From NCBI GenBank assembly GCA_964441265.1, contig CAYYKJ010000005.1, positions 29,867 through 93,866 on the forward strand: a stretch of 64,000 bases of DNA, given 5' to 3'. Position numbers and translations under genes: made by a program. Each line of letters starts with the position of its first letter. Within the stretch, counting starts at the first letter, position 1. The DNA is from an uncultured archaeon. GTDB taxonomy: Archaea > Aenigmatarchaeota > Aenigmatarchaeia > QMZP01 > QMZT01. The notes under the pieces were generated by a model. That model had not been told where the DNA came from and did no database searches. It saw nothing but the letters and a program-made list of their open reading frames with translations. Below are positions 1-64,000 of this stretch, one piece after another.

Positions 1-46
1 TCAGCAGACAAAAAGTCTGACCCATAAAAATTCAGGAGGTGAAAAA

Positions 47-313
47 ATGACGGTGAAAAAAGAAGTCAAAGATGTGAAGATAAGATCGCTCCCTTGGAAT
101 GGGAGTCTTGCCGTATTCACGACCGGGGACAGGAGAAAATATGTATTGGAAAGGGATGTGGATATGAGCCAGATCAAGGATTATAACGGGGGCATTGAAA
201 ACCCTGGAAACGGCGGAAAGACGTTCCTTTATCTGGAAGAGCAGGTTACCAAACCGACTAAAAAAAATGATTCGATATACAGTTCTTCCGGGTCAATCGA
301 ACCGCTGTGGTGA
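47..313 (+). CDS. small hypothetical protein, paralog of the next ORF
   Basis: The 88-aa ORF has a GGAGGTGA Shine-Dalgarno-like motif just upstream. It shares the motif Y..I..NGGI...G.GGKT with 341..550. Confidence 0.5.
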   Translation: MTVKKEVKDVKIRSLPWNGSLAVFTTGDRRKYVLERDVDMSQIKDYNGGIENPGNGGKTFLYLEEQVTKPTKKNDSIYSSSGSIEPLW

Positions 314-340
314 AGAGCATAAGATGTGGGAGGTGAAAGA

Positions 341-550
341 ATGGACGGAAAAAATATTCATGAAGTGAAGGGGCTGGCCGATCCTTCCCCTTTCCCTGAT
401 GTCGAAGGAACCGTCTACATCTTTGAGACATGCTCGGGGAAGGAGATGTCGGTCCCTCGGGAATATCTATATCCAGATCAGATCCGGGAGATCAACGGAG
501 GGATAGGTAAGGGCGGCAAGACATTGATCAGTCTTGATTATCTCGACTGA
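341..550 (+). CDS. small hypothetical protein, paralog of the previous ORF
   Basis: The ORF track starts at GTG 326, but GGAGGTGA at 329-336 fits ATG 341. It contains the motif INGGIGKGGKTLISL. Confidence 0.5.
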   Translation: MDGKNIHEVKGLADPSPFPDVEGTVYIFETCSGKEMSVPREYLYPDQIREINGGIGKGGKTLISLDYLD

Positions 551-584
551 ATCAAAATTTATAGCGGGGAGGCAATAATTAAGC

Positions 585-1709
585 ATGAAGAAGGAAATCA
601 ACCCCTGGGGCTCGGAGGACATCAAGGATTACGGGAAGCTCTCGAAGGAATTCGGAATCCGTCCCTTCGGACCGATGCTGAAGAGAATGAAGGAGCCTCA
701 CTTACTCATGAGGAGGGGCATAGTGTTCGGACACAGGGACTTCGACAGGATACTCGATTCCGTGAAGAAGGGGGAAGGATACGCGATGATGACCGGCCTC
801 ATGCCCTCCGGGAGGTTCCACCTGGGCCATAAGATACTTGCAGAGCAGATAATCTACCATCAGCAGGAGCTTGGGGGGAAGATCTTCCTCTGCGTCGCTG
901 ACATAGAGGCCTATAACATGCGTATGAACGACCCGGAGAAGCTGAGGGAAATCGCCATCAACGAGTATCTCCTCAATTACATAGCACTGGGTCTGAAGCC
1001 GAAGAACTGCGATTTCTACTTCCAGAGCGGGCGCTCCGAGCATCCTGACCAGTCCAACGCGTTCTACCGGCTTGCCGGAATGGCCGCCCGTAAGCCAACC
1101 TTCAACGAGATGCGCGCCATCTACGGGGACCTTTCCCCGGGAAAGATAATGTCCGTCATGGTCCAGGTAGCGGACATACTCCATCCCATGCTCCCCGAGT
1201 TCGGTGGTTTCAGGCACGTGGTCGTTCCGGTGGGTGTGGACCAGGATCCCCACCTCAGGCTGACCAGGGACGTTGCCTCGAGGTTCAGCTCCGAATACGA
1301 TTTCCCGTCGCTTCCCTCCTCCACCTATCACCGCTTCATAAAGGGGCTGAAGGGGGGTAAGATGTCCAGTTCCGACCCCCTGTCCTACGTCGCCCTGACG
1401 GATGAGCCTGAAACCGCCAGGAAGAAGATCATGAAGTACGCCTTCTCCGGCGGCAGGGAGACCGTGGAAGAGCACAGGGAGAAGGGCGGCATCCCCGAGG
1501 TGGACGTTTCCTATCAGTACCTTTATTCTCAGTTCGAGCCGGACGACAAGAAAATCAAAAAGATATACGATGATTACAGATCCGGGAAGATGCTCACCGG
1601 AGAGCTGAAGCAGATACTCGCCGAAAAACTGGAGCGGTTCCTTACGGAGCACCGGAAGAAGCGGGAAAAGGCGAAGAAACATGTGGATAATTTTCTGAAG
1701 AAAAAATAG
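585..1709 (+). CDS. trpS: tryptophanyl-tRNA synthetase (archaeal/eukaryotic type)
   Basis: A class I aaRS with the HIGH-like motif PSGRFHLGH and the KMSKS variant KMSSS. The N-terminal NPWGS..I.DY.KL..EFGI is typical of TrpRS. The gene ends with TAG. Confidence 0.9.
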   Translation: MKKEINPWGSEDIKDYGKLSKEFGIRPFGPMLKRMKEPHLLMRRGIVFGHRDFDRILDSVKKGEGYAMMTGLMPSGRFHLGHKILAEQIIYHQQELGGKIFLCVADIEAYNMRMNDPEKLREIAINEYLLNYIALGLKPKNCDFYFQSGRSEHPDQSNAFYRLAGMAARKPTFNEMRAIYGDLSPGKIMSVMVQVADILHPMLPEFGGFRHVVVPVGVDQDPHLRLTRDVASRFSSEYDFPSLPSSTYHRFIKGLKGGKMSSSDPLSYVALTDEPETARKKIMKYAFSGGRETVEEHREKGGIPEVDVSYQYLYSQFEPDDKKIKKIYDDYRSGKMLTGELKQILAEKLERFLTEHRKKREKAKKHVDNFLKKK

Positions 1710-1716
1710 AAAATGT

Positions 1717-2211
1717 TTACTGTATCTCTTCCAGCACTTCTTTTATCCTGTCAACGAATGTTTTTGCGTTATTCATCAATATTTTACATCTTCCTGCTTC
1801 CATGGAGGTTTCCGAGCCATATTGCATTTCTTCTCTGATTGATTTTGCATCCTCAGTACCTTCCTGCAAACTTCTGATCATATCAATATATCCTTTTTCA
1901 AGGATGATCGTTTTGTCCTTCATGAATTTCTCAATTGCCGTAATGGTGCATTCCTGATTTCTCGATTCATATCCCATTCTGTAAAGTACTGCCAGTAATG
2001 CATGATACATGGCATAGAAGGCAGCGGAGGTGACCCAGTCAGTCTTTTCACCGTCATATAAATATTGCATCGTTTCTAAATCAGACTCAGCCTTTTTTAT
2101 CTGTTCATTGAAATTTGTCGTTCCCTTTTTCATTTTCCTCAGACCTTTATGTTTCATTTTCCTTTCTCCTTGTTTCAGGCACCACTTAAAGTTATTTTCA
2201 ATCCTACCCAT
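1717..2211 (-). CDS. HEPN domain protein (toxin-like partner of the MNT)
   Basis: The 164-aa helical protein has an AAFYAMYHALLAVL-type HEPN core. It overlaps the upstream nucleotidyltransferase gene by 8 nt. Confidence 0.7.
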   Translation of the reverse strand: MGRIENNFKWCLKQGERKMKHKGLRKMKKGTTNFNEQIKKAESDLETMQYLYDGEKTDWVTSAAFYAMYHALLAVLYRMGYESRNQECTITAIEKFMKDKTIILEKGYIDMIRSLQEGTEDAKSIREEMQYGSETSMEAGRCKILMNNAKTFVDRIKEVLEEIQ

Positions 2212-2791
2212 TCTTTATGGCCTCCACGAGGAAATGTCTCCCCCAAAGAATTATTCCTGTTCTTATTTCTTCCAGAATTGACTCATCCCTCTTTTTTATA
2301 TTTTTGATCATATCCCTTTCTGTCTGATAAACCGCATGGACCCTTTTTGATTTTACCCTGTTTATGTTATCGATCAACTTCTCAATATCTTCCATGTTCT
2401 TCCGTCGGAAAACAAGCAGAATATCTATATCATTAGCACGTTTCCCTTTCTTCAGTACCGAACCAAAAAGAATTGCCATTTCTGTTTTGGGTTTCAGTTT
2501 TTCCAGATCTTTCACCCACGCCCTTACATAGGGACTTGCTTTTTTCTCTGTCAGCACGAACTTGCACGCGTCCAATGCATCTTGTGACTGGTAATTTATT
2601 TTATAAAAAATATTGTTACCCAGTCTTTTTGCCTCAAGGAATTTCTGACTCTCCAGTTTTTTAAGTATCTTGAACATGCCTCCCGGACTTATACCCAGTT
2701 CCTTTGCCAGCTGATTTATGTTGTATTCTCTGGAAAAATTCCTAATCAGGAATTCCATGGTCCGGGCCTCATTTTCAGTCAAGGAAACCAT
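2204..2791 (-). CDS. nucleotidyltransferase (MNT-like) with N-terminal winged HTH
   Basis: It contains LFGSVLKKGKRANDIDILLV (the GS...DxD minimal NTase motif) after a wHTH (NINQLAKELGISPGGMFKILKKLE). The start was moved to ATG 2791 because the longer ORF runs into the converging glycosyltransferase gene. Confidence 0.7.
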   Translation of the reverse strand: MVSLTENEARTMEFLIRNFSREYNINQLAKELGISPGGMFKILKKLESQKFLEAKRLGNNIFYKINYQSQDALDACKFVLTEKKASPYVRAWVKDLEKLKPKTEMAILFGSVLKKGKRANDIDILLVFRRKNMEDIEKLIDNINRVKSKRVHAVYQTERDMIKNIKKRDESILEEIRTGIILWGRHFLVEAIKNG

Positions 2792-2922
2792 TTTATTTAC
2801 CTCTGGTATATAATTATTCACTAGGGGTATATAAACGTTTCTTTTATTCATTCGCCCTGCAGAGCACCGGAAGAAGCGGGAAAGGGCGGAGAAGATGATC
2901 GACAAATTCGTATGATCTTCGG

Positions 2923-4122
2923 CTATTTTGGATCCAAGTAATACCTGAACATCTTGATGTAATCGAGCAGGTGCCTGGTTATCAGGAAATTTTCCCTCAC
3001 GTGCTCCTTGGCGGCTTTGCCCATTCTTTCCCTCATCTTTCTGTCCTCGAGCAGCTGCACGCACCTCCTGGCGGCCTCGTCGTAGTCGCTTACGAGGAAG
3101 CCCGTCTTCCTGTCCTTCACCTGCAGGGGTATCCCCCCTACCCTCCTCGCCACCACGGGGGTCTCCTTCCAGAGCGCCTCCGAGACGACGAGACCGAACC
3201 CTTCCTTCTTTGAATTCTGTATTATAATGTCCGACTCCCTCTGGAGGGCGTTCACCAGCAGGTCTGAACTGAGTGCGAGTGCCTTGATGTCGCCGTCGTT
3301 CTTTTCGATCCTCCTCATTATCCTGTGGTATATCTCCGGACCTTCAGGGTCGTCGGTGGCCATCTCCCCCAGGAGTATGAGCCTGCAGTCTACCTTCTTC
3401 TTCACCCTCTCGAAAATCTTCAGGACACCCACGGGATCCTTCCACTTGTCGAATCTGGATATCTGGCATATTATGGGCTTGTCCGTTTCTATTCCGTTGT
3501 GTGAGAGTATCTTCCTGTATCTGCTGTCGGTGAGTATCTTGTTCTTCGGGGAGAGCGGATCTATGGAAGGGGGTATTATGAACTGGGGCATGTCCAGGTT
3601 CTTCCTGTATTTCTTCATGGAGACCACCATGCCGTCGTATCTTTTCAAAAAGCCCTTCACTAGGTCCCATGCGGGCCTGTAAGGACTGCTGAGATCGACG
3701 TGGCACCTCCATATCCACGGCTGGGTCTTCTTGTAGAATTTTATCATTCCCAGTGGCTGTGGGTCGTGGATTATCACGAGGTCATGATCCAGGTGGTTCA
3801 TTATGGCGTTCCTTTCTATCTCTTCCATGTACTTTTTCAGCGATTTACTGCCGAGGTGGGTCCTGCCTCCCTGAAGTCCGTTGTGCAGCTTCTTGGTCAA
3901 GCCGAAAAAGGTAAGGGTGCCTTTTAGTATCCTCCATCCCGTTTCTATCTTGAGCTCGTCCAGCAGGATTACCAGCCGGTTGAGTATCTCGGAGACGCCG
4001 CCGCCCGTATATACCGAATTTATGTTGGTCACGTGGCTGTTTTCTATGGGCTCCGCTTCCTCCCTGATCTTCTCGATCAATTCCTGCCCGACGATTTTCC
4101 TGTAATCCTTGAGTCTTATCAT
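2923..4122 (-). CDS. GT4-family glycosyltransferase, trehalose-synthase (TreT)-like
   Basis: The N-terminal NSVYTGGGVSEILNRLV and the C-terminal E..GFGLVVSEALWK motifs fit the GT-B fold. The ORF track start is 4167. ATG 4122 is preferred because TTATATAA lies 24-33 nt upstream of it. Confidence 0.7.
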   Translation of the reverse strand: MIRLKDYRKIVGQELIEKIREEAEPIENSHVTNINSVYTGGGVSEILNRLVILLDELKIETGWRILKGTLTFFGLTKKLHNGLQGGRTHLGSKSLKKYMEEIERNAIMNHLDHDLVIIHDPQPLGMIKFYKKTQPWIWRCHVDLSSPYRPAWDLVKGFLKRYDGMVVSMKKYRKNLDMPQFIIPPSIDPLSPKNKILTDSRYRKILSHNGIETDKPIICQISRFDKWKDPVGVLKIFERVKKKVDCRLILLGEMATDDPEGPEIYHRIMRRIEKNDGDIKALALSSDLLVNALQRESDIIIQNSKKEGFGLVVSEALWKETPVVARRVGGIPLQVKDRKTGFLVSDYDEAARRCVQLLEDRKMRERMGKAAKEHVRENFLITRHLLDYIKMFRYYLDPK

Positions 4123-4179
4123 GAGGCCACCTGAAGAACCTATCGTTATATAATTGTAGTCAATCATTCAAAAATATTA

Positions 4180-4187
4180 TTTTAAAT
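4180..4187 (+). promoter_or_regulatory. TATA-like box upstream of the tRNA-Leu gene
   Basis: TTTTAAAT lies 30-37 nt upstream of the tRNA 5' end at 4217. Confidence 0.4.
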
Positions 4188-4216
4188 TTAATAACGAATT
4201 AAAACAAATAGAAAGT

Positions 4217-4499
4217 GCGGGGGTACCCAAGCAAGCTCTTTTCAGGAAAGAGCTTTGGGAATGGTTAAAGGGGCAGGTAGGGAGAGGGAGGACCCCCTCG
4301 CGGGCGTCTTCTGATCCCTTGCCATACTTAAGGGAATTAAGTGCTGAGCGTTTCGCTGTGAAGTAATGCCTTCTGAGCCATCCTGTGGCTTAGTGCCTTC
4401 GTGGGTTCGAAACCACGCTTTTTCAAGAAAAGCGTGGGAGCAAAAGGAGCTTCGTTCGCTAGCTCACTCGCTTCCAGGGTGGAATACCCACCCCCCGCA
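4217..4499 (+). tRNA. tRNA-Leu(UAA) with four predicted introns (D-loop 16/17, 30/31, 37/38, 59/60)
   Basis: Removing 4233-4261, 4278-4325, 4333-4379 and 4413-4486 leaves an 85-nt class II cloverleaf: GCGGGGG TA CCC AAGCTGGTTAAA GGG G CAGGA CTTAAGA TCCTG TGGCTTAGTGCCTTC GTGGG TTCGAAA CCCAC CCCCCGC A. It has U8, A14, G18G19, A21, U33, G37, G53-C61, TTCGA, C48 and A73. Confidence 0.78.
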
Positions 4500-4564
4500 T
4501 TCCTTCCGGTCCGGGTTTCAGATTTATTAGTTTCTTAGGGCATATTATACATTAGGGGACGTCT

Positions 4565-4975
4565 ATGGCGGTGTTCGGGAAAGACAGCGGCCAGGGATCT
4601 CAGAGAATAATCTCCGAGATGATAAACAAGATAAACGACAACATGCGGAGACTCAGGGTGGTAGAGCAGCAGCTGAAGTCCCTGGATGTCAGGGTAAATT
4701 CCGTTGAGCAGAGCATGCTCAGCCAGAAGAAGAACCTAAAGAAGCTCCTTGGCGAGAGGGACGAAAAGACCACCTCACTCGAGAGCAGGATATTCAAGAT
4801 AGAGTCCACCATGAAGGAGATGGTCAAGCAGATGAAGACCAACGCGACCAAGTCGGACATAGAGGAGCTGAAGACAATGGTCGATATATTCAACCCTCTG
4901 ACATCGAAATTTGCCACCAAGGAAGAGATGGAGAGACTGGTGGAGAAAAAGATGTCGATGTCAGGCGGGGACTAA
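4565..4975 (+). CDS. coiled-coil hypothetical protein
   Basis: A 136-aa ORF with heptad-like K/E/L-rich sequence. No enzymatic motif was recognised. Confidence 0.5.
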   Translation: MAVFGKDSGQGSQRIISEMINKINDNMRRLRVVEQQLKSLDVRVNSVEQSMLSQKKNLKKLLGERDEKTTSLESRIFKIESTMKEMVKQMKTNATKSDIEELKTMVDIFNPLTSKFATKEEMERLVEKKMSMSGGD

Positions 4976-5031
4976 AAACCTTATATAAGGTGAGATACAA
5001 AAAAATTACTATAAGAACAACCTGATTCGTT

Positions 5032-5907
5032 ATGTTCGAGGGCCTTTTCAAGAAAAAGAAAAAGAAAAAGGGGTCTGCGCCGCCGGAGAGATCCGGGGGG
5101 TCCAGGCCAGCCAGAAGGATTCCTACTTATGAAGTCAAGGCGATGTCCTCCAGGGGTGTTTCCGAGCCGGACATAATAAGGGGCCTCAGGAATGAGGGGT
5201 ACAATACGGTTGAGATAGACCAGGCCATGAAAGAGGCCCTCAGGACCAAGGTCGGAGGGCAGTCTCCCCAGCAGAACCGCATGCCGCCCCCCGGACGTCC
5301 GTCACCTCCCTCACAGCCTTCCGGTCCTCCGCCGGGCGCGGAGCCGGAGGAAGATCTCAGACAGAACCTTCCCGGTCCGATGGGACCCCCAAGGGAACCG
5401 TCCCCGCCTCCCGGGGGTTTCGGAGACACCGGCATGGGCAATATCCCGACCGGTTCGGATTTTTCCGAACGTCCGGAAACGGATTTCAGGGTTCCTCACG
5501 ATGAGGGATTTCCGGAACCGGGTGAGCCGCCCCTGCGGTCGCCTAGGCAGAAGAAAAGGCCGGAGAAGGGCCGCATGGAAAAGGGGGAGATAGAAGAGCT
5601 GGTCGAGGTGGTCGTGGACGAGAAGATAAAGGAGATTCAGGACAGGTTCAACCGCATAAACAACCAGTTCCGCCAGGTCAGCGGCAAGCTGAACACGGTC
5701 AACGACGAGGTCGAGAGGATAAGGGGCGAGAAGAGGGAAGAGCTGAAGGAGATTGAAAACAAGATAGATACCTACAAACAGACCATATCGGAACTCACGG
5801 GAAGGATAGGGAGCATGGAGCGCGCACTCAAGGACTCTCTCACACCGATGATGGAATCCCTGAGATCACTTTCCGAAACAATAAACCTGCTGAAGGAAAA
5901 GAAGTAG
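5032..5907 (+). CDS. hypothetical protein with Pro-rich linker and C-terminal coiled coil
   Basis: A 291-aa ORF with a central PPPGRPSPPSQPSGPPPG low-complexity segment and a C-terminal coiled coil. It ends with TAG. Confidence 0.5.
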   Translation: MFEGLFKKKKKKKGSAPPERSGGSRPARRIPTYEVKAMSSRGVSEPDIIRGLRNEGYNTVEIDQAMKEALRTKVGGQSPQQNRMPPPGRPSPPSQPSGPPPGAEPEEDLRQNLPGPMGPPREPSPPPGGFGDTGMGNIPTGSDFSERPETDFRVPHDEGFPEPGEPPLRSPRQKKRPEKGRMEKGEIEELVEVVVDEKIKEIQDRFNRINNQFRQVSGKLNTVNDEVERIRGEKREELKEIENKIDTYKQTISELTGRIGSMERALKDSLTPMMESLRSLSETINLLKEKK

Positions 5908-5918
5908 CTTACAGCAGC

Positions 5919-6317
5919 TCATTTTACCATTTCATATGATTTGATAAGCTCGGGAACCGTGTCGTATTTGGGAAGATTTCTGGGCTTTATCCATTTGTAC
6001 GCCTTGTGCTCCCTGTCCAGGCGAATCCTTCTTTTCTTGGCCTGGAAGAGAAAGGGGTGGACTATCCATTTCTTCTTGATGTATTTGTCCTCCACTGCGA
6101 AGGTGCTGCCTTCCTTCAGGAGGACCACGTCCGATTTCTTCAGTCCGGTCTCCTCGGATATTTCCCTGAATGCCCTTTCCCTGGACCTCTCTCCCTTTTC
6201 TATGTATCCGGAAACCGCGGCCCAGAGATCCTGATAGGTTCCCACGTGGTCCCTCTCCAAAATTAGTATTTCCCCATTGTTCATGAGAAAGCAGGTCACT
6301 ACGTCGGTTTTTTCCAT
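5919..6317 (-). CDS. NUDIX hydrolase
   Basis: It carries the Nudix box GYIEKGERSRERAFREISEETGL (GX5EX7REUXEEXGU). Confidence 0.85.
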   Translation of the reverse strand: MEKTDVVTCFLMNNGEILILERDHVGTYQDLWAAVSGYIEKGERSRERAFREISEETGLKKSDVVLLKEGSTFAVEDKYIKKKWIVHPFLFQAKKRRIRLDREHKAYKWIKPRNLPKYDTVPELIKSYEMVK

Positions 6318-6427
6318 AATTATTATTCGCTTCGCATTTAAAAATAATGGCTGGCTGGGCTACTTGTTCCGAGGGAATCAAATAAAAAATGGAGTTTTTT
6401 TAAATTTCCCCGATTTATTCCTTTCTT

Positions 6428-6805
6428 ATGAAAGGGAAATTCGATTTCGATAGTCTCTATCCCGAATATCAGAAGCTTGGGATTGAGGAATTGATATACA
6501 AAAAGGAATACGTAAAGGCATTGGAGATAATGGAAACAATTACCGATAAACGCAAGAAAATTACCATGGTTTTGGGTGCGATCACACAAATATCTGCAAT
6601 CAAAATCTCGAATGAATATGGAGGGTCGAAATTTTTCAAGAAACGGGAGGATTTCGAAAAAGCAAAGATGGGAATTGGTGACTGTTCCCCTTACACGGCT
6701 TTTCTTTTGGACGATGAAGGAAAAGTCGAGAACACTGGAGATATGCTGGATTTTGTACCTCCGGACAATCCGGTAAGAAAATATCTGGAATCATTGGTCG
6801 AATGA
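6428..6805 (+). CDS. hypothetical protein
   Basis: A 125-aa ORF with coding-like composition and no recognised motif. Confidence 0.4.
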   Translation: MKGKFDFDSLYPEYQKLGIEELIYKKEYVKALEIMETITDKRKKITMVLGAITQISAIKISNEYGGSKFFKKREDFEKAKMGIGDCSPYTAFLLDDEGKVENTGDMLDFVPPDNPVRKYLESLVE

Positions 6806-6829
6806 ACGATTTTGAATTGAGAAGAAAAT

Positions 6830-7741
6830 CTATTTGTTCTTGAGGAGGAGCTTGATCCTGTTCGTCCTTCCGACGTGTTCTATCCCGATCACTCCCCTTT
6901 CCTTCAGACTCTTCATTATTCTGGAAACCTTGGGCTTTGAGAAATCTGTCTCCCTGACTATGGCCCGCTGCTTGGCTGATCCCCCTTTTTCCATGAGTAT
7001 GTCCACCACCCGTTTTTCGTCACCCTTGAGCACGGGCATTATTACCTTCACGGAGGCTTTGCGGGTGGATTTGAGATAGAATGCACCGAGAGAAACGATT
7101 ATTATCACTGCCAGAACCACCATGATAGCGAGGCCGTAAAATGAGATTATGTTTGCCGGTTTCCGGTAATCCACCGAGAAATAAAGGTCGTCTCCCTCCG
7201 GCACGTCCTCCCTCTCCCATATGACTATTATGTGTTTCCCGTCGGTTATGATTTTTCCGTATTTGGGGGAATAAGATTCCTCCATCGGTGAGACCAGGGA
7301 GGCGGTCTCCGGCAGGTATATCGAATTCGAGAACCTGTTGGCGGAGAAATCGAAGGGATAATTTACGCTCATTTCGTAGCCACCATCCGTCTGCTCCACC
7401 TTACCCTTGCTCTTGAAATAGAACATCACCTGTCCCATCTGATCATCCGGGGGCTCCGTGGTGCAATCCACCTTCAGGGGATCGTTTTTCCTGACGAGAC
7501 ATTCGGCAGAATGATATTCCGGTTCGAACCTGAAGCCGCTGGTTTCCCCGTCATATGTATAATTCAGTACGCTGACATTGCGATCGAAAAGGAGTGTTAC
7601 CGTGTTCTCCATGCTACCGTCCTCTCTAAGACGGCTCTCTATCCCGTAGAACTCCAGCTCAGTCGCTGCTGCCGCTGCTGCGGAACACAATAACAAAACA
7701 ATCAAGGTTGCAGCAGGTAATACGAGAATCTTACGGAGCAT
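6830..7741 (-). CDS. membrane-anchored winged-HTH protein (extracellular domain, TM, cytoplasmic wHTH)
   Basis: It has an N-terminal signal-like segment, a TM helix (FYGLAIMVVLAVIIIVSLGAFY) and a C-terminal wHTH (KQRAIVRETDFSKPKVSRIMKSLKERGVI). Confidence 0.65.
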   Translation of the reverse strand: MLRKILVLPAATLIVLLLCSAAAAAATELEFYGIESRLREDGSMENTVTLLFDRNVSVLNYTYDGETSGFRFEPEYHSAECLVRKNDPLKVDCTTEPPDDQMGQVMFYFKSKGKVEQTDGGYEMSVNYPFDFSANRFSNSIYLPETASLVSPMEESYSPKYGKIITDGKHIIVIWEREDVPEGDDLYFSVDYRKPANIISFYGLAIMVVLAVIIIVSLGAFYLKSTRKASVKVIMPVLKGDEKRVVDILMEKGGSAKQRAIVRETDFSKPKVSRIMKSLKERGVIGIEHVGRTNRIKLLLKNK

Positions 7742-7762
7742 AATAATTATTCAATCGGCGGA

Positions 7763-7770
7763 ATTTAAAT
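7763..7770. promoter_or_regulatory. palindromic TATA box ATTTAAAT
   Basis: It lies 22-29 nt upstream of the minus-strand start at 7741, in a divergent intergenic region. Confidence 0.4.
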
Positions 7771-7839
7771 AAAAAATGAGGGAGTGAAACAGTTTCATTC
7801 ACTGCAAATTATAAAAATCCCCGGATCAATCAGATAAAA

Positions 7840-8448
7840 ATGTTCGAGGAAATCGCCGAGTCCTTTTCGAAGAACAATATAAAAGTCATGCCCGCGAGGG
7901 ACGGGAAGGACGCCTGCGAAAAGATACTCAGTATCATACCGGAGAATTCTTCTGTCGGCTTCGGCGGGAGCATGACCCTGGAGTCCATCGGGATACTCGA
8001 CAGGATCAGTGGGGGCAATTACGTTCTTTATGACAGGAGGAAGGCTGAGCGGGGATCCGGTGAATACCAAGAGATGCTCCTTTCTTCACAGCAGGCTGAT
8101 TATTTTTTATCGGGTTCGAACGCGATAACGAGGGACGGGAAAATAGTGAACATGGACATGACGGGAAACCGCGTCTCCTCCATTCTTTACGGTCCCGGAC
8201 ACGTCATCATCGTGGCGGGGAAAAACAAGATTGTCGATAACGTGGACGAGGCCATCGAAAGAATAAAAAACGTCTCCGCTCCCATGAACGCCGAAAGGCT
8301 GGGTTTGAACACGCCATGCGCGGAGACCGGAAAGTGCACGGACTGCTCCAGCCCCGACAGGATATGCTGTTCCACTGTGATCATCGAAAGACAGCATGAT
8401 CCGGGCAGGATCACACTGATACTTGTGAATGAGGATCTTGGTTATTGA
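7840..8448 (+). CDS. LUD (lactate utilization / DUF162) domain protein
   Basis: A 202-aa protein with GFGGSMTLESIGILD and SGSNAITRDGKIVN, plus a C-terminal Cys cluster typical of the LUD family. Confidence 0.65.
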   Translation: MFEEIAESFSKNNIKVMPARDGKDACEKILSIIPENSSVGFGGSMTLESIGILDRISGGNYVLYDRRKAERGSGEYQEMLLSSQQADYFLSGSNAITRDGKIVNMDMTGNRVSSILYGPGHVIIVAGKNKIVDNVDEAIERIKNVSAPMNAERLGLNTPCAETGKCTDCSSPDRICCSTVIIERQHDPGRITLILVNEDLGY

Positions 8449-8466
8449 GAATAAAACAATCTGCCC

Positions 8467-8721
8467 TTACAGGCTCCTGGACATCGCGATATTCTCGCAG
8501 GACTTGACCTCGGGGATGGAATTCAGCTCCTCCTCCAGCTTGTCAAGCGTGCCTTCCTCGTCCGGAATGATCTTGGTGAATTTGAAGGCCTTCAGCCCGA
8601 AGGCCACCGGCTCCTCCTCCAGCTTGTCCGGCTTCTTCTCCTCCAGCTTCTTCCGGAGCGATTCGAACTGATCCATGTTCTCCGGTATTATCTTGTAAAC
8701 AAGAATGACGTCACCCATCAT
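8467..8721 (-). CDS. ef1b: translation elongation factor aEF-1 beta
   Basis: An 84-aa protein starting MGDVILVYKIIPE, with an acidic C-terminal half and typical archaeal EF-1beta size and sequence. It is adjacent to the Zn-ribbon partner gene. Confidence 0.85.
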   Translation of the reverse strand: MMGDVILVYKIIPENMDQFESLRKKLEEKKPDKLEEEPVAFGLKAFKFTKIIPDEEGTLDKLEEELNSIPEVKSCENIAMSRSL

Positions 8722-8735
8722 AACACTTCCTTACA

Positions 8736-8894
8736 TCAGGGCCCGATGAAGCCGCAGGAAGGGCATTTGTAAGTGTTGACCAGTTTCCTGCACTTCTGGC
8801 ACCTTATGATCTTCTCCTTTCCGCATTGCGGGCAGTCGAACTCGACCCAGTTCTCGCTGGATCCTATGTTCACGCCGCAGCTTGAGCATTTCAT
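8736..8894 (-). CDS. Zn-ribbon protein (COG2888-like; not in the ORF track because it is under 60 aa)
   Basis: My own translation is MKCSSCGVNIGSSENWVEFDCPQCGKEKIIRCQKCRKLVNTYKCPSCGFIGP. It has four CxxC pairs and lies immediately upstream of aEF-1beta, as in many archaea. Confidence 0.7.
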   Translation of the reverse strand: MKCSSCGVNIGSSENWVEFDCPQCGKEKIIRCQKCRKLVNTYKCPSCGFIGP

Positions 8895-8977
8895 GGTTAT
8901 GCACCTGTGTCCCGATTATCATAATAATAGCGGATAGGTATTTAAATTTGTTCCCTTCTGAAGAAGTTTCCGGTGAT

Positions 8978-10795
8978 TCATGTCATGCCGCTGATTCCGG
9001 CCTTGCTCAGCCTCCGCTCCTTGTTCTGGTTCTCGAATCCCAGGAGGCATTCCCTGAACAGGTTCAAAACCCCGGGGTCGTATTCATGCCTGTACCACTT
9101 GTTCTCCCTCGCCTGCCTCTTGAAGGGGACCAGTATCTCCTCGGTTATTTCGATAAGGTAGAACATCCACTTCGTCCTGGTGGGGGTTTCTTGATATTCG
9201 ACGAAGAGATTCGACTTGACGTGCTCTATGATGTCCCTTATGAGATCGATGACCATTTCTATGGAGCCGGTCTTCCAGAGTATCCCGTTTATTTTCATTT
9301 TCTCTCTCTTGGAGAGCTTTTTGCCCAGCGATTCGAAAAGGAAACCCTTCTCTTTCTTCGTTATGTTATCGGAAAACATGGAAACCATGTAGGCGATGTC
9401 GGCCTTTCCTTCTTCCACGTCGGAGTGGGAGACGTTCTTCATCCCCTTGCTGGTGGCCGGCAGGTCCCCGGGCATTATGTAGTCTCCCATATCGTTCCTG
9501 ATCATCTGGATCAGGCCGTAGTACATCCCGACAAGCGGGGATATCCTCTCCACCTCGGAAAAATTCGTTATCTGCTCCTCTTTGTTGCCCGCTTTCGACG
9601 ACAGCTCCCCTATCGATTCATAGAAACCCCCGCATATCCCGTATATCCTCTGACAATATGTTAGGAACAAGTCGTCGGGAGACATTGATTTCAGCTTCCT
9701 TTTCTTTTTTTCCGAGTCGAAGGTTATGGTTATGTCCAGAACCTGCCCCGTGTACATGATGAAATTGTATTCGTTGATTATTCCGGCCAGAGTTTCTGCG
9801 ACATTTTGGTTTTCCTCTGCCACGCGGAGGACGTATTTGAGTGCGAGTAAGTGACCGAGTATGCCGGTGTATATGGAATCCTTCCTGGAAAAGCGTTTCC
9901 AGACCGTTTCGAGGTTTTGCCGGGTTTCCGAGTTATCGAAAACATCGTCGAGTGCGTAGGTGTTCATCCAGTTGTACAGCTCAATGACCGCTCCCGTATC
10001 GTAGGGAAAGCTTTCCGACTTGATGAACCTCTTTTCCTCGGTGAGGTGGTGGGTCACTAGGTCATAAAGTTCGAAGAATAGCTCCGGCCTTGTCTTCTTG
10101 ACTCCCTGTTTTCTCCCCTTTATTTTCTCGAAAGGCGGCCTTATGGAGTGGGACAGGCAGCCAATTATTCTTTCCCTTGACGCTCCCCATTCCTCTGTCA
10201 CAGAACTAATGGCAGAATCTATCACTCCTTCGTTCATCTTTCCTTTGAGATGACGGGATATCCCCCTTTCCGCCTTGCAGACAGCGAATGAGTCACTATC
10301 GGATTCGAAGCTTAGCCCTCTGAGCCCGCTGATCTCTTTGGTCACTCTCTCGTCCGGGGAGGAACCGCTGAACACCATCTTTTCGAGCATCCCCCTGCTG
10401 AAAAGGTTCCTCGCCCGCTCGTCCACGCGATAATTTATGATGCCCTCCCTCGAATATATCGACCTGTAATAGTTGTCCAAGTATTCCGTTATTTTAGATT
10501 CGAACTGGTCGGCATTCTGCGCCAGGAGCACGGTGGTGTGCACGAATTTCTGGTGGTTACCGACGATCTTCGCCACTTCCGGGTTTTCGGTCAGGATGGC
10601 ATTTATGCTGTAGGCCACCATCCACTGTGAGGCGTAATAGTCAATGTGCTCCGCGTCCTCTATCATCATTATGACCGGCTTGCCCTTTGCTATGGCGTAC
10701 CCGCATTCCCATGTGCTGTCGGTCCCGTGCGGAGACCCGTCTTCTGTCTGGTAATGCTTCATGTATACCAGAAGGGCGTCGCTCCTGTTGACCAT
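8978..10795 (-). CDS. fusion protein: nucleoside 2-deoxyribosyltransferase-like N-domain plus polyprenyl-synthase-like C-domain
   Basis: The N-domain has GTDSTWECGYAIAKGKPVIMM. The C-domain has the DDxxD motif YALDDVFD and a second motif GLIQMIRNDMGDY resembling GxxFQxxDDxxD. The open frame continues upstream to 10996 with no ATG, GTG or TTG. Confidence 0.6.
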   Translation of the reverse strand: MVNRSDALLVYMKHYQTEDGSPHGTDSTWECGYAIAKGKPVIMMIEDAEHIDYYASQWMVAYSINAILTENPEVAKIVGNHQKFVHTTVLLAQNADQFESKITEYLDNYYRSIYSREGIINYRVDERARNLFSRGMLEKMVFSGSSPDERVTKEISGLRGLSFESDSDSFAVCKAERGISRHLKGKMNEGVIDSAISSVTEEWGASRERIIGCLSHSIRPPFEKIKGRKQGVKKTRPELFFELYDLVTHHLTEEKRFIKSESFPYDTGAVIELYNWMNTYALDDVFDNSETRQNLETVWKRFSRKDSIYTGILGHLLALKYVLRVAEENQNVAETLAGIINEYNFIMYTGQVLDITITFDSEKKKRKLKSMSPDDLFLTYCQRIYGICGGFYESIGELSSKAGNKEEQITNFSEVERISPLVGMYYGLIQMIRNDMGDYIMPGDLPATSKGMKNVSHSDVEEGKADIAYMVSMFSDNITKKEKGFLFESLGKKLSKREKMKINGILWKTGSIEMVIDLIRDIIEHVKSNLFVEYQETPTRTKWMFYLIEITEEILVPFKRQARENKWYRHEYDPGVLNLFRECLLGFENQNKERRLSKAGISGMT

Positions 10796-11062
10796 GTCCA
10801 GGTCGTGGCAGGCAACCCTGATCGATATCTTCCTGTGATTCTTTGGGACGTCTATCTTGCCCGGCTCGAATAGTTTTATCTTCCTGTTGAAGTGAGCGGA
10901 GTATTTGGGTCCGAAGTCCTCCCTCCAGAGCTTTATGCCGCTGGCCAGATAAAGGGAGTATTTTTTCTTTTTTGCAAACGCTGAATAAAAAGATGTTCAG
11001 TGCGGTTATTAATAATTTTCAGGGATTGATGAATGAGCGGCTGAATTATAATTTTGATATTT

Positions 11063-11413
11063 CTATAAATTGAAAAATTCCTTTTCCGTTTCCTTCATTT
11101 CATTTTTCAGGTCTTTGACATAGTCAAGTGATTCAGAAACGGAGGAATTATCTTCGCAAAAGCCCAAAAGACCAATTAGTTTAATATCATTTTTGTATGC
11201 GTCCATTACATAGTCCCTGTATTTTCTGAAAATGAAATCAGTGGTTTCTGAATCTCTCGGTACATTTTCAGACAGCTCTCTTGTTATCTGTTCCTCGTTG
11301 TAATATAGAACATTCTCATAATCATCCAATAAACAGAATTTTGTTATGTCTTTTATTTCCCTCAGCGTGGTGTCAGGTTTTTTGTTCCTCCTGCCTTTTC
11401 TCCTGTATCTCAT
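11063..11413 (-). CDS. hypothetical protein
   Basis: A 116-aa ORF with no recognised motif. Confidence 0.4.
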   Translation of the reverse strand: MRYRRKGRRNKKPDTTLREIKDITKFCLLDDYENVLYYNEEQITRELSENVPRDSETTDFIFRKYRDYVMDAYKNDIKLIGLLGFCEDNSSVSESLDYVKDLKNEMKETEKEFFNL

Positions 11414-11499
11414 TACTCAAAGAACCATTAAAACTTTTAAAATATATCGTTTTGAATCCCGGAACCGGCCGGTTTCGGCGGCTTTTCACTTACCAATAG

Positions 11500-11507
11500 A
11501 TTTAAAT
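11500..11507. promoter_or_regulatory. ATTTAAAT TATA box upstream of the L7Ae operon (implies a leader of about 90 nt)
   Basis: The palindromic box lies 112 nt upstream of ATG 11619. The GAAGGAGGG Shine-Dalgarno motif is at 11610-11618. Confidence 0.35.
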
Positions 11508-11618
11508 ATACCGTTCTTAATATACTTGTAATTACACAGGATTAGACCGTTGATTGAATCGGATGAGCGGTTGGGGGCGGCTTAATCCCGCTTTCAAGAT
11601 AAATCCGATGAAGGAGGG

Positions 11619-12215
11619 ATGAAAATGACAAAACCTGCATTCGTTAAATTCGAGGTCCCCAAGGACTTCACCGACAAGGTATATGAGGCAGTGGAGATAG
11701 CCAGATCTAGCGGGAAGCTCAGGAAAGGGATAAACGAGACCACCAAGTGCATAGAGAGGGGTCTGGCAAAGCTTGTTGTGATGGCAGAGGATGTGACACC
11801 GGAAGAGATAATGATGCACATCCCGGTTCTGTGCAAGGAGAAAAGCGTTACATTCGCTTACGTTCCTTCCAGGGCAGAGCTCGGAAAGGCGGCCGGCATA
11901 GAGATCCCCACCAGCAGCATAGCCATAGAGGAAGCCGGGGAATCGAAGAACCTCATCGGCCAGATAGCCAAGAAGGCGGAGGCTCTCCAGAAGGGCGGGA
12001 AAGCAGAGAAATCCGCTGAGAAGAAGGAGCAGAAGTCCGAAGAGAAAGAGGAGAAGCCAGCCGAAAAGAAGGAAGAGAAGCCGAAAGAAGAGCCCAAGAA
12101 GGAAGAGAAGAAAGAGGGAAAAAAAGAATCCGCCGGCAAGGAAAAGAAAGAAGAGAAAAAAGAAAATAAAGAGAAGTCCGGAAAGAAGATGGAAAAGAAG
12201 AAGGAAAAAAAATAA
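11619..12215 (+). CDS. rpl7ae: ribosomal protein L7Ae with ~75-aa Lys/Glu-rich C-terminal extension
   Basis: It contains KPAFVKFEVP...GKLRKGINETTKCIERGLAKLVVMAEDV...FAYVPSRAELG, followed by a KKEEKPKEEPKKEEKKEGKK tail. ATG 11625 is an alternative start. Confidence 0.9.
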   Translation: MKMTKPAFVKFEVPKDFTDKVYEAVEIARSSGKLRKGINETTKCIERGLAKLVVMAEDVTPEEIMMHIPVLCKEKSVTFAYVPSRAELGKAAGIEIPTSSIAIEEAGESKNLIGQIAKKAEALQKGGKAEKSAEKKEQKSEEKEEKPAEKKEEKPKEEPKKEEKKEGKKESAGKEKKEEKKENKEKSGKKMEKKKEKK

Positions 12216-12226
12216 AGGTGCTTTGA

Positions 12227-12427
12227 ATGGCAGTGTCAGCAGAAGTCATACAGGTGCTCGAGAGACTCGGAGTGAAGGGAGTGACCAGGATCAGGTGTAA
12301 GGTTCTCGAGGGAAGGGACCAGGGAAAGGTCCTGATGAGGAACGTGATGGGCCCGGTCAGGAAGAGCGACATAATCATGCTCAAGGAGACCGAGATGGAG
12401 GCCTCCGGCAGGATTTCAACGAGCTGA
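12227..12427 (+). CDS. rps28e: ribosomal protein S28e
   Basis: It contains [39 protein letters not shown] and sits in the conserved L7Ae-S28e-L24e order. Confidence 0.9.
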
Positions 12428-12437
12428 GTGATACGAA

Positions 12438-12632
12438 ATGAAATGTTCTCTATGTAAGTCGAAGATTCCCATGGGCAAGGGAAAGATGTTTGTTAAAAAT
12501 ACAGGCCAAATACTACTATTCTGCAGCTCCAAGTGCAGGAAGAATTCCGAGCTCGGCAGGGTCGGGAAGAAGCTTAAATGGGTCACCAAACAGAAGAAGT
12601 CGCCCAAAGCTAAAAAACCCGCTTCAGAATGA
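12438..12632 (+). CDS. rpl24e: ribosomal protein L24e
   Basis: It contains MKCSLCKSKIPMGKGKMFVKNTGQILLFCSSKCRKN. Confidence 0.9.
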   Translation: MKCSLCKSKIPMGKGKMFVKNTGQILLFCSSKCRKNSELGRVGKKLKWVTKQKKSPKAKKPASE

Positions 12633-12975
12633 GGGATCCGTATCTTATAGCGTAGGTTATTATCACCAGTATTATGACCACCGCCAGCCATGCCTCGCCC
12701 GCCATGGCCAGGCCGAAACCTATCGAGAAAACCGCCCCTGCCCCGAAGGCGAAAAGTGTCTGGAAGAAGTACACGCTGGCTCCCCCGTCCCTCATGGTGG
12801 AGTTTATGAATATGAACACTGCGATCACGAAGAGCGCGAGGTAGACCGAAACCGCCAGCTCGCTCTCGGAAACTATCCCCAGTATGAAGGATATCACGGA
12901 CAGGCTGCCGGAAAGGAAACCCTTCCATATCCCGGTAAAATCGAGAATCCCTCCGGGGTTGTATCCCATTCTCAT
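12610..12975 (-). CDS. small integral membrane protein
   Basis: A 121-aa ORF with 3-4 hydrophobic helices. It converges on the L24e gene with a 23-nt overlap. Confidence 0.5.
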   Translation of the reverse strand: MRMGYNPGGILDFTGIWKGFLSGSLSVISFILGIVSESELAVSVYLALFVIAVFIFINSTMRDGGASVYFFQTLFAFGAGAVFSIGFGLAMAGEAWLAVVIILVIITYAIRYGSLILKRVF

Positions 12976-13009
12976 AAGGATTATTTATTCCGGGAGGTTT
13001 TTATTGGTT

Positions 13010-13354
13010 TCAATCGTTAAGGACGAATTCCGCGTGTATTCTCTGGTCACTGGCATCGACTTTTTTTCTTTTATAACCAAAACTCTCCGGATTAAACTTG
13101 TTCACCACGTCAGAATTTCCCTCTCCTGTAATGTCCAGGGAGAATATTTCTGGCCTTCTTTCTTCGCTGATAAGATTTTTCACCAACGGCACTGTTTTCT
13201 TTGAGTTTGTGTATATAACACCGTCTTCTGTCCTGAAAGGGATTTCATATGATTGGATGTCGGAACCACCGGTTAGGGAGGGTTCTTCCCATGAAAAAAT
13301 GATTTTGCCTCCACCTGTTTTATAGCCCTTTCCGGCAACGGCCATGTCAACCAC
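13010..13354 (-). CDS. hypothetical beta-rich protein (possibly FN3-like)
   Basis: A 114-aa ORF. GGSDIQSYEI resembles the FN3 GGSPI.GY motif, but the evidence is weak. Confidence 0.35.
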   Translation of the reverse strand: MVDMAVAGKGYKTGGGKIIFSWEEPSLTGGSDIQSYEIPFRTEDGVIYTNSKKTVPLVKNLISEERRPEIFSLDITGEGNSDVVNKFNPESFGYKRKKVDASDQRIHAEFVLND

Positions 13355-13529
13355 ACTCGTAGATCAGGGACTTTTTCATGAACGACCGGAGCATTTTTCC
13401 CGTTTCCTCGAAATCCCGGGTCATCTCGTCCCATATCATAGGGATTATTGAAGACTAAATTTTTTAAATGCGACCCCGATACGGTAATAAAAATGAGGAG
13501 AGGGAATAAGGGCGGGTTTGGCGAAGCCC

Positions 13530-15851
13530 TTACCCCACGTAACTGGGATCTTCCCTTTCCGGCTTCCTCTCCATGCCCCTGCTCTTGAACTGATCCATCA
13601 TCTTCTCGTAGTATTTCAGTATCTCCGGGCTTATGGAGGGTTTCACCTTGTCCAGAGCTTTCTTGAAGTGTTTCTTGCCGACCTCTTTCGACTTTATGTC
13701 CTCCCTGAGGGCGAAGAGGGCGGCTTCCCTGACGAGGGACTCTATGTCGGCTCCGGAATACCCTTCAGTCTTGTTCGCTATGTTCTTCAGGTTGACCCCC
13801 TTCAGGGGCATTTTCCTGGTATGTATCTTCAGTATCTCTTCTCTTGCCTTCTTGCTCGGTGCCGGAATCAGAACCTGCCTGTCGAACCTTCCGGGCCTGA
13901 GAAGGGCGGGATCCAGCATGTCCGGCCTGTTTGTGGCGCCTATGATGACCACGTTGTGCAGGTCCTCCAGTCCGGACATCTCCGTGAGTATCTGCGACAC
14001 TATGTTTTCCGAGACCCTGGTCCCCATCTGCAGACCCCTCCGGGGGGTCAGGGCGTCCATTTCGTCGAAGAATATCACTGACGGGGCCACCTGTTTCGCG
14101 CGCTTGAATATCTCCCTGATCTTTCTCTCGCTTTCACCGACCCATTTCGTGAAGACTTCGGGCCCCTTTATGGATATGAAGTTGGCACCCGATTCCTGGG
14201 CCACCGCCTTGGCCAGAAGGGTCTTGCCCGTCCCCGGCGGACCGTAAAGCAGTATTCCCTTGGGCGGATTTATTCCCATGTTCCTGAACGCGTCGGGTTT
14301 CTTGAGGGGCCATTCCACTATCTCCTTGAGGTCCTGCTTGATGTTTTCCAGCCCCCCTATGTCCTTCCATCCTATATTGGGTATTTCTACCATTACCTCC
14401 CTCATGGCGGACGGCTCCACTACCTTGAGTGCGTTCTGGAAGTCCTTTTTGCTCACCTTGAGCTTTTCCAGGACGTCCTTGGGCAGCTCCTCGGTCTTCT
14501 TCCATGATATCTGGGGAAGATTGTTCCGCAGCGACGACATTGCCGCCTCCTTGGCCAGTGCTTCCAGATCCGCGCCCACGAAGCCGTAGGTCACTCCGGA
14601 TATCCAGTCTAGCTTGACGTCGCTGGATAGGGGCATGTTCCTTGTGTGTATCTGGAGTATCTCCTTCCTTCCCTTCTCGTCGGGTATCCCTATCTCTATC
14701 TCCCTGTCGAACCTTCCCGGCCTCCTGATTGCGGAGTCCAGTGCGTTCTGCCTGTTTGTCGCCGCGATCACTATCACCTTGCCCCTGGCCTTCAGCCCGT
14801 CCATTAGGGCGAGCAGCTGGGAGACAGACCTCTTTTCCACTTCCCCGGAGACCTCTCCCCTCTTGGGGGCTATGGAGTCTATTTCGTCTATGAAGATTAT
14901 GGAAGGGGCGGATTTCTCCGCGTCCTCGAAAATCTTCCTCAGGTTCTCCTCGGTCTGGCCGTACCATTTGCTGAATATCTCCGGGCCGGATATCGAGTAA
15001 AAGCTCGCTCCGGATTCGTTGGCCACCGCCTTGGCCAGAAGGGTCTTGCCCGTTCCGGGGGCTCCGTAAAGAAGGACTCCCTTGGGCGGATCTATGCCGA
15101 GCCTTCCGAAAAGTTCCGGGTGCCTCAACGGCAGTTCCACCATCTCCCTGATTTTCTCTATGGAACTATGCAGGCCCCCTATGTCCTCGTAGGTGATGGA
15201 TGGTATCTTCTTTTCCATCTCCACCGCTTCCGGCTTTATCTCTATCTGTGTCATGTCGTTTATCTTGACTATGCCTTCAGGTATGGTGTTCACTACGGCG
15301 AGCTTGGTCTCTCCGGGCATGGGTGTGAACGAGAAGTCTCCCATGCCCTCTATGTCGAAACCCAGGCTCCTGAAAAGGTCACCGAAAGAGCTGTTGAATG
15401 GATCCCTGCCGTTCTTCCTCTTTACGATGGGATAAGGTGATATGACGTCGCCCTTCTTAACCGGTCTCATGAAAAGGTTCTTCTTGAGAAGGTCCGGGTT
15501 CATCATGAGTCTTATCCCCTTCTCCGTGGGGGCTATGACCAGCTTCTTGGCCTCCTTTGCGTCCGCCTTGGATATCTTGACGGTTTCGCCGACTCCGACT
15601 CCCACGTTCTTTCGGGTGATACCGTCCATCCTGGCTATCCGGAGCCCCACGTCCGACGGATATGCCCTGACGGCTATCGCTCCGGTATTCTTCTGGCCTG
15701 AAAGCTCCACTATGTCGCCTTCCCGCACTCCCATGTTCCTCATTATCTTGCTGTCCAGACGCACGAGGCCTCTTCCTGACTCCGACCTGTTGGTCAGCTC
15801 CCCCACTTTCAGGGAAACGTGATCATCCTTCTTCTCGTTCATGAACACCAC
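13530..15851 (-). CDS. cdc48: Cdc48/VCP-type AAA+ ATPase (two AAA domains)
   Basis: An N-domain is followed by two Walker A motifs (GAPGTGKTLLAKA and GPPGTGKTLLAKA), two DE Walker B motifs and SRH regions. The first ATG is at 15842; the track start at 15851 is GTG. Confidence 0.92.
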   Translation of the reverse strand: MVFMNEKKDDHVSLKVGELTNRSESGRGLVRLDSKIMRNMGVREGDIVELSGQKNTGAIAVRAYPSDVGLRIARMDGITRKNVGVGVGETVKISKADAKEAKKLVIAPTEKGIRLMMNPDLLKKNLFMRPVKKGDVISPYPIVKRKNGRDPFNSSFGDLFRSLGFDIEGMGDFSFTPMPGETKLAVVNTIPEGIVKINDMTQIEIKPEAVEMEKKIPSITYEDIGGLHSSIEKIREMVELPLRHPELFGRLGIDPPKGVLLYGAPGTGKTLLAKAVANESGASFYSISGPEIFSKWYGQTEENLRKIFEDAEKSAPSIIFIDEIDSIAPKRGEVSGEVEKRSVSQLLALMDGLKARGKVIVIAATNRQNALDSAIRRPGRFDREIEIGIPDEKGRKEILQIHTRNMPLSSDVKLDWISGVTYGFVGADLEALAKEAAMSSLRNNLPQISWKKTEELPKDVLEKLKVSKKDFQNALKVVEPSAMREVMVEIPNIGWKDIGGLENIKQDLKEIVEWPLKKPDAFRNMGINPPKGILLYGPPGTGKTLLAKAVAQESGANFISIKGPEVFTKWVGESERKIREIFKRAKQVAPSVIFFDEMDALTPRRGLQMGTRVSENIVSQILTEMSGLEDLHNVVIIGATNRPDMLDPALLRPGRFDRQVLIPAPSKKAREEILKIHTRKMPLKGVNLKNIANKTEGYSGADIESLVREAALFALREDIKSKEVGKKHFKKALDKVKPSISPEILKYYEKMMDQFKSRGMERKPEREDPSYVG

Positions 15852-15980
15852 CTCTCAACATTTAGATTTGACATGCGAATCATAAATTTGTTATAGCCGA
15901 CGGAGGGCCGGGGCTCCAGCGGACTCCTTGGGTCCCTGTCCCTATCCCTTTCCGGTCCCTGTGGATTCGCATTCATATGA

Positions 15981-16196
15981 TCATCTCCTTATTCGGATTA
16001 TGACCGAGTGCCTGGTCTTTATCACTTCTATGTCCGGTTCCTTCCTGACCAGCTCGATCATCCTGACGTATTTCTTGACGGTTATGTTGTGTATCCCCGT
16101 CCTCTTGGCTATGGAGTTGAGGCTGAGCGGCTCCCGGCTCTTCTCCAGAAGCTCGAGTATCTCGGCCATTATCTCCAGGGGATCCCTTCGCATCAC
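15981..16196 (-). CDS. small winged-HTH protein
   Basis: A 71-aa ORF containing LSLNSIAKRTGIHNITVKKYVRMIE. Confidence 0.5.
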   Translation of the reverse strand: MMRRDPLEIMAEILELLEKSREPLSLNSIAKRTGIHNITVKKYVRMIELVRKEPDIEVIKTRHSVIIRIRR

Positions 16197-16489
16197 CTTC
16201 GCCTCGCTCGTTTTCGAAAGACGGCTTGGTTCATACGATGATAACCGTCATACTACCTTTCCGTCCTTTTAATATATATTTTATTATATTTCAGAGTATG
16301 TTTCTATATACTATAATGTAAAGATATTGACATTTGAAGTATATAAATGTTACGGCCCGGGGGACCTTTATAAACACCCAATATCCCCGTTTTGGACCCC
16401 AAAAAACGATATACATCGGACAACAGGAAGCTTTATATATATGCTAATTAACTACTATATAGTAAGTAATTATTACATGGTGATTTGGG

Positions 16490-17071
16490 GTGCTTTCCGT
16501 GAACGTCGACAAAAACTATCTGAAAGTGAAAGACGGGATTGATCTGGCTGGTTATAAGGAAATCGGTAAACATGGTGCCAACCAGATGACTTACAGGAGT
16601 AATGCTGATCCTGATTATGTTCTTAAGGTTCCGATGGACAACGGAGCCTTCGGGCTGTCGTTAGAAAAAAGAATGGAGAACCAGGTGGATGCTTCCAAAA
16701 AACATCCTGATCTTTTCCCGGAGGCGGAAGAGACAGGTAAGAGAGCTGTGCGCCAGAAATACGTTAAGGGAGGAACGACCCTCAGGGAGGCCATGGAAAG
16801 GGGGAAGTACGACACCGCCTTCAATATTTTCAGGAAACTGAAGAGGGTCCATGACGCCGGATACAAGCACGGCGATGTGAACAGCACGAATCTGGGCGAA
16901 TTCGGGGAAGAGGGATATCTTTCATTCGACACCGAAACCTTCAGTAAGGGTGACTGGAGGGAAGACCTCGGAAGGGCGATGGAGACCGGAGAGCGCCATA
17001 ACCCGGGCTTCATGCCGAAGGTCATAGAAAAGGTCTACGGGAGTTCGGTCCTGGAAGAGCTCAGAAACTGA
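16490..17071 (+). CDS. small atypical protein-kinase-like protein (Bud32/RIO-like catalytic loop)
   Basis: It has a YVLKVP lysine motif and an AGYKHGDVNSTNL catalytic-loop-like motif. The start codon is GTG. Confidence 0.45.
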   Translation: MLSVNVDKNYLKVKDGIDLAGYKEIGKHGANQMTYRSNADPDYVLKVPMDNGAFGLSLEKRMENQVDASKKHPDLFPEAEETGKRAVRQKYVKGGTTLREAMERGKYDTAFNIFRKLKRVHDAGYKHGDVNSTNLGEFGEEGYLSFDTETFSKGDWREDLGRAMETGERHNPGFMPKVIEKVYGSSVLEELRN

Positions 17072-17126
17072 AGAAAGTGAATCATTCATAATAGTTATTT
17101 ATCTCACCTTTTCCATTCTATTCAAT

Positions 17127-17549
17127 ATGAAGAGGAATTTCGAGGTAATGTATTTCTCCAAGACCGGGAACACGGAAAAGGTGGCCGAGGTGATTGCCAA
17201 CAGGCTGGGGGTGATCGCGGAAAGCGTGAAGGACAGGAAAGAATCATCCAAGGGGACCTTACTCTTCCTGGGAAGCCCGATTTACGCCGGGAAGATACCG
17301 AGAGAGATCACAGAATTCATCGAGAAGAACGCTTTCAAAGGAAGGAGCGTCGCCCTTTTCGGGACCTCCGGTGACGGTCAGGGGAAGCAGCTCAACATAA
17401 TCGCGGACAAGCTCAAGAGAAAGGGAGCCAAAATAAAGGGCAAGTATGACTGCATAGGTAAGAGCTTCTTCATTTTCAACCGCGGTCATCCGAGCGACCA
17501 TGAGCTTCTGGAAGCCGAGAGATTCGCGGAACGGATGAAAAAGGCCTGA
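17127..17549 (+). CDS. flavodoxin-family protein
   Basis: It has the YFSKTGNTEKVAEVIA FMN-phosphate loop and is 140 aa long. Confidence 0.75.
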   Translation: MKRNFEVMYFSKTGNTEKVAEVIANRLGVIAESVKDRKESSKGTLLFLGSPIYAGKIPREITEFIEKNAFKGRSVALFGTSGDGQGKQLNIIADKLKRKGAKIKGKYDCIGKSFFIFNRGHPSDHELLEAERFAERMKKA

Positions 17550-17555
17550 TTTCGT

Positions 17556-17975
17556 TCACAGATCAAGCAGTTTCAGGCCCGTCCTTTCGTCTTCCTTCCT
17601 TTTCAGTTCGTCCTCCAGGACGGTCAGAAAAATCTCGCAAGTCACGGATACGATACCCTTCGCGAGGTGGCCCGCATAGACGCGGCCTTTCTCGTCCCCC
17701 AGCGTGGCGTGGGCATGTATTACCAGCCCGTTTTCCGCCATGGCGACGCTTCCCGTCAGATTCGCTATTTCGAGCGGCTTCTCGATCTTGTTCATGGCAT
17801 ATCTCTTGTCTTCCTCGGAGAAGAGCCCGATCTCAGCGTATTGGAGGGCTCCGATCCCCGTGAAGAAGCCGGCGCCCATTTTCTGCTCTTCGCAGAACTT
17901 TCTGAGAGAGTTCATGACATCCTCTCCCTTGTCGACCCTTATCACGAAGACGTTCCCCTTCCTGGTGTGCTTCAT
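17556..17975 (-). CDS. PPC (DUF296) domain protein
   Basis: It contains FVIRVDKGEDVMNSLRKFCEE...GIGAL...LTGSVA...HAHATLGD. The start was set to ATG 17975, which has ATTTAAAT 21-28 nt upstream. Confidence 0.65.
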   Translation of the reverse strand: MKHTRKGNVFVIRVDKGEDVMNSLRKFCEEQKMGAGFFTGIGALQYAEIGLFSEEDKRYAMNKIEKPLEIANLTGSVAMAENGLVIHAHATLGDEKGRVYAGHLAKGIVSVTCEIFLTVLEDELKRKEDERTGLKLLDL

Positions 17976-17995
17976 GTTTATGGATAAACAAACTG

Positions 17996-18003
17996 ATTTA
18001 AAT
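17996..18003. promoter_or_regulatory. palindromic TATA box ATTTAAAT
   Basis: It lies 21-28 nt upstream of ATG 17975 on the minus strand and about 47 nt upstream of the plus-strand histidine kinase gene. Confidence 0.4.
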
Positions 18004-18049
18004 TTAACATCCAAAAGTCATGATTAAGATAATAATTTGACAGGAAAAG

Positions 18050-18769
18050 GTGTTGAAAATTTCTGAAGAAGAGAAGCTCCTGCATCTTTACGAAATAAGC
18101 GCGCATGATGTCAAGAATAAACTTGCCGGGATTCTTGGAATTTCGGAACTTTTGCTGTTGGAAGAAGGAATACCCAATAAAATCCGCAATGATTTGGAAG
18201 TCATACGCAATAGCTCACATAGTATCTCCAATACTTTAAAAAACATGGTGTACTTCTCAAGGATTTGCAGGGATGGCGGTGAACTTCCCGCAGGTCCTTC
18301 CAATCTTTATGAAGTCACGAGAAAGCAGATATATCTGCTGATGAAATGCTCGAAAAACAAGAAATTAAGTATAGTCAACAATACAAAGAACTCTTCCCTC
18401 GACGTCGGGATGGACGAGAAATTCCTCGGTTCCATAGTTTACAATCTTTTGCAGAACTCCGTAAAATACGGGGGGAATGAGATAGAACTGTCCGCGGAAA
18501 GTGGCGGTATAACAAAGGACGGCAGACCGTTCTTCGTTTACAGCAACAGGGACAAGGGTCCAGGCATATCCGCCGATCTCTTAGGCAAGATTTTCGTCCC
18601 ATTCGAGGGCAACGGTACTGGAATTGGCCTTTGCGCGGTCAAAGAGATAGTCGAGGCTTACAAAGGGGGCATAGAAATCGACACCTCAACCACAGAGCCC
18701 ACGTATACAAGAATCAGTCTCACTCTGCCCTCTTACAGCAGGATAATAAGGCCGGACGGCCATTTTTAA
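18050..18769 (+). CDS. sensor histidine kinase (HisKA + HATPase_c, no TM sensor domain)
   Basis: It has the H-box SAHDVKNKLAGILG, the N-box LLQNSVKYG and the G-boxes DKGPGI and GTGIGLCAVKEIVEAYKG. Confidence 0.7.
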   Translation: MLKISEEEKLLHLYEISAHDVKNKLAGILGISELLLLEEGIPNKIRNDLEVIRNSSHSISNTLKNMVYFSRICRDGGELPAGPSNLYEVTRKQIYLLMKCSKNKKLSIVNNTKNSSLDVGMDEKFLGSIVYNLLQNSVKYGGNEIELSAESGGITKDGRPFFVYSNRDKGPGISADLLGKIFVPFEGNGTGIGLCAVKEIVEAYKGGIEIDTSTTEPTYTRISLTLPSYSRIIRPDGHF

Positions 18770-18788
18770 GTCAGTATTTCAGTGGATT

Positions 18789-19061
18789 TTATCTTTCCTG
18801 CTGCCACGGAAGCAGTTTTTCCAGCACGATTCTTTTCGGATAACCTCGGATCTCTCTGTTTTTCCATGAACAAGAATTAGATTCTACCGGATCATCGGCC
18901 AGGTATACCTTTGATTTTCTGATGTCTTTTTCACTCATGACAATGGCATATTTGGTTTTTCCTGAGAGATTTTCGGGAATCTTGAGGTTTTTGTGCCTGC
19001 TCGGGAATTCTACGATATCCGCCACCGCTCTCAGGGTTCCTTCCCCGGCATAGTCTCTCAT
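18789..19061 (-). CDS. hypothetical protein
   Basis: A 90-aa ORF with ATTTAAAT 23-30 nt upstream of its start. Confidence 0.35.
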   Translation of the reverse strand: MRDYAGEGTLRAVADIVEFPSRHKNLKIPENLSGKTKYAIVMSEKDIRKSKVYLADDPVESNSCSWKNREIRGYPKRIVLEKLLPWQQER

Positions 19062-19083
19062 GGTTTAATTATGACAGAAAAAA

Positions 19084-19091
19084 ATTTAAAT
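19084..19091. promoter_or_regulatory. palindromic TATA box ATTTAAAT
   Basis: It lies 23-30 nt upstream of start 19061 on the minus strand and overlaps the cysS stop codon. Confidence 0.4.
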
Positions 19092-20618
19092 CAATCTCCA
19101 TCTCGTGCCCTTCTCCTTGTCCTCCAGCACGATTCCCAGCTCTTTCAGTTCCTCCCTGATCATGTCGGACATGTCGTATTCCTTCCTCTTCCGCAGGCTC
19201 TCCCTCACGTCGGCGATCATGGTGACCAGCTGATCCAGAAGATCGTGACCGGGCTCCAGCGTCTTCATCCTCTTTATCTCGGAGTCCAGCTTCTTTGCCG
19301 CCTTGGGGTCTTTGGAATCCAGGTCCCTGTGTATCTTCGTGGCCAGCCCGAACACCTTGCCCATCAGCTCCGGGGGTATCTCCTTCTTCCCCAGAACGCC
19401 GAGAACCCTGTCGAATCTGTTTATGGTCTTCTCTGCCATCTGCGCGTCTCCGGTTCCCATCTTACCCTCTTCGATCAGCTTGTTGACTTCCTTTATGAAA
19501 TCGAACATGGAAGCCAGGGCGGTGTTTATGTCCAGGTCGTCATCCATGGCCTTCCTGAAGTCATCCATGGCCTTCCTGGTTAGGTCCTTCACCCTGGGAT
19601 TTTTCCTGCTTCCCCTGGTCTCCCCCAGCAGGTCGAGGAAATTGTGTATCCTCTCCAGCGCCTGCTTCGAGTCCCAGAGCACCTTGTCGGTTATGTTGAG
19701 CTTGGAGCGGTAATGGGTGGATATGAGGGAATACCTTATCGCCATGGTATCGTGTCCCCTTTTTACTAGATCCCGGAGGGTGAAGAAGTTCCCCTCGGAT
19801 TTGCTCATCTTCTTGCCCTCCACCAGCACGTGCTCGTTGTGGAGCCAGTATCGGACGAACTGCTTCCCGTTGGCGGCCTCGGACTGGGCGATCTCGTTCT
19901 CGTGGTGGGGGAATATGAGGTCCACCCCTCCCCCGTGGATATCTATGGTGGGCCCGAGATACTTGGTGCTCATGACCGAGCACTCTATGTGCCATCCGGG
20001 GCGTCCCTTCCCGAGATCCGTCTCCCAGAACACGTCCCCGTCCTCCTTGGTCCATGCCTTCCACAGGGCGAAGTCCCTGGCCTCCTCCTTGGTGTATTCA
20101 TCCTGGGAGACCCTGGCGCCTGATTTGAGCTGGGAGAGGTCTATCTTGGAGAGCTTCCCGTACCCGTCGAACTTGGAGACGTCGTAGTATATACAGTCGT
20201 CTTCCCCCTTGTAGGCGTATCCCTTCTTGAGAAGCTTTTTCACCATCTTGACCATGTCTTTTGTCTCCTCGGTGGCCTTGGGGTAAACCTCGAAATCCTC
20301 CACGTTGAGCTCCTTCAGGTCCTCGAAGAATATCTTCGTGTACCTCTCCGTGAATTCCTTCAGGGTCACTCCCTCCTTCCGGGAGTCCCTGATGGTCTTG
20401 TCATCCACATCCGTTATGTTCATGACGTGCTTGACCCTGAATCCCCTGTACTTCAGGTATCTCCTGAGGAGGTCGTAGAACATGAAGGCCCTTAGGTTTC
20501 CTATGTGGGCGTAGGAATATACGGTGGGTCCGCAGGTATACATGTTCACCTTGCCCTTCTTCAGGGGTATGAATTCGTCCTTCTTCCTGGTCAGCGTGTT
20601 GTAAAACCTGAGCACCAT
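19086..20618 (-). CDS. cysS: cysteinyl-tRNA synthetase
   Basis: It has the HIGH motif CGPTVYSYAHIGNLR and the KMSKS motif KMSKSEGN. The track start is 20633. ATG 20618 (MVLRFYNTLTR) is preferred because ATTTAAAT lies 23-30 nt upstream. Confidence 0.9.
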   Translation of the reverse strand: MVLRFYNTLTRKKDEFIPLKKGKVNMYTCGPTVYSYAHIGNLRAFMFYDLLRRYLKYRGFRVKHVMNITDVDDKTIRDSRKEGVTLKEFTERYTKIFFEDLKELNVEDFEVYPKATEETKDMVKMVKKLLKKGYAYKGEDDCIYYDVSKFDGYGKLSKIDLSQLKSGARVSQDEYTKEEARDFALWKAWTKEDGDVFWETDLGKGRPGWHIECSVMSTKYLGPTIDIHGGGVDLIFPHHENEIAQSEAANGKQFVRYWLHNEHVLVEGKKMSKSEGNFFTLRDLVKRGHDTMAIRYSLISTHYRSKLNITDKVLWDSKQALERIHNFLDLLGETRGSRKNPRVKDLTRKAMDDFRKAMDDDLDINTALASMFDFIKEVNKLIEEGKMGTGDAQMAEKTINRFDRVLGVLGKKEIPPELMGKVFGLATKIHRDLDSKDPKAAKKLDSEIKRMKTLEPGHDLLDQLVTMIADVRESLRKRKEYDMSDMIREELKELGIVLEDKEKGTRWRLI

Positions 20619-20640
20619 ATTATCACTTTCCATCCATTCA

Positions 20641-20648
20641 ATTTAAAT
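20641..20648. promoter_or_regulatory. palindromic TATA box ATTTAAAT
   Basis: It lies 23-30 nt upstream of cysS ATG 20618 and overlaps the stop codon of the wHTH gene. Confidence 0.4.
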
Positions 20649-20855
20649 CTTTCTTCCGGTCAGGCGGAAGGTTTTCCTCCTCATGTCCCCGAGGTCGGCG
20701 TTTTCCCTGACCATCCCCATATCCTCGAGCTTCCTTATCGCGAACCTTATGGTCCGTTCGGGCATACCGGTCCTTTCCCTTATCTCGCTCAGATGATGTT
20801 CGGAATCCTCCAGCACCTCCATGACCTTCTTTCCGCTCCTGGGTATGTCACACAT
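20643..20855 (-). CDS. small winged-HTH regulator
   Basis: A 70-aa ORF containing LSEIRERTGMPERTIRFAIRKLEDMGMV. It abuts the cysK stop codon. Confidence 0.6.
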   Translation of the reverse strand: MCDIPRSGKKVMEVLEDSEHHLSEIRERTGMPERTIRFAIRKLEDMGMVRENADLGDMRRKTFRLTGRKI

Positions 20856-21746
20856 TCATTCACCTCCGAAAAGTCCGGTTGACAGGTATTTCATGCCCCC
20901 GTCCGGCAGCATCGCAACTATCGTTCCCCTTTTAACTTTCTTCGCCTCTCTAATGGCAGCGAATACAGCGGCGCCGGAACTCATTCCCGCGAATATACCT
21001 TCTTTCCCGGCCAGGATTCTGGAGGTTCTGACTGCATCTTCCATCCTCACCAGGACCCTCCCGTCTGTTCCGGAGGGGTCCAGTATTTCCGGGACCCGGT
21101 TAATCTCCATGTTCTTCAGTCCCTGTATGGGCGTGTCCCTGTGGGGCTCCACTCCGACCACGCGGATGCTGGGGTTCTTCTCCCTCAGGAACCTTCCTGC
21201 GCCCATTATGGTCCCGCATGTCCCCATGCCGGCCACGAAGACGTCCACTTCCCCGCTCTGCTCCCATATCTCCGGTCCGGTGGTCTCGTAGTGGGCGAGG
21301 GCGTTGGAGGGATTGCTGAACTGGTCGGTGAGGAAATATTCATCATCCATTGCCAGCTCCCCGGCCTTGTCTCTCGCCCCGTCCATTCCCCTGCCGGCAT
21401 GGGTCAGGATGATTTCTGCGCCGAATGCCTTCATGATTCTCCTTCTTTCGATGCTCATGGATTCAGGCATGACCAGGGTGGCTTTGTATCCCTTCTCCGC
21501 CGCAATCATGGCCAGCGCTATTCCCGTGTTTCCCGAAGTGGCCTCGAGTATCTTTTTACCCCTGAAGAGTTCGCCCTTCCTTTCCGCGCTTTCGATCATG
21601 TATTTCGCGGCGCGGTCCTTGACCGATCCCCCGGGGTTGGCCGCCTCCAGCTTGGCGAGTATTCTCACGCTTGGATTGGGGTTCATTTTCCTTATCTCCA
21701 CCATAGGGGTGTTGCCTATGGCGGAGGTTACGCTTTTTCTGGTCAT
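20856..21746 (-). CDS. cysK: cysteine synthase (PLP-dependent O-acetyl/O-phosphoserine sulfhydrylase family)
   Basis: It has GNTPMVEI...NPGGSVKDRAA with the PLP lysine, SGNTGIALA and a GTCGTIMG loop. Confidence 0.88.
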   Translation of the reverse strand: MTRKSVTSAIGNTPMVEIRKMNPNPSVRILAKLEAANPGGSVKDRAAKYMIESAERKGELFRGKKILEATSGNTGIALAMIAAEKGYKATLVMPESMSIERRRIMKAFGAEIILTHAGRGMDGARDKAGELAMDDEYFLTDQFSNPSNALAHYETTGPEIWEQSGEVDVFVAGMGTCGTIMGAGRFLREKNPSIRVVGVEPHRDTPIQGLKNMEINRVPEILDPSGTDGRVLVRMEDAVRTSRILAGKEGIFAGMSSGAAVFAAIREAKKVKRGTIVAMLPDGGMKYLSTGLFGGE

Positions 21747-22069
21747 GCCCCCCTCCCTGTCAGGTCAATGATTCCGGATACGTGGACCAGGCGTTTCCCC
21801 AGCCTGATAAAATGGAATGTGGACTTCGGCGGGAATTTCTCCCCCCTTTCCGCCTTTTCAAGAACCCGCCCCTTGGTGAGGTCCTTCTTCGATTTCAGGA
21901 CTATTCTCGGATCGCTGTAATCCACCGAAATCGCGGGAATTCTCTCCAGACCCATCCTTTTGAATGCCCCCACCCTATGGTGGCCGTCTATGATCATCTT
22001 TGAATGCCCGTCGATGACTATGGGGGATTTCAGACCGCTTTTTTCGATGGACCTTTCCAGGAAGTCCAC
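21743..22069 (-). CDS. ParB-like/Srx-fold domain protein; conserved region continues upstream to 22219 without a start codon
   Basis: It contains PIVIDGHSKMIIDGHHRVGAFKRMGLERIPA. Its stop overlaps the cysK start by 4 nt. The upstream in-frame stretch RIRSDSVPINTLKGHEDIRKGTVDFLERSIEKSG also looks like part of the domain. Confidence 0.6.
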   Translation of the reverse strand: MDFLERSIEKSGLKSPIVIDGHSKMIIDGHHRVGAFKRMGLERIPAISVDYSDPRIVLKSKKDLTKGRVLEKAERGEKFPPKSTFHFIRLGKRLVHVSGIIDLTGRGA

Positions 22070-22353
22070 CGTGCCTTTCCTGATGTCTTCATGCCCCTTC
22101 AGTGTATTTATCGGGACGGAGTCAGACCTGATGCGTATGTTTTCCCTCAGAAACAGATCGATAGAAGAACCCCTGGACAGATCATTTCCCAGGACAGAGA
22201 TTCTTCGCGGTTTCCATCGTTATCAATTACCTTTTCGCGGGTAAGTTATATATGCTTTTCGTTAGGGGCAAGAAAAATATCACAGAATACTGCCGGAATG
22301 GGAATTTAAGTATATAAGGGATTTCCCTGGAAATTATAAAGGGGTGATGTATA

Positions 22354-23724
22354 ATGGCATCTAAAATTTGTTTCATTGGCATGTTTCTGGCCATTCTCAT
22401 GTTTTCGGGGTCTGTTCTGGCCCAGACAGGTGATACCGTTGATGAGCCGGTTAGCGGTACGCAGACTCAGGAAGTGGTGCAGCAGCCGGGGACGATGGGC
22501 ACGGAAAGCGGTTGCGGATGTAATTATGACGGGGTTTGCGATGAAAGCGAATGCAGCGACTGCAAAGACTGCATGAATTACCTTTCCGCCATCATCGAAA
22601 ATGCGGTGCAGAAAACTACGACAAGACCCTCAGTGAAGATGGTGTATGCGGTTGATGATTCTCTCATGAGAGAGCTGGATTCGCTCATGCTCAGGCTCAA
22701 GGAAGCCGAGATGTCCGGTGATTCCTCGCTGGCTGAGAAGATGAGGTCCAGGATAAGGGAAGTGAGGGATAGGATAGACTCCTCTTCGGGCGCTTCCGGA
22801 GAGTCCGGATCGGGCTCCGGGGGAGAGGCTTACACGCCGGCGAAAGAGGCCATGCAGGTGGACAAATGCGCGGAGCTGAAGAACTGGGAAGTGAAAAGGG
22901 ACTTCTATCTGGGTCTGAAAGAGCTCACTGACGAGGAACTCAGAGCAAAGGGTTATTCGGGTCGCGAAGAGATAGAGGCGACCATAGAGAAGCTGGAAGA
23001 CGGCATGGAAAGGATAAGGAGGGAATGCACCGGTTCATCCACCCCGGAAAGCGGGGGATTCGGTGAGACGCAAGCGACCGTTGAGAGGCCGGTCGTAGCG
23101 ACGAATGCCGGTGAAATCGGCAATTATTACAGGATAAGGATAGAGAGCATAATGAGCGATGCGGAGAATCTGGACGAGAAGATAGAAAACCTCAAGGACT
23201 TGAGGAATGACGTAGACAACCTCATATCCGAGCTCATAAAAAGCAGGGACTCCTTCAACGCTTCGGATGTCTCTGGCTTCGTGGAGAGCGTGCAGGTGAC
23301 TCCCGGCAGGATCGTTGCCGGCAATGTCGGCGTGAATGCTCTGGGAAAGAGGATTTACACGAATCTGAACGATAGAGAGATAGAGATATCGCCTTCTGAG
23401 AGCCATGTGGTTATAAGGGAGGAGGGCGTAGAGGTGAACGCCTCCGATGTCAAAATAGAGAAGGGAAAGATGACAGTCGGATCCTCCGAGGTGAAGGTGA
23501 ATCCTTCCCAGGCACGGAGCATGGCCGCAAAGGTAGTCCGGTCCGTAAGGAACATGGAGCTGAAGAGCGAGGAAGGAAGGGCCGTGTATTCGGTGGAAGG
23601 CCAGGAAGACAGAAATCTTCTCGGTTTCATCCCCGTGAGGATGGACAAGAGGGTGACGATAGACGCCGCCAGTGCCGAGCAGATAAGTGAGGAAGCTCCC
23701 TGGTGGTCGTTCATGGCGTTCTGA
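22354..23724 (+). CDS. secreted hypothetical protein with Cys-rich motif and coiled-coil segments
   Basis: It has the signal peptide MASKICFIGMFLAILMFSGSVLA and the motif GCGCNYDGVCDESECSDCKDC. Confidence 0.5.
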   Translation: MASKICFIGMFLAILMFSGSVLAQTGDTVDEPVSGTQTQEVVQQPGTMGTESGCGCNYDGVCDESECSDCKDCMNYLSAIIENAVQKTTTRPSVKMVYAVDDSLMRELDSLMLRLKEAEMSGDSSLAEKMRSRIREVRDRIDSSSGASGESGSGSGGEAYTPAKEAMQVDKCAELKNWEVKRDFYLGLKELTDEELRAKGYSGREEIEATIEKLEDGMERIRRECTGSSTPESGGFGETQATVERPVVATNAGEIGNYYRIRIESIMSDAENLDEKIENLKDLRNDVDNLISELIKSRDSFNASDVSGFVESVQVTPGRIVAGNVGVNALGKRIYTNLNDREIEISPSESHVVIREEGVEVNASDVKIEKGKMTVGSSEVKVNPSQARSMAAKVVRSVRNMELKSEEGRAVYSVEGQEDRNLLGFIPVRMDKRVTIDAASAEQISEEAPWWSFMAF

Positions 23725-23765
23725 GGGAGAACGCCATTTTTTATTTCTTTTTTCATTCTAATAAC

Positions 23766-24104
23766 ATGGGGAAGATATCGGAATTCATAGGATACATGGA
23801 GGCGAAGCATATCAGATCAGGCGACAGAGTGCCCGAAATAGCAGTGAACAACGGCGAGGTCAGACCCCTTGAACTGGAGTCCGACGGTTTTTGCGGGATT
23901 AAAAGAATTCTGAGATGTCTAGAAAAACCGGTGAGTCTTGATATTTTTTATATAAAGAACCCCCTTACGGGAAAGGAACTGAGTTTCGGGGTAGGCCGCT
24001 GCATAGAACAGGCATACAGGGAGCAAAACGCTGTTCCCGCTTCGGACTATCCGCTCGGATGCAGAGTTTGTTCTTATGTGAAAAACACTCTGGTGAGGCT
24101 CTGA
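23766..24104 (+). CDS. hypothetical protein
   Basis: The first ATG of the 133-aa track ORF after the upstream gene ends was used. No motif was recognised. Confidence 0.35.
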   Translation: MGKISEFIGYMEAKHIRSGDRVPEIAVNNGEVRPLELESDGFCGIKRILRCLEKPVSLDIFYIKNPLTGKELSFGVGRCIEQAYREQNAVPASDYPLGCRVCSYVKNTLVRL

Positions 24105-24152
24105 TCAGCGTCTTCTCAAAACAAATTAAAGAAGTGGAAACATAGAATAACC

Positions 24153-25340
24153 ATGGAACTTTGGACGGACAAGTACAGGCCCGGAAGCGTCGGGGGGATC
24201 CTCAGCCAGAACAAGGCCGTCGAGGCGACGCTCTCCTTCCTCAGCCAGTGGAAACCGGGTAAGGCTCTCCTGTTTTACGGCCCGCCGGGGACAGGGAAGA
24301 CCCTGCTGGCGGAGACCGTGGCCAGGGAGAGGGGATGGATGCTGACCGCCCTCAACGCTTCGGACAAGAGGAACACGGATGCGATAGAATCACAGATGCT
24401 GGAGTCCTCCAAGAACAGGGGGCTCTTTTCCAAGGGGAGGCTCATACTCATAGACGAGATAGACGGGCTCTCCGGGAACAGCGACAGGGGAGGTGCCCAG
24501 GCGGTAATAAAGGTGATAAAGGAATCGAAATTCCCGGTCATACTCACGGCGAACGACCCTTACAGTTCAAAGCTGAAGAGTCTCAGGAGATACTGTAAGA
24601 TGGTCAAGTTCTCCAAGGTCCATGCGCTTTCCATAGCCAAGAGGCTGAGGGAGATATGCGAGTCCGAGGGCATTTCTGTCAGGGGGGACGTTCTCAAGAA
24701 CCTCGCCAGGTGGTCCTCCGGGGACATGCGCTCCGCCCTCGCCGACCTGCAGGGGATTTCCCAGAGAAGGGAGGAGATAGGGGAGGACGACCTTCTCTCC
24801 CTTGGATACAGGGAAAGGAAATCCAATGTATTCGAGATACTCCCGGCGGTATTCAAATCCGGCAACCCCAGGGCGGCCAGGAAGGCCATATACGAGTGCG
24901 ACAAGGACCCCGACGAGATATTCTGGTGGATCGAAAGCAACGTTCATTCCCAGTTCAGGGATCCCTCCTCGCTGGCCATGGCTCTGGACATGCTTTCCAG
25001 GGCCGACCTTTACAGGCAGAAGGTGATGAAGCAGCAGAACTGGGCCTTCAAGGGATACATGGTGGACCTCATGTCGGGAGTTTCACTTTCCGGGGAGACT
25101 GCCAGCGGATTCGTCCCCTTCAATCCGCCCAAGCGGCTGGTCATGCTGGGACGCTCCAAATCATCCCGGGCAAAGATGAAGCCCGTGATAGAGAAGATAG
25201 GTGCATACACCCACTCCTCCGGCAGGGTGGTCAGGAGGGAATACATCCCCCTGTTGAGAATCATGCTCGGGAAAGGGACGGTTCCCCGGGAAGGTATGGA
25301 GCTGACGGAGGACGAGGGGAAGACTTTGATTTCCGGGTGA
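24153..25340 (+). CDS. rfcL: replication factor C large subunit
   Basis: It has ELWTDKYRP, the Walker A motif GPPGTGKT, the Walker B motif LILIDEIDG and a SGDMRSA sensor-like motif. Confidence 0.85.
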   Translation: MELWTDKYRPGSVGGILSQNKAVEATLSFLSQWKPGKALLFYGPPGTGKTLLAETVARERGWMLTALNASDKRNTDAIESQMLESSKNRGLFSKGRLILIDEIDGLSGNSDRGGAQAVIKVIKESKFPVILTANDPYSSKLKSLRRYCKMVKFSKVHALSIAKRLREICESEGISVRGDVLKNLARWSSGDMRSALADLQGISQRREEIGEDDLLSLGYRERKSNVFEILPAVFKSGNPRAARKAIYECDKDPDEIFWWIESNVHSQFRDPSSLAMALDMLSRADLYRQKVMKQQNWAFKGYMVDLMSGVSLSGETASGFVPFNPPKRLVMLGRSKSSRAKMKPVIEKIGAYTHSSGRVVRREYIPLLRIMLGKGTVPREGMELTEDEGKTLISG

Positions 25341-25395
25341 AATCCTCTTTTTTGGATGCACTCAAGATTAAAAAATTTCTTCCGTAAGAAGAGAT

Positions 25396-25848
25396 ATGGC
25401 CGAGATAATTTACGGGAAAGATGAATTCGTATTGAAAGTGCCTCAGGAACTGCCTAAAGAACTGGAGCCCTCGGTTTCAGGAGATGATATTCCCATCTTC
25501 CCGGAATATCTTGAGAGAAGTTTGTCTGGTTCCTCCACTTGGATAACTTGTCTTCCCGCGGTTGATATAATGTACATCACCGATGGTAAAAAGGCAATCA
25601 ATTTTTTTATGGAAAAGTTCGATGAAAAATCCCGAAGAGAAAGGAATTTCGGGCTCGTGAGCAAGTATCACGATTTTGGAAGTGGTTCCGAAAGAAAGAC
25701 CTTTGTGCAGAAGGAGAGATCAGTGAGGGCAAGATACCTGCTTGTTACCGGATATGATGAAAATCCGTTTATGATAGATGTGAAAAAACCAAAAACTCTT
25801 ACTGTAATTTCTGAACCAGAGCGGATTCATGTTTACGAAATCCGATAA
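25396..25848 (+). CDS. hypothetical protein
   Basis: A 150-aa ORF with no recognised motif. Confidence 0.4.
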   Translation: MAEIIYGKDEFVLKVPQELPKELEPSVSGDDIPIFPEYLERSLSGSSTWITCLPAVDIMYITDGKKAINFFMEKFDEKSRRERNFGLVSKYHDFGSGSERKTFVQKERSVRARYLLVTGYDENPFMIDVKKPKTLTVISEPERIHVYEIR

Positions 25849-25853
25849 AAATA

Positions 25854-26810
25854 TTATTTCAAATAGATGTTCCCGAAGTCGGGCGTGTACACGTAATCGT
25901 CTTCCGTTGATGCTCTCTTCATCCTCCCCAGCATGTACACCACCTTGGAGTCTATGTCGTCCGCGTGGTATACGCAGAGCGCCTCGGGCGTGGCGGGCGT
26001 CCTGGGCGATCCGTATTCCATCTTCCCGTGGTGGGAAGCGAGTATGTGCTTTATCTTGAGCCGGAGCTCTTCCGGAGTCCCCAGTTCCTCCATCTTCCCG
26101 TTGACCATCTCCAGCGATAACAGGAGATGACCTATCATCATCCCCTCGGTGGAGGTCTTTATGTTGGTGGTCACGGAGAGCTCCTTCATCTTCCCCACGT
26201 CATGGAGCATGGCTCCCGTGATCATTATGTCCCTGTCCAGTTCCTTGTGGATTTTGGAGAGCAGGTCGCATATCCTGGTCACGTGGAGCGTGTGCTCCAG
26301 GAGGCCCCCTATCCATCCGTGGTGCCTGTACATGGCGGCGGGATGCTTCCTGAACTTTCCGGCGATATTCTCATCGTCCCTTATGAAGGCGAACACCAGC
26401 TTCTTCAGGTCGGGGTTCTTTATGGACTCCGCGAAGCCGTTGAGCTCCCCGATCATCTCCTCCTGGTCCCTTTGGGAAACGGGCAGGAATTCCGCCGGAT
26501 CGTATTCCCCCCTTTTCACGACCTTTATGAATCCTCCCGGGGGGTTCACGTTTATGGAGACCATGTTCCTGAACTCGGTCGACTCTCCCTTTATGTGCAC
26601 GACTCCGTCCGGGTTTATGGAGTTGAACAGTTTCTCCACTTCTTTTCTGTCGTTTCCTCCCCAGTAGCTGAGCATCATTTCTCCGGAGGTGTCCCCTATC
26701 CGCATTTTGAACATGTAGCCCTTCTGGTAAGGGGTTATGTTCCTCTTGAACTTTACCACGAATTTCCCTTCCACAGGCTTGTAGGGCTTTAGTTCGATCA
26801 GCGAAGTCAT
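25854..26810 (-). CDS. OB-fold plus HD-domain phosphohydrolase (YhaM-like)
   Basis: It has the HD motifs HHGWIGGLLEHTLHV and LHDVGK. The start was set to ATG 26810 to avoid overlap with the divergent gene; ATTTAAAA lies 21-28 nt upstream. Confidence 0.7.
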   Translation of the reverse strand: MTSLIELKPYKPVEGKFVVKFKRNITPYQKGYMFKMRIGDTSGEMMLSYWGGNDRKEVEKLFNSINPDGVVHIKGESTEFRNMVSINVNPPGGFIKVVKRGEYDPAEFLPVSQRDQEEMIGELNGFAESIKNPDLKKLVFAFIRDDENIAGKFRKHPAAMYRHHGWIGGLLEHTLHVTRICDLLSKIHKELDRDIMITGAMLHDVGKMKELSVTTNIKTSTEGMMIGHLLLSLEMVNGKMEELGTPEELRLKIKHILASHHGKMEYGSPRTPATPEALCVYHADDIDSKVVYMLGRMKRASTEDDYVYTPDFGNIYLK

Positions 26811-26830
26811 AATAAAAAGGGGGAGGAATG

Positions 26831-26838
26831 ATTTAAAA
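26831..26838. promoter_or_regulatory. shared bidirectional TATA box ATTTAAAA
   Basis: It lies 25-32 nt upstream of ATG 26863 on the plus strand and 21-28 nt upstream of ATG 26810 on the minus strand. Confidence 0.4.
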
Positions 26839-26862
26839 GATTGATCCGCCTTTTTTCTAATC

Positions 26863-27216
26863 ATGAAGAAAGTGCTAGTGGTCAATGACAACTCGATTAT
26901 GAACGTGTTGCATTCTAGATATCTGAAAGAAGCGGGCTATAGAACTGTTGCAGCATATGATGGAGTTGATGCAATAAATGCTTTAAAAAATGAAAATCGG
27001 ATTTCCGGTATGCTGCTGGACATTTATATGCCCAGGAAGGACGGATTTGAGGTGCTGAGATACATGAAAAACAGGGACATGGATATACCGGTCATTGTCA
27101 CGAGCATGATGGACGCTTCTGAAATTCAGGGGAAACTGGATTCCATAAAATATCCCGTCGATATTGAAAGAGATACGGAAAAGGTCACCTCTCTGATGAA
27201 GAAAAAAATAGGCTGA
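26863..27216 (+). CDS. single-domain response regulator (CheY-like receiver)
   Basis: It contains KKVLVVNDN...LLDIYMPRKDGFEVL...PVIVTS. Confidence 0.75.
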   Translation: MKKVLVVNDNSIMNVLHSRYLKEAGYRTVAAYDGVDAINALKNENRISGMLLDIYMPRKDGFEVLRYMKNRDMDIPVIVTSMMDASEIQGKLDSIKYPVDIERDTEKVTSLMKKKIG

Positions 27217-27219
27217 TTA

Positions 27220-28011
27220 TCATTCTATGACGACCGGTGACCTTTCGTTCATCTCGTCCACTATCTTCTGGAGCTTCCTTTTGCCGGTGTCCAGCCTGGA
27301 TATCAGATCTTCAAACAATTCGTCATCCCCGCTCCATTCGCTTTTTCCGGTTTCCGGTTGGCTCTTTTTGCCGGCCTTCATCTTCAGGTTGAGTATGTCC
27401 TCCAGCACGTCCCCTATCTCCCTGAATTTCCTCTGCTGGTCGCCCATGACCTTTCTCAGCTTCCACAGCTCGTTGAGACGGCTCTCCTGCTTGAACATGG
27501 ATTCCCTTAGGTGTATGATTTCCTTTATGCCGGTCTCCATCCTCCTTTTGAGGCTTTCCAGTTCATCCGATTTGGCCAGCTGATCCTTTTCCCTTTCTAT
27601 TCCGTCGATCCTCATCTCTGCCGCCCTTATGAGCCTGAGGAGTTCGTGGTATTTCTCAAAACTCTCCGGAGATCCGGATGAGGGCTCTGGCGGCTCCATG
27701 GATTCGAGCTTGCCCTCCAGCTCGTTGACTTTGGTTATGAGGAAGGCCACTTTCTTCCCCAAACCCTCCGGGGGGCTTTCGGTGCTGGTTATCAGCTGGG
27801 GAAAGTCCCGCTTCGGGGTTCCCTTTTTCTTTCCCAGTTTGCTCAGAAAACCTCCTAATTTCCCTGATCTGTCCGACTTGGGCGGGGTCCCCGATGCGAT
27901 GCGGCTTTTGACCGGGTCCTTTGAGGGGGCGGGGTTTCTGAACTTATAACCGCAGTTCTTGCAGAATTTCGCGGAACTCCTGTTTTTCGTTCCGCACACC
28001 TCGCACTTCAT
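27220..28011 (-). CDS. N-terminal zinc-ribbon, coiled-coil protein
   Basis: It starts MKCEVCGTKNRSSAKFCKNCGYKF, followed by a long coiled coil. The start was set to ATG 28011. Confidence 0.55.
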   Translation of the reverse strand: MKCEVCGTKNRSSAKFCKNCGYKFRNPAPSKDPVKSRIASGTPPKSDRSGKLGGFLSKLGKKKGTPKRDFPQLITSTESPPEGLGKKVAFLITKVNELEGKLESMEPPEPSSGSPESFEKYHELLRLIRAAEMRIDGIEREKDQLAKSDELESLKRRMETGIKEIIHLRESMFKQESRLNELWKLRKVMGDQQRKFREIGDVLEDILNLKMKAGKKSQPETGKSEWSGDDELFEDLISRLDTGKRKLQKIVDEMNERSPVVIE

Positions 28012-29153
28012 TTTTTGCCTCCTATGCGGGAACCGCACTCGGTGCAGAATTTGGCGTCCTTCTCTATGACTGAACTGCAATGCGGGCATATCCTGCTGGT
28101 CTTGAGTTCCTTTATCTTCTTCCTGTTGCTCTTCTTCATTTCCCGGAAGGCCTTCGCGGTTATCACACCGTTCTCCCGCTGCTCTTCGAGAGTTTTTATG
28201 ATACTTTCTATCCTCTTTATCTCTTTTTTTATCTTCGGGTGGAGACCTGATTTCTTCACTTCCATCACTTCTCCTTCACTTTCCTGCCTTGCCGCCGAGA
28301 TGCGCAGTTTTGCCTTCCCCAGGAAGTCCGACACGGGGGTCAGGGATGGCATTTTCATCCTTCCCGGCGAAGGAAATATCAGCCGGGGAAGTCCCGGGAG
28401 TTTTACATGCCTCTTTTTATAAACCAAAACCGCCCCTGAGCCCAGCAATATTAAAATAATGGCGTAGTAGTATAAAAAATTTGGCTGGGCCGGTCTCTCC
28501 TCTCCGCCCCCTCCGGAGATAATCTTTTCTGCATTGTCCAGAGTTTCCTCGATGCCGCCGATCCGGGTGAGCGCCTCCATCCACTTGTTCTGGCTTATGG
28601 TCTCGTCCACCATGATCATGTTGTTGCGTGCCCTCTCCAGGAGCTTACGGACGGACGGTGACTCGGAGAGGTTCACTTCTGACTCCAGTTCGGAGATCCT
28701 GCGCTTCAGCTTCGCTGACACGTTCCTGGCCAGATCTTCCAGGGATCCGTATACGGATATGTTCACACTCCCGAATTCCATGTCCTCCAGCGAATAGATT
28801 CTCAGAACCACCCTGTACTCCCCGGTGCTAGCGTTGTAGGGAACCTCGAATTTGATCATCACGGTGTCTTCCCCTCCCCTCTGTATGGAGGGGATGATGT
28901 TTTCCGGCTCGAACCAGCCGGTGAGATTCTCCGCCGCCGAGGTCACGTTGCGGAGTTCGGTCTCACCCGTGTTCTCCACGTCTATGCTGACATACCTCAC
29001 CGCCCCCTTCTCTACGTCGAAATTCCGGGGATATATCTTCTTTATCTCGAGGTCGGGGAGGGGCGCTGCTGAAAAGGCCGGGGTTGCGATTATGAGAATG
29101 AGCATGAATACAACAGCCGTGAATGCTGCATGCCCCGCGAACCCCCGTTCCAT
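28008..29153 (-). CDS. membrane protein: extracellular CARDB-like domain, TM, cytoplasmic coiled coil and C-terminal zinc ribbon
   Basis: It has a signal/TM segment (MERGFAGHAAFTAVVFMLILIIATPAFS), a second TM (YYYAIILILLGSGAVLVY) and a C-terminal ICPHCSSVIEKDAKFCTECG. The start was set to ATG 29153 to avoid the TFS gene. Confidence 0.55.
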   Translation of the reverse strand: MERGFAGHAAFTAVVFMLILIIATPAFSAAPLPDLEIKKIYPRNFDVEKGAVRYVSIDVENTGETELRNVTSAAENLTGWFEPENIIPSIQRGGEDTVMIKFEVPYNASTGEYRVVLRIYSLEDMEFGSVNISVYGSLEDLARNVSAKLKRRISELESEVNLSESPSVRKLLERARNNMIMVDETISQNKWMEALTRIGGIEETLDNAEKIISGGGGEERPAQPNFLYYYAIILILLGSGAVLVYKKRHVKLPGLPRLIFPSPGRMKMPSLTPVSDFLGKAKLRISAARQESEGEVMEVKKSGLHPKIKKEIKRIESIIKTLEEQRENGVITAKAFREMKKSNRKKIKELKTSRICPHCSSVIEKDAKFCTECGSRIGGKK

Positions 29154-29211
29154 TTTATTTAATTGATATGGTGCATAAAAAATATTTCCCGCTACCGCCG
29201 CAGGAACCGGA

Positions 29212-29532
29212 TCAGTATTCTCTCCAGCAGTGGCCGCACTTGGTGCACCTGTAAAAGGTGGTGGGCGGTTCGTCACCGGACCTCATCTGCTGCAGCCACC
29301 ACACGGCTTCTTTGTTGCCGCATTTCCTGCACTTTGTCTTTGCCTTGGGAAGGGCCTCCTTCTTCTCGCTTATCACGACCACGTCATCCTTGGGGTCGTG
29401 CTCGATTCTTTCTTTTATGCTGTTGGGTTTGGCCTTCCTTATCTTGTGGCCGCACCTCTTGCATACCAGCACGACCTTTCCCTTCTCCTTTACGGGGGAA
29501 CACATCGAACCGCATTTCGGGCAAAACTGCAT
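29212..29532 (-). CDS. tfs: transcription factor S / RNA polymerase subunit M
   Basis: It has an N-terminal Zn ribbon (MQFCPKCGS...CKRCGH) and a C-terminal Zn ribbon (KCRKCGNKEAVWWLQQMRSGDEPPTTFYRCTKCGHCW). Confidence 0.85.
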   Translation of the reverse strand: MQFCPKCGSMCSPVKEKGKVVLVCKRCGHKIRKAKPNSIKERIEHDPKDDVVVISEKKEALPKAKTKCRKCGNKEAVWWLQQMRSGDEPPTTFYRCTKCGHCWREY

Positions 29533-29623
29533 GATGATCACTCTCTGAGGGACTCTTCCGTCCCTGAGGGCTATTACCCTATAATTCAGAGCAATGGTAT
29601 ATAAATGTTAATTCGAAAAATGT

Positions 29624-29815
29624 TCAGAGCTGTATTTCGTGTTTTTTACTGATTCTTTCCTCCGGTATCTTCTGTGTTCGCTCGTAATTGAGTCTGTTTT
29701 CCCCGGCGCCGTGAATTTCAGTTTCCCATCGAAGGATATCTGGTTCCTCCGTGTCCTTGTACGATATCATCAGCCACCATGAGAGCGGTGCTATTTGCTC
29801 TATCTTCTTTGTCAT
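29624..29815 (-). CDS. small hypothetical protein
   Basis: A 63-aa ORF with no supporting motif. Confidence 0.3.
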   Translation of the reverse strand: MTKKIEQIAPLSWWLMISYKDTEEPDILRWETEIHGAGENRLNYERTQKIPEERISKKHEIQL

Positions 29816-29849
29816 GAGATAGAATAAACACGATAAATTTTAAAAGTGA

Positions 29850-31331
29850 TTACTTTTTCTTTTCCTTCTTGGGCAGCTGGTCTTCCATCAGGGCCTCCAT
29901 CACCCGGGTGTTCTTCTGTATCAGGTCGGTTATCCGCCCCTCGAATTCCTTCAGCTCCTCGGTCCCGGCCTTGTACCTGAGAAGATTCATGAGCTCCTTC
30001 TGGACCCTTTTTATCTTGTTTTCCAGCATCTCCTTCTGTTCGTTCTCCTGCTCCCTGACCCTTTCCCTGACGTCCTTCATGTCCTTCATGAAGCCGTTCA
30101 GGTTGTCCCTGAGTTCATTGAACGCGCCTGTGAGGTTTTCCTTGGCCTCCTTTTCCTTCCCGAAGGATTTCTCCATCCTGCTGACCCTGCCAAAAAGCTC
30201 CCTGGCTTTTCTGAACCCTTCCTCTATTCCGGTGATTCTCTTCTTCATGTCCCCGAGGGATTCCTTGGTCGCCAGGTCGTCTATGGAGTCCTTCAGGTTT
30301 TCCATGGTTTCCTCCATGGAACGTATCTTTCCGGCGAACATCTCGTTGCTGACCCTGTTGATCGTGACGTTTATCTCCTCTATCCTCTCCCTGTTCTTTC
30401 CGGTTATCTCGTCGAAGGCCTTCTTGCTTATGAGACCGTCCGAGAAATCTTCATGGGCGGTGCCGATTATCTCCTCCAGTTTCGCCTTTTCCTCCTCCAT
30501 CTCCTTTATGCTCTTCCGGTTCCTCCGTATCTCGTTAAGTTCCTTCTTCACGAACCTGACGTCCTCCGGTGTTATCTTGTGTTTCTTTATGTCAAGGAAG
30601 AGCTTCTCTATGTAGTCCATCCTCTTCTTTATGCTCGGAGTGAGTTCGGAGGATATGGAATCCTTTATCTTGTCCTCGATCTCGTTCCTGAGGTCGTCTA
30701 CGTCCCCTCCTTTCACTGCCTCGTCCTCAAACATCACCTTGAACCTGTCAAATTCCTTGACCAGTTCGCTGGTGAGGTCGTCGACCTTCTGTATGGTGGA
30801 GGTCAGCGACTTTATCCTCGCTATCTTTTCGTTGGCGTCTGCGAATATTCCCTCCACCTTCGCCCCTATCCTATCCACATACCTCTTGGTCTTGTTTATT
30901 TCTTCCAGCTTCTCCCCGATGTTCTTGGACTCCTTGACGAAGTTCTCGAAACTCTTGACCCTGGAAAGGAGCTTTTCCATCTCCTTGATCTTGCTGTTCA
31001 TGGCCTCCATGAATTCCCGGTCTTTCTCCCTCTTCATTTCCATGGTCTGGATTTCCGCCTTGATATTCTCGCTGCGCTTCCTCAGCACCTTGGGGTCGAA
31101 CTCTTTGGAGATCTCGGACATCTTTTCCGTCTTCGCCTCCATCTCGGTCAGAGTCTTTTCCCTGTCCAGTATCATCCTCCTGAGGTCGCCTATGCCCTCG
31201 GAAAGCTGGGATATCCTGTCAAAAATAGCCTCCTTGAACTGCTCGAACATCTCCACCCTTCCTTCGAGCTTGTCCATCCTAACGATGAACTTTTCCATGC
31301 CCTTGGAGTCACTCTTTTCCTTCTTGGCCAT
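29850..31331 (-). CDS. long coiled-coil protein (K/E-rich) immediately downstream of the giant gene
   Basis: A 493-aa ORF that is almost entirely heptad-like. Only a 54-nt gap separates it from the giant ORF's stop. Confidence 0.55.
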   Translation of the reverse strand: MAKKEKSDSKGMEKFIVRMDKLEGRVEMFEQFKEAIFDRISQLSEGIGDLRRMILDREKTLTEMEAKTEKMSEISKEFDPKVLRKRSENIKAEIQTMEMKREKDREFMEAMNSKIKEMEKLLSRVKSFENFVKESKNIGEKLEEINKTKRYVDRIGAKVEGIFADANEKIARIKSLTSTIQKVDDLTSELVKEFDRFKVMFEDEAVKGGDVDDLRNEIEDKIKDSISSELTPSIKKRMDYIEKLFLDIKKHKITPEDVRFVKKELNEIRRNRKSIKEMEEEKAKLEEIIGTAHEDFSDGLISKKAFDEITGKNRERIEEINVTINRVSNEMFAGKIRSMEETMENLKDSIDDLATKESLGDMKKRITGIEEGFRKARELFGRVSRMEKSFGKEKEAKENLTGAFNELRDNLNGFMKDMKDVRERVREQENEQKEMLENKIKRVQKELMNLLRYKAGTEELKEFEGRITDLIQKNTRVMEALMEDQLPKKEKKK

Positions 31332-31385
31332 GCAAACCCCTACACACCATACTTATTCCTTCCTTTCAATGGTTTATATTTCTGC

Positions 31386-34300
31386 TCATTTCTTTTTCCC
31401 GCGCTTCTTTTTCTTCTTCCCCTTCTTCCTGGAATGTTTCTTCAGTGATCCCCTGAGGCTGTCCAGGTATATCTCGGTCATCCTGAAGGCCCCCGTCTTC
31501 AGCTTGTCCTTGGCCAGTTTGAGCTCCAGCTTTATGTCGGTGGTGTCCACCTTCTTCTTTTCCAGAGACCTTATCTCCCTCTCCATCTCCTTGAGCTCCT
31601 TGGCGAACTTCTTGTACTTCTCGAGCTCCTCCTCCGGTATCTTGTGCGGGGAATGGAGCAGCGGGCGGAAGGCCACGAAATAAGGCCTCCCCCTGTTATA
31701 CTTGGGATTCTGAACCATTCCCACTCCGACCTCCTGTTTGGTTATCCTATTGGAGTATTCCTCCCCGTATTTCTTCTTGACCCTGTCTATGTCCCCCAGA
31801 CCCTTGGTGTGGAGCTGGAACTCGGTCAGTACGTTTCCCTTTATGGCCTCCTTGAAGTCCGCCAGGACCTGGGAAAGCATTATCATGCCTATGCCCCACT
31901 TCCTGAACTCCCTGCATCCCCTTTCCAGCGCGACGTATCCGCCGCTCCCGCCGTACTTCTCCAGCAGGCGGTGGACCTCGTCGAAGATTACCAGGAGCCT
32001 CAGTTTGGGAGATTCCTCCCAGTCCGTCTCGAATATGGTCTGGACGATGTTCTGGACCGCCTGGTCGAACTCGCCCGGCTTGAGCTTGTTGAGCATGAAA
32101 ACCGTTATCTCCGAGGGGTTCATGAATTCCTTGAACTTAATCTTCACTTTGGGATCAGTGACCTCGAATATCATCCCCTTGAAGGGCATTGCGTCGGTCT
32201 CCTTCATTCCGAACTCGTCGTATCTGTCCAGCATCTTCCTGTCCGTGCACCTCTTCACGAAACCGGTCCACTGTCCCGTGGGGTCGAACACGACCACGGG
32301 TATCTTCAGCTTCAGGCACTCCTCCACCGTTACCATGGCGGATACGGACTTCCCCGCTCCGGTTGCCCCTGCGGAGAGTATGTGGGTGGTCAGGTCGTCC
32401 GGGTCGAGCCACGCCTTGGTCCCGGTCTCCGCTATCTTCCCCATGTATATGGGACCCTTGGGAAGCTTCTTGTAGTCCACGGGGAAAAGGTACCTCCTTC
32501 TCCTCAGCTTCCATTTGCTGTACCACCTGCTCCCCTTCCATCCCACGATGAGGGCGACGGCGATTGCTATGGCCGCGATTAGCATGTATATTTTATCCAT
32601 TGTCCAGAAGGGCTCCACCACCTCGAATATGTCAGCCGAGCTGGCCGTCTTGTTCTCGTAGGAGGCGACCACCTCTATGTAGAATTTACCGGGGTATATG
32701 TTTATTTCGTCCAGGGGGAAATTCTTGACCATGGAGAGCGTCGTCTCCAGGGCCATCTCTTCTTCCTTGTATGCCAGCAGCTTGTTCGTGTTGACGTCGC
32801 GTATGTTGTGGGTCAGGTGGACGTCGAACTTCTTCTTGTACCCGAGGTTGAAGAGAGAGAGCCGGTATCGGACCGTTCCGTTCTGGCCGAGAATCTTGGT
32901 CAGCACTTCCACCTTCACATCCATGAGCGCCTCCTTCTCCGTCACTATCCTCAGCGTCACCGGGATGGTGTTAGGCGTGTCGTCCACCGTAACCAGAAGC
33001 TCCCCGTTGTATACCCCGGGCGGGGCCGACATGGGAGCGAAGAACTTGACCTTTACTGTCTTTGCTGACTGTTCGTCTATGCTGAAAGACCTGCTCTGTA
33101 GCTGGGTGAACTCCCATATCGTTCCGGTGACCTCCATATCGACATCGGAGGCGTCTTCCTGCCGGTTCTCTATGGTTATGGGATAAAGCCTGCTCTCCCC
33201 CGGAAGCAGCTCTATGTCTATCACATCCGTGTCTATGGCGTACGGCTCCTCTTCTTTTGGGCAGTCCTCCGGGCAGTTCTGGTAGTTTTCCCCGGTCTCG
33301 CACCTGTCATTGCCGCAGACAGCCCCGGCGCTGACCCCTCCGGTATATCCCCCTCCGGGTGTTTCCTCCTCGTCGCCCGGTCCGGGGGCCCAGCAGTCCT
33401 CCGGGCAGTTGTCGCTGGATTCCCCGTAGACGTTCTCGCATATTTCGTTGCCGCAGACCACCTCCTCCGCCGCCACGAAGGCGGAGAAATTATCCACGGT
33501 AGCGGTCACGGTCTCCGTGTCCACGTCGACAGAACCGCCCCTGTTGATCCAGGTGGAATTGCATCCGTTTTCGGTCCAGTCCCAGTCCCGGCACTGGTAC
33601 ACCCTTATCACGTCGATGAAGTTGTGTTCGTACCCGGTCCCGGTGAAGTTCATGGAGATATTCGCACGGGAGAAGTTCATGGTGGAGTTGACGGCGAATG
33701 CCTTGAGTATGACCCTCGTCAGGGGTATGCTTATGTATTTCAGGGCGATGTCATCGAATCCGACCGGATCGGTCATGTTCTCCGTCACGTTGATGCCGAA
33801 CATCCCCACCGCGTCCATGCTGCTGTTGATTTTCCACTCGATGTCGTAAACCCTCCTGTAGACGTCCCTGCTGTAGTTTCCTGAGGAGTTGGTGGAGAAG
33901 CTGTTGAGCAGGTAATCCGGAGACAACGACCTGTTGTCCCTGTACATGAAGAAATCTGAGAGCACCGGCTGGCCTTCCATGTCCAGAATCGTCCCGTTTA
34001 TGGTGACCATGTCAGACGGGTAGACGGCGAACCACCATGTGATGTTCCGGAGGTTGCCGTTCTTGTCCCTGGCGTAAAGGACGTAATCGTGATCGCCGAT
34101 GGAAAGTCCGGAAAGGTTTACCGCCCAGTAGGTGGAGTTGGTTTCAGGGGTCTGGTTCTGGAGCCAGCGGACACTCACGCTCCCGTTCGGGTGGGTGAGA
34201 TTCATGCTGACGTTGCTGACGTATTCCTTGTCCGTCAGGTAGGCAAGGACCTCCACTGTTCCCCCCTCCGTCACGGATTCGGATGTGACGTTGACATTGT

Positions 34301-37300
34301 ACGGAGGAGTGGTGTCCTTGTAATAGACCGCGTCAGTCTCGGTATCATTGGCCACGGTCCCGTCGAAACTGTTGGTTGTGTTTATGGTCAGGTTGTGGTA
34401 CTCGGCATCGGTGAGGTTGGGGGCGGTGCATTCCAGATACCACAGCTTGAACGGGCCTATGTAGGATGACGATTCCAGTGCGCAATCCTCTTCGTCGAGA
34501 CGTATGTCGAAATCTACGCCGTCGCTCACCGGAGAGAGCCGGTGGGTGACGTTCGCCGTTATCTGGACGCGGTCACCGGGCAGAACGTCCACCGCCTTGT
34601 CGGAACTGGTGGGCGAGGTGATGTTTATCATGGTGGGCGAAGCTACTGTTATGTGAGTGGAGTTAGTGGCGCTTCCGGGCGAGGAATCCGGGTTGGTCCA
34701 GTATGCGGTGAAGTTTATCGTGTAATTGGCCGGCTGGGTCCCGTTGGGGATCGTCACCGAATATGACCTGGTGCAGTTCTCCCCTGCCCAGACGTCGCCG
34801 CAGCCCTGGAGTCCGGGTACGATTTCCCACCCGGGAGGGAAGTATGTGTGGTTGACAGAGGAGCTGTACAGGAAGCCCTGGCCGGTGTTGGTCAGGTTAA
34901 GCGATATGTTGAAGGTGGTCGAGTAGTTTGCCGTCACGTTGTTGGTCCAGTAGTGACTTGGCATGGTCGTGAAGGCAGGAGATATGGTCTGGTTCTGCAG
35001 GTAGAATGCGTTGCTTGTGCTGGTTCCGTTGCCGTTGTAGTATTCGGAGTCCGTCGTGTTCATCTTCAGGTCATACCAGCCGGCGGGCATGCCGGTGGAA
35101 TCCCATGAGCAGTTATACCATCCGTTCCCCTCGTCATTCGCCGGTGAGCAGCTGAATTCGCTGCCGTTGCTCTCCGGGAAGAAGCTGACATCCGCCGGGG
35201 TCGCGGGATCGCTGCACTCATCCGTGGCGTTTCCCCTGAAGAGTATGCTCTGGGATTCGTAGTGATAATCACCCGCTGGCCGGGTTATGTTGTGCGTGAT
35301 CCACCCCGCCACGGTGAAGTTTCCCTGGGAGGAATTGTATTCCTTGTAGAGCGAATCCCCCAGCCCCGCTTCCCAGTACTGGTAATACACCGAGTAGGTG
35401 CAGTTTATACTGTCCAGATAATATCTGCAGTACCCCCCGGAATCCGTGGTGTTTTCGCTCTCGGTTGTATAGGAGATTCCGTCCCTGGTGGACCAGAAGG
35501 TACAGTTCCTGCCCCCTTCCAGGGGAATGCCCCTGTCGGAATCGGTAACCATCACCTCTATGAGCGCCTTCTCCCCCGCATTTCTGGACAATGTGGTGGA
35601 GGAGTTCCCGGTTATCTCTATCAGCAGGTCATCCCTCTCTATCGAGGGCCCGGTGAACTCGGAGGTGTTGCTGGCGTTGTTGTAGTCGTCCTTGTATTCG
35701 AACATGAATCCCATGGTTTCCCCTATGTCCGATGAGTTGAACGGCCTTATTGTCCAGTATGGCGTGCTTCCGGCTCCCACCAGTTTGGTCTCGTTCTTCT
35801 CCCACGTTCCGCTGTTGTTTATCCAGAGCGTCACGTTCACATCGTCACCGTTATGGTCGTAGACGAACACGGAATAGTTGTATTCCGCCCCCCAGCCGTC
35901 CGTTGAGTTGGACACATTGGCATCGCTCAGCTGGGGGGGCTCGTTGACCGTTGTGACATTTATGATTAACTCGTCCCAGCATTCTCCTGCAGGGGAGCAG
36001 GTGGAATTGGTCGCGTTCGCCTGTATGGTGCAGGGACCGGTCGTTTCCGGATACCCCAGGGGAACGGTCACGTTTATGTCGATCACTATGTGGGTCCCGC
36101 CCGTGAGGTTCGAGACATTTTTGGGTATCAGGGTTATCTTCCTCTCGTCGAGGGGGTTGGCGCAGAATCCGCTCTTGTTTGTGAACCGGATGTCGGAAAG
36201 CTCTGCGCTGCAGTCAGCGTCTATTGTGAAATTCCCTATGGTCGTGGTCCTCCCTATGAACGCGCCCCCCGCTATTTCATCCTCCCTTATCTCAAGATCA
36301 TAATTCTCCGTTACGTTCACCTCGGTTTCGTTGACTGCTGAATTCTCTGTGCCTATCATGTTCGTCCAGTTGGCCTTGAAGCCTACGTAGTAAATGCCGG
36401 AGGTGGTCCCGTTGACCACGAGAACGGTGAAATTTCTGGTGCAGTTGTTCCCTGTCTCTACCATGCCGCAATTATGACTCACCGGGGTCACGTTCCACCA
36501 CCCTGGGAAATAGCTCCTGTTTATGGTGGCGTTGTAGAGATATGCCTCTCCCGTGTTGTTGAGAACGGCGGTGAGGTTGAACGTCTGGTTGAGGTATTTT
36601 GTGACGTTGTCTGTTTCCTTATATATGGGAATGAGAAGCAGATCCGCGAAGGTCTGGGTGGCCTCCAGAACGAGGGCGTCCTTTTTGTTGTAGGTGCCGT
36701 TGTAATAGACCGGGGTCGAAGGCGGGGAGGGGAGATTGGTGGTGTTCATGGTGATGTTGTACTTTCCGGTCTCCTGATTCCATGAATCCCATGTGCAGTT
36801 GTACCAGCCGCTCCCTTCGTCATTCACCGGGGTGCACTGGCTCACGTTTATACCGTTCTCGTTTATCAGGTGGAATTCCACGTTGCCCAGACCGTCCACC
36901 GTGTTATCGCAGTCGTCGGTGGTGTTTCCCCTTATCGTTATGTTTTCCCCTTCCAGATAGTTTTCCCCGTCCGGGGTTTCTATTTTGTGTCTGAACTGGC
37001 CCACCACGTCAAGCTGGGATGTGATTTCGGCGTAATCGTAGTACTTGCTTTCAGAGACCTTCCCGTACCAGTCCTGGTGACCGACGTAATAGCTACAGTC
37101 CGGATTGAAGTACCTCCTGCAGTACCCCTCAGAGGAGGTGTTGGAAAATGAGTCCGGACTCCCTCCTCCGGTCAGGGTGACGTTTATGTAGCAGGCTATG
37201 TCGTAGATGGCGAGGGTCCCCCTGTCGGTGTCGTTTATGGAATATTCTATCAGCGTTTTCTTTGTTCCGTCCCTTGGTGCCTCGCAGTCGTCGCAGGCGG

Positions 37301-40300
37301 TCACCACCAGGGTTATGTTGTCCTTCTCCAGCTTTCCCGTTCCCTCTGACGTGTTCATCTGGTTGAAACTGTCGTTCACCCGGAACCTGTAATTATAGGT
37401 TTCGTTGTCATCTCCCGCGTATAGATCGGTCCCGTTATAATCCTTCGCCTCCATGGAGCAGGTATAGGGTGCCTGCTGCGTGGTGGAATTCTTCATGACC
37501 CAGATTCCGCTCGCGTTCGACCAGAGTTCGCATGTAACGTTGTCATTCTCCGGGTCCGTTATGCTCACGTTGTAGGTGAATGTGGAACCCCATCCCTCCT
37601 GGTAGGGATCCACCGAGAGGGAGGACCATCCGGGCTCAAGGTTGTCCAAAAAGAACCAGTCCCCCTCCGAAACGCTCCCGTTGTTGTAATAGGTCCCGGA
37701 GTAGTTCATCCTCACGTCCCAGTCCCCCTCGTCCTTTCCCGTCGAGTCCCAGGAGCAGTTGTACCATCCGTCCCCCTCGTCATCCACCGGCGTGCATTCC
37801 TCCCAACTCATCCCGTCCAGGCTCACTTCGAAGGTCGCCCCAAGACCGGAAACCATCTCCCCTTCATCATCGGTGACGTTCCCCCTCAGCGTGACAATGT
37901 CCGTAACGTTGTGGTCCTCCTCGTACTCCACCATACCGAAGAGATCACCGAACACGGTCACGTTATAAACGCTGGAGTTCTCGTCATCATAGTACTCGTC
38001 CCCCTCCGTCCCTATAATCCACTCCTGCCTCCCCACCGAATAGATCCCGGACGGATCAAAGCTGAAGTTCGCATACCCTTCCGGATCGGTCACCCCTGAG
38101 CTGTCCGGATTATACCCGGCCCCGTCAGTGGTCACCCACAGACTCACGTTAACATCACTCCCCAAGAAGGCGTCCCTGTCCGTGTCGAACACCCTCACCT
38201 TCAGGTCCGTGGAATTCGTCCCCGACCTGTTCACCTCGCTCTCGTTCCCCGCGACATACTCAATCGAGACGTTGTCCTTCTGCACGTATGGACCGCTGAA
38301 TGTAGTTGTATTGGTCAGGTTGTGCTTTTTGTCTCCGGTGGAGTTCAGGTCGTTGTATTCGAACAGGTAGTTCCTTGTCTCTTCCGTGTCGGAGAAGGAG
38401 AACGGACTTATGGTCCAGTTCACCATCGTGCCGGAACTCACGACCTTGGTTTCGTTCCTCATCCATGTCCCTCCGGGGTTCACCCAGAGCGTTATGTTGA
38501 TGTCATCGTCGTTGTTGTCGAATACCTGGACAGAATAATTGTATTCGGCTCCCCACCCGTCCACCTGCTCTGTGACCTGTGCGTTGCTCAGGACCGGAGG
38601 ATCGTTCACTATGGAAAGGTTAAGGGTGACCGTTTCCCAGCATTCGTTCGCCGGGGAACAGGCCGTTCCCGTGGCGTTGGCCCTCAAGATATACACTATC
38701 CCCTCCTCTTCTTTGTCATCTGACTGGGAGGTGGCATTTATGTTTATTTTCATGGTATTCCCTCCCGGGAGGGAGGAGACCGGATCCGGGAAGAAGTAGA
38801 CAACCGGATCGGGCGGCATGTTCAGACATGCCCCGGAGAGACATTCTATTTCCACGTCGGAGAGGTTTCCGCTGCCGAAGGCCACGAGGGTGAAATTCCC
38901 GATGGTCGTGGTTGTCCCTGAAGAGGCGTTCCCGTAGACGACCGATTCTGATATTTCAAGCTTATAGTTTGGTGTGACATTCACCATGGTCTGGTTGGCG
39001 GCGGACTTGTTCACCAGGTTCCCTTGGGTCCAGTTTCCGGTGAGGTTCACGTAATATATTCCCTCCGTGGTCCCGTTGATCACGGTTATGGTGAAATTCT
39101 CTGTGCAGTTTTCCCCGGGAAGGATGTCCCCGCAGTCGTGTATGGAAGGGGAAATGGTCCAGTTTTCGGGCATGGTGTGGTTGTTTATGGACGCGTTGTA
39201 AAGCTTTGAAAAGCCGGTGTTGTTCAGGGTGACCTGTATTTCGAATGTCCTGTTGCTGCTCCTGTTGATCCCGTCCACTATGTTCTCCTCCGGAATTATG
39301 AGCAGGTCAGCCGAAGTGTCGTTTGTCTGGAGGAAGAAGGCGTCCACCTTTTTGTATTCACCCCCGTATCTCAGGTTGTGGTCGGTGGAATTCATGGTTA
39401 TGTTGTAGTTTCCCATCTTACCACCGCTGGAATTCCACGTGCAGTTGTACCATCCGCCGCCGTCATTTGTCACGGGGGTGCACTGGGTCACGTTATCCGC
39501 CTCGTTTTCCAGATAGTAGAAAACCTTCCCGTCCAGCGTCTGGATGGTGTTGCCGCAGTCGTCGGTGGCCCTGCCCCTGATGGGAACGTTTTCTCCCTCC
39601 GTGTAGTCCTCCCCGTCGGGTATTTGTATCTGGTGGTATATCTGTCCCCAGATGTTCACGTTTTGGCTGGTGATCGTTGCGGTCTTGTAATAACTGTTTT
39701 CGGGGATCTCTCCCATGAAGTCCTGCTGCCCCAGGAAATATTCCCCATCCCCGTCCGTGCTGTTGCACCCCGGGTTAAAGTACCTCCTGCAGTACCCGGG
39801 GCTCGTGGTGTTAGAGAAGGAGTCGTAGTTCGAGAAATCTCTGGTCACGTTCAGACGGCATTCGATCTGATGCGTGATGAGACCTCCCCTGTCCAGATCG
39901 GTTATGTTGTATGAGATCAGCGTCAGAGTGTATTGATCCCTGGGGGCGTGACAATTGGAGCAGTCGGTGACCTCCAGTTCTATGTCGTCCTTCTCAAGCG
40001 TCCCGTTCTCCGTCGTTGTGTTTACTTCGTTGAAGGTGTCGTTCAGCCGGAACTTGAAAAGGTAATCACCCTGATAATCCCATTCGTAGTCATCCGCGTG
40101 GAGCGAGCATATGTACGGTGCCTGGGCGGTCATCCTCCCTTTGAGGACCCATCCCCCGCCCGCGTTGCTCCATAGCGTGCAGGTCACGGAATCGTTCTCC
40201 GGGTCGCTGACTGTGGTGTTGTATGTGAAATTGTATCCCCAACCGTCTACAGGGGGATCCACCAGCAGCGGGGATGAGTTGTAAGGCTCAAGGTTGTCCA

Positions 40301-43300
40301 AAAAGAACCAGTCCCCCTCCGAAACGCTCCCGTTGTTGTAATAGGTCCCGGAGTAGTTCATCCTCACGTCCCAGTCCCCCTCGTCCTTTCCCGTCGAGTC
40401 CCAGGAGCAGTTGTACCATCCGTCCCCCTCGTCATCCACCGGCGTGCATTCCTCCCAACTCATCCCGTCCAGGCTCACTTCGAAGGTCGCCCCAAGACCG
40501 GAAACCATCTCCCCTTCATCATCGGTGACGTTCCCCCTCAGCGTGACAATGTCCGTAACGTTGTGGTCCTCCTCGTACTCCACCATACCGAAGAGATCAC
40601 CGAACACGGTCACGTTATAAACGCTGGAGTTCTCGTCATCATAGTACTCGTCCCCCTCCGTCCCTATAATCCACTCCTGCCTCCCCACCGAATAGATCCC
40701 GGACGGATCAAAGCTGAAGTTCGCATACCCTTCCGGATCGGTCACCCCTGAGCTGTCCGGATTATACCCGGCCCCGTCAGTGGTCACCCACAGACTCACG
40801 TTAACATCACTCCCCAAGAAGGCGTCCCTGTCCGTGTCGAACACCCTCACCTTCAGGTCCGTGGAATTCGTCCCCGACCTGTTCACCTCGCTCTCGTTCC
40901 CCGCGACATACTCAATCGAGACGTTGTCCTTCCGGACATCCGCTCCCTGCGAGCCGGTATCGTCCTTCCCTCCCTCATAATCGCTCGCATTGAACTTGTA
41001 CGACCTGGACCCCACGTCATCGATGTTCCAGCCAGGATCGTGCAGAAATGACACTCTCTCATCCGTGCAGGGACAGCTGACATCCATGGAATTGACGAGT
41101 TCCCACCCGCCCCCCCTGTCATACCATAAGCTCACGTTCACCGTGTCCGGGTTGACCTCGTTCAAATCCACCGAATAGTTCCACCATTCCCCCCATCCCC
41201 CGTCCTGTTCCGTCGCTGAAGACGGGCCGCTCAGCACGGGATCGGTGGTGTTGACAGAAAACCTCCCGCCGAAGGAATCGCTCCCGTCGTTGTAATATGT
41301 CTTGCTTGTGTTGACCCTGACGTCATAAGTACCATACGTCTGGTCATGGGGGACGTCCCACGTACAATTATACCAGCCGCCCCCCTCGTCATTCACGGAG
41401 CAGCTGCCGGTTATCTCCTCCCAGCTCCCGCCGCCCGGAAGAACCTCTATCGTGTTCGAGACCCCGCTTACCATGCTGGAGTTGTCATCCGTGACGTTCC
41501 ACCTGAAAAGAACGGAATCGCTCCCGGCCCTGTAGGTCTGGCCGGATGGCTCCTGGAGGGAGGCGTTCAGTTCGCCTATGATGTTCAGGGACCCCTCTGA
41601 GCTGTTGGAATCCTTGTAATACGCTCCCCCCGATATTCCCGCCTTCCAGTTCTGGACTCCTGTGGAATAGTTGTTATCGGGCTCGAAATCCAGGGTGCAG
41701 TGTCCGGTACTGTTGGTGGTGTTTGTCCCTTCGTGTATGTAATTGGAGCCGTCCTTGGTTATCCAGAAGTGACAAGTGATATCAGGGACCGGAAAGCCCC
41801 TGTCAGTGTCGTTTACGAATGCTGTGAGGGTCATTTTCTGTGAGCCGCTCCTGTTGACCTCCCCCCCGTCACCTTCCGTCAGGGAAACCCCCGTGTCATC
41901 CTTCTCCACGGTTACCGGATAGGCAGGGGTGATGTTAGTCTCGTATTCGTCGTCTATCAGCAATCTCCAGTATTGGTTTCCCACAGCATAACGGCTCCAT
42001 GAGGATTTGACGTTCAGGTAGTTCCATCCAGAACACCCCCAGCAGGTGGTGGAGTTCATCGTACTCCATGATCCAGTCCTATTCTCCTGCACAGAGACAG
42101 TTATGTTGTCGGCCTGGTCCTGGTCGCTGACATTGATATAGAAATCCCACGTCTCTCCCCATCCCTTGTTATCGTCTCCAGACACGTCCTTGTACTGAGG
42201 CACGTAGTTTTTCAGGATGAATTCCTGAAGCGAGGAATGGCTCGTCTGTCCCAGCGAATTGTTGGCGTACCAATAATAGCTCATGTTCTGGTGGGACTGG
42301 GTGTAGTTTCCCTGACCTATCGTTATATAATACTCGTCGCTGGCGTTCTGGGCTCCCGTATAATTCATCACGTGCGTTCCGTTGTGGAATTCAAGGGCGG
42401 TCCAGTTGACACCGTAGTCGCTGGTCATGGTCACGTTTATCTGGACGTCCTGGACTATGTTTGGGGGGTCGGGGTCTATCTTATGCCCGGAGAAGCTGAC
42501 CCCCACTATCTCCAGGTCCTTCACTGTCTCCTCCGAGGTGGTGTGACCCTCCACCGTATACGTCGTGTTGACCAGTATGGGATACGTTCCCAGTTCGGAA
42601 GGCGCCTGGAAAGTGATGTTGTAGTCCCCGTCAGCGTCGGTCTCGAAAACGTAATCCTCATTCCCTGTTTCGGTGACATCAGGCTCGGCCCCGAAGAGGG
42701 ATATCCTGTAATTGTCCATAAGTGAATCCGAGGCACTTTCTCCCCAGAGAGAGGCATTATATGGGCCTCCCGGAAGCGAGACCGAATCGTTGCTTACCTT
42801 GGCCTCATCTATGTCCGTGTAAGATTCGGCATATGTATCGTTTCTTAACATGGTCATGTTATGCCAGACGAAGGTGTCTGAGTTAAAGGTTTCATTTGAT
42901 GCAATCGAAAGATAGTTGTATAACCTTATCCGGTTGTAATTGCCTGACCAGTATTGGGCGGTTGAAGCCAGGAACGTTGTATTATCCTTGTAAACACACG
43001 GACCCACTTCGTAAAAATCATAATACTTGAGTTCCGCCGTTATGTTTACGTAGTTGTAGTTTTCCGTGAAATTACTAACGACCCATTTATAATTCTGGTT
43101 GGAGCCGCCAAGACTCATATTACCCTCGCTGCAGTCCAGATTACTTGTACAGTCCTCACCTTCACCCCAGTCTGAAGCGTAATCGTCCTTTATGCACTTC
43201 CACCCGTCGCAGTCGTTGTCGCTGAAATCGTCATAGAATACGTAGCAGGTATCACCCTCGTATTTCATGCAGACTTCCCCGTAGTCCGGATCCCCTGACA

Positions 43301-46300
43301 GTGGGTTGCCGTAGTACATGGTCACGTTGAATATCGAATCTTCCGAGAGGTTGGCCTTGAACCATATCCTGGTTGAGGAGTCGTTGCACGCGGTTTGGTT
43401 GGACCACTCCAGCTCCTCGCCGTCCTGGAAGATCCTGAGGTCGGAGCAGCTGGCGTTGAGCTTCCCCTGGGAAACGAGGGTCTCGGTGTCTATGTCCGCG
43501 TAAACCGGGAACTGGTCTATCCCCTGCCCTCCGGTGTTGTTTATGCTCAGGTTCTCTCTGTATGCCCAGTTGTAGTCCCACCACCCCTCTGGATGGGAGT
43601 CACCTATCGAATATATGTCCACCATCCCGTTTATCAGGGTGCCGTTCATGTACATGTTGAAGGCGTGGTTCGCGAGGTCGGTTCCGTTGGTGAGATTTAT
43701 GTGTCCCCAGGCGGAGACGTATTCATGCTGGACCGTGGTCTCGTTTGGCTCCAGTGTTTCGGAAATTAGTATGCCGGGATAAACTAGGAGATTCGTTGAA
43801 TTTTTTCCTGATACCTCATCATCATTAACGGTCACCGTATATATTCCGTAATCTCCGGAGGAAATGTTCGGTGCCAGGAAGGATATGTTGTAGTATCCCG
43901 TTGCGTTGCTCATGTCTGATCCGTAAAACGTGTCGTTCAGGTAAAGGCTTATGTTCTCGTTTTCGATAGGCGAACCAGTTGAGGAATTGACGACCTGACC
44001 GTAAACGCTTATGTTTTTTCCCGAAAAGGTTTCATTCTCCGACAGCTCTTCTGAAATATTGATTTTCGTTTCAATGTCAGTTTCAGTGCTGTTGACCCAT
44101 GAAGACCATTCCGTCCCGTTGTATGCCCTGCAGCTGAACTTCCATGATTGCCAGCTGGTGATGTAAGAGCTGTCTACCATATCCAAAAAATTGCTCTGGT
44201 CGTTCGTCCAGAAGGAGCTGTATTCGCTGGAGTCCGTGGTCACGCTGGGATCGCTCACATTATGATTGCCCGTGTCGCCGTCCCCGATCTGGCCGTCGCC
44301 GCCATGTCCCCAGCACAAAACCCTGCCGTCGCTTTCGCGGATTCCGCATGTATGATAATAGCCGGCGGCAACGCTCGTGTATTCGCTCGAATCCGTGGTA
44401 ACGTTAGGATCTCCCGCCCCGTGGATGCTTGTGTTCCCATCGCCCAGGCGCCCGTATGTCCCGTTACCCCAGCACAAGACTCTGGAGTCATTGGCCCTTA
44501 TCCCGCATGTATGGTAGTTCCCCGCAGAAACGCCCAGGTATTCGCTGTCGTCCGTGGTCACGTTTGGATTGCCCACGCTGTGGTCGCCGACGACACCGTC
44601 CCCGAGTTGGCCGTGGTCACCGAACCCCCAGCACAAAACCCTGGAATCATTAGCACGAATACCGCAGGTATGTTGAAATCCGTTAGAGACGCTAATATAG
44701 GCGCTGTCGTCCGTTGTCAGGGTGAAATACGGTACGTTGTGCTGGTCAGTTCTTCCGTCCCCGATCTGTCCATTGTTCCCGCGTCCGCAACAGAGCACTC
44801 TGGAATCGTTGGCACGAACGCCACATGTATGCACTCCTCCCGCACTCACGCTCAGGTAAGCACTGTCATCCATGGTCAAGTTCGGGCTGCCCACGTCATG
44901 GATATCAACATTCCCGTCACCCAATCTCCCCCCGTATCCGTATCCCCAGCACAGCACCCTCGAATCGTTCGCCCTGATGCCGCATGTATGGGCATCCCCC
45001 GTCGAAATGCTGAGATATGCGCTCTCATCAGTGGTCAGGTTCGGATGTCCCACGCTGTGGGCGTTGGTGTCCCCGTCACCCAGCTGACCTTCGTTACCCA
45101 GACCCCAGCACAACACCCTGGAATCGTTGGCACGAACGCCACATGTATGCACTCCTCCCGCACTCACGCTCAGGTAAGCACTCGTATCCATGGTTACATT
45201 GGGAGAACCCGCCTCGTGGGCGTTGGTGTCCCCGTCCCCGAGTCTTCCCTGGTTGCCTAACCCCCAACACAAAACCCTGGAATCGTTCGCCCTTATGCCG
45301 CATGAATGTTCATCACCTGCGCTGATGCTCCCTTTCTTGAAGGCCGTCCCGTTCACCCACTCGACTGAATCATTATACCATTTGTATTCGAACTTCCGTA
45401 TCTCGGCGTCCTCGTCCCCGGTCGCATTGCAGTACCCTCTCAGGTTGTCGTTGGGGTTGGCCGTGTCGGGCTTTATGGTCACGTCGTTTATGGAGACGGA
45501 GAGGATATCGTATTCATCCCCGCCCTCGTCCTGGCTCTGGTTTGTGCCTTCTTCCACCGGCTGCATGGTTGTTATGTTGTTGACCGCATTCCAGGCGTCT
45601 ATCCTTGAGATGTTTGTCGTATAGGTCGAATTGACCTGATAGGGTACCGGTTTCCCGGTGGTCTTGAGCATATGCTCCACCTCTCCGGGCAGGAGGGGTT
45701 CGTTCTCCAGAAGCAGTGCCGAAACCCCCGAAACGAAGGGGACGCTCATGCTGGTCCCGCTCCTTTTCGAGTATTCCCCTCCCATGGTCCTTACCCGGAT
45801 GTCCTCCCCGGGGGCGAGGAGATCTGTCCAGTGATTCACGCTGGAGAAGGAGGCGATTTCGTCATCCTTGGTGGATGCCGCCACGCTTATCACCCCGGAG
45901 CCGCAGGCGGGAGACTTTATTTTCCGGGAGCCGTCGTTCCCGGTCGCCGCTATGACCAGAGTCCCATTGTCGACGAGCTGGTTGCAGTATTCAGCCACCG
46001 GGTTGGAGTCGCAGTAGCCGTCGTAGCTTCCGGAACCTATGGAGAGCGAGATTACATCCGCACCCTCCTGTTCGCAGTATTCCAGACCTTCAAGCACGTC
46101 GGATTCGTATCCTTTCCCGTCCCTGTCGATGACCTTGGCGACGACAAGGTCTATACCCGGTGCGACCGAATCCAGTATGCTGGCCACCTCAGTGCCGTGT
46201 CCCTGGTCGTCCCATGGGTCGTTGTCATCGTTCACGAAGTCGTGGCCTTGGGAGAAGGAATGGATATACATATAGTTGATTCCGGTGTCCAGGAAGCAGA

Positions 46301-46916
46301 CCTTCGTCCCGCTCCCGTTCAGTCCGAGACCATGCACGTCATCGGCGTTAATAAGTTCCATCGATCCGGATGTGAGCATGGAAACTGGCCTGTCGATATG
46401 GATGCTCTCTATATCCGGATTCTCCGCCAGCTCCAGGAGCCCCTCTTTCGAGACCTCCGCCGACAGGAATTTCCTGCCTTCAGCTTTCAGGTCGAAGTCC
46501 TCTTTCCGGGTATCTTTGGTTTCGAAGCTTTTCTCCCCCCTGAATTTGACTATCAGTCTGGTCTTCTCATTTTTGAGGACGGATTCCATGGCTTCTTTCC
46601 CGAGCATGGTGATGGACCTTATGCGGGATTCCACATTCATGGAGGGCAGGGTCTTTTGGATTGCTGTCGAGTTGGTTGAGTTCGGGGTGAGGTTTATGGA
46701 TTCATTGCCTGTCATATTGCCGGAAAGATTGAGAACACCGATTCCGGTCAGTTCTCCTGTTATGGAGGTGTTGTTAACGGCGATGTCGTATGCCATGACG
46801 GCTGCAGGTATGAGAAATATCATGAAAATTGCCAGTAACTGAGCCTGGCTTTTCTTCTTCTTGCCCAGACCCCCTTGAAAAACAGGCAATAAGTTTAACA
46901 GTATACTGTCCATCAA
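31386..46916 (-). CDS. giant (5176 aa) membrane-spanning multidomain surface protein: subtilase, RCC1 propeller, lectin/Ig-like repeats, TM and a cytoplasmic HerA/DUF87-like ATPase
   Basis: A single uninterrupted 15.5-kb ORF. The track start is TTG 46916 and the first ATG is 46913. TATATAAT lies 26-33 nt upstream. Domain motifs are listed under the sub-features. Confidence 0.85.
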   Translation of the reverse strand: MMDSILLNLLPVFQGGLGKKKKSQAQLLAIFMIFLIPAAVMAYDIAVNNTSITGELTGIGVLNLSGNMTGNESINLTPNSTNSTAIQKTLPSMNVESRIRSITMLGKEAMESVLKNEKTRLIVKFRGEKSFETKDTRKEDFDLKAEGRKFLSAEVSKEGLLELAENPDIESIHIDRPVSMLTSGSMELINADDVHGLGLNGSGTKVCFLDTGINYMYIHSFSQGHDFVNDDNDPWDDQGHGTEVASILDSVAPGIDLVVAKVIDRDGKGYESDVLEGLEYCEQEGADVISLSIGSGSYDGYCDSNPVAEYCNQLVDNGTLVIAATGNDGSRKIKSPACGSGVISVAASTKDDEIASFSSVNHWTDLLAPGEDIRVRTMGGEYSKRSGTSMSVPFVSGVSALLLENEPLLPGEVEHMLKTTGKPVPYQVNSTYTTNISRIDAWNAVNNITTMQPVEEGTNQSQDEGGDEYDILSVSINDVTIKPDTANPNDNLRGYCNATGDEDAEIRKFEYKWYNDSVEWVNGTAFKKGSISAGDEHSCGIRANDSRVLCWGLGNQGRLGDGDTNAHEAGSPNVTMDTSAYLSVSAGGVHTCGVRANDSRVLCWGLGNEGQLGDGDTNAHSVGHPNLTTDESAYLSISTGDAHTCGIRANDSRVLCWGYGYGGRLGDGNVDIHDVGSPNLTMDDSAYLSVSAGGVHTCGVRANDSRVLCCGRGNNGQIGDGRTDQHNVPYFTLTTDDSAYISVSNGFQHTCGIRANDSRVLCWGFGDHGQLGDGVVGDHSVGNPNVTTDDSEYLGVSAGNYHTCGIRANDSRVLCWGNGTYGRLGDGNTSIHGAGDPNVTTDSSEYTSVAAGYYHTCGIRESDGRVLCWGHGGDGQIGDGDTGNHNVSDPSVTTDSSEYSSFWTNDQSNFLDMVDSSYITSWQSWKFSCRAYNGTEWSSWVNSTETDIETKINISEELSENETFSGKNISVYGQVVNSSTGSPIENENISLYLNDTFYGSDMSNATGYYNISFLAPNISSGDYGIYTVTVNDDEVSGKNSTNLLVYPGILISETLEPNETTVQHEYVSAWGHINLTNGTDLANHAFNMYMNGTLINGMVDIYSIGDSHPEGWWDYNWAYRENLSINNTGGQGIDQFPVYADIDTETLVSQGKLNASCSDLRIFQDGEELEWSNQTACNDSSTRIWFKANLSEDSIFNVTMYYGNPLSGDPDYGEVCMKYEGDTCYVFYDDFSDNDCDGWKCIKDDYASDWGEGEDCTSNLDCSEGNMSLGGSNQNYKWVVSNFTENYNYVNITAELKYYDFYEVGPCVYKDNTTFLASTAQYWSGNYNRIRLYNYLSIASNETFNSDTFVWHNMTMLRNDTYAESYTDIDEAKVSNDSVSLPGGPYNASLWGESASDSLMDNYRISLFGAEPDVTETGNEDYVFETDADGDYNITFQAPSELGTYPILVNTTYTVEGHTTSEETVKDLEIVGVSFSGHKIDPDPPNIVQDVQINVTMTSDYGVNWTALEFHNGTHVMNYTGAQNASDEYYITIGQGNYTQSHQNMSYYWYANNSLGQTSHSSLQEFILKNYVPQYKDVSGDDNKGWGETWDFYINVSDQDQADNITVSVQENRTGSWSTMNSTTCWGCSGWNYLNVKSSWSRYAVGNQYWRLLIDDEYETNITPAYPVTVEKDDTGVSLTEGDGGEVNRSGSQKMTLTAFVNDTDRGFPVPDITCHFWITKDGSNYIHEGTNTTNSTGHCTLDFEPDNNYSTGVQNWKAGISGGAYYKDSNSSEGSLNIIGELNASLQEPSGQTYRAGSDSVLFRWNVTDDNSSMVSGVSNTIEVLPGGGSWEEITGSCSVNDEGGGWYNCTWDVPHDQTYGTYDVRVNTSKTYYNDGSDSFGGRFSVNTTDPVLSGPSSATEQDGGWGEWWNYSVDLNEVNPDTVNVSLWYDRGGGWELVNSMDVSCPCTDERVSFLHDPGWNIDDVGSRSYKFNASDYEGGKDDTGSQGADVRKDNVSIEYVAGNESEVNRSGTNSTDLKVRVFDTDRDAFLGSDVNVSLWVTTDGAGYNPDSSGVTDPEGYANFSFDPSGIYSVGRQEWIIGTEGDEYYDDENSSVYNVTVFGDLFGMVEYEEDHNVTDIVTLRGNVTDDEGEMVSGLGATFEVSLDGMSWEECTPVDDEGDGWYNCSWDSTGKDEGDWDVRMNYSGTYYNNGSVSEGDWFFLDNLEPYNSSPLLVDPPVDGWGYNFTYNTTVSDPENDSVTCTLWSNAGGGWVLKGRMTAQAPYICSLHADDYEWDYQGDYLFKFRLNDTFNEVNTTTENGTLEKDDIELEVTDCSNCHAPRDQYTLTLISYNITDLDRGGLITHQIECRLNVTRDFSNYDSFSNTTSPGYCRRYFNPGCNSTDGDGEYFLGQQDFMGEIPENSYYKTATITSQNVNIWGQIYHQIQIPDGEDYTEGENVPIRGRATDDCGNTIQTLDGKVFYYLENEADNVTQCTPVTNDGGGWYNCTWNSSGGKMGNYNITMNSTDHNLRYGGEYKKVDAFFLQTNDTSADLLIIPEENIVDGINRSSNRTFEIQVTLNNTGFSKLYNASINNHTMPENWTISPSIHDCGDILPGENCTENFTITVINGTTEGIYYVNLTGNWTQGNLVNKSAANQTMVNVTPNYKLEISESVVYGNASSGTTTTIGNFTLVAFGSGNLSDVEIECLSGACLNMPPDPVVYFFPDPVSSLPGGNTMKININATSQSDDKEEEGIVYILRANATGTACSPANECWETVTLNLSIVNDPPVLSNAQVTEQVDGWGAEYNYSVQVFDNNDDDINITLWVNPGGTWMRNETKVVSSGTMVNWTISPFSFSDTEETRNYLFEYNDLNSTGDKKHNLTNTTTFSGPYVQKDNVSIEYVAGNESEVNRSGTNSTDLKVRVFDTDRDAFLGSDVNVSLWVTTDGAGYNPDSSGVTDPEGYANFSFDPSGIYSVGRQEWIIGTEGDEYYDDENSSVYNVTVFGDLFGMVEYEEDHNVTDIVTLRGNVTDDEGEMVSGLGATFEVSLDGMSWEECTPVDDEGDGWYNCSWDSTGKDEGDWDVRMNYSGTYYNNGSVSEGDWFFLDNLEPGWSSLSVDPYQEGWGSTFTYNVSITDPENDNVTCELWSNASGIWVMKNSTTQQAPYTCSMEAKDYNGTDLYAGDDNETYNYRFRVNDSFNQMNTSEGTGKLEKDNITLVVTACDDCEAPRDGTKKTLIEYSINDTDRGTLAIYDIACYINVTLTGGGSPDSFSNTSSEGYCRRYFNPDCSYYVGHQDWYGKVSESKYYDYAEITSQLDVVGQFRHKIETPDGENYLEGENITIRGNTTDDCDNTVDGLGNVEFHLINENGINVSQCTPVNDEGSGWYNCTWDSWNQETGKYNITMNTTNLPSPPSTPVYYNGTYNKKDALVLEATQTFADLLLIPIYKETDNVTKYLNQTFNLTAVLNNTGEAYLYNATINRSYFPGWWNVTPVSHNCGMVETGNNCTRNFTVLVVNGTTSGIYYVGFKANWTNMIGTENSAVNETEVNVTENYDLEIREDEIAGGAFIGRTTTIGNFTIDADCSAELSDIRFTNKSGFCANPLDERKITLIPKNVSNLTGGTHIVIDINVTVPLGYPETTGPCTIQANATNSTCSPAGECWDELIINVTTVNEPPQLSDANVSNSTDGWGAEYNYSVFVYDHNGDDVNVTLWINNSGTWEKNETKLVGAGSTPYWTIRPFNSSDIGETMGFMFEYKDDYNNASNTSEFTGPSIERDDLLIEITGNSSTTLSRNAGEKALIEVMVTDSDRGIPLEGGRNCTFWSTRDGISYTTESENTTDSGGYCRYYLDSINCTYSVYYQYWEAGLGDSLYKEYNSSQGNFTVAGWITHNITRPAGDYHYESQSILFRGNATDECSDPATPADVSFFPESNGSEFSCSPANDEGNGWYNCSWDSTGMPAGWYDLKMNTTDSEYYNGNGTSTSNAFYLQNQTISPAFTTMPSHYWTNNVTANYSTTFNISLNLTNTGQGFLYSSSVNHTYFPPGWEIVPGLQGCGDVWAGENCTRSYSVTIPNGTQPANYTINFTAYWTNPDSSPGSATNSTHITVASPTMINITSPTSSDKAVDVLPGDRVQITANVTHRLSPVSDGVDFDIRLDEEDCALESSSYIGPFKLWYLECTAPNLTDAEYHNLTINTTNSFDGTVANDTETDAVYYKDTTPPYNVNVTSESVTEGGTVEVLAYLTDKEYVSNVSMNLTHPNGSVSVRWLQNQTPETNSTYWAVNLSGLSIGDHDYVLYARDKNGNLRNITWWFAVYPSDMVTINGTILDMEGQPVLSDFFMYRDNRSLSPDYLLNSFSTNSSGNYSRDVYRRVYDIEWKINSSMDAVGMFGINVTENMTDPVGFDDIALKYISIPLTRVILKAFAVNSTMNFSRANISMNFTGTGYEHNFIDVIRVYQCRDWDWTENGCNSTWINRGGSVDVDTETVTATVDNFSAFVAAEEVVCGNEICENVYGESSDNCPEDCWAPGPGDEEETPGGGYTGGVSAGAVCGNDRCETGENYQNCPEDCPKEEEPYAIDTDVIDIELLPGESRLYPITIENRQEDASDVDMEVTGTIWEFTQLQSRSFSIDEQSAKTVKVKFFAPMSAPPGVYNGELLVTVDDTPNTIPVTLRIVTEKEALMDVKVEVLTKILGQNGTVRYRLSLFNLGYKKKFDVHLTHNIRDVNTNKLLAYKEEEMALETTLSMVKNFPLDEINIYPGKFYIEVVASYENKTASSADIFEVVEPFWTMDKIYMLIAAIAIAVALIVGWKGSRWYSKWKLRRRRYLFPVDYKKLPKGPIYMGKIAETGTKAWLDPDDLTTHILSAGATGAGKSVSAMVTVEECLKLKIPVVVFDPTGQWTGFVKRCTDRKMLDRYDEFGMKETDAMPFKGMIFEVTDPKVKIKFKEFMNPSEITVFMLNKLKPGEFDQAVQNIVQTIFETDWEESPKLRLLVIFDEVHRLLEKYGGSGGYVALERGCREFRKWGIGMIMLSQVLADFKEAIKGNVLTEFQLHTKGLGDIDRVKKKYGEEYSNRITKQEVGVGMVQNPKYNRGRPYFVAFRPLLHSPHKIPEEELEKYKKFAKELKEMEREIRSLEKKKVDTTDIKLELKLAKDKLKTGAFRMTEIYLDSLRGSLKKHSRKKGKKKKKRGKKK
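31700..32480 (-). other. cytoplasmic P-loop ATPase domain (HerA/DUF87-like) of the giant protein
   Basis: It has the Walker A motif GATGAGKS (32346-32369), the Walker B motif LLVIFDEVHRLL (around 31975-31990) and RKWGIGMIMLSQ. It lies C-terminal to the TM helix. Confidence 0.75.
32538..32590 (-). other. single transmembrane helix separating the extracellular and cytoplasmic parts of the giant protein
   Basis: YMLIAAIAIAVALIVGW is followed by KGSRWYSKWKLRRRR, which follows the positive-inside rule. Confidence 0.65.
37633..38280 (-). repeat. copy A of a 648-bp apparently identical intragenic duplication
   Basis: It matches 40285..40932 at an offset of exactly 2652 nt. Antisense ORF translations from the track are identical, and both boundaries were checked base by base. 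Confidence 0.85.
40285..40932 (-). repeat. copy B of a 648-bp apparently identical intragenic duplication
   Basis: See copy A. It encodes KDNVSIEYVAGNESEVNRSG...GDWFFLDNLEP (216 aa), which appears twice in the protein. Confidence 0.85.
43260..43570 (-). other. DUF2341/concanavalin-like lectin module of the giant protein
   Basis: It contains YRENLSINNTGGQGIDQFPVYADIDTETLVSQGKLNASCSDLRIFQDGEELEWS...IWFKANL...MYYGNP. Confidence 0.5.
44210..45330 (-). other. seven RCC1-like propeller repeats of the giant protein
   Basis: There are seven ~51-aa repeats of H(T/S)CG(I/V)RANDSRVLCWG.G..G(Q/R)(L/I)GDG. Confidence 0.8.
45590..46400 (-). other. subtilisin-like (S8) serine protease domain of the giant protein
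   Basis: The catalytic triad motifs are in subtilase order and spacing: D210 in CFLDTG (46287-46289), H240 in GHGTEVAS (46197-46199) and S389 in SGTSMSVP (45750-45752). Confidence 0.85.
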
Positions 46917-46938
46917 TAATTAATAAAGAGTGTCGGAG

Positions 46939-46948
46939 TATATAATTA
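46939..46948 (-). promoter_or_regulatory. TATA-like box for the giant gene
   Basis: TATATAATTA lies 26-35 nt upstream of ATG 46913. Confidence 0.4.
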
Positions 46949-47029
46949 TTGTAAACAAGTCGGTCGACAGTTGAACACATGATACGCGGGGAGGAGACCT
47001 GTCGGTGTCCATTTTCAGACTTATAAATC

Positions 47030-47413
47030 ATGTCGGAAAGAATTAAGCGTGGTTTTATGAAGGTCAGAGACGACCTCCTGAAGGTCAAGGATTTCATAAG
47101 GAAGCCCGCCAAGGCAAGGCCCTATCCCGAGGACGTTGATCAGGTCGTCCTCCAGCTCAAATCGCTCGACGAGAAGATAGACGAGATAAAGGAATTTCTC
47201 ATGAGCAAGAAGGAGAGCCCCGTCAAGCTCAAGAGGAAGAAGCAGATAATCTACGTTCTGAAGGAGAAGGGAAAACTTACTGCAACGGGGCTCAGCAGGA
47301 CCCTCAAGATATCCAGGAATCGAAGCAACGAGTATCTCAGGGAGCTGGAGAAGCAGGGCATAGTAGAGGGCCTCTCCGTCGGCAAGAAGAAATTCTACAG
47401 GATGAAAGAATGA
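47030..47413 (+). CDS. coiled-coil plus winged-HTH protein
   Basis: It has the C-terminal wHTH LTATGLSRTLKISRNRSNEYLRELEKQGIV. Its stop overlaps the minD-like start in an ATGA overlap. Confidence 0.55.
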   Translation: MSERIKRGFMKVRDDLLKVKDFIRKPAKARPYPEDVDQVVLQLKSLDEKIDEIKEFLMSKKESPVKLKRKKQIIYVLKEKGKLTATGLSRTLKISRNRSNEYLRELEKQGIVEGLSVGKKKFYRMKE

Positions 47414-48156
47414 GAAGGATAATAGCGGTGGCCTCCGGGAAGGGAGGAGTCGGAAAGACCGTGACATCCCTGAACCTCGCCATGGCCCTTCATGAAGCCG
47501 GGGAGGATGTCGTTGTCGTCGACGCCGACCTGAACAACCCATCTGTCGGCCTCCATCTCGACCTTTTCCACGCCCCGACCACAATAAACGACGTTCTGGA
47601 AAGGGACATCCACATATCCGAGGCATTGCAGATACACCCCTCCGGCCTGAGGGTCGTACCATCCTCGGTTTCCATAGAGAACCTCCACCCGAACACGGTG
47701 AGGTTCCGGGAGATATTCCATGACCTCGACAGTTACATAATTCTTGACTGCGCCCCGGGATTCGGCAGGGAGGTCCTGTCGGCTCTGGATGTCAGCGATG
47801 AGATAATGGTGGTCACCAATCCCAATTTTCCCGCCGTCGTTGGGGCCATGCGGCTGATGGAGGTGGCCAAGGACATGGACAAGAAGATAATCGGAATTGT
47901 TCTCAACAGGATAGGAATGAGCGACGTGGATGAAGAGGAAATAGAGGGAATCTGCCAGGAGAGCATAATAACCGAGATACCCTTCGACAGGAACGTCGAC
48001 AGGAGTGTCAGGAACAAGGTTCCCCTGATAAGGCACGCACCCCTCTCCCCGGCCTCGGTGAAATTCCGCTTTCTGGCGGGGAGGGTTTCCGGCAACGAGT
48101 ACGTCCCCCCGAGGTTCCTCCCGCTGAGGAGGCTGGCCGGGAAGATCAGAAGATAA
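47410..48156 (+). CDS. minD: MinD/ParA-family P-loop ATPase
   Basis: It has the deviant Walker A motif SGKGGVGKTV and the Walker B motif YIILDCAPG. Confidence 0.85.
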   Translation: MRRIIAVASGKGGVGKTVTSLNLAMALHEAGEDVVVVDADLNNPSVGLHLDLFHAPTTINDVLERDIHISEALQIHPSGLRVVPSSVSIENLHPNTVRFREIFHDLDSYIILDCAPGFGREVLSALDVSDEIMVVTNPNFPAVVGAMRLMEVAKDMDKKIIGIVLNRIGMSDVDEEEIEGICQESIITEIPFDRNVDRSVRNKVPLIRHAPLSPASVKFRFLAGRVSGNEYVPPRFLPLRRLAGKIRR

Positions 48157-48193
48157 CTTATTAAACCGCGAATGAAAAATTTAACAGTATTAT

Positions 48194-50584
48194 TTGACGA
48201 CTTGGACCAGTTTCAAAAAGTCGTCCTTTGAAATATCGGGTGATCTTTTGGGGGCTTCCGACGAGATTGAGATAGATTCGAATTACGTGGAGAAGCCTGA
48301 GAGTACCGATCCGAAAGACCTGCTTCTGTCAATAGGAAAGCTGGAGAGCAAAATAGAGATGATAAAAGGGACCGATTACGAGCAGAACAAAAAGATTTCT
48401 AACCTCTCCGAGAAGATCGAAAATTCCGTGCGGGAGTTCTCCAAACTCAGGGACCTTATCCGTGAGATAAGCCCGGGTGAGATATCCGATATACTGAAGG
48501 TGGTGAAGGAGAAATCCGCCGAAAACAGGAAGTCCATCGAGAAAAACAGGAAAAAGATAGATGAGCTGGGGAAGTCCGCCAGAGCGTCCAAGCTTTATGA
48601 GGAGATGAGCGGGATGCTGGACAAGATGGGCAGCGATCTTGCGAAGATGGAAAAGGAGCAGGACAATGTCGACGAGAAGGTGAAGCAGATAAATTCTATC
48701 AAGAAAGAACTCACCGAAAAACTGAACCATGCATCGGGACTGTCCGAGATAGGACCGATCAAGGAGAAGCTGGATCTCCTCGGCAGGCGGGTCTCCGAAA
48801 TTGCCGGCAGGGAGAATGTATTTTCAAAAAGAAACAGCGAAATGAAGAAGGAAATAAGCGGAATAAAAAAGAATCTGGGGCGGATGAAATCTGACCGGAA
48901 GAAGCTCGGCGAAAGCATCAACGAGCTGAAGAAATCCGACCTTTCCGGTGTGAAGGAGCTGAAAAGGCGGATGGGGGAAACAGAGAATGAGCTGGCTTCC
49001 CTGAAAGAGAAGGCCGGAAAGGTTGATCTGTCGGAAATGTCACGTGAATTCGATAAGAGTCTGGATGGCATAGAGAAAGCGCTGCTTGATATGAAGAAGG
49101 ATCATTCCAGGCTCACCGAAAAGGCCGGTGACGTTGATGAGATGGGAAAAAGGCTGGGCGTAATGGAGAAGGAAATCCGGAAGGTCTCAGAAAAGGCTAA
49201 TAAGGTTTCAGATATCACGGGCCTGAAGAAGAGGGTCGAAGGGATGGGAAAGAGGATTTCCGGGCTGAAGTCGAGGAAGGACCCCGCCGTGAAGAGGCTG
49301 AAGGAAAGCATGAAAGGGAAGCTGGAAGTCCTGGAGAAGGAACTGAAGGAGGAAAAGAAGGAGCGCTCCGGGATTTCGGGAAAGCTCAGGGATTTCGAAA
49401 AGAGCAGGAAGAAGATGGAGAAGAGGATAAAGAAGTTCGACTCCATGGAATCTTCCCTGAAGGGCGAGAAGAAGGGGTTCAGAAAGATGAGGACGGAGGC
49501 CTCCGGGGAGATAAAGGATTTCGCTAAGAAGGAAAAGAAGATAACCAGGGCACTCTCCGATATAGAGAAGATAGGGGAGAGGGCTGAGAGTTTCCTGGAC
49601 AAGATGGAATCCCTCTCGGTGGACAGGAGGATAACCTCGCTTGAGAAATCTTTCAATTCGCTGAATGAGATAACCGGGAAGCACGAGAAGTTCAGAAAGG
49701 ACCTGGTGGCCTCCCATTCCAAGTTGCAGGACAATCTGGAGGACATGATCACCAAGATGGAGAATTCCCTGGACAGGAGGCTGACTGATCTGGAGGGGGA
49801 CTACACCAAGCTCAGGAATTACGCCGCCGAGGTGGACAGGAGGAGCGACGCGGAGGCGGCCAGGAAGATGATATCCGAGGTCAGCGCGAGGATCAAGTCG
49901 ATGGTTTACGACATAGGTACGATATCCAGGGACATAGACTCCCTGAAGGGAACCGTGGACGGCCTGGTCCCCAAGGTTTCGAACCTGGAGAAGTTCAGGA
50001 AGTCCATAAAGAACGATGTTATAGGAAACCAGATAACCGGGATCAGCGAGGAGCTCGCTTCCCTCAGGGGAGAGACCGACTCCATGAGGTCCGGTATCAG
50101 GTCTGTCGGACAGGAGATAGCAGAGATAAAGAAGGAGAGGGTGGAGAGAAGAGAGAAGACCGATTATGAGGTGGAATCCCTCAGGAACAGCATGAAGAGG
50201 ATAGAGGACCTCCACATGGAGAACCTTTTCGATCATTTCGGTAAGGTCATCGCCAGCATCCGGGACAGGCAGAACGAGTTCTCAGCCAGGCTGTCTTCCC
50301 TGGAGGGGAGGGGCAACGTTCAATCTTCCGGGTCGGCAGAGACCAGCAGGAGAACCCCTCTGGTCAGGAAGGACGCCGATGAAATGAAGAGGGAGCTGGG
50401 AGAACTCCTGACCGAGGCGGTTGACAACATCGATCAGGGCGACATGGAGATGGCCAGGGTCCTGCATGATCACATCCTTACCATCTACAACAAGATCAGC
50501 CCCGAGATGCCCGAGAGCTATTCCAGGAGGCTCTATTCCGTGATAAACGAGATATCGGAAAGGCTTGAAGGAAGCACCCGGTAA
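48194..50584 (+). CDS. very long coiled-coil protein (796 aa)
   Basis: K/E/L/S-rich heptad-like sequence runs throughout. The start is TTG in the ORF track and is uncertain. Confidence 0.55.
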   Translation: MTTWTSFKKSSFEISGDLLGASDEIEIDSNYVEKPESTDPKDLLLSIGKLESKIEMIKGTDYEQNKKISNLSEKIENSVREFSKLRDLIREISPGEISDILKVVKEKSAENRKSIEKNRKKIDELGKSARASKLYEEMSGMLDKMGSDLAKMEKEQDNVDEKVKQINSIKKELTEKLNHASGLSEIGPIKEKLDLLGRRVSEIAGRENVFSKRNSEMKKEISGIKKNLGRMKSDRKKLGESINELKKSDLSGVKELKRRMGETENELASLKEKAGKVDLSEMSREFDKSLDGIEKALLDMKKDHSRLTEKAGDVDEMGKRLGVMEKEIRKVSEKANKVSDITGLKKRVEGMGKRISGLKSRKDPAVKRLKESMKGKLEVLEKELKEEKKERSGISGKLRDFEKSRKKMEKRIKKFDSMESSLKGEKKGFRKMRTEASGEIKDFAKKEKKITRALSDIEKIGERAESFLDKMESLSVDRRITSLEKSFNSLNEITGKHEKFRKDLVASHSKLQDNLEDMITKMENSLDRRLTDLEGDYTKLRNYAAEVDRRSDAEAARKMISEVSARIKSMVYDIGTISRDIDSLKGTVDGLVPKVSNLEKFRKSIKNDVIGNQITGISEELASLRGETDSMRSGIRSVGQEIAEIKKERVERREKTDYEVESLRNSMKRIEDLHMENLFDHFGKVIASIRDRQNEFSARLSSLEGRGNVQSSGSAETSRRTPLVRKDADEMKRELGELLTEAVDNIDQGDMEMARVLHDHILTIYNKISPEMPESYSRRLYSVINEISERLEGSTR

Positions 50585-50614
50585 AAATAAAAAATTGGGA
50601 ATCAATCTGATTTT

Positions 50615-51070
50615 ATGGAACTTAATTATGACACAGATGTCACACTGCACGAGAAATACATTTCCTGTATAAATAATCTCATCGGAGACGCAAAAAAATA
50701 CATGAGAGAAAACCGATTTTCAGAAGCGCTGGAAGTACTCAATTTCGCGAGACCTAAACTGAAAGAAGTGTTTTTGAATTGCTTTGACAGCCTGGATTTT
50801 CTTAAGTCCAGGGAATATATGGAAAATGCGTATGCGGAGGCTCTTTTGGGCAAAATTGGGGCCCAGTATATAGGAAAATTAAAATTGACTGACAATGACG
50901 ATCCGTTTGGTGTTCTTTTTTACAGCGGAAGGGGACCCATTGAGAAAATAAATGAATCCATGGAAAAATTTAATGAATTCGTGAAAACGAATATTGATAT
51001 AGCTGTTGACAATAAAAAGAATTATGGGAGTAAGGGTTTTCAGGCTCGGCCACAGGATATCCAGGGATAA
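50615..51070 (+). CDS. hypothetical protein
   Basis: A 151-aa ORF with no motif. Its 3' end overlaps trm56. Confidence 0.4.
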   Translation: MELNYDTDVTLHEKYISCINNLIGDAKKYMRENRFSEALEVLNFARPKLKEVFLNCFDSLDFLKSREYMENAYAEALLGKIGAQYIGKLKLTDNDDPFGVLFYSGRGPIEKINESMEKFNEFVKTNIDIAVDNKKNYGSKGFQARPQDIQG

Positions 51071-51542
51071 GAGGATATCCACACATGTCGCTTTGGTGGC
51101 CAGGGCATTTGGCGCTGAAGGAATCGTGTACAGCGGGGAGAAGGATTCCGGCATGGAGGAGTCTGTCCGCTCCGTGGTGGAGCAGTGGGGCGGGGAGTTT
51201 TTCATAAAATACGAAAAGAGCTGGAGGTCCTTTCTGAATTCATGGAATGGCCGCATAGTCCACCTGACCGTTTACGGGATGCCGGTGGAGGAGAAGATCA
51301 TCGAGATCAGGAAGGGAAGGAAGGACCTGCTCGTGGTGGTCGGAGGGGAGAAGGTGCCCGGGGAGATATACGACCGTGCGGACTACAACGTTTCTGTCAC
51401 CGGCCAGCCCCATTCCGAGATCGCGGCCCTTTCCATACTTCTGGACCGACTGTTCCGGGGGGAGGAACTCGGAAGAAAATATCCCCGGGCGAAGAGAAGG
51501 GTCATTCCCCGGGAGAGAGGGAAGAAGGTTGTGGAGAAATAA
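51024..51542 (+). CDS. trm56: tRNA (cytidine56-2'-O)-methyltransferase aTrm56 (SPOUT family)
   Basis: MGVRVFRLGHRISRDKRISTHVALVARAFGA matches the aTrm56 N-terminus. The start was moved from 51006 to ATG 51024. Confidence 0.75.
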   Translation: MGVRVFRLGHRISRDKRISTHVALVARAFGAEGIVYSGEKDSGMEESVRSVVEQWGGEFFIKYEKSWRSFLNSWNGRIVHLTVYGMPVEEKIIEIRKGRKDLLVVVGGEKVPGEIYDRADYNVSVTGQPHSEIAALSILLDRLFRGEELGRKYPRAKRRVIPRERGKKVVEK

Positions 51543-51566
51543 AAACCCTCTTACATATTTTTTTTC

Positions 51567-52233
51567 ATGGACTTTGCCTTTGAGAATTCGGGCTTCTCAG
51601 ATTTTGACGCAGAGCTTCGGATTTCGAGGTGAAGGAGTGCACAGTCGCCTTCAGAACATGGGAGCTGGATTTTGGAGGGAGCATCGAATCCAGACCCAAT
51701 TTTCAAGATGGGGTTCTGTACTTCGGGGCGGCAGACTACAACGTATTCGGGGTTGATGCGAAAACCGGAAAGGAACTGTGGAGGTTTGACGCGGGCAACC
51801 GGATAGGCGCCCCGGCTCTGGTTCACGGCGACAGGGTTTACTTCGGCTCGGCGAACGGCATCGTCTTCGCCCCCGATTAGAAAAGCGGGGAGGAGCTCTG
51901 GAGGTTCAGGACCAGCCACGAGGTTTGGGCGTTTCCACTCTTCCTGGAGGACAGGATTTACATAGGTAGCACTGACTGTCACATGTACTGCCTGGACGCG
52001 GAAAGCGGGAAGAAGATGTGGGCGTTCCAGACCAGCACCCTCACCGTTTCCCCATGAAAAGGTAGGAAAAGGAGTTCTCCGCGGAAATCATCGTCAGGAA
52101 GGAGGACTATGAGAAGACGGAAGAGGACCAGTACGATATCTCCAAGAGCCACGAAGACATAGAGAGCGAATATACATTCAGGAGCGAGTACACCACCAAT
52201 TCCGAGTACCAGGCAAAGTCGGATTACAAATAA
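51567..52233 (+). pseudogene. disrupted PQQ-like beta-propeller repeat gene (frameshifts plus in-frame TAG)
   Basis: The blades VFGVDAKTGKELWRF, IVFAPD*KSGEELWRF and MYCLDAESGKKMWAF are split by TAG at 51878-51880. An ATG-bearing 5' piece starting at 51567 and an acidic 3' tail (52066-52233) lie in other frames. Confidence 0.45.
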
Positions 52234-52263
52234 ATGATTTAAGTTGTCCCTACAAATCTGATT

Positions 52264-52950
52264 ATGGGAAAAACAATCCTTTTCGACGTGGACGGGACCC
52301 TTATGGACATTCCGGAACTGGGGGAGAGGGTATTCCCTCCCGTACTTAAGGAGGTTTTCAAAAGGGATCTCTTTTTCTCTCCCCGGGCCCAGGGACTCAC
52401 CGACCAGGCAATAGTTTTCAAGTTCATGCAGGAGGCGGGCCTCGGCAGGGAGGAGATAAAAAAGAAGATGGGAGAGGCGATGGAAAAACTCACGGATAAA
52501 TTCAGGAAGAACATAGAAACTGATCTGAGGCCCTTCGTGCTTACCGGGGTGCGCGCCCTTCTGGAGGCGCTCAGGGCGGAGGGGTACGATCTCGGTCTGC
52601 TTACTGGCAACGTCGAGGAGATTGCCTGGGAGAAGATGCGGAGAGCCGGTCTGGAGGGCATTTTCGAGTTCGGGGGCTTCGGGAGCGATGCGGTTGAAAG
52701 GAACGAACTGGTCCCCATAGCGAGGAAGAAAGCAGAAAAGCTGTTGGGAAGGAAGATCGATTCGGGGGATATCATAGTTGTCGGTGACACGCCAAGGGAC
52801 GCTGAATGCGCGAAGGCCGGAGATTCGAAGTTCATGGGCGTCGCCACGGGCATATTCTCCGTGGAGGACCTCGAAAAGGCGGGGGCCAAGCTCGTTTTCG
52901 ATGATTTTTCCGATACCGGGAAAATACTGAAAACAATTAAAGAGTTGTGA
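52264..52950 (+). CDS. HAD-superfamily hydrolase
   Basis: It has motif I (ILFDVDGTL) and motif IV (VVGDTPRD). Confidence 0.8.
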   Translation: MGKTILFDVDGTLMDIPELGERVFPPVLKEVFKRDLFFSPRAQGLTDQAIVFKFMQEAGLGREEIKKKMGEAMEKLTDKFRKNIETDLRPFVLTGVRALLEALRAEGYDLGLLTGNVEEIAWEKMRRAGLEGIFEFGGFGSDAVERNELVPIARKKAEKLLGRKIDSGDIIVVGDTPRDAECAKAGDSKFMGVATGIFSVEDLEKAGAKLVFDDFSDTGKILKTIKEL

Positions 52951-52963
52951 GCAAACATTATTC

Positions 52964-53707
52964 ATGAAACTCACCGTTCTCGGTTCGGGCACGATTGTCC
53001 CTGAGCTGGAGAGGCACATGGCCGGCAATCTTCTGGATGCCGGCGGGAAGAGGATGCTTTTCGACGCCGGGCCGGGGACCGTTTACCAGATACTCAAAGC
53101 GAAGGTGGACATAAGGGACATAGACCACATGTTCTTTACCCATTATCACAACGACCACATCTCCGATCTCCCTGCCCTCTTGTGGATTTATCACGGCAGA
53201 CTGAAGAGGGAAAGGACGCTCAATTTGTACGGGCCTGCCGGCTTCGAGGGTTATGTCGATTTGCTCTCAAAGAAAATCATGAAGCAGGACAAGCTGGACT
53301 GCCCTTTCGTTCCGAAGGGGAACGATGAGACCGAATTCACCGCGGACGGGATCAAGATTTCCACGAGAAGGATGAATCACACGGAGGCGGTAGGTTACAG
53401 GGTCGAGCATAACGGGAAGGTTTTCGCCTACACCGGGGACACCGGTTTCTTTCCGGGTCTTATAGGTTTCGCGAGGGGAGCGGATGTCTTACTCTGCGAA
53501 TGCGCCCTCATGGAGGAGAACCTTGGCGACGAAAAGCACATGACACCGGAGGAATGCGGCAAGGTCGCGAAGGAGGCGGGGGTGAAGAGGCTGGTGCTGA
53601 CCCACATGTATCCCGAGACCCCCAGAGAGAAGGCGAAGGAGATCATTCAGGGGATCTTCGGCGGGGAAGTGGTCGTGGCCAGGGATCTGATGGAGATCGA
53701 GTTCTGA
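52964..53707 (+). CDS. MBL-fold metallo-hydrolase
   Basis: It has the HYHNDHISDL (HxHxDH) motif and, downstream, a TGDTG motif and an LTH histidine motif. Confidence 0.8.
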   Translation: MKLTVLGSGTIVPELERHMAGNLLDAGGKRMLFDAGPGTVYQILKAKVDIRDIDHMFFTHYHNDHISDLPALLWIYHGRLKRERTLNLYGPAGFEGYVDLLSKKIMKQDKLDCPFVPKGNDETEFTADGIKISTRRMNHTEAVGYRVEHNGKVFAYTGDTGFFPGLIGFARGADVLLCECALMEENLGDEKHMTPEECGKVAKEAGVKRLVLTHMYPETPREKAKEIIQGIFGGEVVVARDLMEIEF

Positions 53708-53761
53708 TGCCGGCGTTCACATAGGCGGTATAAATAAAAAACTGACTGCTATGATTAATCC

Positions 53762-54079
53762 ATGATCACTGAAATTACGCTGAAATACAACGAAGGCAGT
53801 TTCATTTTGGGGACGAATGGCATTGATGATTCCAAACCGGTGCGATTCCTAAAAAGCTATCTGAATAATAGAGGGTATGGTCCGGATGAAATTGTGACCA
53901 GTTTATTCGGGAAAGAAGGTCCCATGGCGGCAGAGCCGGGACATCCTGTGGATGGGATCATGTATCACCTAAAGGGTGATCCCGAGGTAATTGACGGTCT
54001 TATGGACCAGTATATCGGAAAGGAAGAGGAACTTTCTTCTGTCCATGTCAGGCATCTCTTTCCGGGTTCTTCCCGGTGA
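53762..54079 (+). CDS. hypothetical protein
   Basis: A 105-aa ORF with TATAAATA 26-33 nt upstream. It shares an ATGATTAATC promoter-proximal motif with the DGR target gene. Confidence 0.4.
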   Translation: MITEITLKYNEGSFILGTNGIDDSKPVRFLKSYLNNRGYGPDEIVTSLFGKEGPMAAEPGHPVDGIMYHLKGDPEVIDGLMDQYIGKEEELSSVHVRHLFPGSSR

Positions 54080-54384
54080 AGAATGTTTAAAAGACCCGAT
54101 TAATCCCGAGAGTAAGAAGTCCATGACTGTTTGATGCTGTTTTTTTGAAGGGGTTCGGTGAAAAAACAGGCAGAGGAATGAGGTAAAAGAACCCATACCC
54201 AATCATATGAGAATCGTTCCGGAGGGACCCGATCCTCATCCCTGGCAGACTGACATACAAAAATAAACTGAGAATAAAGGAATACAGTGACTTCCCCGAA
54301 GAAATTGAATCCAGACAGCAAGAATGACCGACTCCTGAACACATGAATCACAAGGACAGAAGGGGGGTTAACAATGAACATGGG

Positions 54385-54411
54385 AATCTTGTATCGCATT
54401 GCAGAGATAGT
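54385..54411 (+). repeat. direct repeat, copy 1, upstream of the DGR target gene
   Basis: AATCTTGTATCGCATTGCAGAGATAGT compared with 55412-55441 AATCTTGTCTCTGCTCATTGCAGAGATAGT. Confidence 0.6.
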
Positions 54412-54480
54412 CACTTCAGGAAAACGGGGCAATGAAACCGATGCATAACATATATTGACCACCCGAGAGTAATCAAAACA

Positions 54481-54488
54481 TTTATAAA
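54481..54488 (+). promoter_or_regulatory. TATA box of the DGR target gene
   Basis: TTTATAAA lies 24-31 nt upstream of ATG 54512. Confidence 0.4.
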
Positions 54489-54511
54489 CCTTTCCGTCAT
54501 GATTAATCTAT

Positions 54512-55393
54512 ATGACAACAAAGACAGCAGAGAAAATCAGTATGCCAAGCTTCAGGTACAGGGGATTTGACGTCCCTGCTTTAGACCTTTCCACATCGCT
54601 GATTGATGATTTGAAAACTTCAGAGCCCGCATACAAGCTTGCCCCGAAATCCGCTCCGCTTTCATGGAAAGTCGGCCTCTACATGGTCGGCAGGGACCTG
54701 GAAATAGGGTCCGAAGAAGCCGAAGCGCTTCCAGGGCCAGTGAAGGAAGCCGGGAGGATGGTTTATTCCGATTGCCAGGAAAGGAAAGCCGAAGGTACTT
54801 GGCACAAGGACGGAGTCCTGTTCCTCCCAAAGAGCGAGAAGCCGAAGGGCATGTGGCCGATGCCGGATGGCTATGCCTTGGCAAAATACTCAATGGGCAT
54901 CGCTGGTTTCACTGAAAAGGACGGTGTATGGCAACCTGATCCAGAGCATGACACGATAGAGGAATATATGTGGCTGCCACCCGGAGATGGAAGATTCGTT
55001 GCGCCTCCTGATAGCGGTGAGGGTGCATATCACCCATTGGGTCCTCCGAGATTTACGGTCGGGGACAGGAAGGAAGCTGTCAAGAGATGGGTCAATGCGG
55101 GACTTACTGAGCAGCAGGCGGGCAAGGAGCTTTCAATATTCTACAGGGCGGATTCAGGCACGCGTGCCGTTATCTCGTGGTCTGACGGCGACGACGGCCC
55201 GTTGTGCGTTAACCTCTACGGCGAGCCCCGGGGCAGGGGCTCGAGTATCGGCTCGTTCGCCGCGAGTAGGTCTGCCGAGCGGAGCGAGGCTCCGAAGAAT
55301 TCGGGCTACAGGCTGCTCACATCAGACGAATTCAGGTCATTCGAGAACGACAGGAAAGCGCTTGAAACCATCAGGAAGGCCGTCAACAAATAA
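54512..55393 (+). CDS. DGR variable (target) protein, no signal peptide evident
   Basis: A 293-aa ORF whose C-terminal region (ISWSDGDDGPLCVNLYGEPRGRGSSIGSFAASRS) is encoded by the VR. Confidence 0.8.
   Translation: MTTKTAEKISMPSFRYRGFDVPALDLSTSLIDDLKTSEPAYKLAPKSAPLSWKVGLYMVGRDLEIGSEEAEALPGPVKEAGRMVYSDCQERKAEGTWHKDGVLFLPKSEKPKGMWPMPDGYALAKYSMGIAGFTEKDGVWQPDPEHDTIEEYMWLPPGDGRFVAPPDSGEGAYHPLGPPRFTVGDRKEAVKRWVNAGLTEQQAGKELSIFYRADSGTRAVISWSDGDDGPLCVNLYGEPRGRGSSIGSFAASRSAERSEAPKNSGYRLLTSDEFRSFENDRKALETIRKAVNK
55161..55269 (+). repeat. DGR variable repeat (VR)
   Basis: It aligns to TR 55644-55815 with 14 substitutions, all opposite TR adenines, and two gaps of 30 and 33 nt. Confidence 0.85.
55280..55294 (+). 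promoter_or_regulatory. GC-rich hairpin 11 nt downstream of the VR (candidate DGR target-recognition element)
   Basis: CGGAGC-GAG-GCTCCG forms a 6-bp stem with a 3-nt loop. Confidence 0.45.
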
Positions 55394-55411
55394 ATTTCTT
55401 CTTTCTATATT

Positions 55412-55441
55412 AATCTTGTCTCTGCTCATTGCAGAGATAGT
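55412..55441 (+). repeat. direct repeat, copy 2, downstream of the DGR target gene
   Basis: See 54385-54411. It starts 19 nt after the target gene's stop codon. Confidence 0.6.
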
Positions 55442-55643
55442 TGTCCCGGACAGCTGTGCATCGGTGCAGGCACTGTCCAAGGACTTGCCTGGAGCATGCT
55501 TGAACTACATGCCCGGCTGTAGCGCGTGAGAAGAGATCCGATCCGTAATTGCTCGCGCCGTGAAATTCAGCAGCGATAGCCGAAAAATGCGTTAAAGCTG
55601 CGGTGCGGCCCAATGGGGCCATTGGGCAGCCGGGCTACATAAG

Positions 55644-55815
55644 CGCGTGCCGTTAACTCGTGGTCTGACGACAACAACGGCCCGTTGTGCGTTAATGTCG
55701 GAAGAGCATCTTCCAGCAGCGCAAACCTCAACAACGAGCCCCGGAACAGGAAAGACGGCAAGCGAACGCTTGTCTTTGCCCTGAACTCGAATATCGGCTC
55801 GTTCGCCGCGAATAG
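55644..55815 (+). repeat. DGR template repeat (TR)
   Basis: It is the A-rich counterpart of the VR, with AAC/AAT codons in the VR reading frame. It contains two extra segments, about 55696-55725 and 55754-55786. Confidence 0.85.
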
Positions 55816-55858
55816 TTCGGGTTGTCCGGGACCAATACTGATAACAGGACGGTCAGGC

Positions 55859-56386
55859 ATGTCTTACGGTTTGATTTTCCAGAAAACGTACGATCTTGTC
55901 AAATGGGTCTATCCGACCGTCAACAGGTTTCCAAGGAAGCAGCGGCTAATACTGTCGCAGAGGATAGAAGTGACCACTATCAGGATTCTTGAACTCGTTA
56001 TCGACATAAGCCGGCGGGACACCGAAACGACCAGGAGAAAAATACTCCACGAACTTCGCAAGCTCCAGATCCTGCTCAGGTTGTCAAAGGACCTCTCATA
56101 CCTAAGCTTCAGGAAATACGAGCACGCAAGCTCATTGCTGGACGAGATCTCGCGCATTCTTGATAATCGGGGGGGGGGGGGCACCGCATGGATTGCGGAA
56201 ATTTATACGATGAGCTGTGCTCTTTCAGGAATCTTGAGCTTGCCTTCAGGAAAGCCAGGAAAAACAAAAGATGCAGGAAAGACGTGCAGGACTTTGAGTT
56301 CAATCTGGAGAAGAATCTGCTGCGACTCAAGAGCGAGCTTGAGTCCCTTTCTTACAGACCAAAGCCTCTCAAGCAATTTGTTATAA
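55859..56386 (+). CDS. avd: Avd (accessory variability determinant, four-helix bundle); the 3' end is uncertain because of the G13 tract at 56169-56181
   Basis: MSYGLIFQKTYDLVKWVYPTVNRFPRKQRLILSQRIE...LRLSKDLSYLSFRKYEHASSLLDEISRIL is typical of Avd over about 105 aa. After the G-run, the frame as given continues 66 codons into the RT gene. Confidence 0.65.
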   Translation: MSYGLIFQKTYDLVKWVYPTVNRFPRKQRLILSQRIEVTTIRILELVIDISRRDTETTRRKILHELRKLQILLRLSKDLSYLSFRKYEHASSLLDEISRILDNRGGGGTAWIAEIYTMSCALSGILSLPSGKPGKTKDAGKTCRTLSSIWRRICCDSRASLSPFLTDQSLSSNLL

Positions 56387-57264
56387 GGGATCCGAAGACC
56401 AGGCTTATATCAGCATCACATTTCAGGGACAGGGTTGTCCACCACGCCCTGTGCAACATAATACAGCCGATATTCGAAAGGTCGTTCATCCACGATTCGT
56501 ATGCTAACAGGATAAACAAGGGAAGCGGCAGGGCCATCGAAAGGTTCGACTCATTCAAGAGAAAAGCGTCAAGAAATGGGAAATTGCTGAACAGAGCGAA
56601 AGACGGAAACATGGTCATGGGATATGTACTCAAAGCCGACATAAGGCACTTCTTCGATACTGTTGATCATAAAGTCCTTATGAATGTCATAGGAAAGAAG
56701 ATAAAAGACGATAGGGTCCTTGCGCTTGTCGGAAGGATCCTTTGTAACCACGTGACGAAGCAGCAGGGCAAGGGAATGCCCATCGGAAACCTCACAAGCC
56801 AGTTCTTCGCTAACCTCTACCTCGACTGCCTTGATCATTTCGTAAAGCACGATCTTGGAGCCAGATTTTATGTGAGATATGTCGATGATTTCGTGATACT
56901 TCATCAGTCAAGGGAGAGGCTTCAGGAATGGAAGACAACGATATCGGAATTCCTGCGGACTGTCAAACTAAAGCTTCACCCAGAGAAATCGAAAATATAC
57001 CCCATTCATAAGGGAACAGCCTTTCTTGGATACAGGCACTTCTATCACTTCAGGCTGATCAGGAAAAGCAATCTCAGGACGCTGGAGAGCAGAATGGAAA
57101 AGCTCATGGATCTTTACCTAAAAGGCGTGATCGAGTATGAAAAGGTCATTGAAAGCTATGAAGGATGGTCGGCCTACGCGAAACAGGCGAACAGCTATAA
57201 TCTTAGAAGAAGGGTTATCGCAAAATTGAATTCGGATATCAAGCTTAATAAGTGCATTTATTAA
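56188..57264 (+). CDS. DGR-type reverse transcriptase
   Basis: It has RDRVVHHAL, LKADIRHFFD, the DGR-signature MPIGNLTSQFFANLYL and the catalytic YVDDFVIL motif. Confidence 0.92.
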   Translation: MDCGNLYDELCSFRNLELAFRKARKNKRCRKDVQDFEFNLEKNLLRLKSELESLSYRPKPLKQFVIRDPKTRLISASHFRDRVVHHALCNIIQPIFERSFIHDSYANRINKGSGRAIERFDSFKRKASRNGKLLNRAKDGNMVMGYVLKADIRHFFDTVDHKVLMNVIGKKIKDDRVLALVGRILCNHVTKQQGKGMPIGNLTSQFFANLYLDCLDHFVKHDLGARFYVRYVDDFVILHQSRERLQEWKTTISEFLRTVKLKLHPEKSKIYPIHKGTAFLGYRHFYHFRLIRKSNLRTLESRMEKLMDLYLKGVIEYEKVIESYEGWSAYAKQANSYNLRRRVIAKLNSDIKLNKCIY

Positions 57265-57300
57265 ATAGATGCATTGCTAATAACATTCCAAGGTGGGTTA

Positions 57301-57948
57301 ATGATCAATTCTGTCGTATTCGACATGGACGGTGTCCTTCTGGACAGCATCCCCCAGCACAGGGAGGCCTTTGAGGAGGTCTTCAGGGAGAACGGTATTG
57401 AGATATCCAAAGAGGATTTCGTGGAGGTCAGCGGGATGACCACCCCCGACATCATAAGGAACATCGCCAAAAAGCACGGGAAGGAAGTGGACGTAGAGAG
57501 GATGTCGGAGGAGAAGGACAGGAAGGCCATCGAGAAGATATCGGACGACATGAAGATTTTTGACGGGGTCCATGACGTTATCGAGAACCTGAAGAAGAGC
57601 GGATTCAGGATAGGCTTCGCCTCTTCCAGCGACAGGTCCGTGATAGACCATTTCATGGAGAAGAGCGGCCTCGGGGGCATGTTCGATTCCGTCGTAGCTG
57701 GAATAGATCTCCACAGGTCAAAGCCCGACCCGGAGGTTTTTCTGGTTGCCGCCGAAAGGATGGGTTCGGAGCCGGAGGAGTGCGCCGTGGTGGAGGACGC
57801 GAGGAACGGGATAATAGCCGCCAGAAGGGCGGGAATGGTCTGCATAGGGGTGAGGAGTGAATACATCAGGCCGGAGGACCTGGAGAAGGCCGATATCGTG
57901 GTGGATTCCATAAAGGAGATAACCCCCGAATTTCTCGGAAAGCTTTAA
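57301..57948 (+). CDS. HAD hydrolase, beta-phosphoglucomutase-like (paralog 1)
   Basis: It contains VVFDMDGVLLDS...SSS...KPDPEVF...VEDARNGIIAARRAGM. The start was moved to ATG 57301. Confidence 0.8.
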   Translation: MINSVVFDMDGVLLDSIPQHREAFEEVFRENGIEISKEDFVEVSGMTTPDIIRNIAKKHGKEVDVERMSEEKDRKAIEKISDDMKIFDGVHDVIENLKKSGFRIGFASSSDRSVIDHFMEKSGLGGMFDSVVAGIDLHRSKPDPEVFLVAAERMGSEPEECAVVEDARNGIIAARRAGMVCIGVRSEYIRPEDLEKADIVVDSIKEITPEFLGKL

Positions 57949-58000
57949 ATAGGCGGACTCATTGTTAATTGTTTCATCTATCGTGTTGAGAAGTGGTTGT

Positions 58001-58657
58001 ATGATAAATACGGTAATATTCGACATGGACGGGGTGCTCATCGACAGCGTTCCCCATCATTACGAGGTCTTCAGGGACTTCATGAAGGAACACGGGGTGG
58101 AGATAGACATGGACGATTTCAGGGAATTCAACGGGACCACCACCAAGGAAGTGATAGAATATCTGTCCCGGAAGCACGCGAAGGACCTGGACGTCCACGA
58201 ACTCTCCGCAGAGAAGGAGAGGAGGACCTGGAAGAGGATCGCGGAAGAGGCGGATATTTTCGACGGCGTTCACAGCCTGATAGAGGTGCTGAAATACAGC
58301 GGGTTCAGGGTCGCCCTGGCCACCTCGACCGAGAGGGAGCACGCAGAACACTTCTTCAGGATGAGCGGCCTGAAGGACAGGTTCGATTCCATAGTCACAA
58401 AGGATGACGTCCACAGGTCAAAGCCCGACCCGGAGATATTCAGTCTCGCCGCCAAAAGGGCGGGGTCGAGGCCGGAGGAATGCGTGGTCATAGAGGACTC
58501 CAAGAACGGGATTTTGGCCGCCCGCAGGGCCGGCATGAAGTGCATAGGGATAAAGAGCGATTTCGCCAAGGGCGAGCATCTGGAGATGGCCGACCTGCTG
58601 GTGGATTCCATGAAGGATATAACCCTCGATAAAATCAGGCGCATGAGGGATTCATAA
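58001..58657 (+). CDS. HAD hydrolase, beta-phosphoglucomutase-like (paralog 2)
   Basis: It contains VIFDMDGVLIDS...KPDPEIF...IEDSKNGILAARRAGM. The start was moved to ATG 58001. Confidence 0.8.
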   Translation: MINTVIFDMDGVLIDSVPHHYEVFRDFMKEHGVEIDMDDFREFNGTTTKEVIEYLSRKHAKDLDVHELSAEKERRTWKRIAEEADIFDGVHSLIEVLKYSGFRVALATSTEREHAEHFFRMSGLKDRFDSIVTKDDVHRSKPDPEIFSLAAKRAGSRPEECVVIEDSKNGILAARRAGMKCIGIKSDFAKGEHLEMADLLVDSMKDITLDKIRRMRDS

Positions 58658-58921
58658 CATATCAGGGTCATTTATGGCGATCGATACTCCGTGTCTTTTT
58701 CTCAGTCTCCAAGATGCCATTTTCGCTCCGGTATAGGTTCGCGCTGGGGTGTTTTCGATGATCTTTATTTCCTTCCCATCGTTTCTGTAGAGGCTCCCCA
58801 ATCCGTTTTCTACCACTTTGCCATAATGCTCTATGATAACGGATCCGTTCCCCGGGCTGCCGTCTGTCTTTACGGCCGAGACCATGTATTTTGGCTCAAT
58901 TAATCTTCCTATGCTCAACAT
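58652..58921 (-). CDS. hypothetical protein
   Basis: An 89-aa ORF with no motif. Confidence 0.3.
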   Translation of the reverse strand: MLSIGRLIEPKYMVSAVKTDGSPGNGSVIIEHYGKVVENGLGSLYRNDGKEIKIIENTPARTYTGAKMASWRLRKRHGVSIAINDPDML

Positions 58922-58967
58922 CTTATCACCGATTTAGGAATTAATATTCACAGAGTATATAAAACAT

Positions 58968-59600
58968 ATGCATATGCGTACGGGCGCGATCAGGGCGATA
59001 ATATTCGACCTGGGAGGGGTTATCGCCTGCGAGGACTGGGATTCCTACGGGGAGACCGTCTGGAAGAATCTCGCTGAATTCCTCGGGATGGAAGAGAAAG
59101 AAGTCGGAAAAATTTTCCATAAGTATTACAGGGACGTCGGTCTGGAATCGGGAAAGGGGAGCGAGACCGAATACTTCTCTGAGCTCGCCGGTGCGTCACC
59201 CGAAAACCTCTCGGAGAACGACGTGAGGGATTACTATCTTTCGCTTTTCTACGCACATGGGGAGGTTCTGGAGCTGGTCAGGAAGCTCTCCGGATCGTAT
59301 CCCCTTTACATGATCTCCAATGACGTTGCCTCCTGGTTCGACTTCAAGGTCAGGAAATTCGGCCTGCGCCCCCTTTTCAAGGGACTGTTCTGCTCCGGGC
59401 ACATAGGCTACGTTAAGCCTGATCCCAGGATATATGAATATGCCCTTTCAAAGATACCGGAGAATCCGGGTGAATGCGTGTTCATAGACAATCTGGAGAG
59501 AAACCTCCATCCCGCGGAAAGGCTGGGGGTTAAGACCATACTTTTCAGATCCGCCGGTCAGCTCAGGGAAGACCTGGGGAAGATGGGGATAAAAATCTGA
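58968..59600 (+). CDS. HAD-superfamily hydrolase (third copy, divergent)
   Basis: It contains IIFDLGGVIA...ISND...KPDPRIY...FIDNLERN. Confidence 0.75.
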   Translation: MHMRTGAIRAIIFDLGGVIACEDWDSYGETVWKNLAEFLGMEEKEVGKIFHKYYRDVGLESGKGSETEYFSELAGASPENLSENDVRDYYLSLFYAHGEVLELVRKLSGSYPLYMISNDVASWFDFKVRKFGLRPLFKGLFCSGHIGYVKPDPRIYEYALSKIPENPGECVFIDNLERNLHPAERLGVKTILFRSAGQLREDLGKMGIKI

Positions 59601-59690
59601 AATTATTTATTCCCCGCGGGCAAAATCATAATATAAGTTTGACGGCCTGAACCAATAACACAAGCTGTCTCTCGAAACAGGGGGTGTCCG

Positions 59691-60962
59691 ATGGATTACG
59701 TTGATCTCAAGTACAAACCGAGCAGGGACGAGATAATCGCAGAGTTCCGCATGGAGCCGGAGGGAATCACCTTCAGGAAGGCCTGCAATGAGGTGGCCGC
59801 GGAGTCCTCAATAGGGACCTGGACCAAGGTTTCCACCATGAGTCCCTCGATAGCAAAGAAGCTGAAGCCGCACGTTTTCAATATTGATGAGAAGGAGAAG
59901 ACTTTCAAGGTTGCCTATCCGGTGGGGCTTTTCGAGCACGGGAGCATTCCCCAGCTGATGAGCTCCATCGGAGGGAACATATTCGGAATGAAGATCCTTA
60001 AGTCGCTGAGACTGGAGGACATACAATTCCCGGAGAATTACGTCCGGGGCTTCAGGGGCCCCGCTTTCGGGATAGAAGGTGTCAGGAAACGCCTGAGGAT
60101 ATGGGGACGTCCCCTCCTGGGCACCATAATAAAGCCGAAGGTGGGCCTGACACCCAGGCAGATGGCGGGGATAGCTCATGATGTCGCTGTCGGGGGTCTG
60201 GATTTCGTGAAGGATGACGAGAACCTCACCTCCATGAAATATTGCAGGTTCGAGAACCGCGTCCCCCTGATACTGGAGGCCTTGGACAAGGCAGAGGAGG
60301 AGACCGGCAGGAGGATCGGATATTCCCCCAACATAACTGGTCCCGTCGATGTGATGGAAGAGAGGGCATATTACGCCAAGAAGCACGGTAGCAGGTACGT
60401 GATGGTAGACGTGCTGACCACGGGCTGGTCAGGACTCCAGTATATGAGAAATCTGGACCTCGGCATGATAATACATGCCCACCGGGCCGGGCACGCCGCC
60501 TTCACGAGGAACCCGGAGCACGGAATCTCCATGCTCACGATAGCCAAGCTGTGCAGGCTCATAGGCGTGGACCAGATACACGTGGGGACTGCCCACGTGG
60601 GGAAGATGTCCGGGACGGCAGACGAGACATGCGAGATAGAAGACGAGATTGAGAGCAAGTTCATCACGGAGAAGGGCGGGGAGCACATACTCGAGCAGTT
60701 CTGGTACAAGATAAAGCCCACCCTGGCTGTCGCTTCGGGGGGACTCCATCCGGGAATGATACCCAAGCTCCTGGAGAGAATGGGATCCAACATAGTGATG
60801 CAGTTCGGGGGAGGATGCCACGGCCATCCCAAAGGACCGAAGAAGGGAGCGATGGCGATCCGTCAGGCGATGGAGGCGGCGAGGGATGATATCCCGCTCC
60901 CGGAGAAGGCCAGAGAAAACAAAGAGCTGAAACAGGCGATTGAGAAATGGGGTCCGGCCTGA
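59691..60962 (+). CDS. rbcL: ribulose-1,5-bisphosphate carboxylase large subunit, form III-like
   Basis: It has GTIIKPKVGL, GGLDFVKDDENL with the carbamylated lysine motif, HAHRAGHAAF and GGGCHGHP. No small-subunit gene is nearby. Confidence 0.9.
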   Translation: MDYVDLKYKPSRDEIIAEFRMEPEGITFRKACNEVAAESSIGTWTKVSTMSPSIAKKLKPHVFNIDEKEKTFKVAYPVGLFEHGSIPQLMSSIGGNIFGMKILKSLRLEDIQFPENYVRGFRGPAFGIEGVRKRLRIWGRPLLGTIIKPKVGLTPRQMAGIAHDVAVGGLDFVKDDENLTSMKYCRFENRVPLILEALDKAEEETGRRIGYSPNITGPVDVMEERAYYAKKHGSRYVMVDVLTTGWSGLQYMRNLDLGMIIHAHRAGHAAFTRNPEHGISMLTIAKLCRLIGVDQIHVGTAHVGKMSGTADETCEIEDEIESKFITEKGGEHILEQFWYKIKPTLAVASGGLHPGMIPKLLERMGSNIVMQFGGGCHGHPKGPKKGAMAIRQAMEAARDDIPLPEKARENKELKQAIEKWGPA

Positions 60963-61874
60963 TCACCCGAAGAATTTTCCCGCCGTTTCCAGAAACAGGT
61001 TCCATCTTTCCGTGTCGAACGCCTTGGGGTTTTCTTTTATGATCATTTCCGCCGTCTTTTTGTCCAGTCCCAGCGGATTCCTGCCAGTTATGTAACCCAG
61101 GTCCCTGCACATCACCTTCCCGGGTGTGCCCGAACAGTCGCAGAATTCGGTCATTCGCTTCATGACGTTCAGGTACCTTATCCTGCTTTCCGGGAAGAGG
61201 GTTGATACGGTCTTTGCCGCTTTGGCCAGGGCTTCTAGTGACTTTTCCACCCCGTCCTCCGGATGCCACATCGCTCCGGTGGGGCACTCCAGGACGCATC
61301 TCCGGCAGCCGCTGCAGTGCTCGTAATCTATGACCATCTTGCCTTCCGGCCCCCGGAATATCAGATCCTTCGGGCAGACCTCCGTGCAGGAACCGCAGGA
61401 GGTGCATTTCTTTTCGTCATATCTTGGCTGTGTATGTCGGTGTATATCCTTTTTGCCCTCCCTCGTCACGCAGCCCATCCCGAGGTTCTTCAGCGCGCCC
61501 GCGAATCCGGTGAGTATGTGGCCGGTTGCATGGGAAAGCACCAGCAGGGAATCGGCGTCTGCGAGTCTTTTGGGTATTTTTATCCCGTCCTTCTCGATAA
61601 ACGGCGTGTCTCCCGCGATCACCGGGGAGAATTCCCCGTATCCGTTCTTCCTGGCTATTTCCAGATATCCATCCTTCGTGTTCCTCCTGCTCCTGTAGAG
61701 TACGGTTGTGTCGAAAAGGAACGGCCTGCTGCCCTCGGACTCCAGCTTCTCGAGAACCGCCCTGACGTCCTTCACCGGAACAGGGGCTCCCCCTTTCTCT
61801 TCTCCGAGGTGCAGTTTGACCGCAACGCTTCCGGAAACATCAAACCGGGCGTCCGTAATGTTGTCGTAAAGCAT
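60963..61874 (-). CDS. DUF362-domain protein with 2x[4Fe-4S] ferredoxin insert
   Basis: It has CTSCGSCTEVCP and CSGCRRCVLECP cluster motifs within a DUF362-like frame. Confidence 0.7.
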   Translation of the reverse strand: MLYDNITDARFDVSGSVAVKLHLGEEKGGAPVPVKDVRAVLEKLESEGSRPFLFDTTVLYRSRRNTKDGYLEIARKNGYGEFSPVIAGDTPFIEKDGIKIPKRLADADSLLVLSHATGHILTGFAGALKNLGMGCVTREGKKDIHRHTQPRYDEKKCTSCGSCTEVCPKDLIFRGPEGKMVIDYEHCSGCRRCVLECPTGAMWHPEDGVEKSLEALAKAAKTVSTLFPESRIRYLNVMKRMTEFCDCSGTPGKVMCRDLGYITGRNPLGLDKKTAEMIIKENPKAFDTERWNLFLETAGKFFG

Positions 61875-61950
61875 GTTTTATCCTCTTTTCTCGGTAACTA
61901 ATTAAAGTATTCCCTGACCAAATAATAACATTGAGTGTTTTGGGGTTTAC

Positions 61951-63492
61951 ATGAAGCTCAAGGTAAGACTGCTCCCGCTGGACGCCGAGAAGCCCATAGT
62001 GGTTCTGAACAAGGATGATGCCGAGGAGATAGACGTGAGGCCGCTGGAGAGGGTCAGGATAAAGCACAACAAGCATACCTTCGTCGCCATTGTGAACACG
62101 ACCAAGAGGATGGTGGGCCAGGGGGAGATCGGGCTATATGAGGACATAATAGAGGACAACAGGATAAGGAGTTCCCAGACCGTCGAAGTCGAGGCGGCCG
62201 AGGCGCCCAGCTCCCTGTCTTTCATAAGGAAGAAGATAGAGGGCATGGTCCTCTCCAAAAAGGAGATCGAGAGCATAATAAAGGACACGGTTGAAAACAA
62301 CCTTTCCGACATCGAGATTGCCTCCTTCGTGACATCTCTCTACAACCACGGGATGACCATGAACGAGACTGCGAATCTCTCCATGGCCATGACCAAGACG
62401 GGAGACGTGCTGAAGCTCGGGAAGAAGGAGGTATACGACAAGCACAGCATAGGGGGCGTCCCGGGGGACAAGACCTCCATACTCACGGTTCCGGTGGTGG
62501 CCGCCGGGGGGCTCACCATACCCAAGACATCCTCCCGCGCGATAACCTCGCCCGCGGGCACGGCGGACAGGTTCGAGTGCATAGCCCCGGTGGAACTGGA
62601 CCTCGGGGAGATAAAGCGGGTCGTTAAGAAGACCAACGGCTGCCTGGTCTGGGGCGGTGCGGTCGACCTCGCCCCCGCCGATGACATGTTCATAAAGATA
62701 GAGTATCCCCTCTCCATAGACCCCTTCCTTCTGCCCTCCGTGATGTCCAAGAAGAGGGCCGTGGGCGCCAAATACCTGGTGGTGGACATACCCACCGGGG
62801 ACGAGGCCAAGATAAACACGAGCGAGGACTTCGAGAACCTCGCGGACAAGTTCGTCACCCTCGGAAAAAAGCTGGGCATAAAGGCCAACGCGATCTCCAC
62901 CTATGCCGACCAGCCGGTGGGTTACGGGATAGGACCTGCTCTGGAGGCCAGGGAGGCCCTGGCGACCATAAAGAAGGGACATGGTCCCCCGGACCTGGTG
63001 GACAAGGTGGCCACCCTCGCAGGGGTGCTGTTCTCCTTCTCCGGAGCGAAGGACGGGAAGTCACATGCGATGAGATTGCTCAGGTCGGGTAAGGCCTACA
63101 GGAAGCTCCGGGAGATAATAGAGGCCCAGGGAGGGGATCCGGGGATCGAGCCCTCCGACATTTCGGTGGGAAAAAGGAAGGCGTCCTTCCTCTCCAAGAA
63201 GAGCGGTAAGGTGCTCTGGATACACAACAAGGCGGTCGATGTCGTTGCCAGGGCGGCCGGCGCCCCCAAATACAAAGAAGCGGGCGTGTTGCTCAGGAAG
63301 AAGATCGGCGACAGGGTGAGGAAGGGGGAGAAGCTCTTCGAGATATACGCCAGGAACACCTCCAAGCTGAACAGTGCCCTGAAGATTTCGGAGAAGATGG
63401 AGCTGATGCGGGTGGGTAAGAAATCCACAGTCGCCCTGGAGAAATTCCCGAGCGGCGGGGAAGCGGAGAGGACGTTCATACTGGAGAGATGA
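61951..63492 (+). CDS. deoA: AMP phosphorylase (archaeal thymidine-phosphorylase family with N-terminal extension)
   Basis: A 513-aa protein with the N-terminal MKLKVRLLPLDAEKPIVVLNKDDAEEIDV extension, HSIGGVPGDKTS and TSSRAITSPAGTAD motifs. Confidence 0.85.
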   Translation: MKLKVRLLPLDAEKPIVVLNKDDAEEIDVRPLERVRIKHNKHTFVAIVNTTKRMVGQGEIGLYEDIIEDNRIRSSQTVEVEAAEAPSSLSFIRKKIEGMVLSKKEIESIIKDTVENNLSDIEIASFVTSLYNHGMTMNETANLSMAMTKTGDVLKLGKKEVYDKHSIGGVPGDKTSILTVPVVAAGGLTIPKTSSRAITSPAGTADRFECIAPVELDLGEIKRVVKKTNGCLVWGGAVDLAPADDMFIKIEYPLSIDPFLLPSVMSKKRAVGAKYLVVDIPTGDEAKINTSEDFENLADKFVTLGKKLGIKANAISTYADQPVGYGIGPALEAREALATIKKGHGPPDLVDKVATLAGVLFSFSGAKDGKSHAMRLLRSGKAYRKLREIIEAQGGDPGIEPSDISVGKRKASFLSKKSGKVLWIHNKAVDVVARAAGAPKYKEAGVLLRKKIGDRVRKGEKLFEIYARNTSKLNSALKISEKMELMRVGKKSTVALEKFPSGGEAERTFILER

Positions 63493-63495
63493 AGC

Positions 63496-64000
63496 ATGAG
63501 AAAGAAGATAATATTCGTTGTTCTGGACGGCGCCGGGGACAGGGGAAAGAACACCCCATTCCAGACGGCCTCCAAGCCCAACACAGACTCCCTCGCCAGG
63601 AGGGGGGTCTGCGGCCTGATCGACATAGGATACAGGAAGTACGTGGAATCGGACATAGGATACCTGACCCTGCTGGGGTTCTTCACGAAGGAGAATTACC
63701 CCGGGAGGGGATACCTCGAGGCGCTGGGGATAGACCTCAGACCAAAGAAGGGCGAGCTTTGCATACGGGGGAATTTCGCCACACTTGACGGGAACGGGAA
63801 CGTTGTCGACAGGAGAGCCGGAAGGGAGGAGACCGGCCTGGATGATGTGTGCGAGAAGCTCGACGGCATGGAGATCGACGGCATCAAAATCCACGTGAGG
63901 AAGGGGGCAGGTCATCGGGTGGTGCTGATGATGGAGGGGGACGTCTCCATGGACATCACCCCCAACGATCCCAAGATCGAGGGCAAACCGCTGCCCCAGA
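63496..64000 (+). CDS. apgM: cofactor-independent phosphoglycerate mutase, archaeal ApgM type (3' partial, runs off the window)
   Basis: My own translation is MRKKIIFVVLDGAGDRGKNTPFQTASKPNTDSLARRGVCGL...CIRGNFATLD...HRVVLMMEG. It is open to the end of the window and absent from the ORF track because no stop codon is reached. Confidence 0.8.
   Translation, partial: MRKKIIFVVLDGAGDRGKNTPFQTASKPNTDSLARRGVCGLIDIGYRKYVESDIGYLTLLGFFTKENYPGRGYLEALGIDLRPKKGELCIRGNFATLDGNGNVVDRRAGREETGLDDVCEKLDGMEIDGIKIHVRKGAGHRVVLMMEGDVSMDITPNDPKIEGKPLPQ

Follow-up and report, generated by a model that had tools for sequence, protein, structure and literature searches.

Positions 4217-4499 of the window, by which we mean the whole 64,000-nt stretch of DNA analysed here, raise the question of whether this 283-nt segment is a functional tRNA gene with several introns and, if so, what kind of introns these are. 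The first-pass annotation had proposed a tRNA-Leu(UAA) gene apparently interrupted by four introns. Its description of the segment held up: the ends are GCGGGGG and CCCCCGC followed by A73, and the joined exons form a class II cloverleaf with the anticodon loop CUUAAGA. [quoted passage not shown] From these sequence comparisons, we consider it very likely that 4217-4499 on the forward (+) strand is a genuine tRNA-Leu(UAA) gene which is interrupted by four BHB introns. The host is a relative of the Aenigmatarchaeota (DPANN), with which the trehalose-synthase-like neighbour gene groups the window, and its genome has a G+C content of ~52%.

When ARAGORN was run on the raw 64-kb window, no tRNA was found at the locus, and Rfam gave no match there at either gathering or E-value thresholds (E≤10). 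Removal of the four segments led ARAGORN to call tRNA-Leu(taa), and the program accepted all three spliced versions, with intron 1 taken as 28, 29 or 30 nt. Standard gene finders miss the gene because four short introns cut it into five pieces. The spliced product is a class II tRNA-Leu(UAA) of 84-85 nt, with the long variable arm GGC-UUAGU-GCC, a 3-bp D stem (CCC/GGG), A73 and the anticodon UAA. Spliced alignment of an orthologous mature tRNA-Leu scored 98 at this locus, as compared to 18.5 ± 5.3 (maximum 30) over 120 further stretches of 500 nt in the window. For the 283-nt RNA, the folding energy is -123.4 kcal/mol (z = -4.44 relative to shuffled sequences), with the acceptor stem closing off the molecule as a whole. 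Placed on the covarying class II cloverleaf shared by 28 DPANN orthologues, the mature tRNA breaks none of the pairs, and compensatory changes are seen in 13 of the 24 pairs of that cloverleaf. No further tRNAs turned up when the 64 kb were searched for GGTTCRA sites, for the hairpin motif of the introns and for a T-arm combined with an acceptor.

All features below are on the + strand. An A/T-rich, TATA-box-like element (TTTTAAATTTAATA, 4180..4193) lies 24-37 nt upstream of the tRNA 5' end and, judging by its position, is likely the archaeal promoter. Exon 1 (GCGGGGGUACCCAAG, 4217..4231) matches the orthologous exons and supplies acceptor nucleotides 1-7, U8, A9, the 5' strand of the D stem, CCC(A), and A14 and G15. 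It is followed by intron 1 (4232..4261, 30 nt) in the D-loop at 15/16, which was the top match of the BHB scan and has the same junction in L002 and L112. Exon 2 (UGGUUAAAGGGGCAGG, 4262..4277) contributes G18, G19, the remaining D-loop, the 3' strand of the D stem, G26 and anticodon-stem positions 27-30. The BHB scan places intron 2 (4278..4325, 48 nt) at 30/31. Exon 3 (ACUUAAG, 4326..4332) is a micro-exon of 7 nt covering nucleotides 31-37 and hence the anticodon UAA, and intron 3 (4333..4379, 47 nt) occupies the canonical 37/38 site and has homologues at that site in L001, L002 and L004. Exon 4 (4380..4411), identical to that of L004, holds A38, the 3' strand of the anticodon stem, the variable arm, the T-stem strand GUGGG and the T-loop sequence UUCGAA. 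Intron 4 (4412..4485, 74 nt) lies in the T-loop at 59/60, where L004, L085, L112 and others also have introns, and opens with a 10-bp hairpin (CCACGCUUUU/AAAAGCGUGG). Exon 5 (4486..4499) completes the tRNA with A60, the T-stem 3' strand CCCAC, the acceptor strand CCCCCGC and the discriminator A73; CCA is not encoded. A T-rich trailer (GGGTTTCAGATTTATTAGTTTCTT, 4513..4537), similar to one after the L085 gene, is a possible archaeal oligo-T terminator. All five exons are colinear within the 283 nt, which rules out a split or permuted tRNA gene.

Each of the four junctions shows two 3-nt bulges in register around a central helix in which all 4 of 4 positions are paired, so the motif that was to be looked for could be drawn throughout, in a relaxed (HBh') form for intron 1. 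That intron has the central helix CCCA/UGGG, the bulges AGC and AAU and an inner helix (h') of 10 bp without an outer exon helix. Intron 2 has a full hBHBh' motif (central helix GGCA/UGCC, bulges GGU and AUA, h of 3 bp, h' of 5 bp). For intron 3, the central helix is CUUA/UGAG with the bulges AGG and CCA and an h' of 3 bp, and its outer helix h measures 1 bp before the removal of intron 2 and 6 bp after it. Intron 4 combines a central helix with two G-U pairs (UUCG/UGGA), the bulges AAA and AUA, the 5-bp T stem as h and an h' of 2 bp. Since the 283 nt also contain BHB-like decoys with helices of comparable length, the BHB motif alone is not discriminating. Across the DPANN Leu genes listed, 66 of 129 introns passed a strict BHB test, compared with 1.3 for displaced boundaries.

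The first-pass annotation had proposed introns of 29, 48, 47 and 74 nt at 16/17, 30/31, 37/38 and 59/60 and a mature product of 85 nt. The last three introns and the class II cloverleaf stand, but the BHB register makes intron 1 a 30-nt intron at 15/16, and with C16 removed the product is 84 nt. The boundaries of intron 1 are ambiguous by one base, and its 5' edge most likely lies one base upstream of the earlier call. We place it at 15/16 because L002 and L112 have the same D-loop junction, ...AAG/N...GGGAA/U..., with slashes at the boundaries. The competing view, in which intron 1 is 29 nt (4233-4261, at 16/17) or, in an alternative register, 28 nt (4233-4260) and the mature tRNA is 85 or 86 nt, appears unlikely to us, though it deserves to be taken seriously. 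All three spliced versions pass ARAGORN, the orthologues have D-loops of all three lengths, and the minimum-free-energy fold adopts the CCCAA/UUGGG register with the bulge GCA. A 29-nt intron, however, is incompatible with symmetric cleavage of one BHB, and in the 30-nt register the central helix is stronger and h' reaches 10 bp. In addition, L002 has G rather than C after G15, as expected of an intronic bulge base, and L112 needs the AG/N register for the usual AGUCUGG D-loop.

An exact-match look-up of the 136-aa protein encoded downstream gave no record, and relatives of the gene were reached through homologues of the trehalose-synthase-like neighbour gene. The syntenic orthologue has 2 introns in L001, 3 in L004 and at least 4 in L002, where the gene runs off the contig end. 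The exons of these orthologues are near-identical while their intron sets differ at sites that are only partly the same; one orthologous gene shows six different insertion sites among five related genomes. Among the matches listed, about 115 DPANN tRNA-Leu genes have 0-4 introns that cluster at the same hot spots; ten DPANN Leu genes other than this one have an intron at 29-31, and L029 is a second complete four-intron case, with strict BHB motifs at one of its four introns and relaxed ones at the others. The loci of this genome scan come from different assemblies, except for one MAG with one UAA and one CAA locus. When metagenomes were scanned for exon 1 joined to the first part of intron 1, two loci matched. 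Both proved to be tRNA-Leu(UAG) with a homologous D-loop intron and were thus rejected as closer relatives of the window.

Introns 1 and 4 and the D-loop and T-loop introns of other genomes share a GC-CUUUU...AAAAG-GC hairpin, which suggests a spreading intron family. In an alignment of the D-loop and T-loop introns made as a test of common descent, the mean column identity was 43%; the shared hairpin together with the AGCAAAAGG stretch is suggestive of common descent but not proof of it. One hairpin family moving between sites and between Leu isoacceptors could account for fast intron turnover. The shared hairpin is also what could be said for regarding the insertions as small mobile elements or as self-splicing group I or II introns, an explanation to which we give almost no credence. 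At 30-74 nt the insertions fall far short of the length above ~200 nt expected of a group I or II intron, and no Rfam family matched even at E≤10. All four also have BHB geometry, and mobility would in any case be compatible with EndA-dependent splicing.

The locus might instead be a decaying or silent tRNA pseudogene with insertions, its function being served by an intron-free tRNA-Leu(UAA) elsewhere. The window shows 64 kb of the genome only, and the gene is invisible to standard finders. TTA and TTG codons are in use, which speaks for a need for this tRNA, but they account for no more than 2 and 10, respectively, of the 283 Leu codons in seven confident window genes, and because TTA codons are rare, selection on tRNA-Leu(UAA) may be weak. 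The pattern of change nevertheless argues against decay: every exon position is intact and matches the orthologues, the 7-nt micro-exon included, while the introns diverge, and each insertion is in the correct BHB register. Moreover, this syntenic gene is rich in introns in all of the close relatives (L001, L002, L004 and L085), and no intron-free tRNA-Leu(UAA) duplicate was found among the matches listed in the genome scan. We therefore regard a pseudogene as very improbable and retain the reading of a genuine, probably functional tRNA-Leu(UAA) gene.

We propose that the TATA-like promoter would give rise to a precursor of ~290 nt that is closed by its acceptor stem from the outset. The splicing endonuclease EndA would cut each BHB after the second bulge nucleotide, an RtcB-type ligase would join the exons (15, 16, 7, 32 and 14 nt) into the 84-nt class II tRNA, and CCA would then be added. 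We infer transcription, cleavage and ligation, as well as their order, from the observed sequence features, motifs and comparative pattern. Nucleotides 32-34 take part both in the outer helix of intron 2 and in the central helix of intron 3. With these shared nucleotides, a 7-nt exon 3 and an intron 3 that gains its full outer helix only after the loss of intron 2, introns 2 and 3 would be cut and ligated sequentially; a micro-exon between two introns would thus force ordered cut-and-ligate cycles. As intron 1 has no outer exon helix, the endonuclease would have to accept relaxed (HBh') motifs, and a relaxed-specificity enzyme is predicted for Aenigmatarchaeota. The broad-specificity endonuclease suggested in the first-pass annotation is a reasonable expectation, consistent with Kaneta et al. 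2018 on DPANN EndA, who link EndA variants of DPANN to disrupted tRNA genes and describe DPANN tRNA sets that seem incomplete when standard tools are used (PMC5829648). A Pfam scan of 49 of the 57 window ORFs of at least 90 aa found no EndA (tRNA_int_endo), RtcB, Nop5 or fibrillarin.

Intron 3 contains a further element, a guide-plus-K-turn module at 4336..4363, recognized by conservation and by covariation of its hairpin. It begins with AUUAAG (4336-4341), antisense to loop nucleotides 32-36. After a UG spacer come a D'-like CUGA (4344-4347) and the hairpin GCG-UUU-CGC (4348-4356), and the module ends with a UGU bulge and GA within a C'-like UGUGAAG (4357-4363). In its general form, an anticodon-loop antisense is separated by exactly 2 nt from a D'-like NUGA, which is followed by a covarying hairpin and then by a 3-nt bulge with GA, giving a K-turn; in the window the K-turn reads CUGA-GCGUUUCGC-UGU-GA. 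Among the matches listed, the module is kept in 36 of 80 canonical introns versus 0.94 in shuffled sequences, and the K-turn arrangement is present in 34 of the 36 modules. Stem pairing is 85% in register compared with 44-54% when shifted, and the 3-bp stem occurs in 26 different versions. In 35 of 36 modules, antisense and D' lie exactly 2 nt apart, so that nucleotide 34 falls at N+5, the fifth paired position. Opposite nucleotide 34, the guide has an A in each of the 28 UAA genes and a G in 7 of the 8 CAA genes. The guide duplex is short, with 6-7 bp across the modules and 5-6 bp in the window.

The intron 3 module is not a canonical C/D sRNA because there is only one box pair per intron, rather than a C/D and a C'/D' pair. 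A full C/D sRNA in intron 3 was considered and rejected, as the second box pair is absent and the CUGA near the 3' end of the intron is conserved in neither L001 nor L004. At most, the module may be a single-K-turn 'half-mer' working like a box C/D guide. Inspection by eye revealed no C/D-like features in introns 2 and 4. An L7Ae gene is present in the window.

We put forward a joint reading tentatively, and rate its chances at somewhat below even: the canonical DPANN Leu intron would be a minimal C'/D'-type guide for Nm34, and the D-loop and T-loop introns would be one mobile hairpin family. The canonical intron of tRNA-Leu(UAA/CAA) would pair with the anticodon loop within the precursor that carries it and direct 2'-O-methylation of nucleotide 34; alternatively, it could act in trans after excision and circularisation. 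The conservation, the 2-nt spacing, the U34-A/C34-G compensation and the hairpin covariation are observed; the methylation and the mobility of the introns we infer. Nm34 of tRNA-Leu(UAA/CAA) is made by TrmL in bacteria and by Trm7 in eukaryotes. A further route is that of the trans-acting C/D sRNAs of Pyrococcus, for which nucleotide 34 is a predicted target (PMC7994747). If the intron 3 module does direct Nm34, an intron-encoded guide would be one more route to this modification, and a guide role at wobble position 34 would explain the retention of the canonical intron across DPANN.

The gene structure itself has practical consequences. ARAGORN and Rfam overlook tRNA-Leu(UAA) both here and in many assemblies of related DPANN. 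Hidden multi-intron genes help explain 'incomplete' DPANN tRNA sets, and should be searched for before tRNA loss or host dependence is inferred. With different intron numbers and positions in the same gene of close genomes, these orthologues also offer a clean setting in which to study how introns are gained and lost.

Nucleotide 34 of tRNA-Leu(UAA/CAA) is a known predicted C/D target (PMC7994747). The literature searched gave no report of an intron-borne guide in tRNA-Leu. The closest parallels to the intron 3 module are the archaeal pre-tRNA-Trp intron, a box C/D guide for Cm34 and Um39 in which an anticodon-loop antisense likewise adjoins a GA-GA K-turn box, and the trans-acting C/D sRNAs of Pyrococcus that target nucleotide 34 of tRNA-Leu(UAA), tRNA-Leu(CAA) and tRNA-Met, likewise with nucleotide 34 at N+5 (PMC7994747). 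Compared with these guides, the module here lies inside a tRNA-Leu intron of 31-80 nt and has an antisense of 6-7 nt and one K-turn or K-loop without a second C/D pair.

As for intron number, the first-pass annotation took up to three introns to be known in archaeal tRNAs. This agrees with the main text of tRNAscan-SE 2.0 (PMC8450103), but four-intron Asgard tRNAs are tabulated in Supplementary Data 4 of Valentin-Alvarado et al. 2024 (PMC11291895). Because of these Asgard tRNAs, four introns are rare but not unprecedented, and the gene is at the top of the known range, neither a record nor a new kind. Our literature search found no earlier report of a four-intron tRNA in DPANN. Genes of the Thermoproteales (Pyrobaculum, Thermofilum and Caldivirga; Sugahara et al. 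2007/2008, as cited in PMC8450103) resemble it in having short BHB introns at the canonical site and in the D-loop, anticodon stem and T-loop, in introns close enough to require ordered splicing and in being missed by simple tRNA finders. According to the same source, they have up to three introns, whereas this gene has four. Their hosts are hyperthermophilic Crenarchaeota with an (alpha-beta)2 EndA, and the gene here belongs to a DPANN (Aenigmatarchaeota-like) genome of ~52% G+C. The Asgard cases, Freyarchaeia tRNA-Arg(TCT) and tRNA-Ile2(CAT) and Atabeyarchaeia tRNA-Trp, have four predicted or observed introns, many of them non-canonical, but in another superphylum and in other isoacceptors; they are given in a supplementary table only, without junction analysis, and the main text is silent on four (PMC11291895). 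The highly disrupted nuclear tRNA genes of the red alga Cyanidioschyzon merolae likewise contain several ectopic BHB introns, which lie in the D-loop, at 37/38 and in the T-loop, with ordered processing demonstrated by RT-PCR, but they are those of a eukaryote, have a maximum of three introns and in some cases are also permuted (PMC3728597).

The 283-nt segment at positions 4217–4499 (plus strand) reads as a disrupted tRNA-Leu(UAA) gene of five exons and four introns, and its sequence, read directly, agrees with the first-pass annotation. With the intron lengths given there, the exons are GCGGGGGTACCCAAGC, TGGTTAAAGGGGCAGG, ACTTAAG (7 nt), ATCCTG...GGTTCGAA and ACCCACCCCCCGCA. ARAGORN returned no tRNA from the raw DNA of the entire 64-kb window, and Rfam gave no tRNA match across the window at the gathering threshold or at E ≤ 5, nor for 4150–4560 alone at E ≤ 10; the 64 kb yielded no further tRNA gene, whether intact or recognisably disrupted. 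Once the four segments were excised, ARAGORN called a tRNA-Leu(taa) that folds as a regular class II cloverleaf. A spliced dynamic-programming alignment with an orthologous mature tRNA-Leu as query scored 98 at 4217–4499, compared with 18.5 ± 5.3 and a maximum of 30 for 120 500-nt segments taken elsewhere in the window. The predicted fold of the 283-nt RNA is closed by a 7-bp acceptor stem, with a z of −4.44 relative to dinucleotide shuffles. The alignment score and the fold z together place the locus above chance expectation. A TATA-like element lies 24–37 nt upstream (4180–4193, plus strand); a T-rich trailer is present and CCA is not encoded.

Archaeal bulge-helix-bulge (BHB) motifs follow a rule in which a 4-nt helix strand and two bulge bases precede the cut and the third bulge base follows it, with the same pattern at the second site. 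This rule was checked against the canonical 37/38 geometry and applied to all possible cut-site pairs of the precursor, and the four junctions were evaluated. At every junction the 4-bp central helix is fully paired and flanked by two 3-nt bulges. On the plus strand, intron 1 (4232–4261, 30 nt) has the central helix CCCA/UGGG and an inner, intron-intron helix (h') of 10 bp without an outer, exon-exon helix (h). Intron 2 (4278–4325, 48 nt) pairs GGCA/UGCC, with an h of 3 bp and an h' of 5 bp. Intron 3 (4333–4379, 47 nt) pairs CUUA/UGAG, with an h' of 3 bp and an h of 1 bp that grows to 6 bp after intron 2 excision, and intron 4 (4412–4485, 74 nt) pairs UUCG/UGGA, with an h of 5 bp (the T stem) and an h' of 2 bp.

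The boundaries proposed earlier for introns 2–4 were recovered. Intron 1 had been placed at 16/17 with 29 nt, but its best BHB register is shifted by one base, with the cut 3' of G15 and C16 excised. A length of 29 nt is disfavoured because symmetric cleavage of one BHB cannot produce it. The D-loop introns of two relatives, L002 and L112, have the same junction as intron 1 of the window, '...AAG / N ... GGGAA / U...'. An alternative register of 28 nt (4233–4260) is possible, and ARAGORN accepts spliced products with an intron 1 of 28, 29 or 30 nt. Since the BHB scan also found BHB-like decoys of comparable length inside the 283-nt segment, the motif counts as support only alongside the exon evidence.

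Syntenic loci from L001 (GCA_016932215.1), L002 (a Logan contig ending inside the last intron) and L004 (GCA_964447525.1) were obtained via homologues of the trehalose-synthase-like neighbour, and each has a tRNA-Leu(UAA) gene at the equivalent place. L001 has two introns (D-arm at about 21/22; 37/38), L004 three (D-arm at about 21/22; 37/38; T-loop 59/60) and L002 at least four (D-loop 15/16; 37/38; variable arm; T-loop), the variable-arm intron having a central helix GCUU/GAGC when read by hand. Another syntenic relative, L085, whose contig begins within the gene, has canonical and T-loop introns. The exons are near-identical across these loci, exon 4 being the same in the window and L004, and the introns vary in presence, length and sequence, with six distinct insertion sites in one orthologous gene over the five related genomes. 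Constant exons with varying introns are what would be expected of a functional spliced gene, not of a pseudogene. With its spliced form accepted by ARAGORN and a BHB at every junction, the earlier reading of a four-intron tRNA-Leu(UAA) is upheld, and we consider it highly probable on sequence grounds that the locus is a functional four-intron BHB gene. In L001 (about 3860–3900) and L004 (about 270–345), both on minus strands, a conserved leader of ~45 nt with GATGAC...GTCATC hairpins separates the TATA-like element from the tRNA 5' end; the window gene is without a leader of this type.

Searching GTDB species genomes for exact matches to 21 nt of exon 4 gave at least 119 loci. Among the matches listed, nearly all are from DPANN archaea (Aenigmat-, Woese-, Pace-, Iain-, Micr-, Nanohalo- and Undinarchaeota), and spliced alignment of each locus found zero, one or two introns in many genes, three in at least seven (L004, L006, L011, L088, L092, L093 and L112) and, besides the window, four in one complete gene (L029, Ca. 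Aenigmatarchaeota NC_groundwater_478). All tested three- and four-intron loci were missed by ARAGORN unspliced and called tRNA-Leu when spliced. Introns among the matches listed have hot spots at the D-loop, about 21/22, 29–31, 37/38 and T-loop 56–60, four of which are occupied in the window. A strict BHB test (central helix 4/4, h + h' ≥ 4, boundaries from the alignment) was passed by 66 of 129 introns among the matches listed, against 1.3 on average and at most 3 with boundaries displaced by 7–25 nt. RNAalifold on 29 spliced sequences including that of the window, with part of exon 4 invariant by search design, gave a class II cloverleaf with compensatory changes in 13 of 24 pairs; the window tRNA breaks no pair.

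The tRNAscan-SE 2.0 paper gives up to three introns for archaeal tRNA genes (PMC8450103), as do reviews. The suggestion that four introns exceed the known record does not stand, since four-intron Asgard tRNAs are already tabulated: Freyarchaeia tRNA-Arg(TCT) and tRNA-Ile2(CAT) by tRNAscan-SE and R2DT, and Freyarchaeia tRNA-Leu(GAG) and Atabeyarchaeia tRNA-Trp by R2DT (Valentin-Alvarado et al. 2024, Supplementary Data 4, PMC11291895). Four introns are therefore not unprecedented, and the window gene sits at the high end of what is known. Full-text literature searches found no report of a four-intron tRNA in DPANN or Aenigmatarchaeota.

In the proposed pathway, the splicing endonuclease EndA would cut at all four BHB motifs, and the exons would be joined by an RtcB-type ligase. 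The outer helix of intron 2 (A22-U34, G23-U33, G24-C32) and the central helix of intron 3 (C32-A35 with UGAG) draw on the same bases and so compete. Because of this competition, an exon 3 of only 7 nt and an intron 3 outer helix completed only after intron 2 removal, introns 2 and 3 would have to be processed through successive cut-and-ligate cycles. Processing in a set order is documented for C. merolae three-intron tRNA genes (PMC3728597), and in Thermoproteales-type genes one intron must go before another BHB forms (PMC8450103). The missing outer helix of intron 1 would imply an enzyme of relaxed specificity. DPANN alpha4-type EndAs with an 'L3' insert accompany more disrupted tRNA genes, and incomplete predicted DPANN tRNA sets point to undetected disrupted genes (Kaneta et al. 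2018, PMC5829648). No EndA-family match was found among 49 scanned window ORFs. Leucine codon usage in the window is skewed strongly towards CTG and CTC; TTA (2/283) and TTG (10/283) are rare yet present in seven confident genes, so tRNA-Leu(UAA) is needed, at low demand.

The gene adjoins a trehalose-synthase-like glycosyltransferase (2923–4167, minus strand) whose best named relatives are from Candidatus Aenigmarchaeota (71% identity). Housekeeping genes, including TrpRS, CysRS, a CDC48-like ATPase, L7Ae, aTrm56 (tRNA Cm56 methyltransferase; 51006–51542, plus strand) and a RuBisCO large-subunit homologue (59691–60962, plus strand), show the window to be chromosomal DNA of a DPANN archaeon. 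Form III RuBisCO, of nucleotide salvage, is the type expected in DPANN archaea. Giant proteins are frequent in their genomes, and a single ORF at 31386–46916 (minus strand; 5176 aa) is of such kind. What looks like a HEPN/MNT toxin-antitoxin pair (1717–3064, minus strand), made up of a HEPN protein and a protein with MarR and nucleotidyltransferase parts, lies between the genes for TrpRS and the trehalose-synthase-like enzyme. In L001 and L002 nothing separates the two flanking genes, and in L004 a deaminase-like gene stands between them, which makes the pair an apparent insertion relative to these loci. An RT-16 RNA (Rfam match at gathering score; 55465–55643, plus strand), a bAvd-like protein (55685–56386) and a reverse transcriptase (56188–57264) form a retroelement cassette (55465–57264) resembling a diversity-generating retroelement.

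Several introns start with a GC-CUUUU...AAAAG-GC hairpin, followed in some by (A)GCAAAAGG. It is carried by window introns 1 and 4, by the D-loop introns of L002, L029 and L112 and of L124 and L125 (metagenome tRNA-Leu(UAG) genes), and by several T-loop introns. The L124 and L125 D-loop introns are homologous to those of L002 and the window. The L125 gene (Ga0209541_10000626, minus strand; from about position 6033 on the reverse complement) follows immediately on the 3' end of another tRNA and also carries a T-loop intron of some 190 nt. Alignment of the hairpin-bearing introns is weak (43% mean column identity), and the data are compatible with, and do not prove, one intron family moving between sites, as has been proposed for Thermoproteales.

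The window shares a homologous 37/38 intron with L001, L002 and L004. A module recurs in many canonical introns of DPANN archaea: an antisense hexamer against anticodon-loop nt 32–37 is followed by a spacer of exactly 2 nt, then by NUGA, a hairpin or a short loop, three further bases and GA; in the window (4336–4363, plus strand) these parts are AUUAAG, UG, CUGA, GCGUUUCGC, UGU and GA. The first three parts, with at most one hexamer mismatch, occur in 36 of 80 canonical introns among the matches listed, compared with 0.94 on average and at most 4 in shuffled introns, and 35 of these 36 have the 2-nt spacer. The hexamer covaries with the anticodon: all 28 UAA genes have CUUAAG or a one-mismatch variant, always with A opposite U34, and 7 of 8 CAA genes have CUUGAG or AUUGAG, with G opposite C34. 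With the second GA located by a pairing-independent rule, the three stem positions beside the boxes pair in 76 of 89 cases (44–54% in shifted registers), over 26 different stem versions. The GA, canonical stem, 3-nt bulge and GA have the arrangement of a K-turn, or a K-loop where the spacer is short, in the archaeal box D'/C' order.

Under the N+5 rule of box C/D guides, which places the target at the fifth paired position upstream of box D/D', the nucleotide targeted would be wobble position 34, and we infer that the module may guide its methylation. The window encodes a ribosomal protein of the L7Ae family (11619–12215, plus strand) whose C-terminal tail is long and rich in Lys and Glu; it is relevant here, since L7Ae binds K-turns; neither Nop5 nor fibrillarin was seen in the window. 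Each module has only one box pair, and the guide duplex is 6–7 bp (5–6 bp in the window). The guide duplex cannot form together with the BHB central helix, and the two likewise exclude each other in pre-tRNA-Trp. An intron-encoded wobble-methylation guide and a mobile intron family, taken jointly, make a tentative reading that falls a little short of an even chance. Four Pyrococcus C/D sRNAs are predicted to target nt 34 of tRNA-Leu(UAA), tRNA-Leu(CAA), tRNA-Met and tRNA-Trp (PMC7994747; see also PMC7668247). No account of a guide encoded in a tRNA-Leu intron was found in the literature searched, and among the Pyrococcus nt-34 guides only that for tRNA-Trp is intron-encoded (PMC7994747).

Follow-up and report, generated by a model that had tools for sequence, protein, structure and literature searches.

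The locus considered here poses two connected questions: what kind of protein is encoded by a gene that occupies 15.5 kb of a 64-kb window (the whole stretch of 64,000 nucleotides of archaeal DNA that was analysed), and what the ATPase at the end of this protein does beneath the cell membrane. The giant open reading frame extends over positions 31386–46916 (−) and comprises 5,176 codons from a TTG, with the stop included in the span. The frame stays open throughout, with zero internal stops, and is the single uninterrupted ORF that a sequence-only reading had reported. Translation probably begins at the ATG of codon 2 (position 46913), which yields a product of 5,175 aa; P0241, a called gene in a public protein collection, is this same protein, identical except for the first residue. 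Hydropathy reveals only two hydrophobic segments, aa 24–48 and aa 4773–4796. The former falls in a Sec-type signal peptide (46791–46916 (−), aa 1–42), in which KKKK precedes the hydrophobic core and for which we infer cleavage between VMA and YD: what had been read as an N-terminal anchor or signal is a signal peptide. The latter is the one transmembrane helix that had been proposed (32529–32600 (−)) and is followed on the cytoplasmic side by the basic stretch WKLRRRR. The ectodomain (aa 43–4772, ~4,700 aa) is acidic and contains 263 N-x-S/T sequons against 75 ± 8 in shuffled sequences, a strong enrichment that bears out the richness noted earlier, and the cytoplasmic part contains 0; cysteines number 96 and 3, respectively. 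Since there are two hydrophobic segments, basic residues after the membrane helix, and sequons and cysteines concentrated in the ectodomain, the product is, as judged from its sequence, a membrane protein of type I, with a signal that looks cleavable and a predicted cytoplasmic ATPase.

The distal head begins with a subtilisin domain (Peptidase_S8; 45654–46316 (−), aa 201–421; Pfam E = 2.8e-35). When aligned with the Ak.1 protease (E = 2.5e-33), the domain shows an intact triad D210/H240/S389, and the subtilisin with a D-H-S triad claimed by the sequence-only reading is upheld. The I9-like propeptide claimed together with it finds no match in Pfam or PDB sequence searches and is possible only as a fold. 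A seven-blade RCC1 β-propeller occupies 44202–45329 (−) (aa ~530–905): seven stretches are matched by Pfam RCC1/RCC1_2, the region scores E = 3.9e-52 with WD40_RLD, and the tandem period is 53 aa or 159 nt, all in agreement with the complete propeller that had been described. A carboxypeptidase-regulatory-like domain had also been proposed; the corresponding CarboxypepD_reg-like β-sandwich (43824–44009 (−), aa 970–1031) gives a match with E = 1.6e-5 that stays below the cut-off, at 25.6 bits against 32.3. The CARDB-like β-sandwiches are recovered through Pfam matches to NPCBM_assoc, which we take to be CARDB-like on the basis of the Pfam clan. The region described as DUF2341/LamG-like is confirmed in its first half, as DUF2341 (43200–43448 (−), aa 1157–1239) scores above its cut-off with E = 4.2e-7. 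The LamG half is, like the propeptide, possible only as a fold: PDB sequence searches return no match to it, and Pfam gives none to Laminin_G in aa 1290–1500 even at E ≤ 5. In related S8 proteins DUF2341 and Laminin_G_3 occur together.

The head is followed by a sequon-rich stalk of Ig-like β-sandwiches (34617–42119 (−), aa ~1600–4100) with Pfam matches to MG2, Big_7 and NPCBM_assoc. The Ig-like repeats total about 2,500 aa, carry 162 sequons and are built of sub-modules that recur at ~320-aa offsets beginning near aa 1600; homologous modules are found in 33–45 related loci. Three super-repeats of ~884 aa had been proposed: two are full copies (aa 2001–2884 and 2885–3768) and the third is truncated (aa 3769–~4091). 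The first 216 aa of both full copies are identical at the DNA level, forming an exact 648-nt direct repeat at 37633–38280 and 40285–40932 with an offset of 2,652 nt, equal to 884 aa. Owing to this exact repeat, which carries a risk of misassembly, the copy number of the stalk super-repeats is uncertain. Two further ideas about this gene were discarded. A mosaic exchange of stalk modules with protein P0316 was prompted by very low summed E-values, but chunk-wise identity is only ~30–37%; targeting by a diversity-generating retroelement (DGR) was dismissed because no copy of the template repeat lies within the gene.

The portion of the ectodomain closest to the membrane is conserved. A region without any Pfam match (33477–34619 (−), aa 4100–4480) is retained in 54 of 83 related loci and in 36 of 139 other representatives of the family. 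It is followed by the two Cys-rich CGNxxCE...CPEDC modules (33261–33458 (−), aa 4487–4552) that had been recognized by eye, individually aa 4488–4508 and 4534–4552; in a short paralogue, P0044, an identical kind of module lies directly behind the signal peptide. Just outside the membrane, two tandem β-sandwiches (32619–33242 (−), aa ~4559–4766) are nearly free of sequons and are conserved in 76 loci and 125 of the 139 other representatives. Their AF2 model (pLDDT 88) has a WxLIP-like fold, with WxLIP entry 9i1y as the top Foldseek match (E = 5.5e-12), and the same entry is matched by profile (E = 0.002). WxLIP (DUF916/DUF3324) of Enterococcus shares with the giant the two membrane-proximal β-sandwiches, a transmembrane anchor on the C-terminal side and a weak profile likeness (Pfam WxLIP_PGBD, 0.018), but TM-scores are low (about 0.3) and identity is 11%. 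The modelled likeness is that of a generic tandem Ig-like arrangement, and homology to WxLIP is for this reason not established.

On the cytoplasmic side lies a P-loop ATPase of the HerA clade within the FtsK-HerA superfamily (31647–32528 (−), aa 4797–5090). It possesses a Walker A motif, GATGAGKS (G4850–K4856), a Walker B motif, VIFDEVH at 4976 (D4979/E4980), and a REFRKWG motif containing R5002 and R5005, the latter aligned with R381 of SsoHerA; the residues of these three motifs are 99–100% conserved in 140 representatives. The sequence-only reading had called the domain a HerA/DUF87-type NTPase, and profile searches of the C-terminal region do score it as a P-loop NTPase: with 40.7 bits, DUF87 exceeds its cut-off of 23.2 (E = 3.9e-10), the match covering only Pfam positions 1–101 of 220. 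A family profile searched against the PDB finds SsoHerA best (E = 1.1e-9), with DotL at 0.01, FtsK at 0.05 and VirB4 absent from the list. Analogously, Foldseek on the AF2 model (pLDDT 87.8) places SsoHerA 4d2i first (E = 8.5e-13) and VirB4 at rank 47. The best NCBIfam match, CedD (E = 5e-9), is partial, with 35 bits against a cut-off of 600 in the Walker A region only, and FtsK_SpoIIIE attains 19.5 bits against 24 in the P-loop region only. A weak ResIII match (E = 6.4e-5, 23.4 bits) runs from Walker A to the DExH-like Walker B; ResIII is a helicase-type P-loop domain and not a nuclease. By profile and predicted fold, the ATPase is closest to HerA, not to VirB4 or a restriction enzyme.

Identity to HerA is about 15%. 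HerA of S. solfataricus (4d2i), a DNA translocase/helicase associated with end resection, shares the Walker A and B motifs and carries AREGRKFG as its arginine-finger motif where the giant has REFRKWG. Unlike HerA, the giant ATPase is membrane-anchored and lacks a HAS-barrel N-terminal domain, as only ~40 residues separate the membrane helix from the first core strand in the AF2 model; the NurA/Mre11/Rad50 operon of HerA is not found around the giant gene. FtsK and SpoIIIE combine a gamma domain with a multi-pass membrane domain, in contrast with the single helix seen here. VirB4 and VirD4 proteins (TraG, TrwB, DotL) belong to a common superfamily with the giant ATPase, but its matches to them are below threshold and limited to the P-loop, and none of the T4SS genes that accompany VirB4/VirD4 systems is located near the giant gene. 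VirD4-type proteins have an N-terminal transmembrane anchor and a cytoplasmic ring. The giant ends in a coiled coil with a poly-Lys tail (31389–31634 (−), aa 5095–5176), as had been read from the sequence: AF2 predicts helices at positions 356–436 of the model (aa 5095–5175), and the coiled coil is conserved in 83 of 83 related loci and in 139 of 139 other representatives.

A second conserved element is encoded next to the giant. The partner gene (29850–31331 (−)) starts 54 nt downstream of the giant ORF and specifies a 493-aa cytoplasmic coiled-coil protein with no PDB sequence match. A homologue of ~490 aa is found downstream in 68 of 84 loci, on the same strand in 67 of these 68, with a median gap of 29.5 nt. 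All 67 homologues score E < 1e-10, compared with a best value of 0.05 for controls with reversed sequences and other coiled coils. An assignment to Rad50/SMC was rejected, as the NCBIfam matches are far below threshold and amount to coiled-coil noise. The neighbours of the giant gene include coiled-coil, Zn-ribbon and ParA-like genes, and only the partner is a neighbour family common to most loci, the others being present in 15 loci at most. The partner gene may have gone unmentioned in published accounts of these giants. Genes for a salvage route, AMP phosphorylase and form III RuBisCO, are encoded 13 kb from the giant gene.

Is such a fusion of ectodomain, membrane helix and ATPase exceptional? 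A word-index search with the C-terminal 437 aa retrieved 387 homologues at 48–67% identity; the proteins listed were all of 763 aa or less, which first suggested that the fusion was unusual. ORF tracing and an exhaustive search of representatives traced this impression to fragmentary contigs and a ranking artefact. The exhaustive search yielded 362 clusters (50% identity) at E ≤ 1e-30. Among the best 150 of these 362 representatives, 109 are at least 1,000 aa long and 21 at least 4,000 aa, with a maximum of 7,878 aa; in the 109, the ATPase module lies mostly at or near the C-terminus, and it is C-terminal in long ORFs at most of the 80 genome loci fetched. Fusion of the TM–DUF87 module to other ectodomains, for which the sequence-only reading had proposed a search, is thus the norm of the family, and its heads are diverse. 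Of 140 representatives, just one other bears a true S8 head and no other an RCC1 head. As the distal heads differ so widely, conservation does not extend to the substrate or target. The closest locus, L004 in an Aenigmatarchaeota metagenome-assembled genome, is 82% identical and collinear from the stalk to the C-terminus, with syntenic downstream genes. Members are also encoded, for example, on a 1.9-Mb contig of Ca. Hydrothermarchaeum profundi (L009) and in bins labelled Methanosarcinales; the presence of the family in lineages not known as host-dependent implies that a role in attacking hosts may not be general.

Comparison with the literature provides a firm answer to the first question. 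Hamm et al. 2019 described SPEARE proteins as having a long ectodomain, a transmembrane segment close to the C-terminus and, in the cytoplasm, a conserved region that they read as a 'type III restriction enzyme', and they named AQV86_02330 of nanohaloarchaeon SG9 among them (PMC6642349). Reva et al. 2023 assigned this region instead to a VirB4/TraG-like ATPase with a subsequent coiled coil (SVXNc_0300, BNXNv_0298) and argued that their giants lack a serine protease (PMC10266531). Over the C-terminal module, which holds the best-conserved part of the family, AQV86_02330 is 51% identical to the protein described here (E = 1e-137), and the ATPases of N. occultus and N. haloferacivicina are 50–51% identical to it. 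Because of this identity, and since topology and domain order equal those given in the two papers, the giant, whose gene probably belongs to an Aenigmatarchaeota (DPANN) genome, is very probably a member of the SPEARE or 'giant membrane-anchored extracellular protein' family. The claim that such an ectodomain–TM–HerA/FtsK-like ATPase fusion was new does not hold, as it had already been described for SPEARE (PMC6642349, PMC10266531). Shared with the proteins of Nanohaloarchaeota are the Sec signal, an ectodomain of thousands of residues with a propeller and Ig-like or adhesion domains, the single membrane helix near the C-terminus, the cytoplasmic P-loop ATPase with a coiled coil behind it, and a DPANN organism as carrier. 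The differences are a phylum that is Aenigmatarchaeota-like, a composition that is moderately rather than strongly acidic and not halophile-like, an RCC1-type propeller in place of PQQ/WD40-like ones, a bona fide S8 protease where the giants of Reva et al. are argued to have none, and the absence from the 64-kb window of the tandem second ATPase paralogue seen in some relatives. In the original SPEARE definition 'SP' denotes the serine protease domain, which the giant has, and the adhesion domains include one or more laminin-G domains. The restriction-enzyme ('RE') feature of this definition is absent, as the giant shows no nuclease and only the weak ResIII match. A similarly weak match accounts for the label chosen by Hamm et al.; the feature is a family mis-annotation and no ground for exclusion, because Reva et al. 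concluded likewise for the founding members (PMC10266531).

The second question, the function of the ATPase, can be approached by analogy, and the mechanism favoured here is put forward tentatively. The ATPase would assemble into a ring under the membrane, probably a hexamer, and thereby bundle several stalks into one fibre. The head would attach to the envelope of a host cell or a neighbour and open it by proteolysis, and ATP hydrolysis in the ring would drive movement of a polymer across the symbiont membrane at the contact site. The essentially invariant catalytic and arginine-finger residues argue for real ATP turnover in such a ring. The polymer would most likely be DNA, on the model of CedB/CedD, FtsK and TraB, which are HerA-clade ATPases anchored in the membrane. 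The C-terminal coiled coil and the partner may act as a scaffold, an adaptor or a regulator in the cytoplasm. In Sulfolobales, the import of DNA between aggregated cells requires CedB and CedD, two HerA-clade ATPases with a TM anchor (PMC11868833). Both share with the giant a transmembrane segment, N-terminal in CedB and CedD, followed by a cytoplasmic HerA-clade ATPase and act where archaeal cells touch, and some relatives of the giant have two tandem paralogues, as in CedB plus CedD. In contrast, the giant has no VirB4-like N-terminal domain and no CedA-like gene nearby, and Ced proteins have no giant ectodomain. Two observations speak against a ring translocase: one membrane helix per subunit gives six per hexamer, unlikely to form a polymer channel alone, and no conserved polytopic membrane gene (CedA/VirB6-like) was found in related loci over the 7 kb downstream and the 6 kb upstream. 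Identity and mechanism taken as one account fall just on the probable side. The earlier idea of an energy-coupled device for host contact matches proposals in print.

The same single helix and missing channel partner favour an alternative in which nothing passes the membrane: ATPase, coiled coil and partner would tether, cluster, tension or remodel the fibre, or signal contact inwards. The conserved C-terminal coiled coil and its coiled-coil partner suggest a scaffold, the nearly sequon-free membrane-proximal domains are as expected of a packed oligomeric base, and VirB4-type ATPases also act in assembly. Against such an anchor stand the near-invariant catalytic and arginine-finger residues of the 140 representatives, and to our knowledge those FtsK-HerA superfamily proteins that are membrane-anchored and have been characterized are translocases. 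This reading is rather unlikely, with more in its favour than those that follow.

Reva et al. 2023 proposed for the nanohaloarchaeal homologues a T4SS-like 'straw', in which a VirB4/TraG-type ATPase exports effectors through or along the giant into the host (PMC10266531). VirB4, the VirD4-like coupling protein TcpA and DotL are indeed superfamily members among the fold and sequence matches, weak Pfam matches are obtained to AAA_10, TrwB_AAD_bind and T4SS-DNA_transf, and some related genomes have a tandem second ATPase paralogue. However, all matches to T4SS-type families in Pfam and NCBIfam are below cut-off (AAA_10 16.8 against 27.5 bits, TraC 19 against 567) and confined to the P-loop, and a CagE_TrbE_VirB N-terminal domain is absent from the matches at E ≤ 5. 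HerA precedes VirB4 by both profile and fold, the window is devoid of a second ATPase paralogue, and no VirB6-, VirB3-, VirB8- or pilin-like gene is conserved beside the related loci. A straw of this type is improbable for the giant.

The possibility that the ORF is chimeric or its repeat collapsed or expanded, with ectodomain and ATPase being separate genes, is very slight. It draws on the exact 648-nt repeat inside the gene, on the L004 contig, which breaks within the gene ~60 aa past the equivalent of the repeat segment, and on split versions: in SG9 a short ATPase paralogue overlaps the end of the 8,553-aa giant gene by 4 nt, and in L084 an S8 protein and a giant are separate. Against it, the frame is open over 15.5 kb, dozens of independent assemblies show the fused layout, the window and L004 are collinear over stalk, membrane helix and ATPase, and the repeat can alter only the number of stalk modules, the ectodomain–ATPase junction being ~5 kb away. 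Least credible of all is the original SPEARE reading, in which a cytoplasmic type III restriction endonuclease would break down imported DNA. It was published (PMC6642349) and is echoed in the weak ResIII match, but DUF87/HerA scores far better, the cytoplasmic part is fully covered by the HerA-like core and helices, Pfam and NCBIfam searches of the giant find no nuclease family, and Reva et al. also noted that ResIII is helicase-type and not a nuclease (PMC10266531).

As outlined above, the architecture of the giant is not new and is common in tiny host-dependent archaea. Its significance lies in the biology of the family: giant SPEARE-type proteins are the leading candidates for the attachment of DPANN archaea to their hosts and the extraction of material from them. 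The unambiguous S8 protease bears on the published dispute over the presence of a protease in such giants. The predicted motor of the giant and its relatives resembles HerA, keeps its catalytic residues and is accompanied by a coiled-coil partner that is conserved too, and the size of the family at the thresholds given above shows that it is large and reaches beyond DPANN. More speculatively, and unlikely as matters stand, the family might constitute an undescribed kind of machine for transfer between archaeal cells that differs from both T4SS and Ced. In it, a HerA-clade ring would be covalently fused to six giant glycosylated stalks; these would self-assemble into a conduit with interchangeable heads, here a working subtilisin with an RCC1 propeller, and the ring would pump host DNA or other polymers into the symbiont. 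If this were true, the pumped material would supply the nearby salvage genes for AMP phosphorylase and form III RuBisCO. Three parts of this known system offer concrete handles for tests: its ATPase ring, its coiled-coil partner and its protease head.

The giant gene occupies 31386–46916 on the minus strand as an open frame of 5,176 codons without a stop; read from the ATG at codon 2, its product of 5,175 aa is identical to a public protein (P0241). Hydropathy yields only two hydrophobic segments: a signal peptide at aa 24–48 (KKKK, a hydrophobic core and VMA|YD) and a TM helix at aa 4773–4796, which is followed by WKLRRRR. N-x-S/T sequons number 263 in the ectodomain; 500 composition-matched shuffles give 75 ± 8 and never more than 99. 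The ectodomain also contains 96 Cys, and its net charge is about −443, whereas the C-terminal 380 aa lack sequons, have just 3 Cys and carry +29 net charge. Hydropathy and this contrast in sequons, cysteines and charge across the TM helix argue for a type I membrane topology, in which the exterior is glycosylated and the C-terminus lies in the cytoplasm. The giant single ORF noticed in the sequence-only reading is thus confirmed, with its open frame, signal, single TM helix and nearly all of its domains; of the interpretation placed upon it, the domain reading and topology stand, but the claim that the architecture was undescribed does not.

For the C-terminal 437 aa, 387 homologues of 48–67% identity come from Aenigmatarchaeota, Woesearchaeota, Nanohaloarchaeota and further groups. 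Among these is P0080, the SG9 protein AQV86_02330, given as a SPEARE protein by Hamm et al. 2019 (PMC6642349), who described such proteins as mainly extracytoplasmic, the TM domain lying close to the C-terminus. The order reported by Reva et al. 2023 (PMC10266531) is a Sec signal, an Ig-like domain, beta-propellers, approximately 75 Ig-like domains, a TM segment, a VirB4/TraG-like ATPase and a coiled coil. From these two descriptions, the architecture is therefore the published one of a family that the earlier reading itself had cited, and the giant protein is a further member of the known SPEARE family, distinguished by an unusual S8 and RCC1 head.

Searches against Pfam, NCBIfam and PDB sequences place a Peptidase_S8 domain at aa 201–421 (E 2.8e-35), whose D210, H240 and S389 align to Ak.1 protease, bearing out a subtilisin with an intact D-H-S triad, and an RCC1 propeller at aa ~530–905 with the seven blades originally counted. 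The carboxypeptidase-regulatory-like sandwich corresponds to a CarboxypepD_reg match at aa 970–1031 that lies below threshold. In the proposed DUF2341/LamG-like region, DUF2341 is recovered by profile (aa 1157–1239); LamG and the postulated I9-like propeptide found no profile support in these searches. Pfam further recognizes MG2, Big_7 and NPCBM_assoc beta-sandwiches in the stalk, and both predicted Cys-rich CGNxxCE...CPEDC modules are present at aa 4488–4552.

GTDB species genomes, when scanned, yielded 484 relatives. In most of 80 fetched loci the module formed by TM helix, ATPase and coiled coil forms the C-terminal end of an ORF of more than 1,100 aa, and over a dozen of these exceed 3,750 aa, because they overrun the 10-kb flank. 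The 41 loci that are 5'-complete, window included, group at about 630–730, 1,400, 2,200, 2,950 and 3,100 aa; a single one reaches 3,591 aa. A signal-like hydrophobic segment starts most of the 18 longer complete ORFs inspected. An exhaustive HMMER search over 1.84 billion cluster representatives returned 967 matches with E ≤ 1e-3, 362 of them reaching E ≤ 1e-30. Among the best 150 representatives, a length of 1,000 aa or more is attained by 109, of 2,000 or more by 65, of 4,000 or more by 21 and of 5,000 or more by 10, and the longest has 7,878 aa; the ATPase domain lies no more than 20 aa from the C-terminus in 86 of them. The closest locus, from an Aenigmatarchaeota MAG (L004), shows 82% identity in the module and is collinear from the stalk onwards; it also shares downstream genes for a coiled-coil protein (52%), a Zn-ribbon protein (50%) and an HD-domain protein (69%). 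An Aenigmatarchaeota genome is therefore the most likely source of the window. Members are likewise found under Hydrothermarchaeota and Methanosarcinales labels (L009, a 1.9-Mb contig of Ca. Hydrothermarchaeum profundi; L018; L020; L054/L064/L071), some exceeding 3,750 aa; unless these bins contain contamination, the family therefore extends beyond DPANN.

Conservation across 83 related loci and 139 other representatives declines away from the C-terminus. The ATPase and coiled coil are present in all of them, the two beta-sandwiches preceding the TM helix in 76/83 and 125/139, the aa 4100–4480 region in 54/83 and 36/139, the Cys module in 20/83 and 35/139, and stalk modules in 33–45/83 and 12–21/139. 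S8, RCC1 and DUF2341 are each found in 0/83 loci, where the 10-kb flank often leaves N-terminal heads out of reach; among the other representatives S8 occurs once (P0347, 44% identity), and RCC1 and DUF2341 in 0/139. The heads of ten complete relatives are chiefly PQQ/FG-GAP-like propellers or Ig domains. Pieces of the present head exist as separate proteins in related genomes: a 1,237-aa protein with a signal and RCC1 repeats (P0121) is 64% identical to the corresponding part of the giant protein, and a 1,321-aa S8 protein (P0122) is 44% identical to its N-terminus. The gene for the latter ends 14 nt ahead of a giant ORF of 6,422 aa that carries Laminin_G_3 (L084:10001–23966, GCA_043823195.1), and the pair is a split version of the head. 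There are also short paralogues, such as the 699-aa P0044, comprising a signal, Cys module, two beta-sandwiches, TM helix, ATPase and coiled coil. From this gradient, the varied and split heads and the short paralogues, the base is therefore an invariant core on which heads are interchangeable. A tandem layout occurs in SG9 (L002/L003:1–14138) and in L052: a giant ORF, a 625–731-aa TM-ATPase paralogue overlapping or abutting it, and then the coiled-coil partner. This pairing resembles CedB/CedD, and in L052 the giant ORF has its own ATPase besides the tandem paralogue. In Nha. antarcticus the ectodomain is reported to come apart from the TM-ATPase portion.

The HerA/DUF87-type P-loop NTPase of the sequence-only reading is upheld: DUF87 scores above cut-off in the C-terminal part, with the motifs GATGAGKS and VIFDEVH. 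An AF2 model of aa 4740–5176 (pLDDT 87.8) comprises the TM helix, a RecA-like core some 40 residues on and three C-terminal helices; the core is shared with HerA, but the model contains no HAS barrel. When the PDB is searched by fold with Foldseek, S. solfataricus HerA comes first (E 8.5e-13), followed by defence-system HerAs, the STIV B204 packaging ATPase and TcpA, with VirB4 at rank 47. Comparison of the family profile with PDB sequences gives HerA at 1.1e-9, DotL at 0.01 and FtsK at 0.05, VirB4 being absent from the list. Over 140 representatives the Walker A G/G/G/K residues are 100% conserved, and the Walker B D/E, H4982, R4983, R5002, R5005, K5006 and Q5016 at least 99%. R5005 aligns with R381, the arginine finger of SsoHerA. 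Fold ranking, profile ranking and conserved motifs place the domain, as modelled, in the HerA clade of the FtsK-HerA superfamily, and its residues suggest a catalytically competent, probably ring-forming ATPase. Orthology with HerA, VirB4, FtsK or CedB/D was considered and rejected, as each has characteristic features that are missing here; the top NCBIfam match, CedD, is partial and far under cut-off.

Immediately outside the membrane, an AF2 model of aa 4470–4800 (pLDDT 88) displays two tandem beta-sandwiches and no pore-like domain, in a stretch almost devoid of sequons. Their fold most resembles an Enterococcus WxLIP protein, at a low TM-score. A coiled-coil gene of ~490 aa (29850–31331, minus strand, in the window) lies downstream in 68/84 loci, with a median gap of 29.5 nt and on the same strand in 67/68, including nanohaloarchaeal, woesearchaeal, undinarchaeal, altiarchaeal and hydrothermarchaeal loci. 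All 67 homologues match at E<1e-10; reversed sequences and unrelated coiled coils, used as controls, reach 0.05 at best. This partner goes unmentioned in both Hamm et al. 2019 (PMC6642349) and Reva et al. 2023 (PMC10266531). Farther downstream, two Zn-ribbon proteins (27220–29276, minus strand), the 422-aa one also with an NPCBM_assoc beta-sandwich, are syntenic with L004 (34% and 50% identity), the first occurring in 6 loci.

The most likely mechanism, still a tentative choice, is a translocase in which the ATPase would form a ring under the membrane, bundling several stalks. Judging by domain identity, the protease, propeller and DUF2341 head may engage and cut a partner cell's envelope, and ATP hydrolysis would drive a polymer through the membrane where the cells touch. 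FtsK and TraB offer DNA-moving analogues for such polymer transport. DNA would be the favoured substrate by analogy with these two and with CedB/CedD (PMC11868833). The chief difficulty is that there is no obvious channel, because each subunit has one TM helix and no membrane partner is conserved: neighbourhood comparison revealed no conserved polytopic membrane protein near related loci. A role in scaffolding, assembly or signalling, with nothing transported, is a possible but rather unlikely alternative to translocation. T4SS-like effector export, proposed by Reva et al. (PMC10266531), appears less probable again.

That the protein is an assembly artefact is very improbable, and is refuted for the ectodomain–ATPase junction, since the layout recurs. 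Within the stalk, the three ~884-aa super-repeats originally described resolve into two complete copies (aa 2001–2884 and 2885–3768) and a truncated third, assembled from sub-modules at ~320-aa offsets starting near aa 1600. The first 216 aa of both complete copies are identical in DNA (648 nt, 37633–38280 = 40285–40932), in surroundings of just 46–55% protein identity. Either gene conversion produced this exact direct repeat recently or it is an assembly hazard, and it can alter stalk length only; the L004 contig stops ~60 aa beyond the equivalent point. The restriction endonuclease proposed by Hamm et al. (PMC6642349) is the least credible reading, as no nuclease is present and the ResIII match, obtained here as well, is weak, far weaker than DUF87.

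The rest of the window, with aaRS genes, CDC48, RFC, form III RuBisCO and AMP phosphorylase, fits a DPANN chromosome. Divergent from the giant gene lie a ParA/MinD-type ATPase (47410–48156, plus strand) and a 796-aa coiled-coil protein (48194–50584, plus strand) whose SMC/Rad50/arcadin-like matches are all below threshold; ParA-like genes occur near just 6 related loci, and the linkage is therefore weak. A diversity-generating retroelement cassette spans 54512–57264 (plus strand): a 293-aa target ORF without Pfam match (54512–55393), an RT-16 RNA found with Rfam (55465–55643), a bAvd ORF (55685–56386) and a reverse transcriptase ORF (56188–57264). Its template repeat (55644–55695) differs from the variable repeat (55161–55212) at 4/52 positions, all template adenines, and the giant gene was rejected as its target. 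Three HAD-family hydrolases, form III RuBisCO (59691–60962) and an AMP-phosphorylase-like protein (61951–63492) follow at 57274–63492 (plus strand). Form III RuBisCO and AMP phosphorylase are part of an archaeal nucleotide-salvage route common in DPANN, possibly relevant, though without a direct link, should the giant protein take up nucleic acid. The members in the Hydrothermarchaeum contig and Methanosarcinales bins caution against a purely parasitic reading.

Follow-up and report, generated by a model that had tools for sequence, protein, structure and literature searches.

What kind of ATPase forms the cytoplasmic end of a giant archaeal surface protein, and what could it be doing there? 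This question is raised by a 15.5-kb gene in the window (the whole 64-kb stretch of DNA that was analysed), in which an earlier note had recognised an ATPase of the HerA/VirB4/FtsK translocase type tethered to the membrane.

Layout and integrity of the giant gene

The open reading frame at 31386..46916 (-) opens with TTG at 46916 and its second codon is ATG, so the gene is taken as 31386..46913, with a product of 5,175 aa. An identical 5,175-aa protein (P0121) is present in the public protein library. From its N-terminus, the product has a signal peptide followed by a subtilase and an RCC1 propeller; Ig-like repeats come next, and a single TM helix leads to the 383-aa tail in the cytoplasm. 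The features up to the tail core are:

31386..46913 (-), giant surface protein gene, 5,175 aa from the ATG (ORF list and translation)
46773..46853 (-), N-terminal signal peptide or anchor (aa ~22-48), with a KKKK n-region, a hydrophobic core and AMA-YD (hydropathy scan)
45654..46316 (-), subtilisin-like serine protease domain (aa 201-421; Pfam Peptidase_S8, E 5.1e-35)
44151..45329 (-), seven RCC1 repeats forming a beta-propeller (aa ~530-922; Pfam RCC1_2 3.8e-37, WD40_RLD 2e-47)
33327..44069 (-), sequon-rich Ig-like, NEW3 and CARDB-like beta-sandwich repeats, ~3,600 aa (Pfam NPCBM_assoc 7e-15; internal repeats)
32589..33323 (-), juxtamembrane ectodomain of the core module (aa 4532-4776), homologous to the whole ectodomain of the short forms (E 1e-23 to 1e-7)
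32538..32588 (-), single TM helix YMLIAAIAIAVALIVGW (aa 4777-4793; hydropathy; AF2 helix 273-306 of the core model)
32451..32537 (-), basic juxtamembrane stretch KGSRWYSKWKLRRRR and linker RYxFPxDYxxLP (aa 4794-4822; alignment A1, AF2)

The subtilase carries the motifs of the catalytic triad (Asp in DTG210, His in HGT240 and Ser in GTSM387). The RCC1 region contains seven 159-nt DNA repeats (44203-45310), and self-BLAST of the protein in 300-aa chunks, which was used to find internal repeats, revealed a ~880-aa super-repeat that occurs ~2.5 times in the Ig-like region. This region also matches Big_7, MG2 and CarboxypepD_reg, most of these matches being below their Pfam thresholds. Ig-like, NEW3 and RCC1 families are present in the ectodomain, and no laminin-G family was found in it by Pfam sequence profiles at E<=0.01. 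The juxtamembrane ectodomain, modelled by AF2 as two beta-sandwich domains, carries a Cys-rich CGNxxCExGENxxNCPxDC motif and a PFWT motif.

Concerning the topology, the hydropathy scan showed only two hydrophobic segments in the giant protein (aa ~22-48 and ~4770-4797), and basic residues lie C-terminal to the TM helix. Furthermore, N-x-S/T sequons are absent from the tail, whereas the ectodomain has 264 of them, with 75.6 +/- 7.4 expected for a sequence of its composition. The placing of the tail within the giant protein and on the cytoplasmic side, proposed in the earlier note, agrees with the single frame, the two hydrophobic segments and the restriction of sequons to the outside, so that this topology is supported at the level of sequence. 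The succession of YMLIAAIAIAVALIVGW and KGSRWYSKWKLRRRR is also present in frame as had been described (aa 4777-4793 for the helix, nt 32588-32538), and AF2 models the TM helix as one long helix that continues into the basic stretch. The polypeptide is thus predicted to be exported via its signal peptide and to cross the membrane once, with N-glycosylated Ig-like repeats outside.

It could be argued that the fusion of ectodomain and ATPase is an artefact of assembly or gene calling and that these are really separate genes. A 648-nt block is duplicated exactly within the gene, and such repeats could confuse an assembler; in addition, stand-alone short forms of the core module exist. However, the frame stays open over 15.5 kb without any stop, the sequence at the junction between ectodomain and ATPase is unique, and the short forms have a juxtamembrane ectodomain homologous to the one found here. 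Moreover, dozens of independent genomes encode the fused architecture, in complete ORFs that span 1,144-3,589 aa and in many ORFs >3,700 aa; it reaches 7,878 aa among library proteins, and a nanohaloarchaeal giant protein has been seen by proteomics (PMC6642349). An artefact is extremely improbable.

The ATPase of the tail and its closest relatives

The tail contains the following features:

31668..32450 (-), RecA-like ATPase core of the FtsK-HerA superfamily (aa 4823-5083; Pfam, PDB profile search, AF2 and Foldseek)
32346..32369 (-), Walker A GATGAGKS (aa 4850-4857), K4856 aligned with HerA K154
32268..32297 (-), VVVFDPTGQW, the HerA-type 'FDPxG' motif, D4878 aligned with HerA D176
31962..31997 (-), Walker B LLVIFDEVHRLL, E4980 aligned with the catalytic E356 of HerA
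31869..31904 (-), RKWGIGMIMLSQ, R5005 aligned with the trans-acting arginine finger R381 of HerA and Q5016 with the sensor glutamine Q392
31392..31634 (-), C-terminal three-helix region (aa 5095-5175; AF2 helices 319-344, 350-364 and 368-399)
31389..31427 (-), lysine-rich C-terminal end KKGKKKKKRGKKK, non-conserved, pLDDT 73 in the last block

The core, at aa 4823-5083, has the ~260 aa that had been attributed to an NTPase after the TM helix, and every motif quoted at that time (GATGAGKS, VVVFDPTGQW, LLVIFDEVHRLL, RKWGIGMIMLSQ and KKGKKKKKRGKKK) lies in frame at the position given for it. Judged by sequence, these features go far beyond chance. Residues K4856, D4878, E4980 and R5005 are invariant in 65 homologues, and so are F, D, P, T, Q and W of VVVFDPTGQW in the homologue alignment; the profile alignment to 4d2i ends at D176. 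In HerA, K154, D176, E356 and R381 are essential and their roles have been established experimentally (PMC4351679). A loss of catalytic residues, which would have spoken against an active translocase, was not observed, since all of them are present on alignment to HerA and invariant.

Pfam assigned the tail to DUF87 (E 4.5e-10, 40.4 bits, above the gathering score) and HerA_C (2.1e-5, above threshold). The matches to the type IV secretion (T4SS) families were below gathering, with 16.5/27.5 bits for AAA_10, 16.3/20.5 for TrwB_AAD_bind and 15.7/20.1 for T4SS-DNA_transf, and FtsK_SpoIIIE was also below threshold (19.2 vs 24 bits). Among NCBIfam models, CedD was the top match with 35.1 bits vs a cutoff of 600, and TraC reached 18.7 vs a cutoff of 567. 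When the family profile was compared with PDB, the best match was HerA 4d2i (4.4e-11), and seven HerA-type entries preceded any coupling protein or FtsK, the FtsK chains having E 0.14; no VirB4 entries were found at E<=1. Sequence identity of the tail to HerA is only ~15%.

The structural comparison points in the same direction. The AF2 model of the tail (pLDDT 94.2, pTM 0.90) had the Sulfolobus solfataricus HerA hexamer as its best Foldseek match (1.4e-12), and ranks 1-29 were all of HerA type except DndH-C at rank 18; defence HerAs and the STIV2 packaging ATPase B204 were matched as well. Further down, with a probability of 1.00 for each, came the coupling protein TcpA (rank 30) and VirB4 (rank 47). 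HerA and VirB4 have close TM-scores (~0.50 and 0.46), and the clade is therefore assigned chiefly from E-values and sequence profiles. The translocase pattern first recognised from the sequence is therefore borne out by the Pfam families above threshold and by the best Foldseek match, and the top structural matches are FtsK-HerA superfamily translocases instead of other P-loop families. On these sequence and model comparisons, the tail is an FtsK-HerA-superfamily ATPase with a complete active site, closer to HerA than to VirB4.

In the HerA-NurA machine for end resection, the HerA of S. solfataricus (PDB 4d2i) acts as a hexameric DNA translocase, and its HAS-barrel helps it to form the ring and the channel. 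Conserved between it and the tail are the Walker A and B motifs, the aspartate of FDPxG, the arginine finger acting in trans and the sensor glutamine. The tail differs, apart from the low identity, in its TM tether, in its C-terminal helices, in the lack of nurA, mre11 and rad50 among 30 window genes scanned against Pfam and in lacking the HAS-barrel, which is absent from the AF2 model of the tail and core, where a linker and one beta-hairpin are found instead. The linker occupies the position of the barrel and, with ~29 residues, is far too short to form one; in alignment A1, its columns R32, Y33, P36 and P43 hardly vary.

Regarding the end of the tail, the earlier description was right about the lysine-rich KKGKKKKKRGKKK, and the 'coiled coil' placed before it is modelled differently, as three helices (residues 319-399). 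This region has the motif LELKLAxDKLKxGxFxMxEIY, with conserved columns D351, E355, L358, K362, K364, G366, F368, M370 and Y374. The homologues stop before the lysine-rich end, which is thus lineage-specific, and nucleic-acid binding by it, as had been suggested, would depend on a non-conserved segment of lower model confidence.

The match of the tail to Pfam ResIII (E 8.3e-5, 23.0 bits vs a cutoff of 22.5) recalls a published reading in which the domain resembles a type III restriction endonuclease and degrades incoming DNA (Hamm et al. 2019, PMC6642349). This match, just above the cutoff, covers only Walker A to Walker B, ResIII is a helicase/ATPase subunit family and not a nuclease, and DUF87 outscores it by 40.4 vs 23.0 bits. 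The Foldseek neighbours listed are FtsK-HerA ATPases or close relatives, with no SF2 helicases, and a nuclease domain is absent from the AF2 model, in which the ATPase core and the three helices account for the full 383-aa tail. The restriction-nuclease reading was rejected in the same way by Reva et al. (PMC10266531), and it is hardly credible for this protein.

The SPEARE family, its paralogues and a conserved neighbour

The architecture of the giant protein is already published, which the earlier note had not recognised: it is a SPEARE-type protein of a DPANN-type archaeon, a membership that rests on tail identity and shared architecture. SPEARE giant proteins were described in Nanohaloarchaeota by Hamm et al. 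2019, who also reported relatives in Aenigmarchaeota, Woesearchaeota, Micrarchaeota and Altiarchaeales (PMC6642349), and a later re-analysis assigned their tail to VirB4/TraG-like ATPases (Reva et al. 2023, PMC10266531). In common with them, the protein is giant and mostly extracellular, with a single TM helix near the C-terminus and a cytoplasmic C-terminal ATPase as the most conserved part, followed by helices. The serine protease domain that is a SPEARE feature is also found here, as a Peptidase_S8 with its Asp, His and Ser motifs. SPEARE proteins further carry adhesion domains, with at least one laminin-G domain among them. The differences are the source, here a non-halophilic Aenigmatarchaeota-like genome, the clear Pfam subtilase and RCC1 propeller, whereas Reva et al. 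found no protease (PMC10266531), the lysine-rich end and the lack of a short paralogue in the window. Proteomics of the nanohaloarchaeal protein recovered its ectodomain in size fractions other than those with its cytoplasmic part, and the tether may be cleaved (PMC6642349). The identity of the product as a SPEARE-type giant surface protein with a HerA-like ATPase tail is considered very probable.

A search of 5.8 billion proteins yielded 249 homologues of the tail, the best 120 of them at 49-67% identity, and 363 clusters of homologues were obtained at E<=1e-30. At least 582 family loci are present in GTDB species genomes, Hydrothermarchaeota included, where a member sits on a 1.9-Mb contig; hence, the family is not tied to the DPANN symbiotic lifestyle. 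The nearest GTDB locus (L001) belongs to an Aenigmatarchaeota MAG, with 84% tail identity and syntenic downstream genes, and the assignment to Aenigmatarchaeota is based on it. ORFs at the GTDB loci range from 385 to >3,700 aa and cluster representatives reach 7,878 aa. Across the family the motor is 50-84% identical, in contrast to hypervariable ectodomains. The last ~645 aa of the giant protein correspond to a core module (two beta-sandwiches, TM helix, ATPase and helices), which is ancient and stands alone in short forms of 550-700 aa; the giant protein is this module plus a ~4,500-aa variable N-terminal extension. Minimal members consist only of the TM helix and the ATPase (P0042, 385 aa; P0094, 400 aa). 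Some other members have 350-700 extra C-terminal residues, K/E-rich and with a repeated 'HVNxxKNDFANW' domain read by eye; a fusion of the ATPase with the partner protein described below was rejected by eye, as the extension is not partner-like.

Giant and short paralogues often lie in tandem, and their ATPase domains share 65-89% identity. When all ORFs of the window were searched by phmmer with the tail, only the giant protein itself was matched, so no short paralogue or second ATPase of the family was found. A second VirB4-like ATPase downstream, as in nanohaloarchaea, was likewise rejected, the other Walker A proteins of the window being CDC48, RFC and ParA-like.

These tandem genes bear on the proposal of Reva et al. 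2023 (PMC10266531), in which the tail is a VirB4/TraG-type T4SS ATPase and the giant protein serves as a secretion 'straw' through which effectors are injected into the host. The second ATPase genes of some genomes would fit it, as would the weak Pfam matches to AAA_10, TrwB_AAD_bind and T4SS-DNA_transf and the Foldseek matches to TcpA and VirB4. On the other hand, all T4SS scores of the tail were below gathering, and VirB4 was missing at E<=1 from the PDB profile search. The tail shares the superfamily fold with VirB4, VirD4/TraG and FtsK/SpoIIIE, which are membrane-associated hexameric motors for DNA or protein, but it has neither the VirB4 N-domain (PF03135) nor the all-alpha domain of coupling proteins, both absent by Pfam, nor the polytopic domain of FtsK. 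The tail is also 53-54% identical over >90% of its length to P0077 (Nanohaloarchaea SG9, AQV86_02330), P0095 (Ca. Nanohalococcus occultus) and P0100 (Ca. Nanohalovita haloferacivicina). Reva et al. studied two organisms, whose second ATPases are taken to be P0095 and P0100 (623 and 628 aa); PF03135 is absent from both at E<=0.01, and their N-terminal halves are a signal peptide and an Ig-like ectodomain homologous to the juxtamembrane region of the giant protein. The second ATPase is a paralogue within the SPEARE-type family and not a distinct VirB4.

The neighbourhood of the giant gene does not resemble a type IV secretion locus either. Channel or pilus genes of the CedA, VirB6, VirB2 and VirB8 types are not conserved in the 80 related loci, and no polytopic membrane protein is encoded in the 64-kb window, where no protein has >2 predicted TM segments. 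With these data, a VirB4/TraG-type secretion ATPase is clearly unlikely.

The only neighbour conserved across the 80 related loci is the next gene:

29850..31331 (-), partner gene, encoding a 493-aa cytoplasmic coiled-coil protein, 54 nt downstream of the giant gene

The partner protein has a conserved N-terminal motif, and neither a TM segment nor a P-loop was found in it. A homologue lies directly downstream on the same strand in 62 of the 80 loci, and in 60 when only the 71 loci with downstream sequence of at least 1.5 kb are counted; a homologue search with the partner found at least 8 proteins. Mere coiled-coil composition was rejected as the reason for the matches, which occur once per locus, always in the next gene and on the same strand. 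The other coiled-coil protein of the window (48194-50584) had no match in the related loci.

As for the rest of the window, nurA, mre11 and rad50 were not found among 30 genes scanned against Pfam, and the giant gene has no linked nuclease, relaxase or DNA-binding domain. The window contains no rRNA or tRNA. A diversity-generating retroelement targeting the giant gene was considered and rejected, since the template matches only the ORF at 54512-55393. The window also encodes a form III RuBisCO and an AMP phosphorylase, a nucleotide-salvage route that fits an organism using imported nucleic acid.

Overall, what is added here to the SPEARE picture is a tail nearer to HerA, the core module, the spread over at least 582 loci, the tandem paralogues and the coiled-coil partner.

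A candidate motor at the cell surface

Since the active site depends on an arginine in trans, the tails could assemble beneath the membrane as a ring, which would probably be hexameric. The one pointer to hexamer formation is the invariant arginine aligned with the trans-acting R381, and it suggests such an assembly. Where a short paralogue exists, rings may mix giant and short subunits, and six giant ectodomains per ring would not be required, since many genomes encode a short paralogue beside the giant. The ring would work with the coiled-coil protein encoded directly downstream, and ATP hydrolysis would move a polymer at a cell-cell contact made by the ectodomain. The identity of the protein together with a ring-forming, polymer-moving motor is considered probable. 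DNA is the preferred cargo, whether imported or exported, by analogy with HerA, FtsK, CedB/CedD and TdtA, and this more specific choice is tentative.

Among these, CedB and CedD are TM-anchored HerA-clade ATPases of crenarchaeal DNA import in Sulfolobales (PMC11868833). They are also archaeal, with an N-terminal TM helix followed by a cytoplasmic HerA/VirB4-like ATPase, and the Ced system acts at cell-cell contacts. However, the tail is far under the CedD cutoff and is not a member, and Ced has a VirB4-like N-domain, a polytopic CedA/CedE channel and CedA1 pili, and no ectodomain. TdtA of Thermus is a membrane-associated hexameric HerA-like DNA donor ATPase (PMC5365140).

Several observations stand against a motor. 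One TM helix per subunit cannot alone line a DNA-sized pore, a polytopic membrane protein is neither present in the window nor conserved nearby, no DNA-processing domain is linked to the gene, and the HAS-barrel is absent from the model. The occurrence of the family in Hydrothermarchaeota and the possible cleavage of the tether also count against it. The ring could instead be a scaffold, or a mechanical or regulatory motor without transport, that clusters, tensions, remodels or switches on the ectodomain (e.g., its protease) or the coiled-coil partner. The analogy would be with defence HerA rings, which scaffold and activate Sir2 or DUF4297 effectors; many of the top Foldseek and PADLOC matches are defence HerAs of this kind (Sir2-HerA, DUF4297-HerA, MADS mad8). 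The poor pore offered by single helices, a sole conserved neighbour that is a soluble coiled-coil protein and not a channel, and the minimal TM and ATPase forms P0042 and P0094 are in line with such a role. Nevertheless, the defence HerAs are soluble, have a HAS-barrel and are paired with a nuclease or NADase effector gene, whereas the ATPase here is fused to a surface protein and its partner is a coiled-coil protein. No HerA ring is known to signal through a single-pass helix, variable ectodomains with a conserved motor point to a generic cytoplasmic job over domain-specific regulation, and the characterised membrane-linked members of the superfamily mostly move DNA or protein. A scaffold or regulatory ring is rather unlikely.

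Returning to the polymer-moving motor, a bolder and rather doubtful extension of it is that giants, short paralogues and coiled-coil protein make up an as yet undefined archaeal envelope machine that imports DNA or another polymer from a neighbour cell where the ectodomain makes contact. It would consist of a HerA-clade ring, possibly with one or a few giant subunits among short ones, single-pass tethers and a coiled-coil brace. If true, a single gene would supply an 'adhesin plus import motor' unlike both type IV secretion and Ced, and the machine would predate DPANN symbiosis, as Hydrothermarchaeota also carry the family.

Taken by itself, the window gains a sound annotation, namely a protein of known type in an Aenigmatarchaeota-like genome. 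The HerA-clade assignment shifts the focus to a ring, a DNA-stimulated ATPase and partner binding, away from restriction or classical type IV secretion. DPANN archaea have tiny genomes and are attached to other archaea. SPEARE-type giants are the most conspicuous candidates for the uptake of host material by them, and the ATPase is the only well-conserved part of these proteins.

Architecture and topology of the giant protein

The giant gene is a single 15.5-kb minus-strand ORF (31386..46916) with a TTG start and ATG as codon 2, and its 5,175-aa product has an identical entry (P0121) in a public protein library. Translation placed the transmembrane (TM) helix, the motifs, and the lysine-rich end quoted in an earlier note in frame and where that note locates them, and Pfam defined the domains of the N-terminal part:

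aa 201-421, subtilase (E 5e-35; Asp, His, and Ser motifs present)
aa ~530-922, seven RCC1 repeats
remainder of the N-terminal part, Ig-like and NEW3 domains
nt 32588-32538 (-), TM helix (aa 4777-4793), then KGSRWYSKWKLRRRR
nt 32369-32346 (-), GATGAGKS, in the tail
nt 32297-32268 (-), VVVFDPTGQW, in the tail
nt 31997-31962 (-), LLVIFDEVHRLL, in the tail
nt 31904-31869 (-), RKWGIGMIMLSQ, in the tail
nt 31427-31389 (-), lysine-rich end

The repeats include an ~880-aa super-repeat. A 648-nt block (37633-38280 and 40285-40932) is 100% identical between two of its ~2.65-kb copies in the gene and is flanked by diverged repeat sequence; it is due either to recent gene conversion or to an assembly in which the repeats were collapsed or duplicated.

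Concerning the topology, the TM helix and a signal-like stretch at the N-terminus are the protein's only two hydrophobic segments. Between them there are 264 N-x-S/T sequons, versus 75.6 +/- 7.4 expected from the protein's own composition, and the Lys/Arg-rich 383-aa tail carries none, which is the pattern expected when an N-glycosylated archaeal ectodomain is joined to a tail in the cytoplasm.

The ATPase of the cytoplasmic tail

Pfam matches above cutoff were obtained for DUF87 ('helicase HerA, central domain'; 40.4 bits, E 4.5e-10) and HerA_C (23.8 bits), and ResIII passed marginally (23.0 vs a cutoff of 22.5), while FtsK_SpoIIIE, AAA_10, TrwB_AAD_bind, and T4SS-DNA_transf were all sub-threshold. 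NCBIfam gave far-sub-threshold matches only, led by CedD and HerA. When a profile of 65 family members was searched against all PDB sequences, Sulfolobus solfataricus HerA (4d2i) was found at 4.4e-11, followed by six further HerA-type entries; IcmO/DotL and FtsK were at 0.022 and 0.14, and no VirB4 entry appeared at E<=1. Moreover, Foldseek analysis of an AlphaFold2 tail model built with the 65-member alignment (mean pLDDT 94.2, pTM 0.90) ranked HerA 4d2i first in the PDB (1.4e-12), then Sir2-HerA, DUF4297-HerA, and T. kodakarensis HerA-NurA and, further down, DndH-C, the coupling protein TcpA (rank 30), the STIV2 packaging ATPase B204, and VirB4 (rank 47, 6.7e-7). The TM-scores to HerA (about 0.50) and VirB4 (0.46) are similar, so the clade call rests on E-values and sequence profiles, with no large structural gap. 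The tail is an ATPase of the FtsK-HerA superfamily with HerA as its closest relative; the HerA/VirB4/FtsK-like reading proposed earlier is sustained by profiles and Foldseek for its HerA/FtsK-like part and is weaker for VirB4. Unlike HerA, the tail lacks a HAS-barrel; the stretch between the membrane and the ATPase core is only about 29 residues long and contains a conserved RYxFPxDYxxLP motif.

Residues of the giant protein paired with HerA 4d2i in the HMMER alignment
K4856, K154 in HerA, Walker A lysine
D4878, D176 in HerA, aspartate in the VVVFD strand
E4980, E356 in HerA, Walker B glutamate
R5005, R381 in HerA, trans-acting arginine finger
Q5016, Q392 in HerA, sensor glutamine

In HerA, mutagenesis has established that K154, D176, E356, and R381 are required for ATPase activity and that R381 works in trans (PMC4351679). 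The equivalent columns are invariant throughout the 65-sequence alignment. Neither a non-translocase best match nor a missing catalytic residue, either of which would have refuted the earlier reading, was found. The tail is shown to be a catalytically complete HerA-type ATPase that lies on the cytoplasmic side of the membrane, where a glycosylated surface protein is anchored by a single pass.

The SPEARE family and its core module

Hamm et al. (2019) described the SPEARE proteins of Nanohaloarchaeota as mostly extracytoplasmic, of up to 8,553 aa, with a TM helix close to the C-terminus; the best conserved part is cytoplasmic and was labelled as a type III restriction enzyme domain, and relatives were reported in Woesearchaeota, Aenigmarchaeota, Micrarchaeota, and Altiarchaeales (PMC6642349). 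In a re-analysis of these proteins, Reva et al. (2023) found no nuclease and described the domain as a VirB4/TraG-like ATPase with a coiled coil after it (PMC10266531). Members from Nanohaloarchaea SG9, Ca. Nanohalococcus occultus, and Ca. Nanohalovita haloferacivicina share 53-54% identity with the tail studied here, so the giant protein is a new member of the SPEARE family. Its nearest genomic relative, in an Aenigmatarchaeota MAG (L001), has an 84% identical tail, 60% identity over 1,991 aa of the giant protein, and syntenic downstream genes.

Regarding the previous labels, the restriction-enzyme one traces to the marginal ResIII match on the Walker A-Walker B stretch, and the VirB4 one is without support from family thresholds. 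The VirB4 N-domain PF03135 was reported for a nanohaloarchaeal 'second ATPase' (PMC10266531), which is taken to be P0095 and P0100 (623 and 628 aa) in the two organisms of that study; the domain was detected in neither at E<=0.01, and their N-terminal halves are a signal peptide and an Ig-like ectodomain.

Homology extends beyond the tail, since the C-terminal ~645 aa of the giant protein match entire 'short' proteins of 550-700 aa, whose complete ectodomains align with aa 4532-4776 (E 1e-23 to 1e-7). In a second AlphaFold2 model, of this core (pLDDT 89.1), two beta-sandwiches and a single long TM helix are seen along with the ATPase and its three helices; minimal forms of 385-400 aa keep TM helix and ATPase only. 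The giant protein is this core module plus a variable N-terminal extension of ~4,500 aa.

At least 582 family loci were found in GTDB species genomes, mainly in Aenigmatarchaeota and also in Woese-, Pace-, Nanohalo-, Undin-, and Parvarchaeota. Hydrothermarchaeota carry the family too, with members of >3,700 aa and the coiled-coil partner described below at L013 (Ca. Hydrothermarchaeum profundi JdFR-18, on a 1.9-Mb contig), L029, and L053. As this phylum is outside DPANN, the family is not confined to DPANN and the module is not specific to small-genome symbionts. Complete ORFs peak near 2,200 and 2,950-3,100 aa, many others run beyond the 3,700 aa that the flanking sequence covers, and cluster representatives (363 clusters at E<=1e-30) reach 7,878 aa. 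Eight of 80 related loci hold two tandem copies, usually giant then short, with ATPase domains 65-89% identical to each other versus 50-60% typical between genomes, which is compatible with mixed rings.

P0193, P0198, P0209, P0237, P0192, and P0217 form an ATPase subfamily with a different, longer N-terminal ectodomain and 350-700 extra cytoplasmic residues after the ATPase, K/E/P-rich and with 2-3 copies of a small 'HVNxxKNDFANW' domain. P0085 (468 aa, predicted) is 64% identical to the tail over 78% of the tail's length and yet has precomputed Pfam proteasome subunit domains, suggesting a proteasome gene beside or fused to a family member on its contig; Reva et al. noted a proteasome activator near a nanohaloarchaeal SPEARE gene (PMC10266531).

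The coiled-coil partner, other neighbours, and possible roles

The partner gene (29850-31331, -), which lies 54 nt downstream of the giant gene, encodes a soluble coiled-coil protein of 493 aa that has no P-loop. In 62 of the 80 loci, and in 60 of the 71 whose sequence continues for 1.5 kb or more downstream, a homologue directly follows the ATPase gene on its strand, and no other neighbour is conserved. The homologues share a conserved N-terminal motif and have no TM segments, and a description of the partner was not found in Hamm et al. (2019) or Reva et al. (2023).

Other features of the window are:

27220-29276 (-), two zinc-ribbon proteins downstream of the partner, one with two predicted TM segments and the other with none; one has a NEW3 domain, as in the giant ectodomain
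47030-47413 (+), small winged-helix regulator
47410-48156 (+), ParA/MinD-like ATPase
48194-50584 (+), 796-aa coiled-coil protein
54512-57264 (+), likely diversity-generating retroelement
55465-55643, RT-16 RNA (Rfam), only just at the gathering score
~55644-55820, template-like repeat, matching ~55161-55290, the 3' end of ORF 54512-55393
56188-57264 (+), reverse transcriptase (RVT_1 at 1e-21)
57274-57948 and 57962-58657 (+), tandem HAD-family hydrolase genes
59691-60962, form III-type RuBisCO large subunit
61951-63492, AMP-phosphorylase-like protein (Glycos_transf_3 and a CDC48_N-like N-terminal domain)

The zinc-ribbon pair is syntenic with L001, with no wider conservation. The genes at 47030-50584 are directly upstream of the giant gene and divergent from it, and only 7 of the 80 loci have a ParA-like homologue close to the ATPase gene. 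In the retroelement, nearly all mismatches between template and target ORF coincide with adenines in the template copy. The target has no Pfam match, and no match to the template exists in the giant gene. The HAD-family genes, 68% identical in DNA over 640 nt, are a local duplication. Form III RuBisCO and AMP phosphorylase are archaeal nucleotide (AMP) salvage enzymes.

As the arginine finger of HerA acts in trans, the tails may assemble into a ring, putatively a hexamer, which could cooperate with the coiled-coil partner, and ATP hydrolysis would move a polymer at cell-cell contact. DNA would be the preferred cargo by analogy with HerA, FtsK, CedB/CedD, and TdtA: CedB/CedD are TM-anchored HerA-clade ATPases required for DNA import in Sulfolobales (PMC11868833), and TdtA of Thermus is hexameric and membrane-associated (PMC5365140). 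The nucleotide salvage route is also encoded in the window. However, a ring of six subunits with one helix each cannot line a pore for DNA, a polytopic membrane protein is absent from the window and none is conserved in related loci, no DNA-processing gene is linked to the giant gene, and cleavage may separate the ectodomain of the nanohaloarchaeal protein from its tail (PMC6642349). A scaffold or mechanical role of the ATPase, resembling that of defence HerA rings, is a serious alternative, and so is type IV secretion, with SPEARE as a 'straw', as published by Reva et al. (PMC10266531). The lysine-rich end, earlier proposed as a possible nucleic-acid-binding region, is not conserved among homologues and so cannot belong to the core mechanism of the family. 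The motor is widespread, and its conserved partner and core module offer concrete handles on its function.
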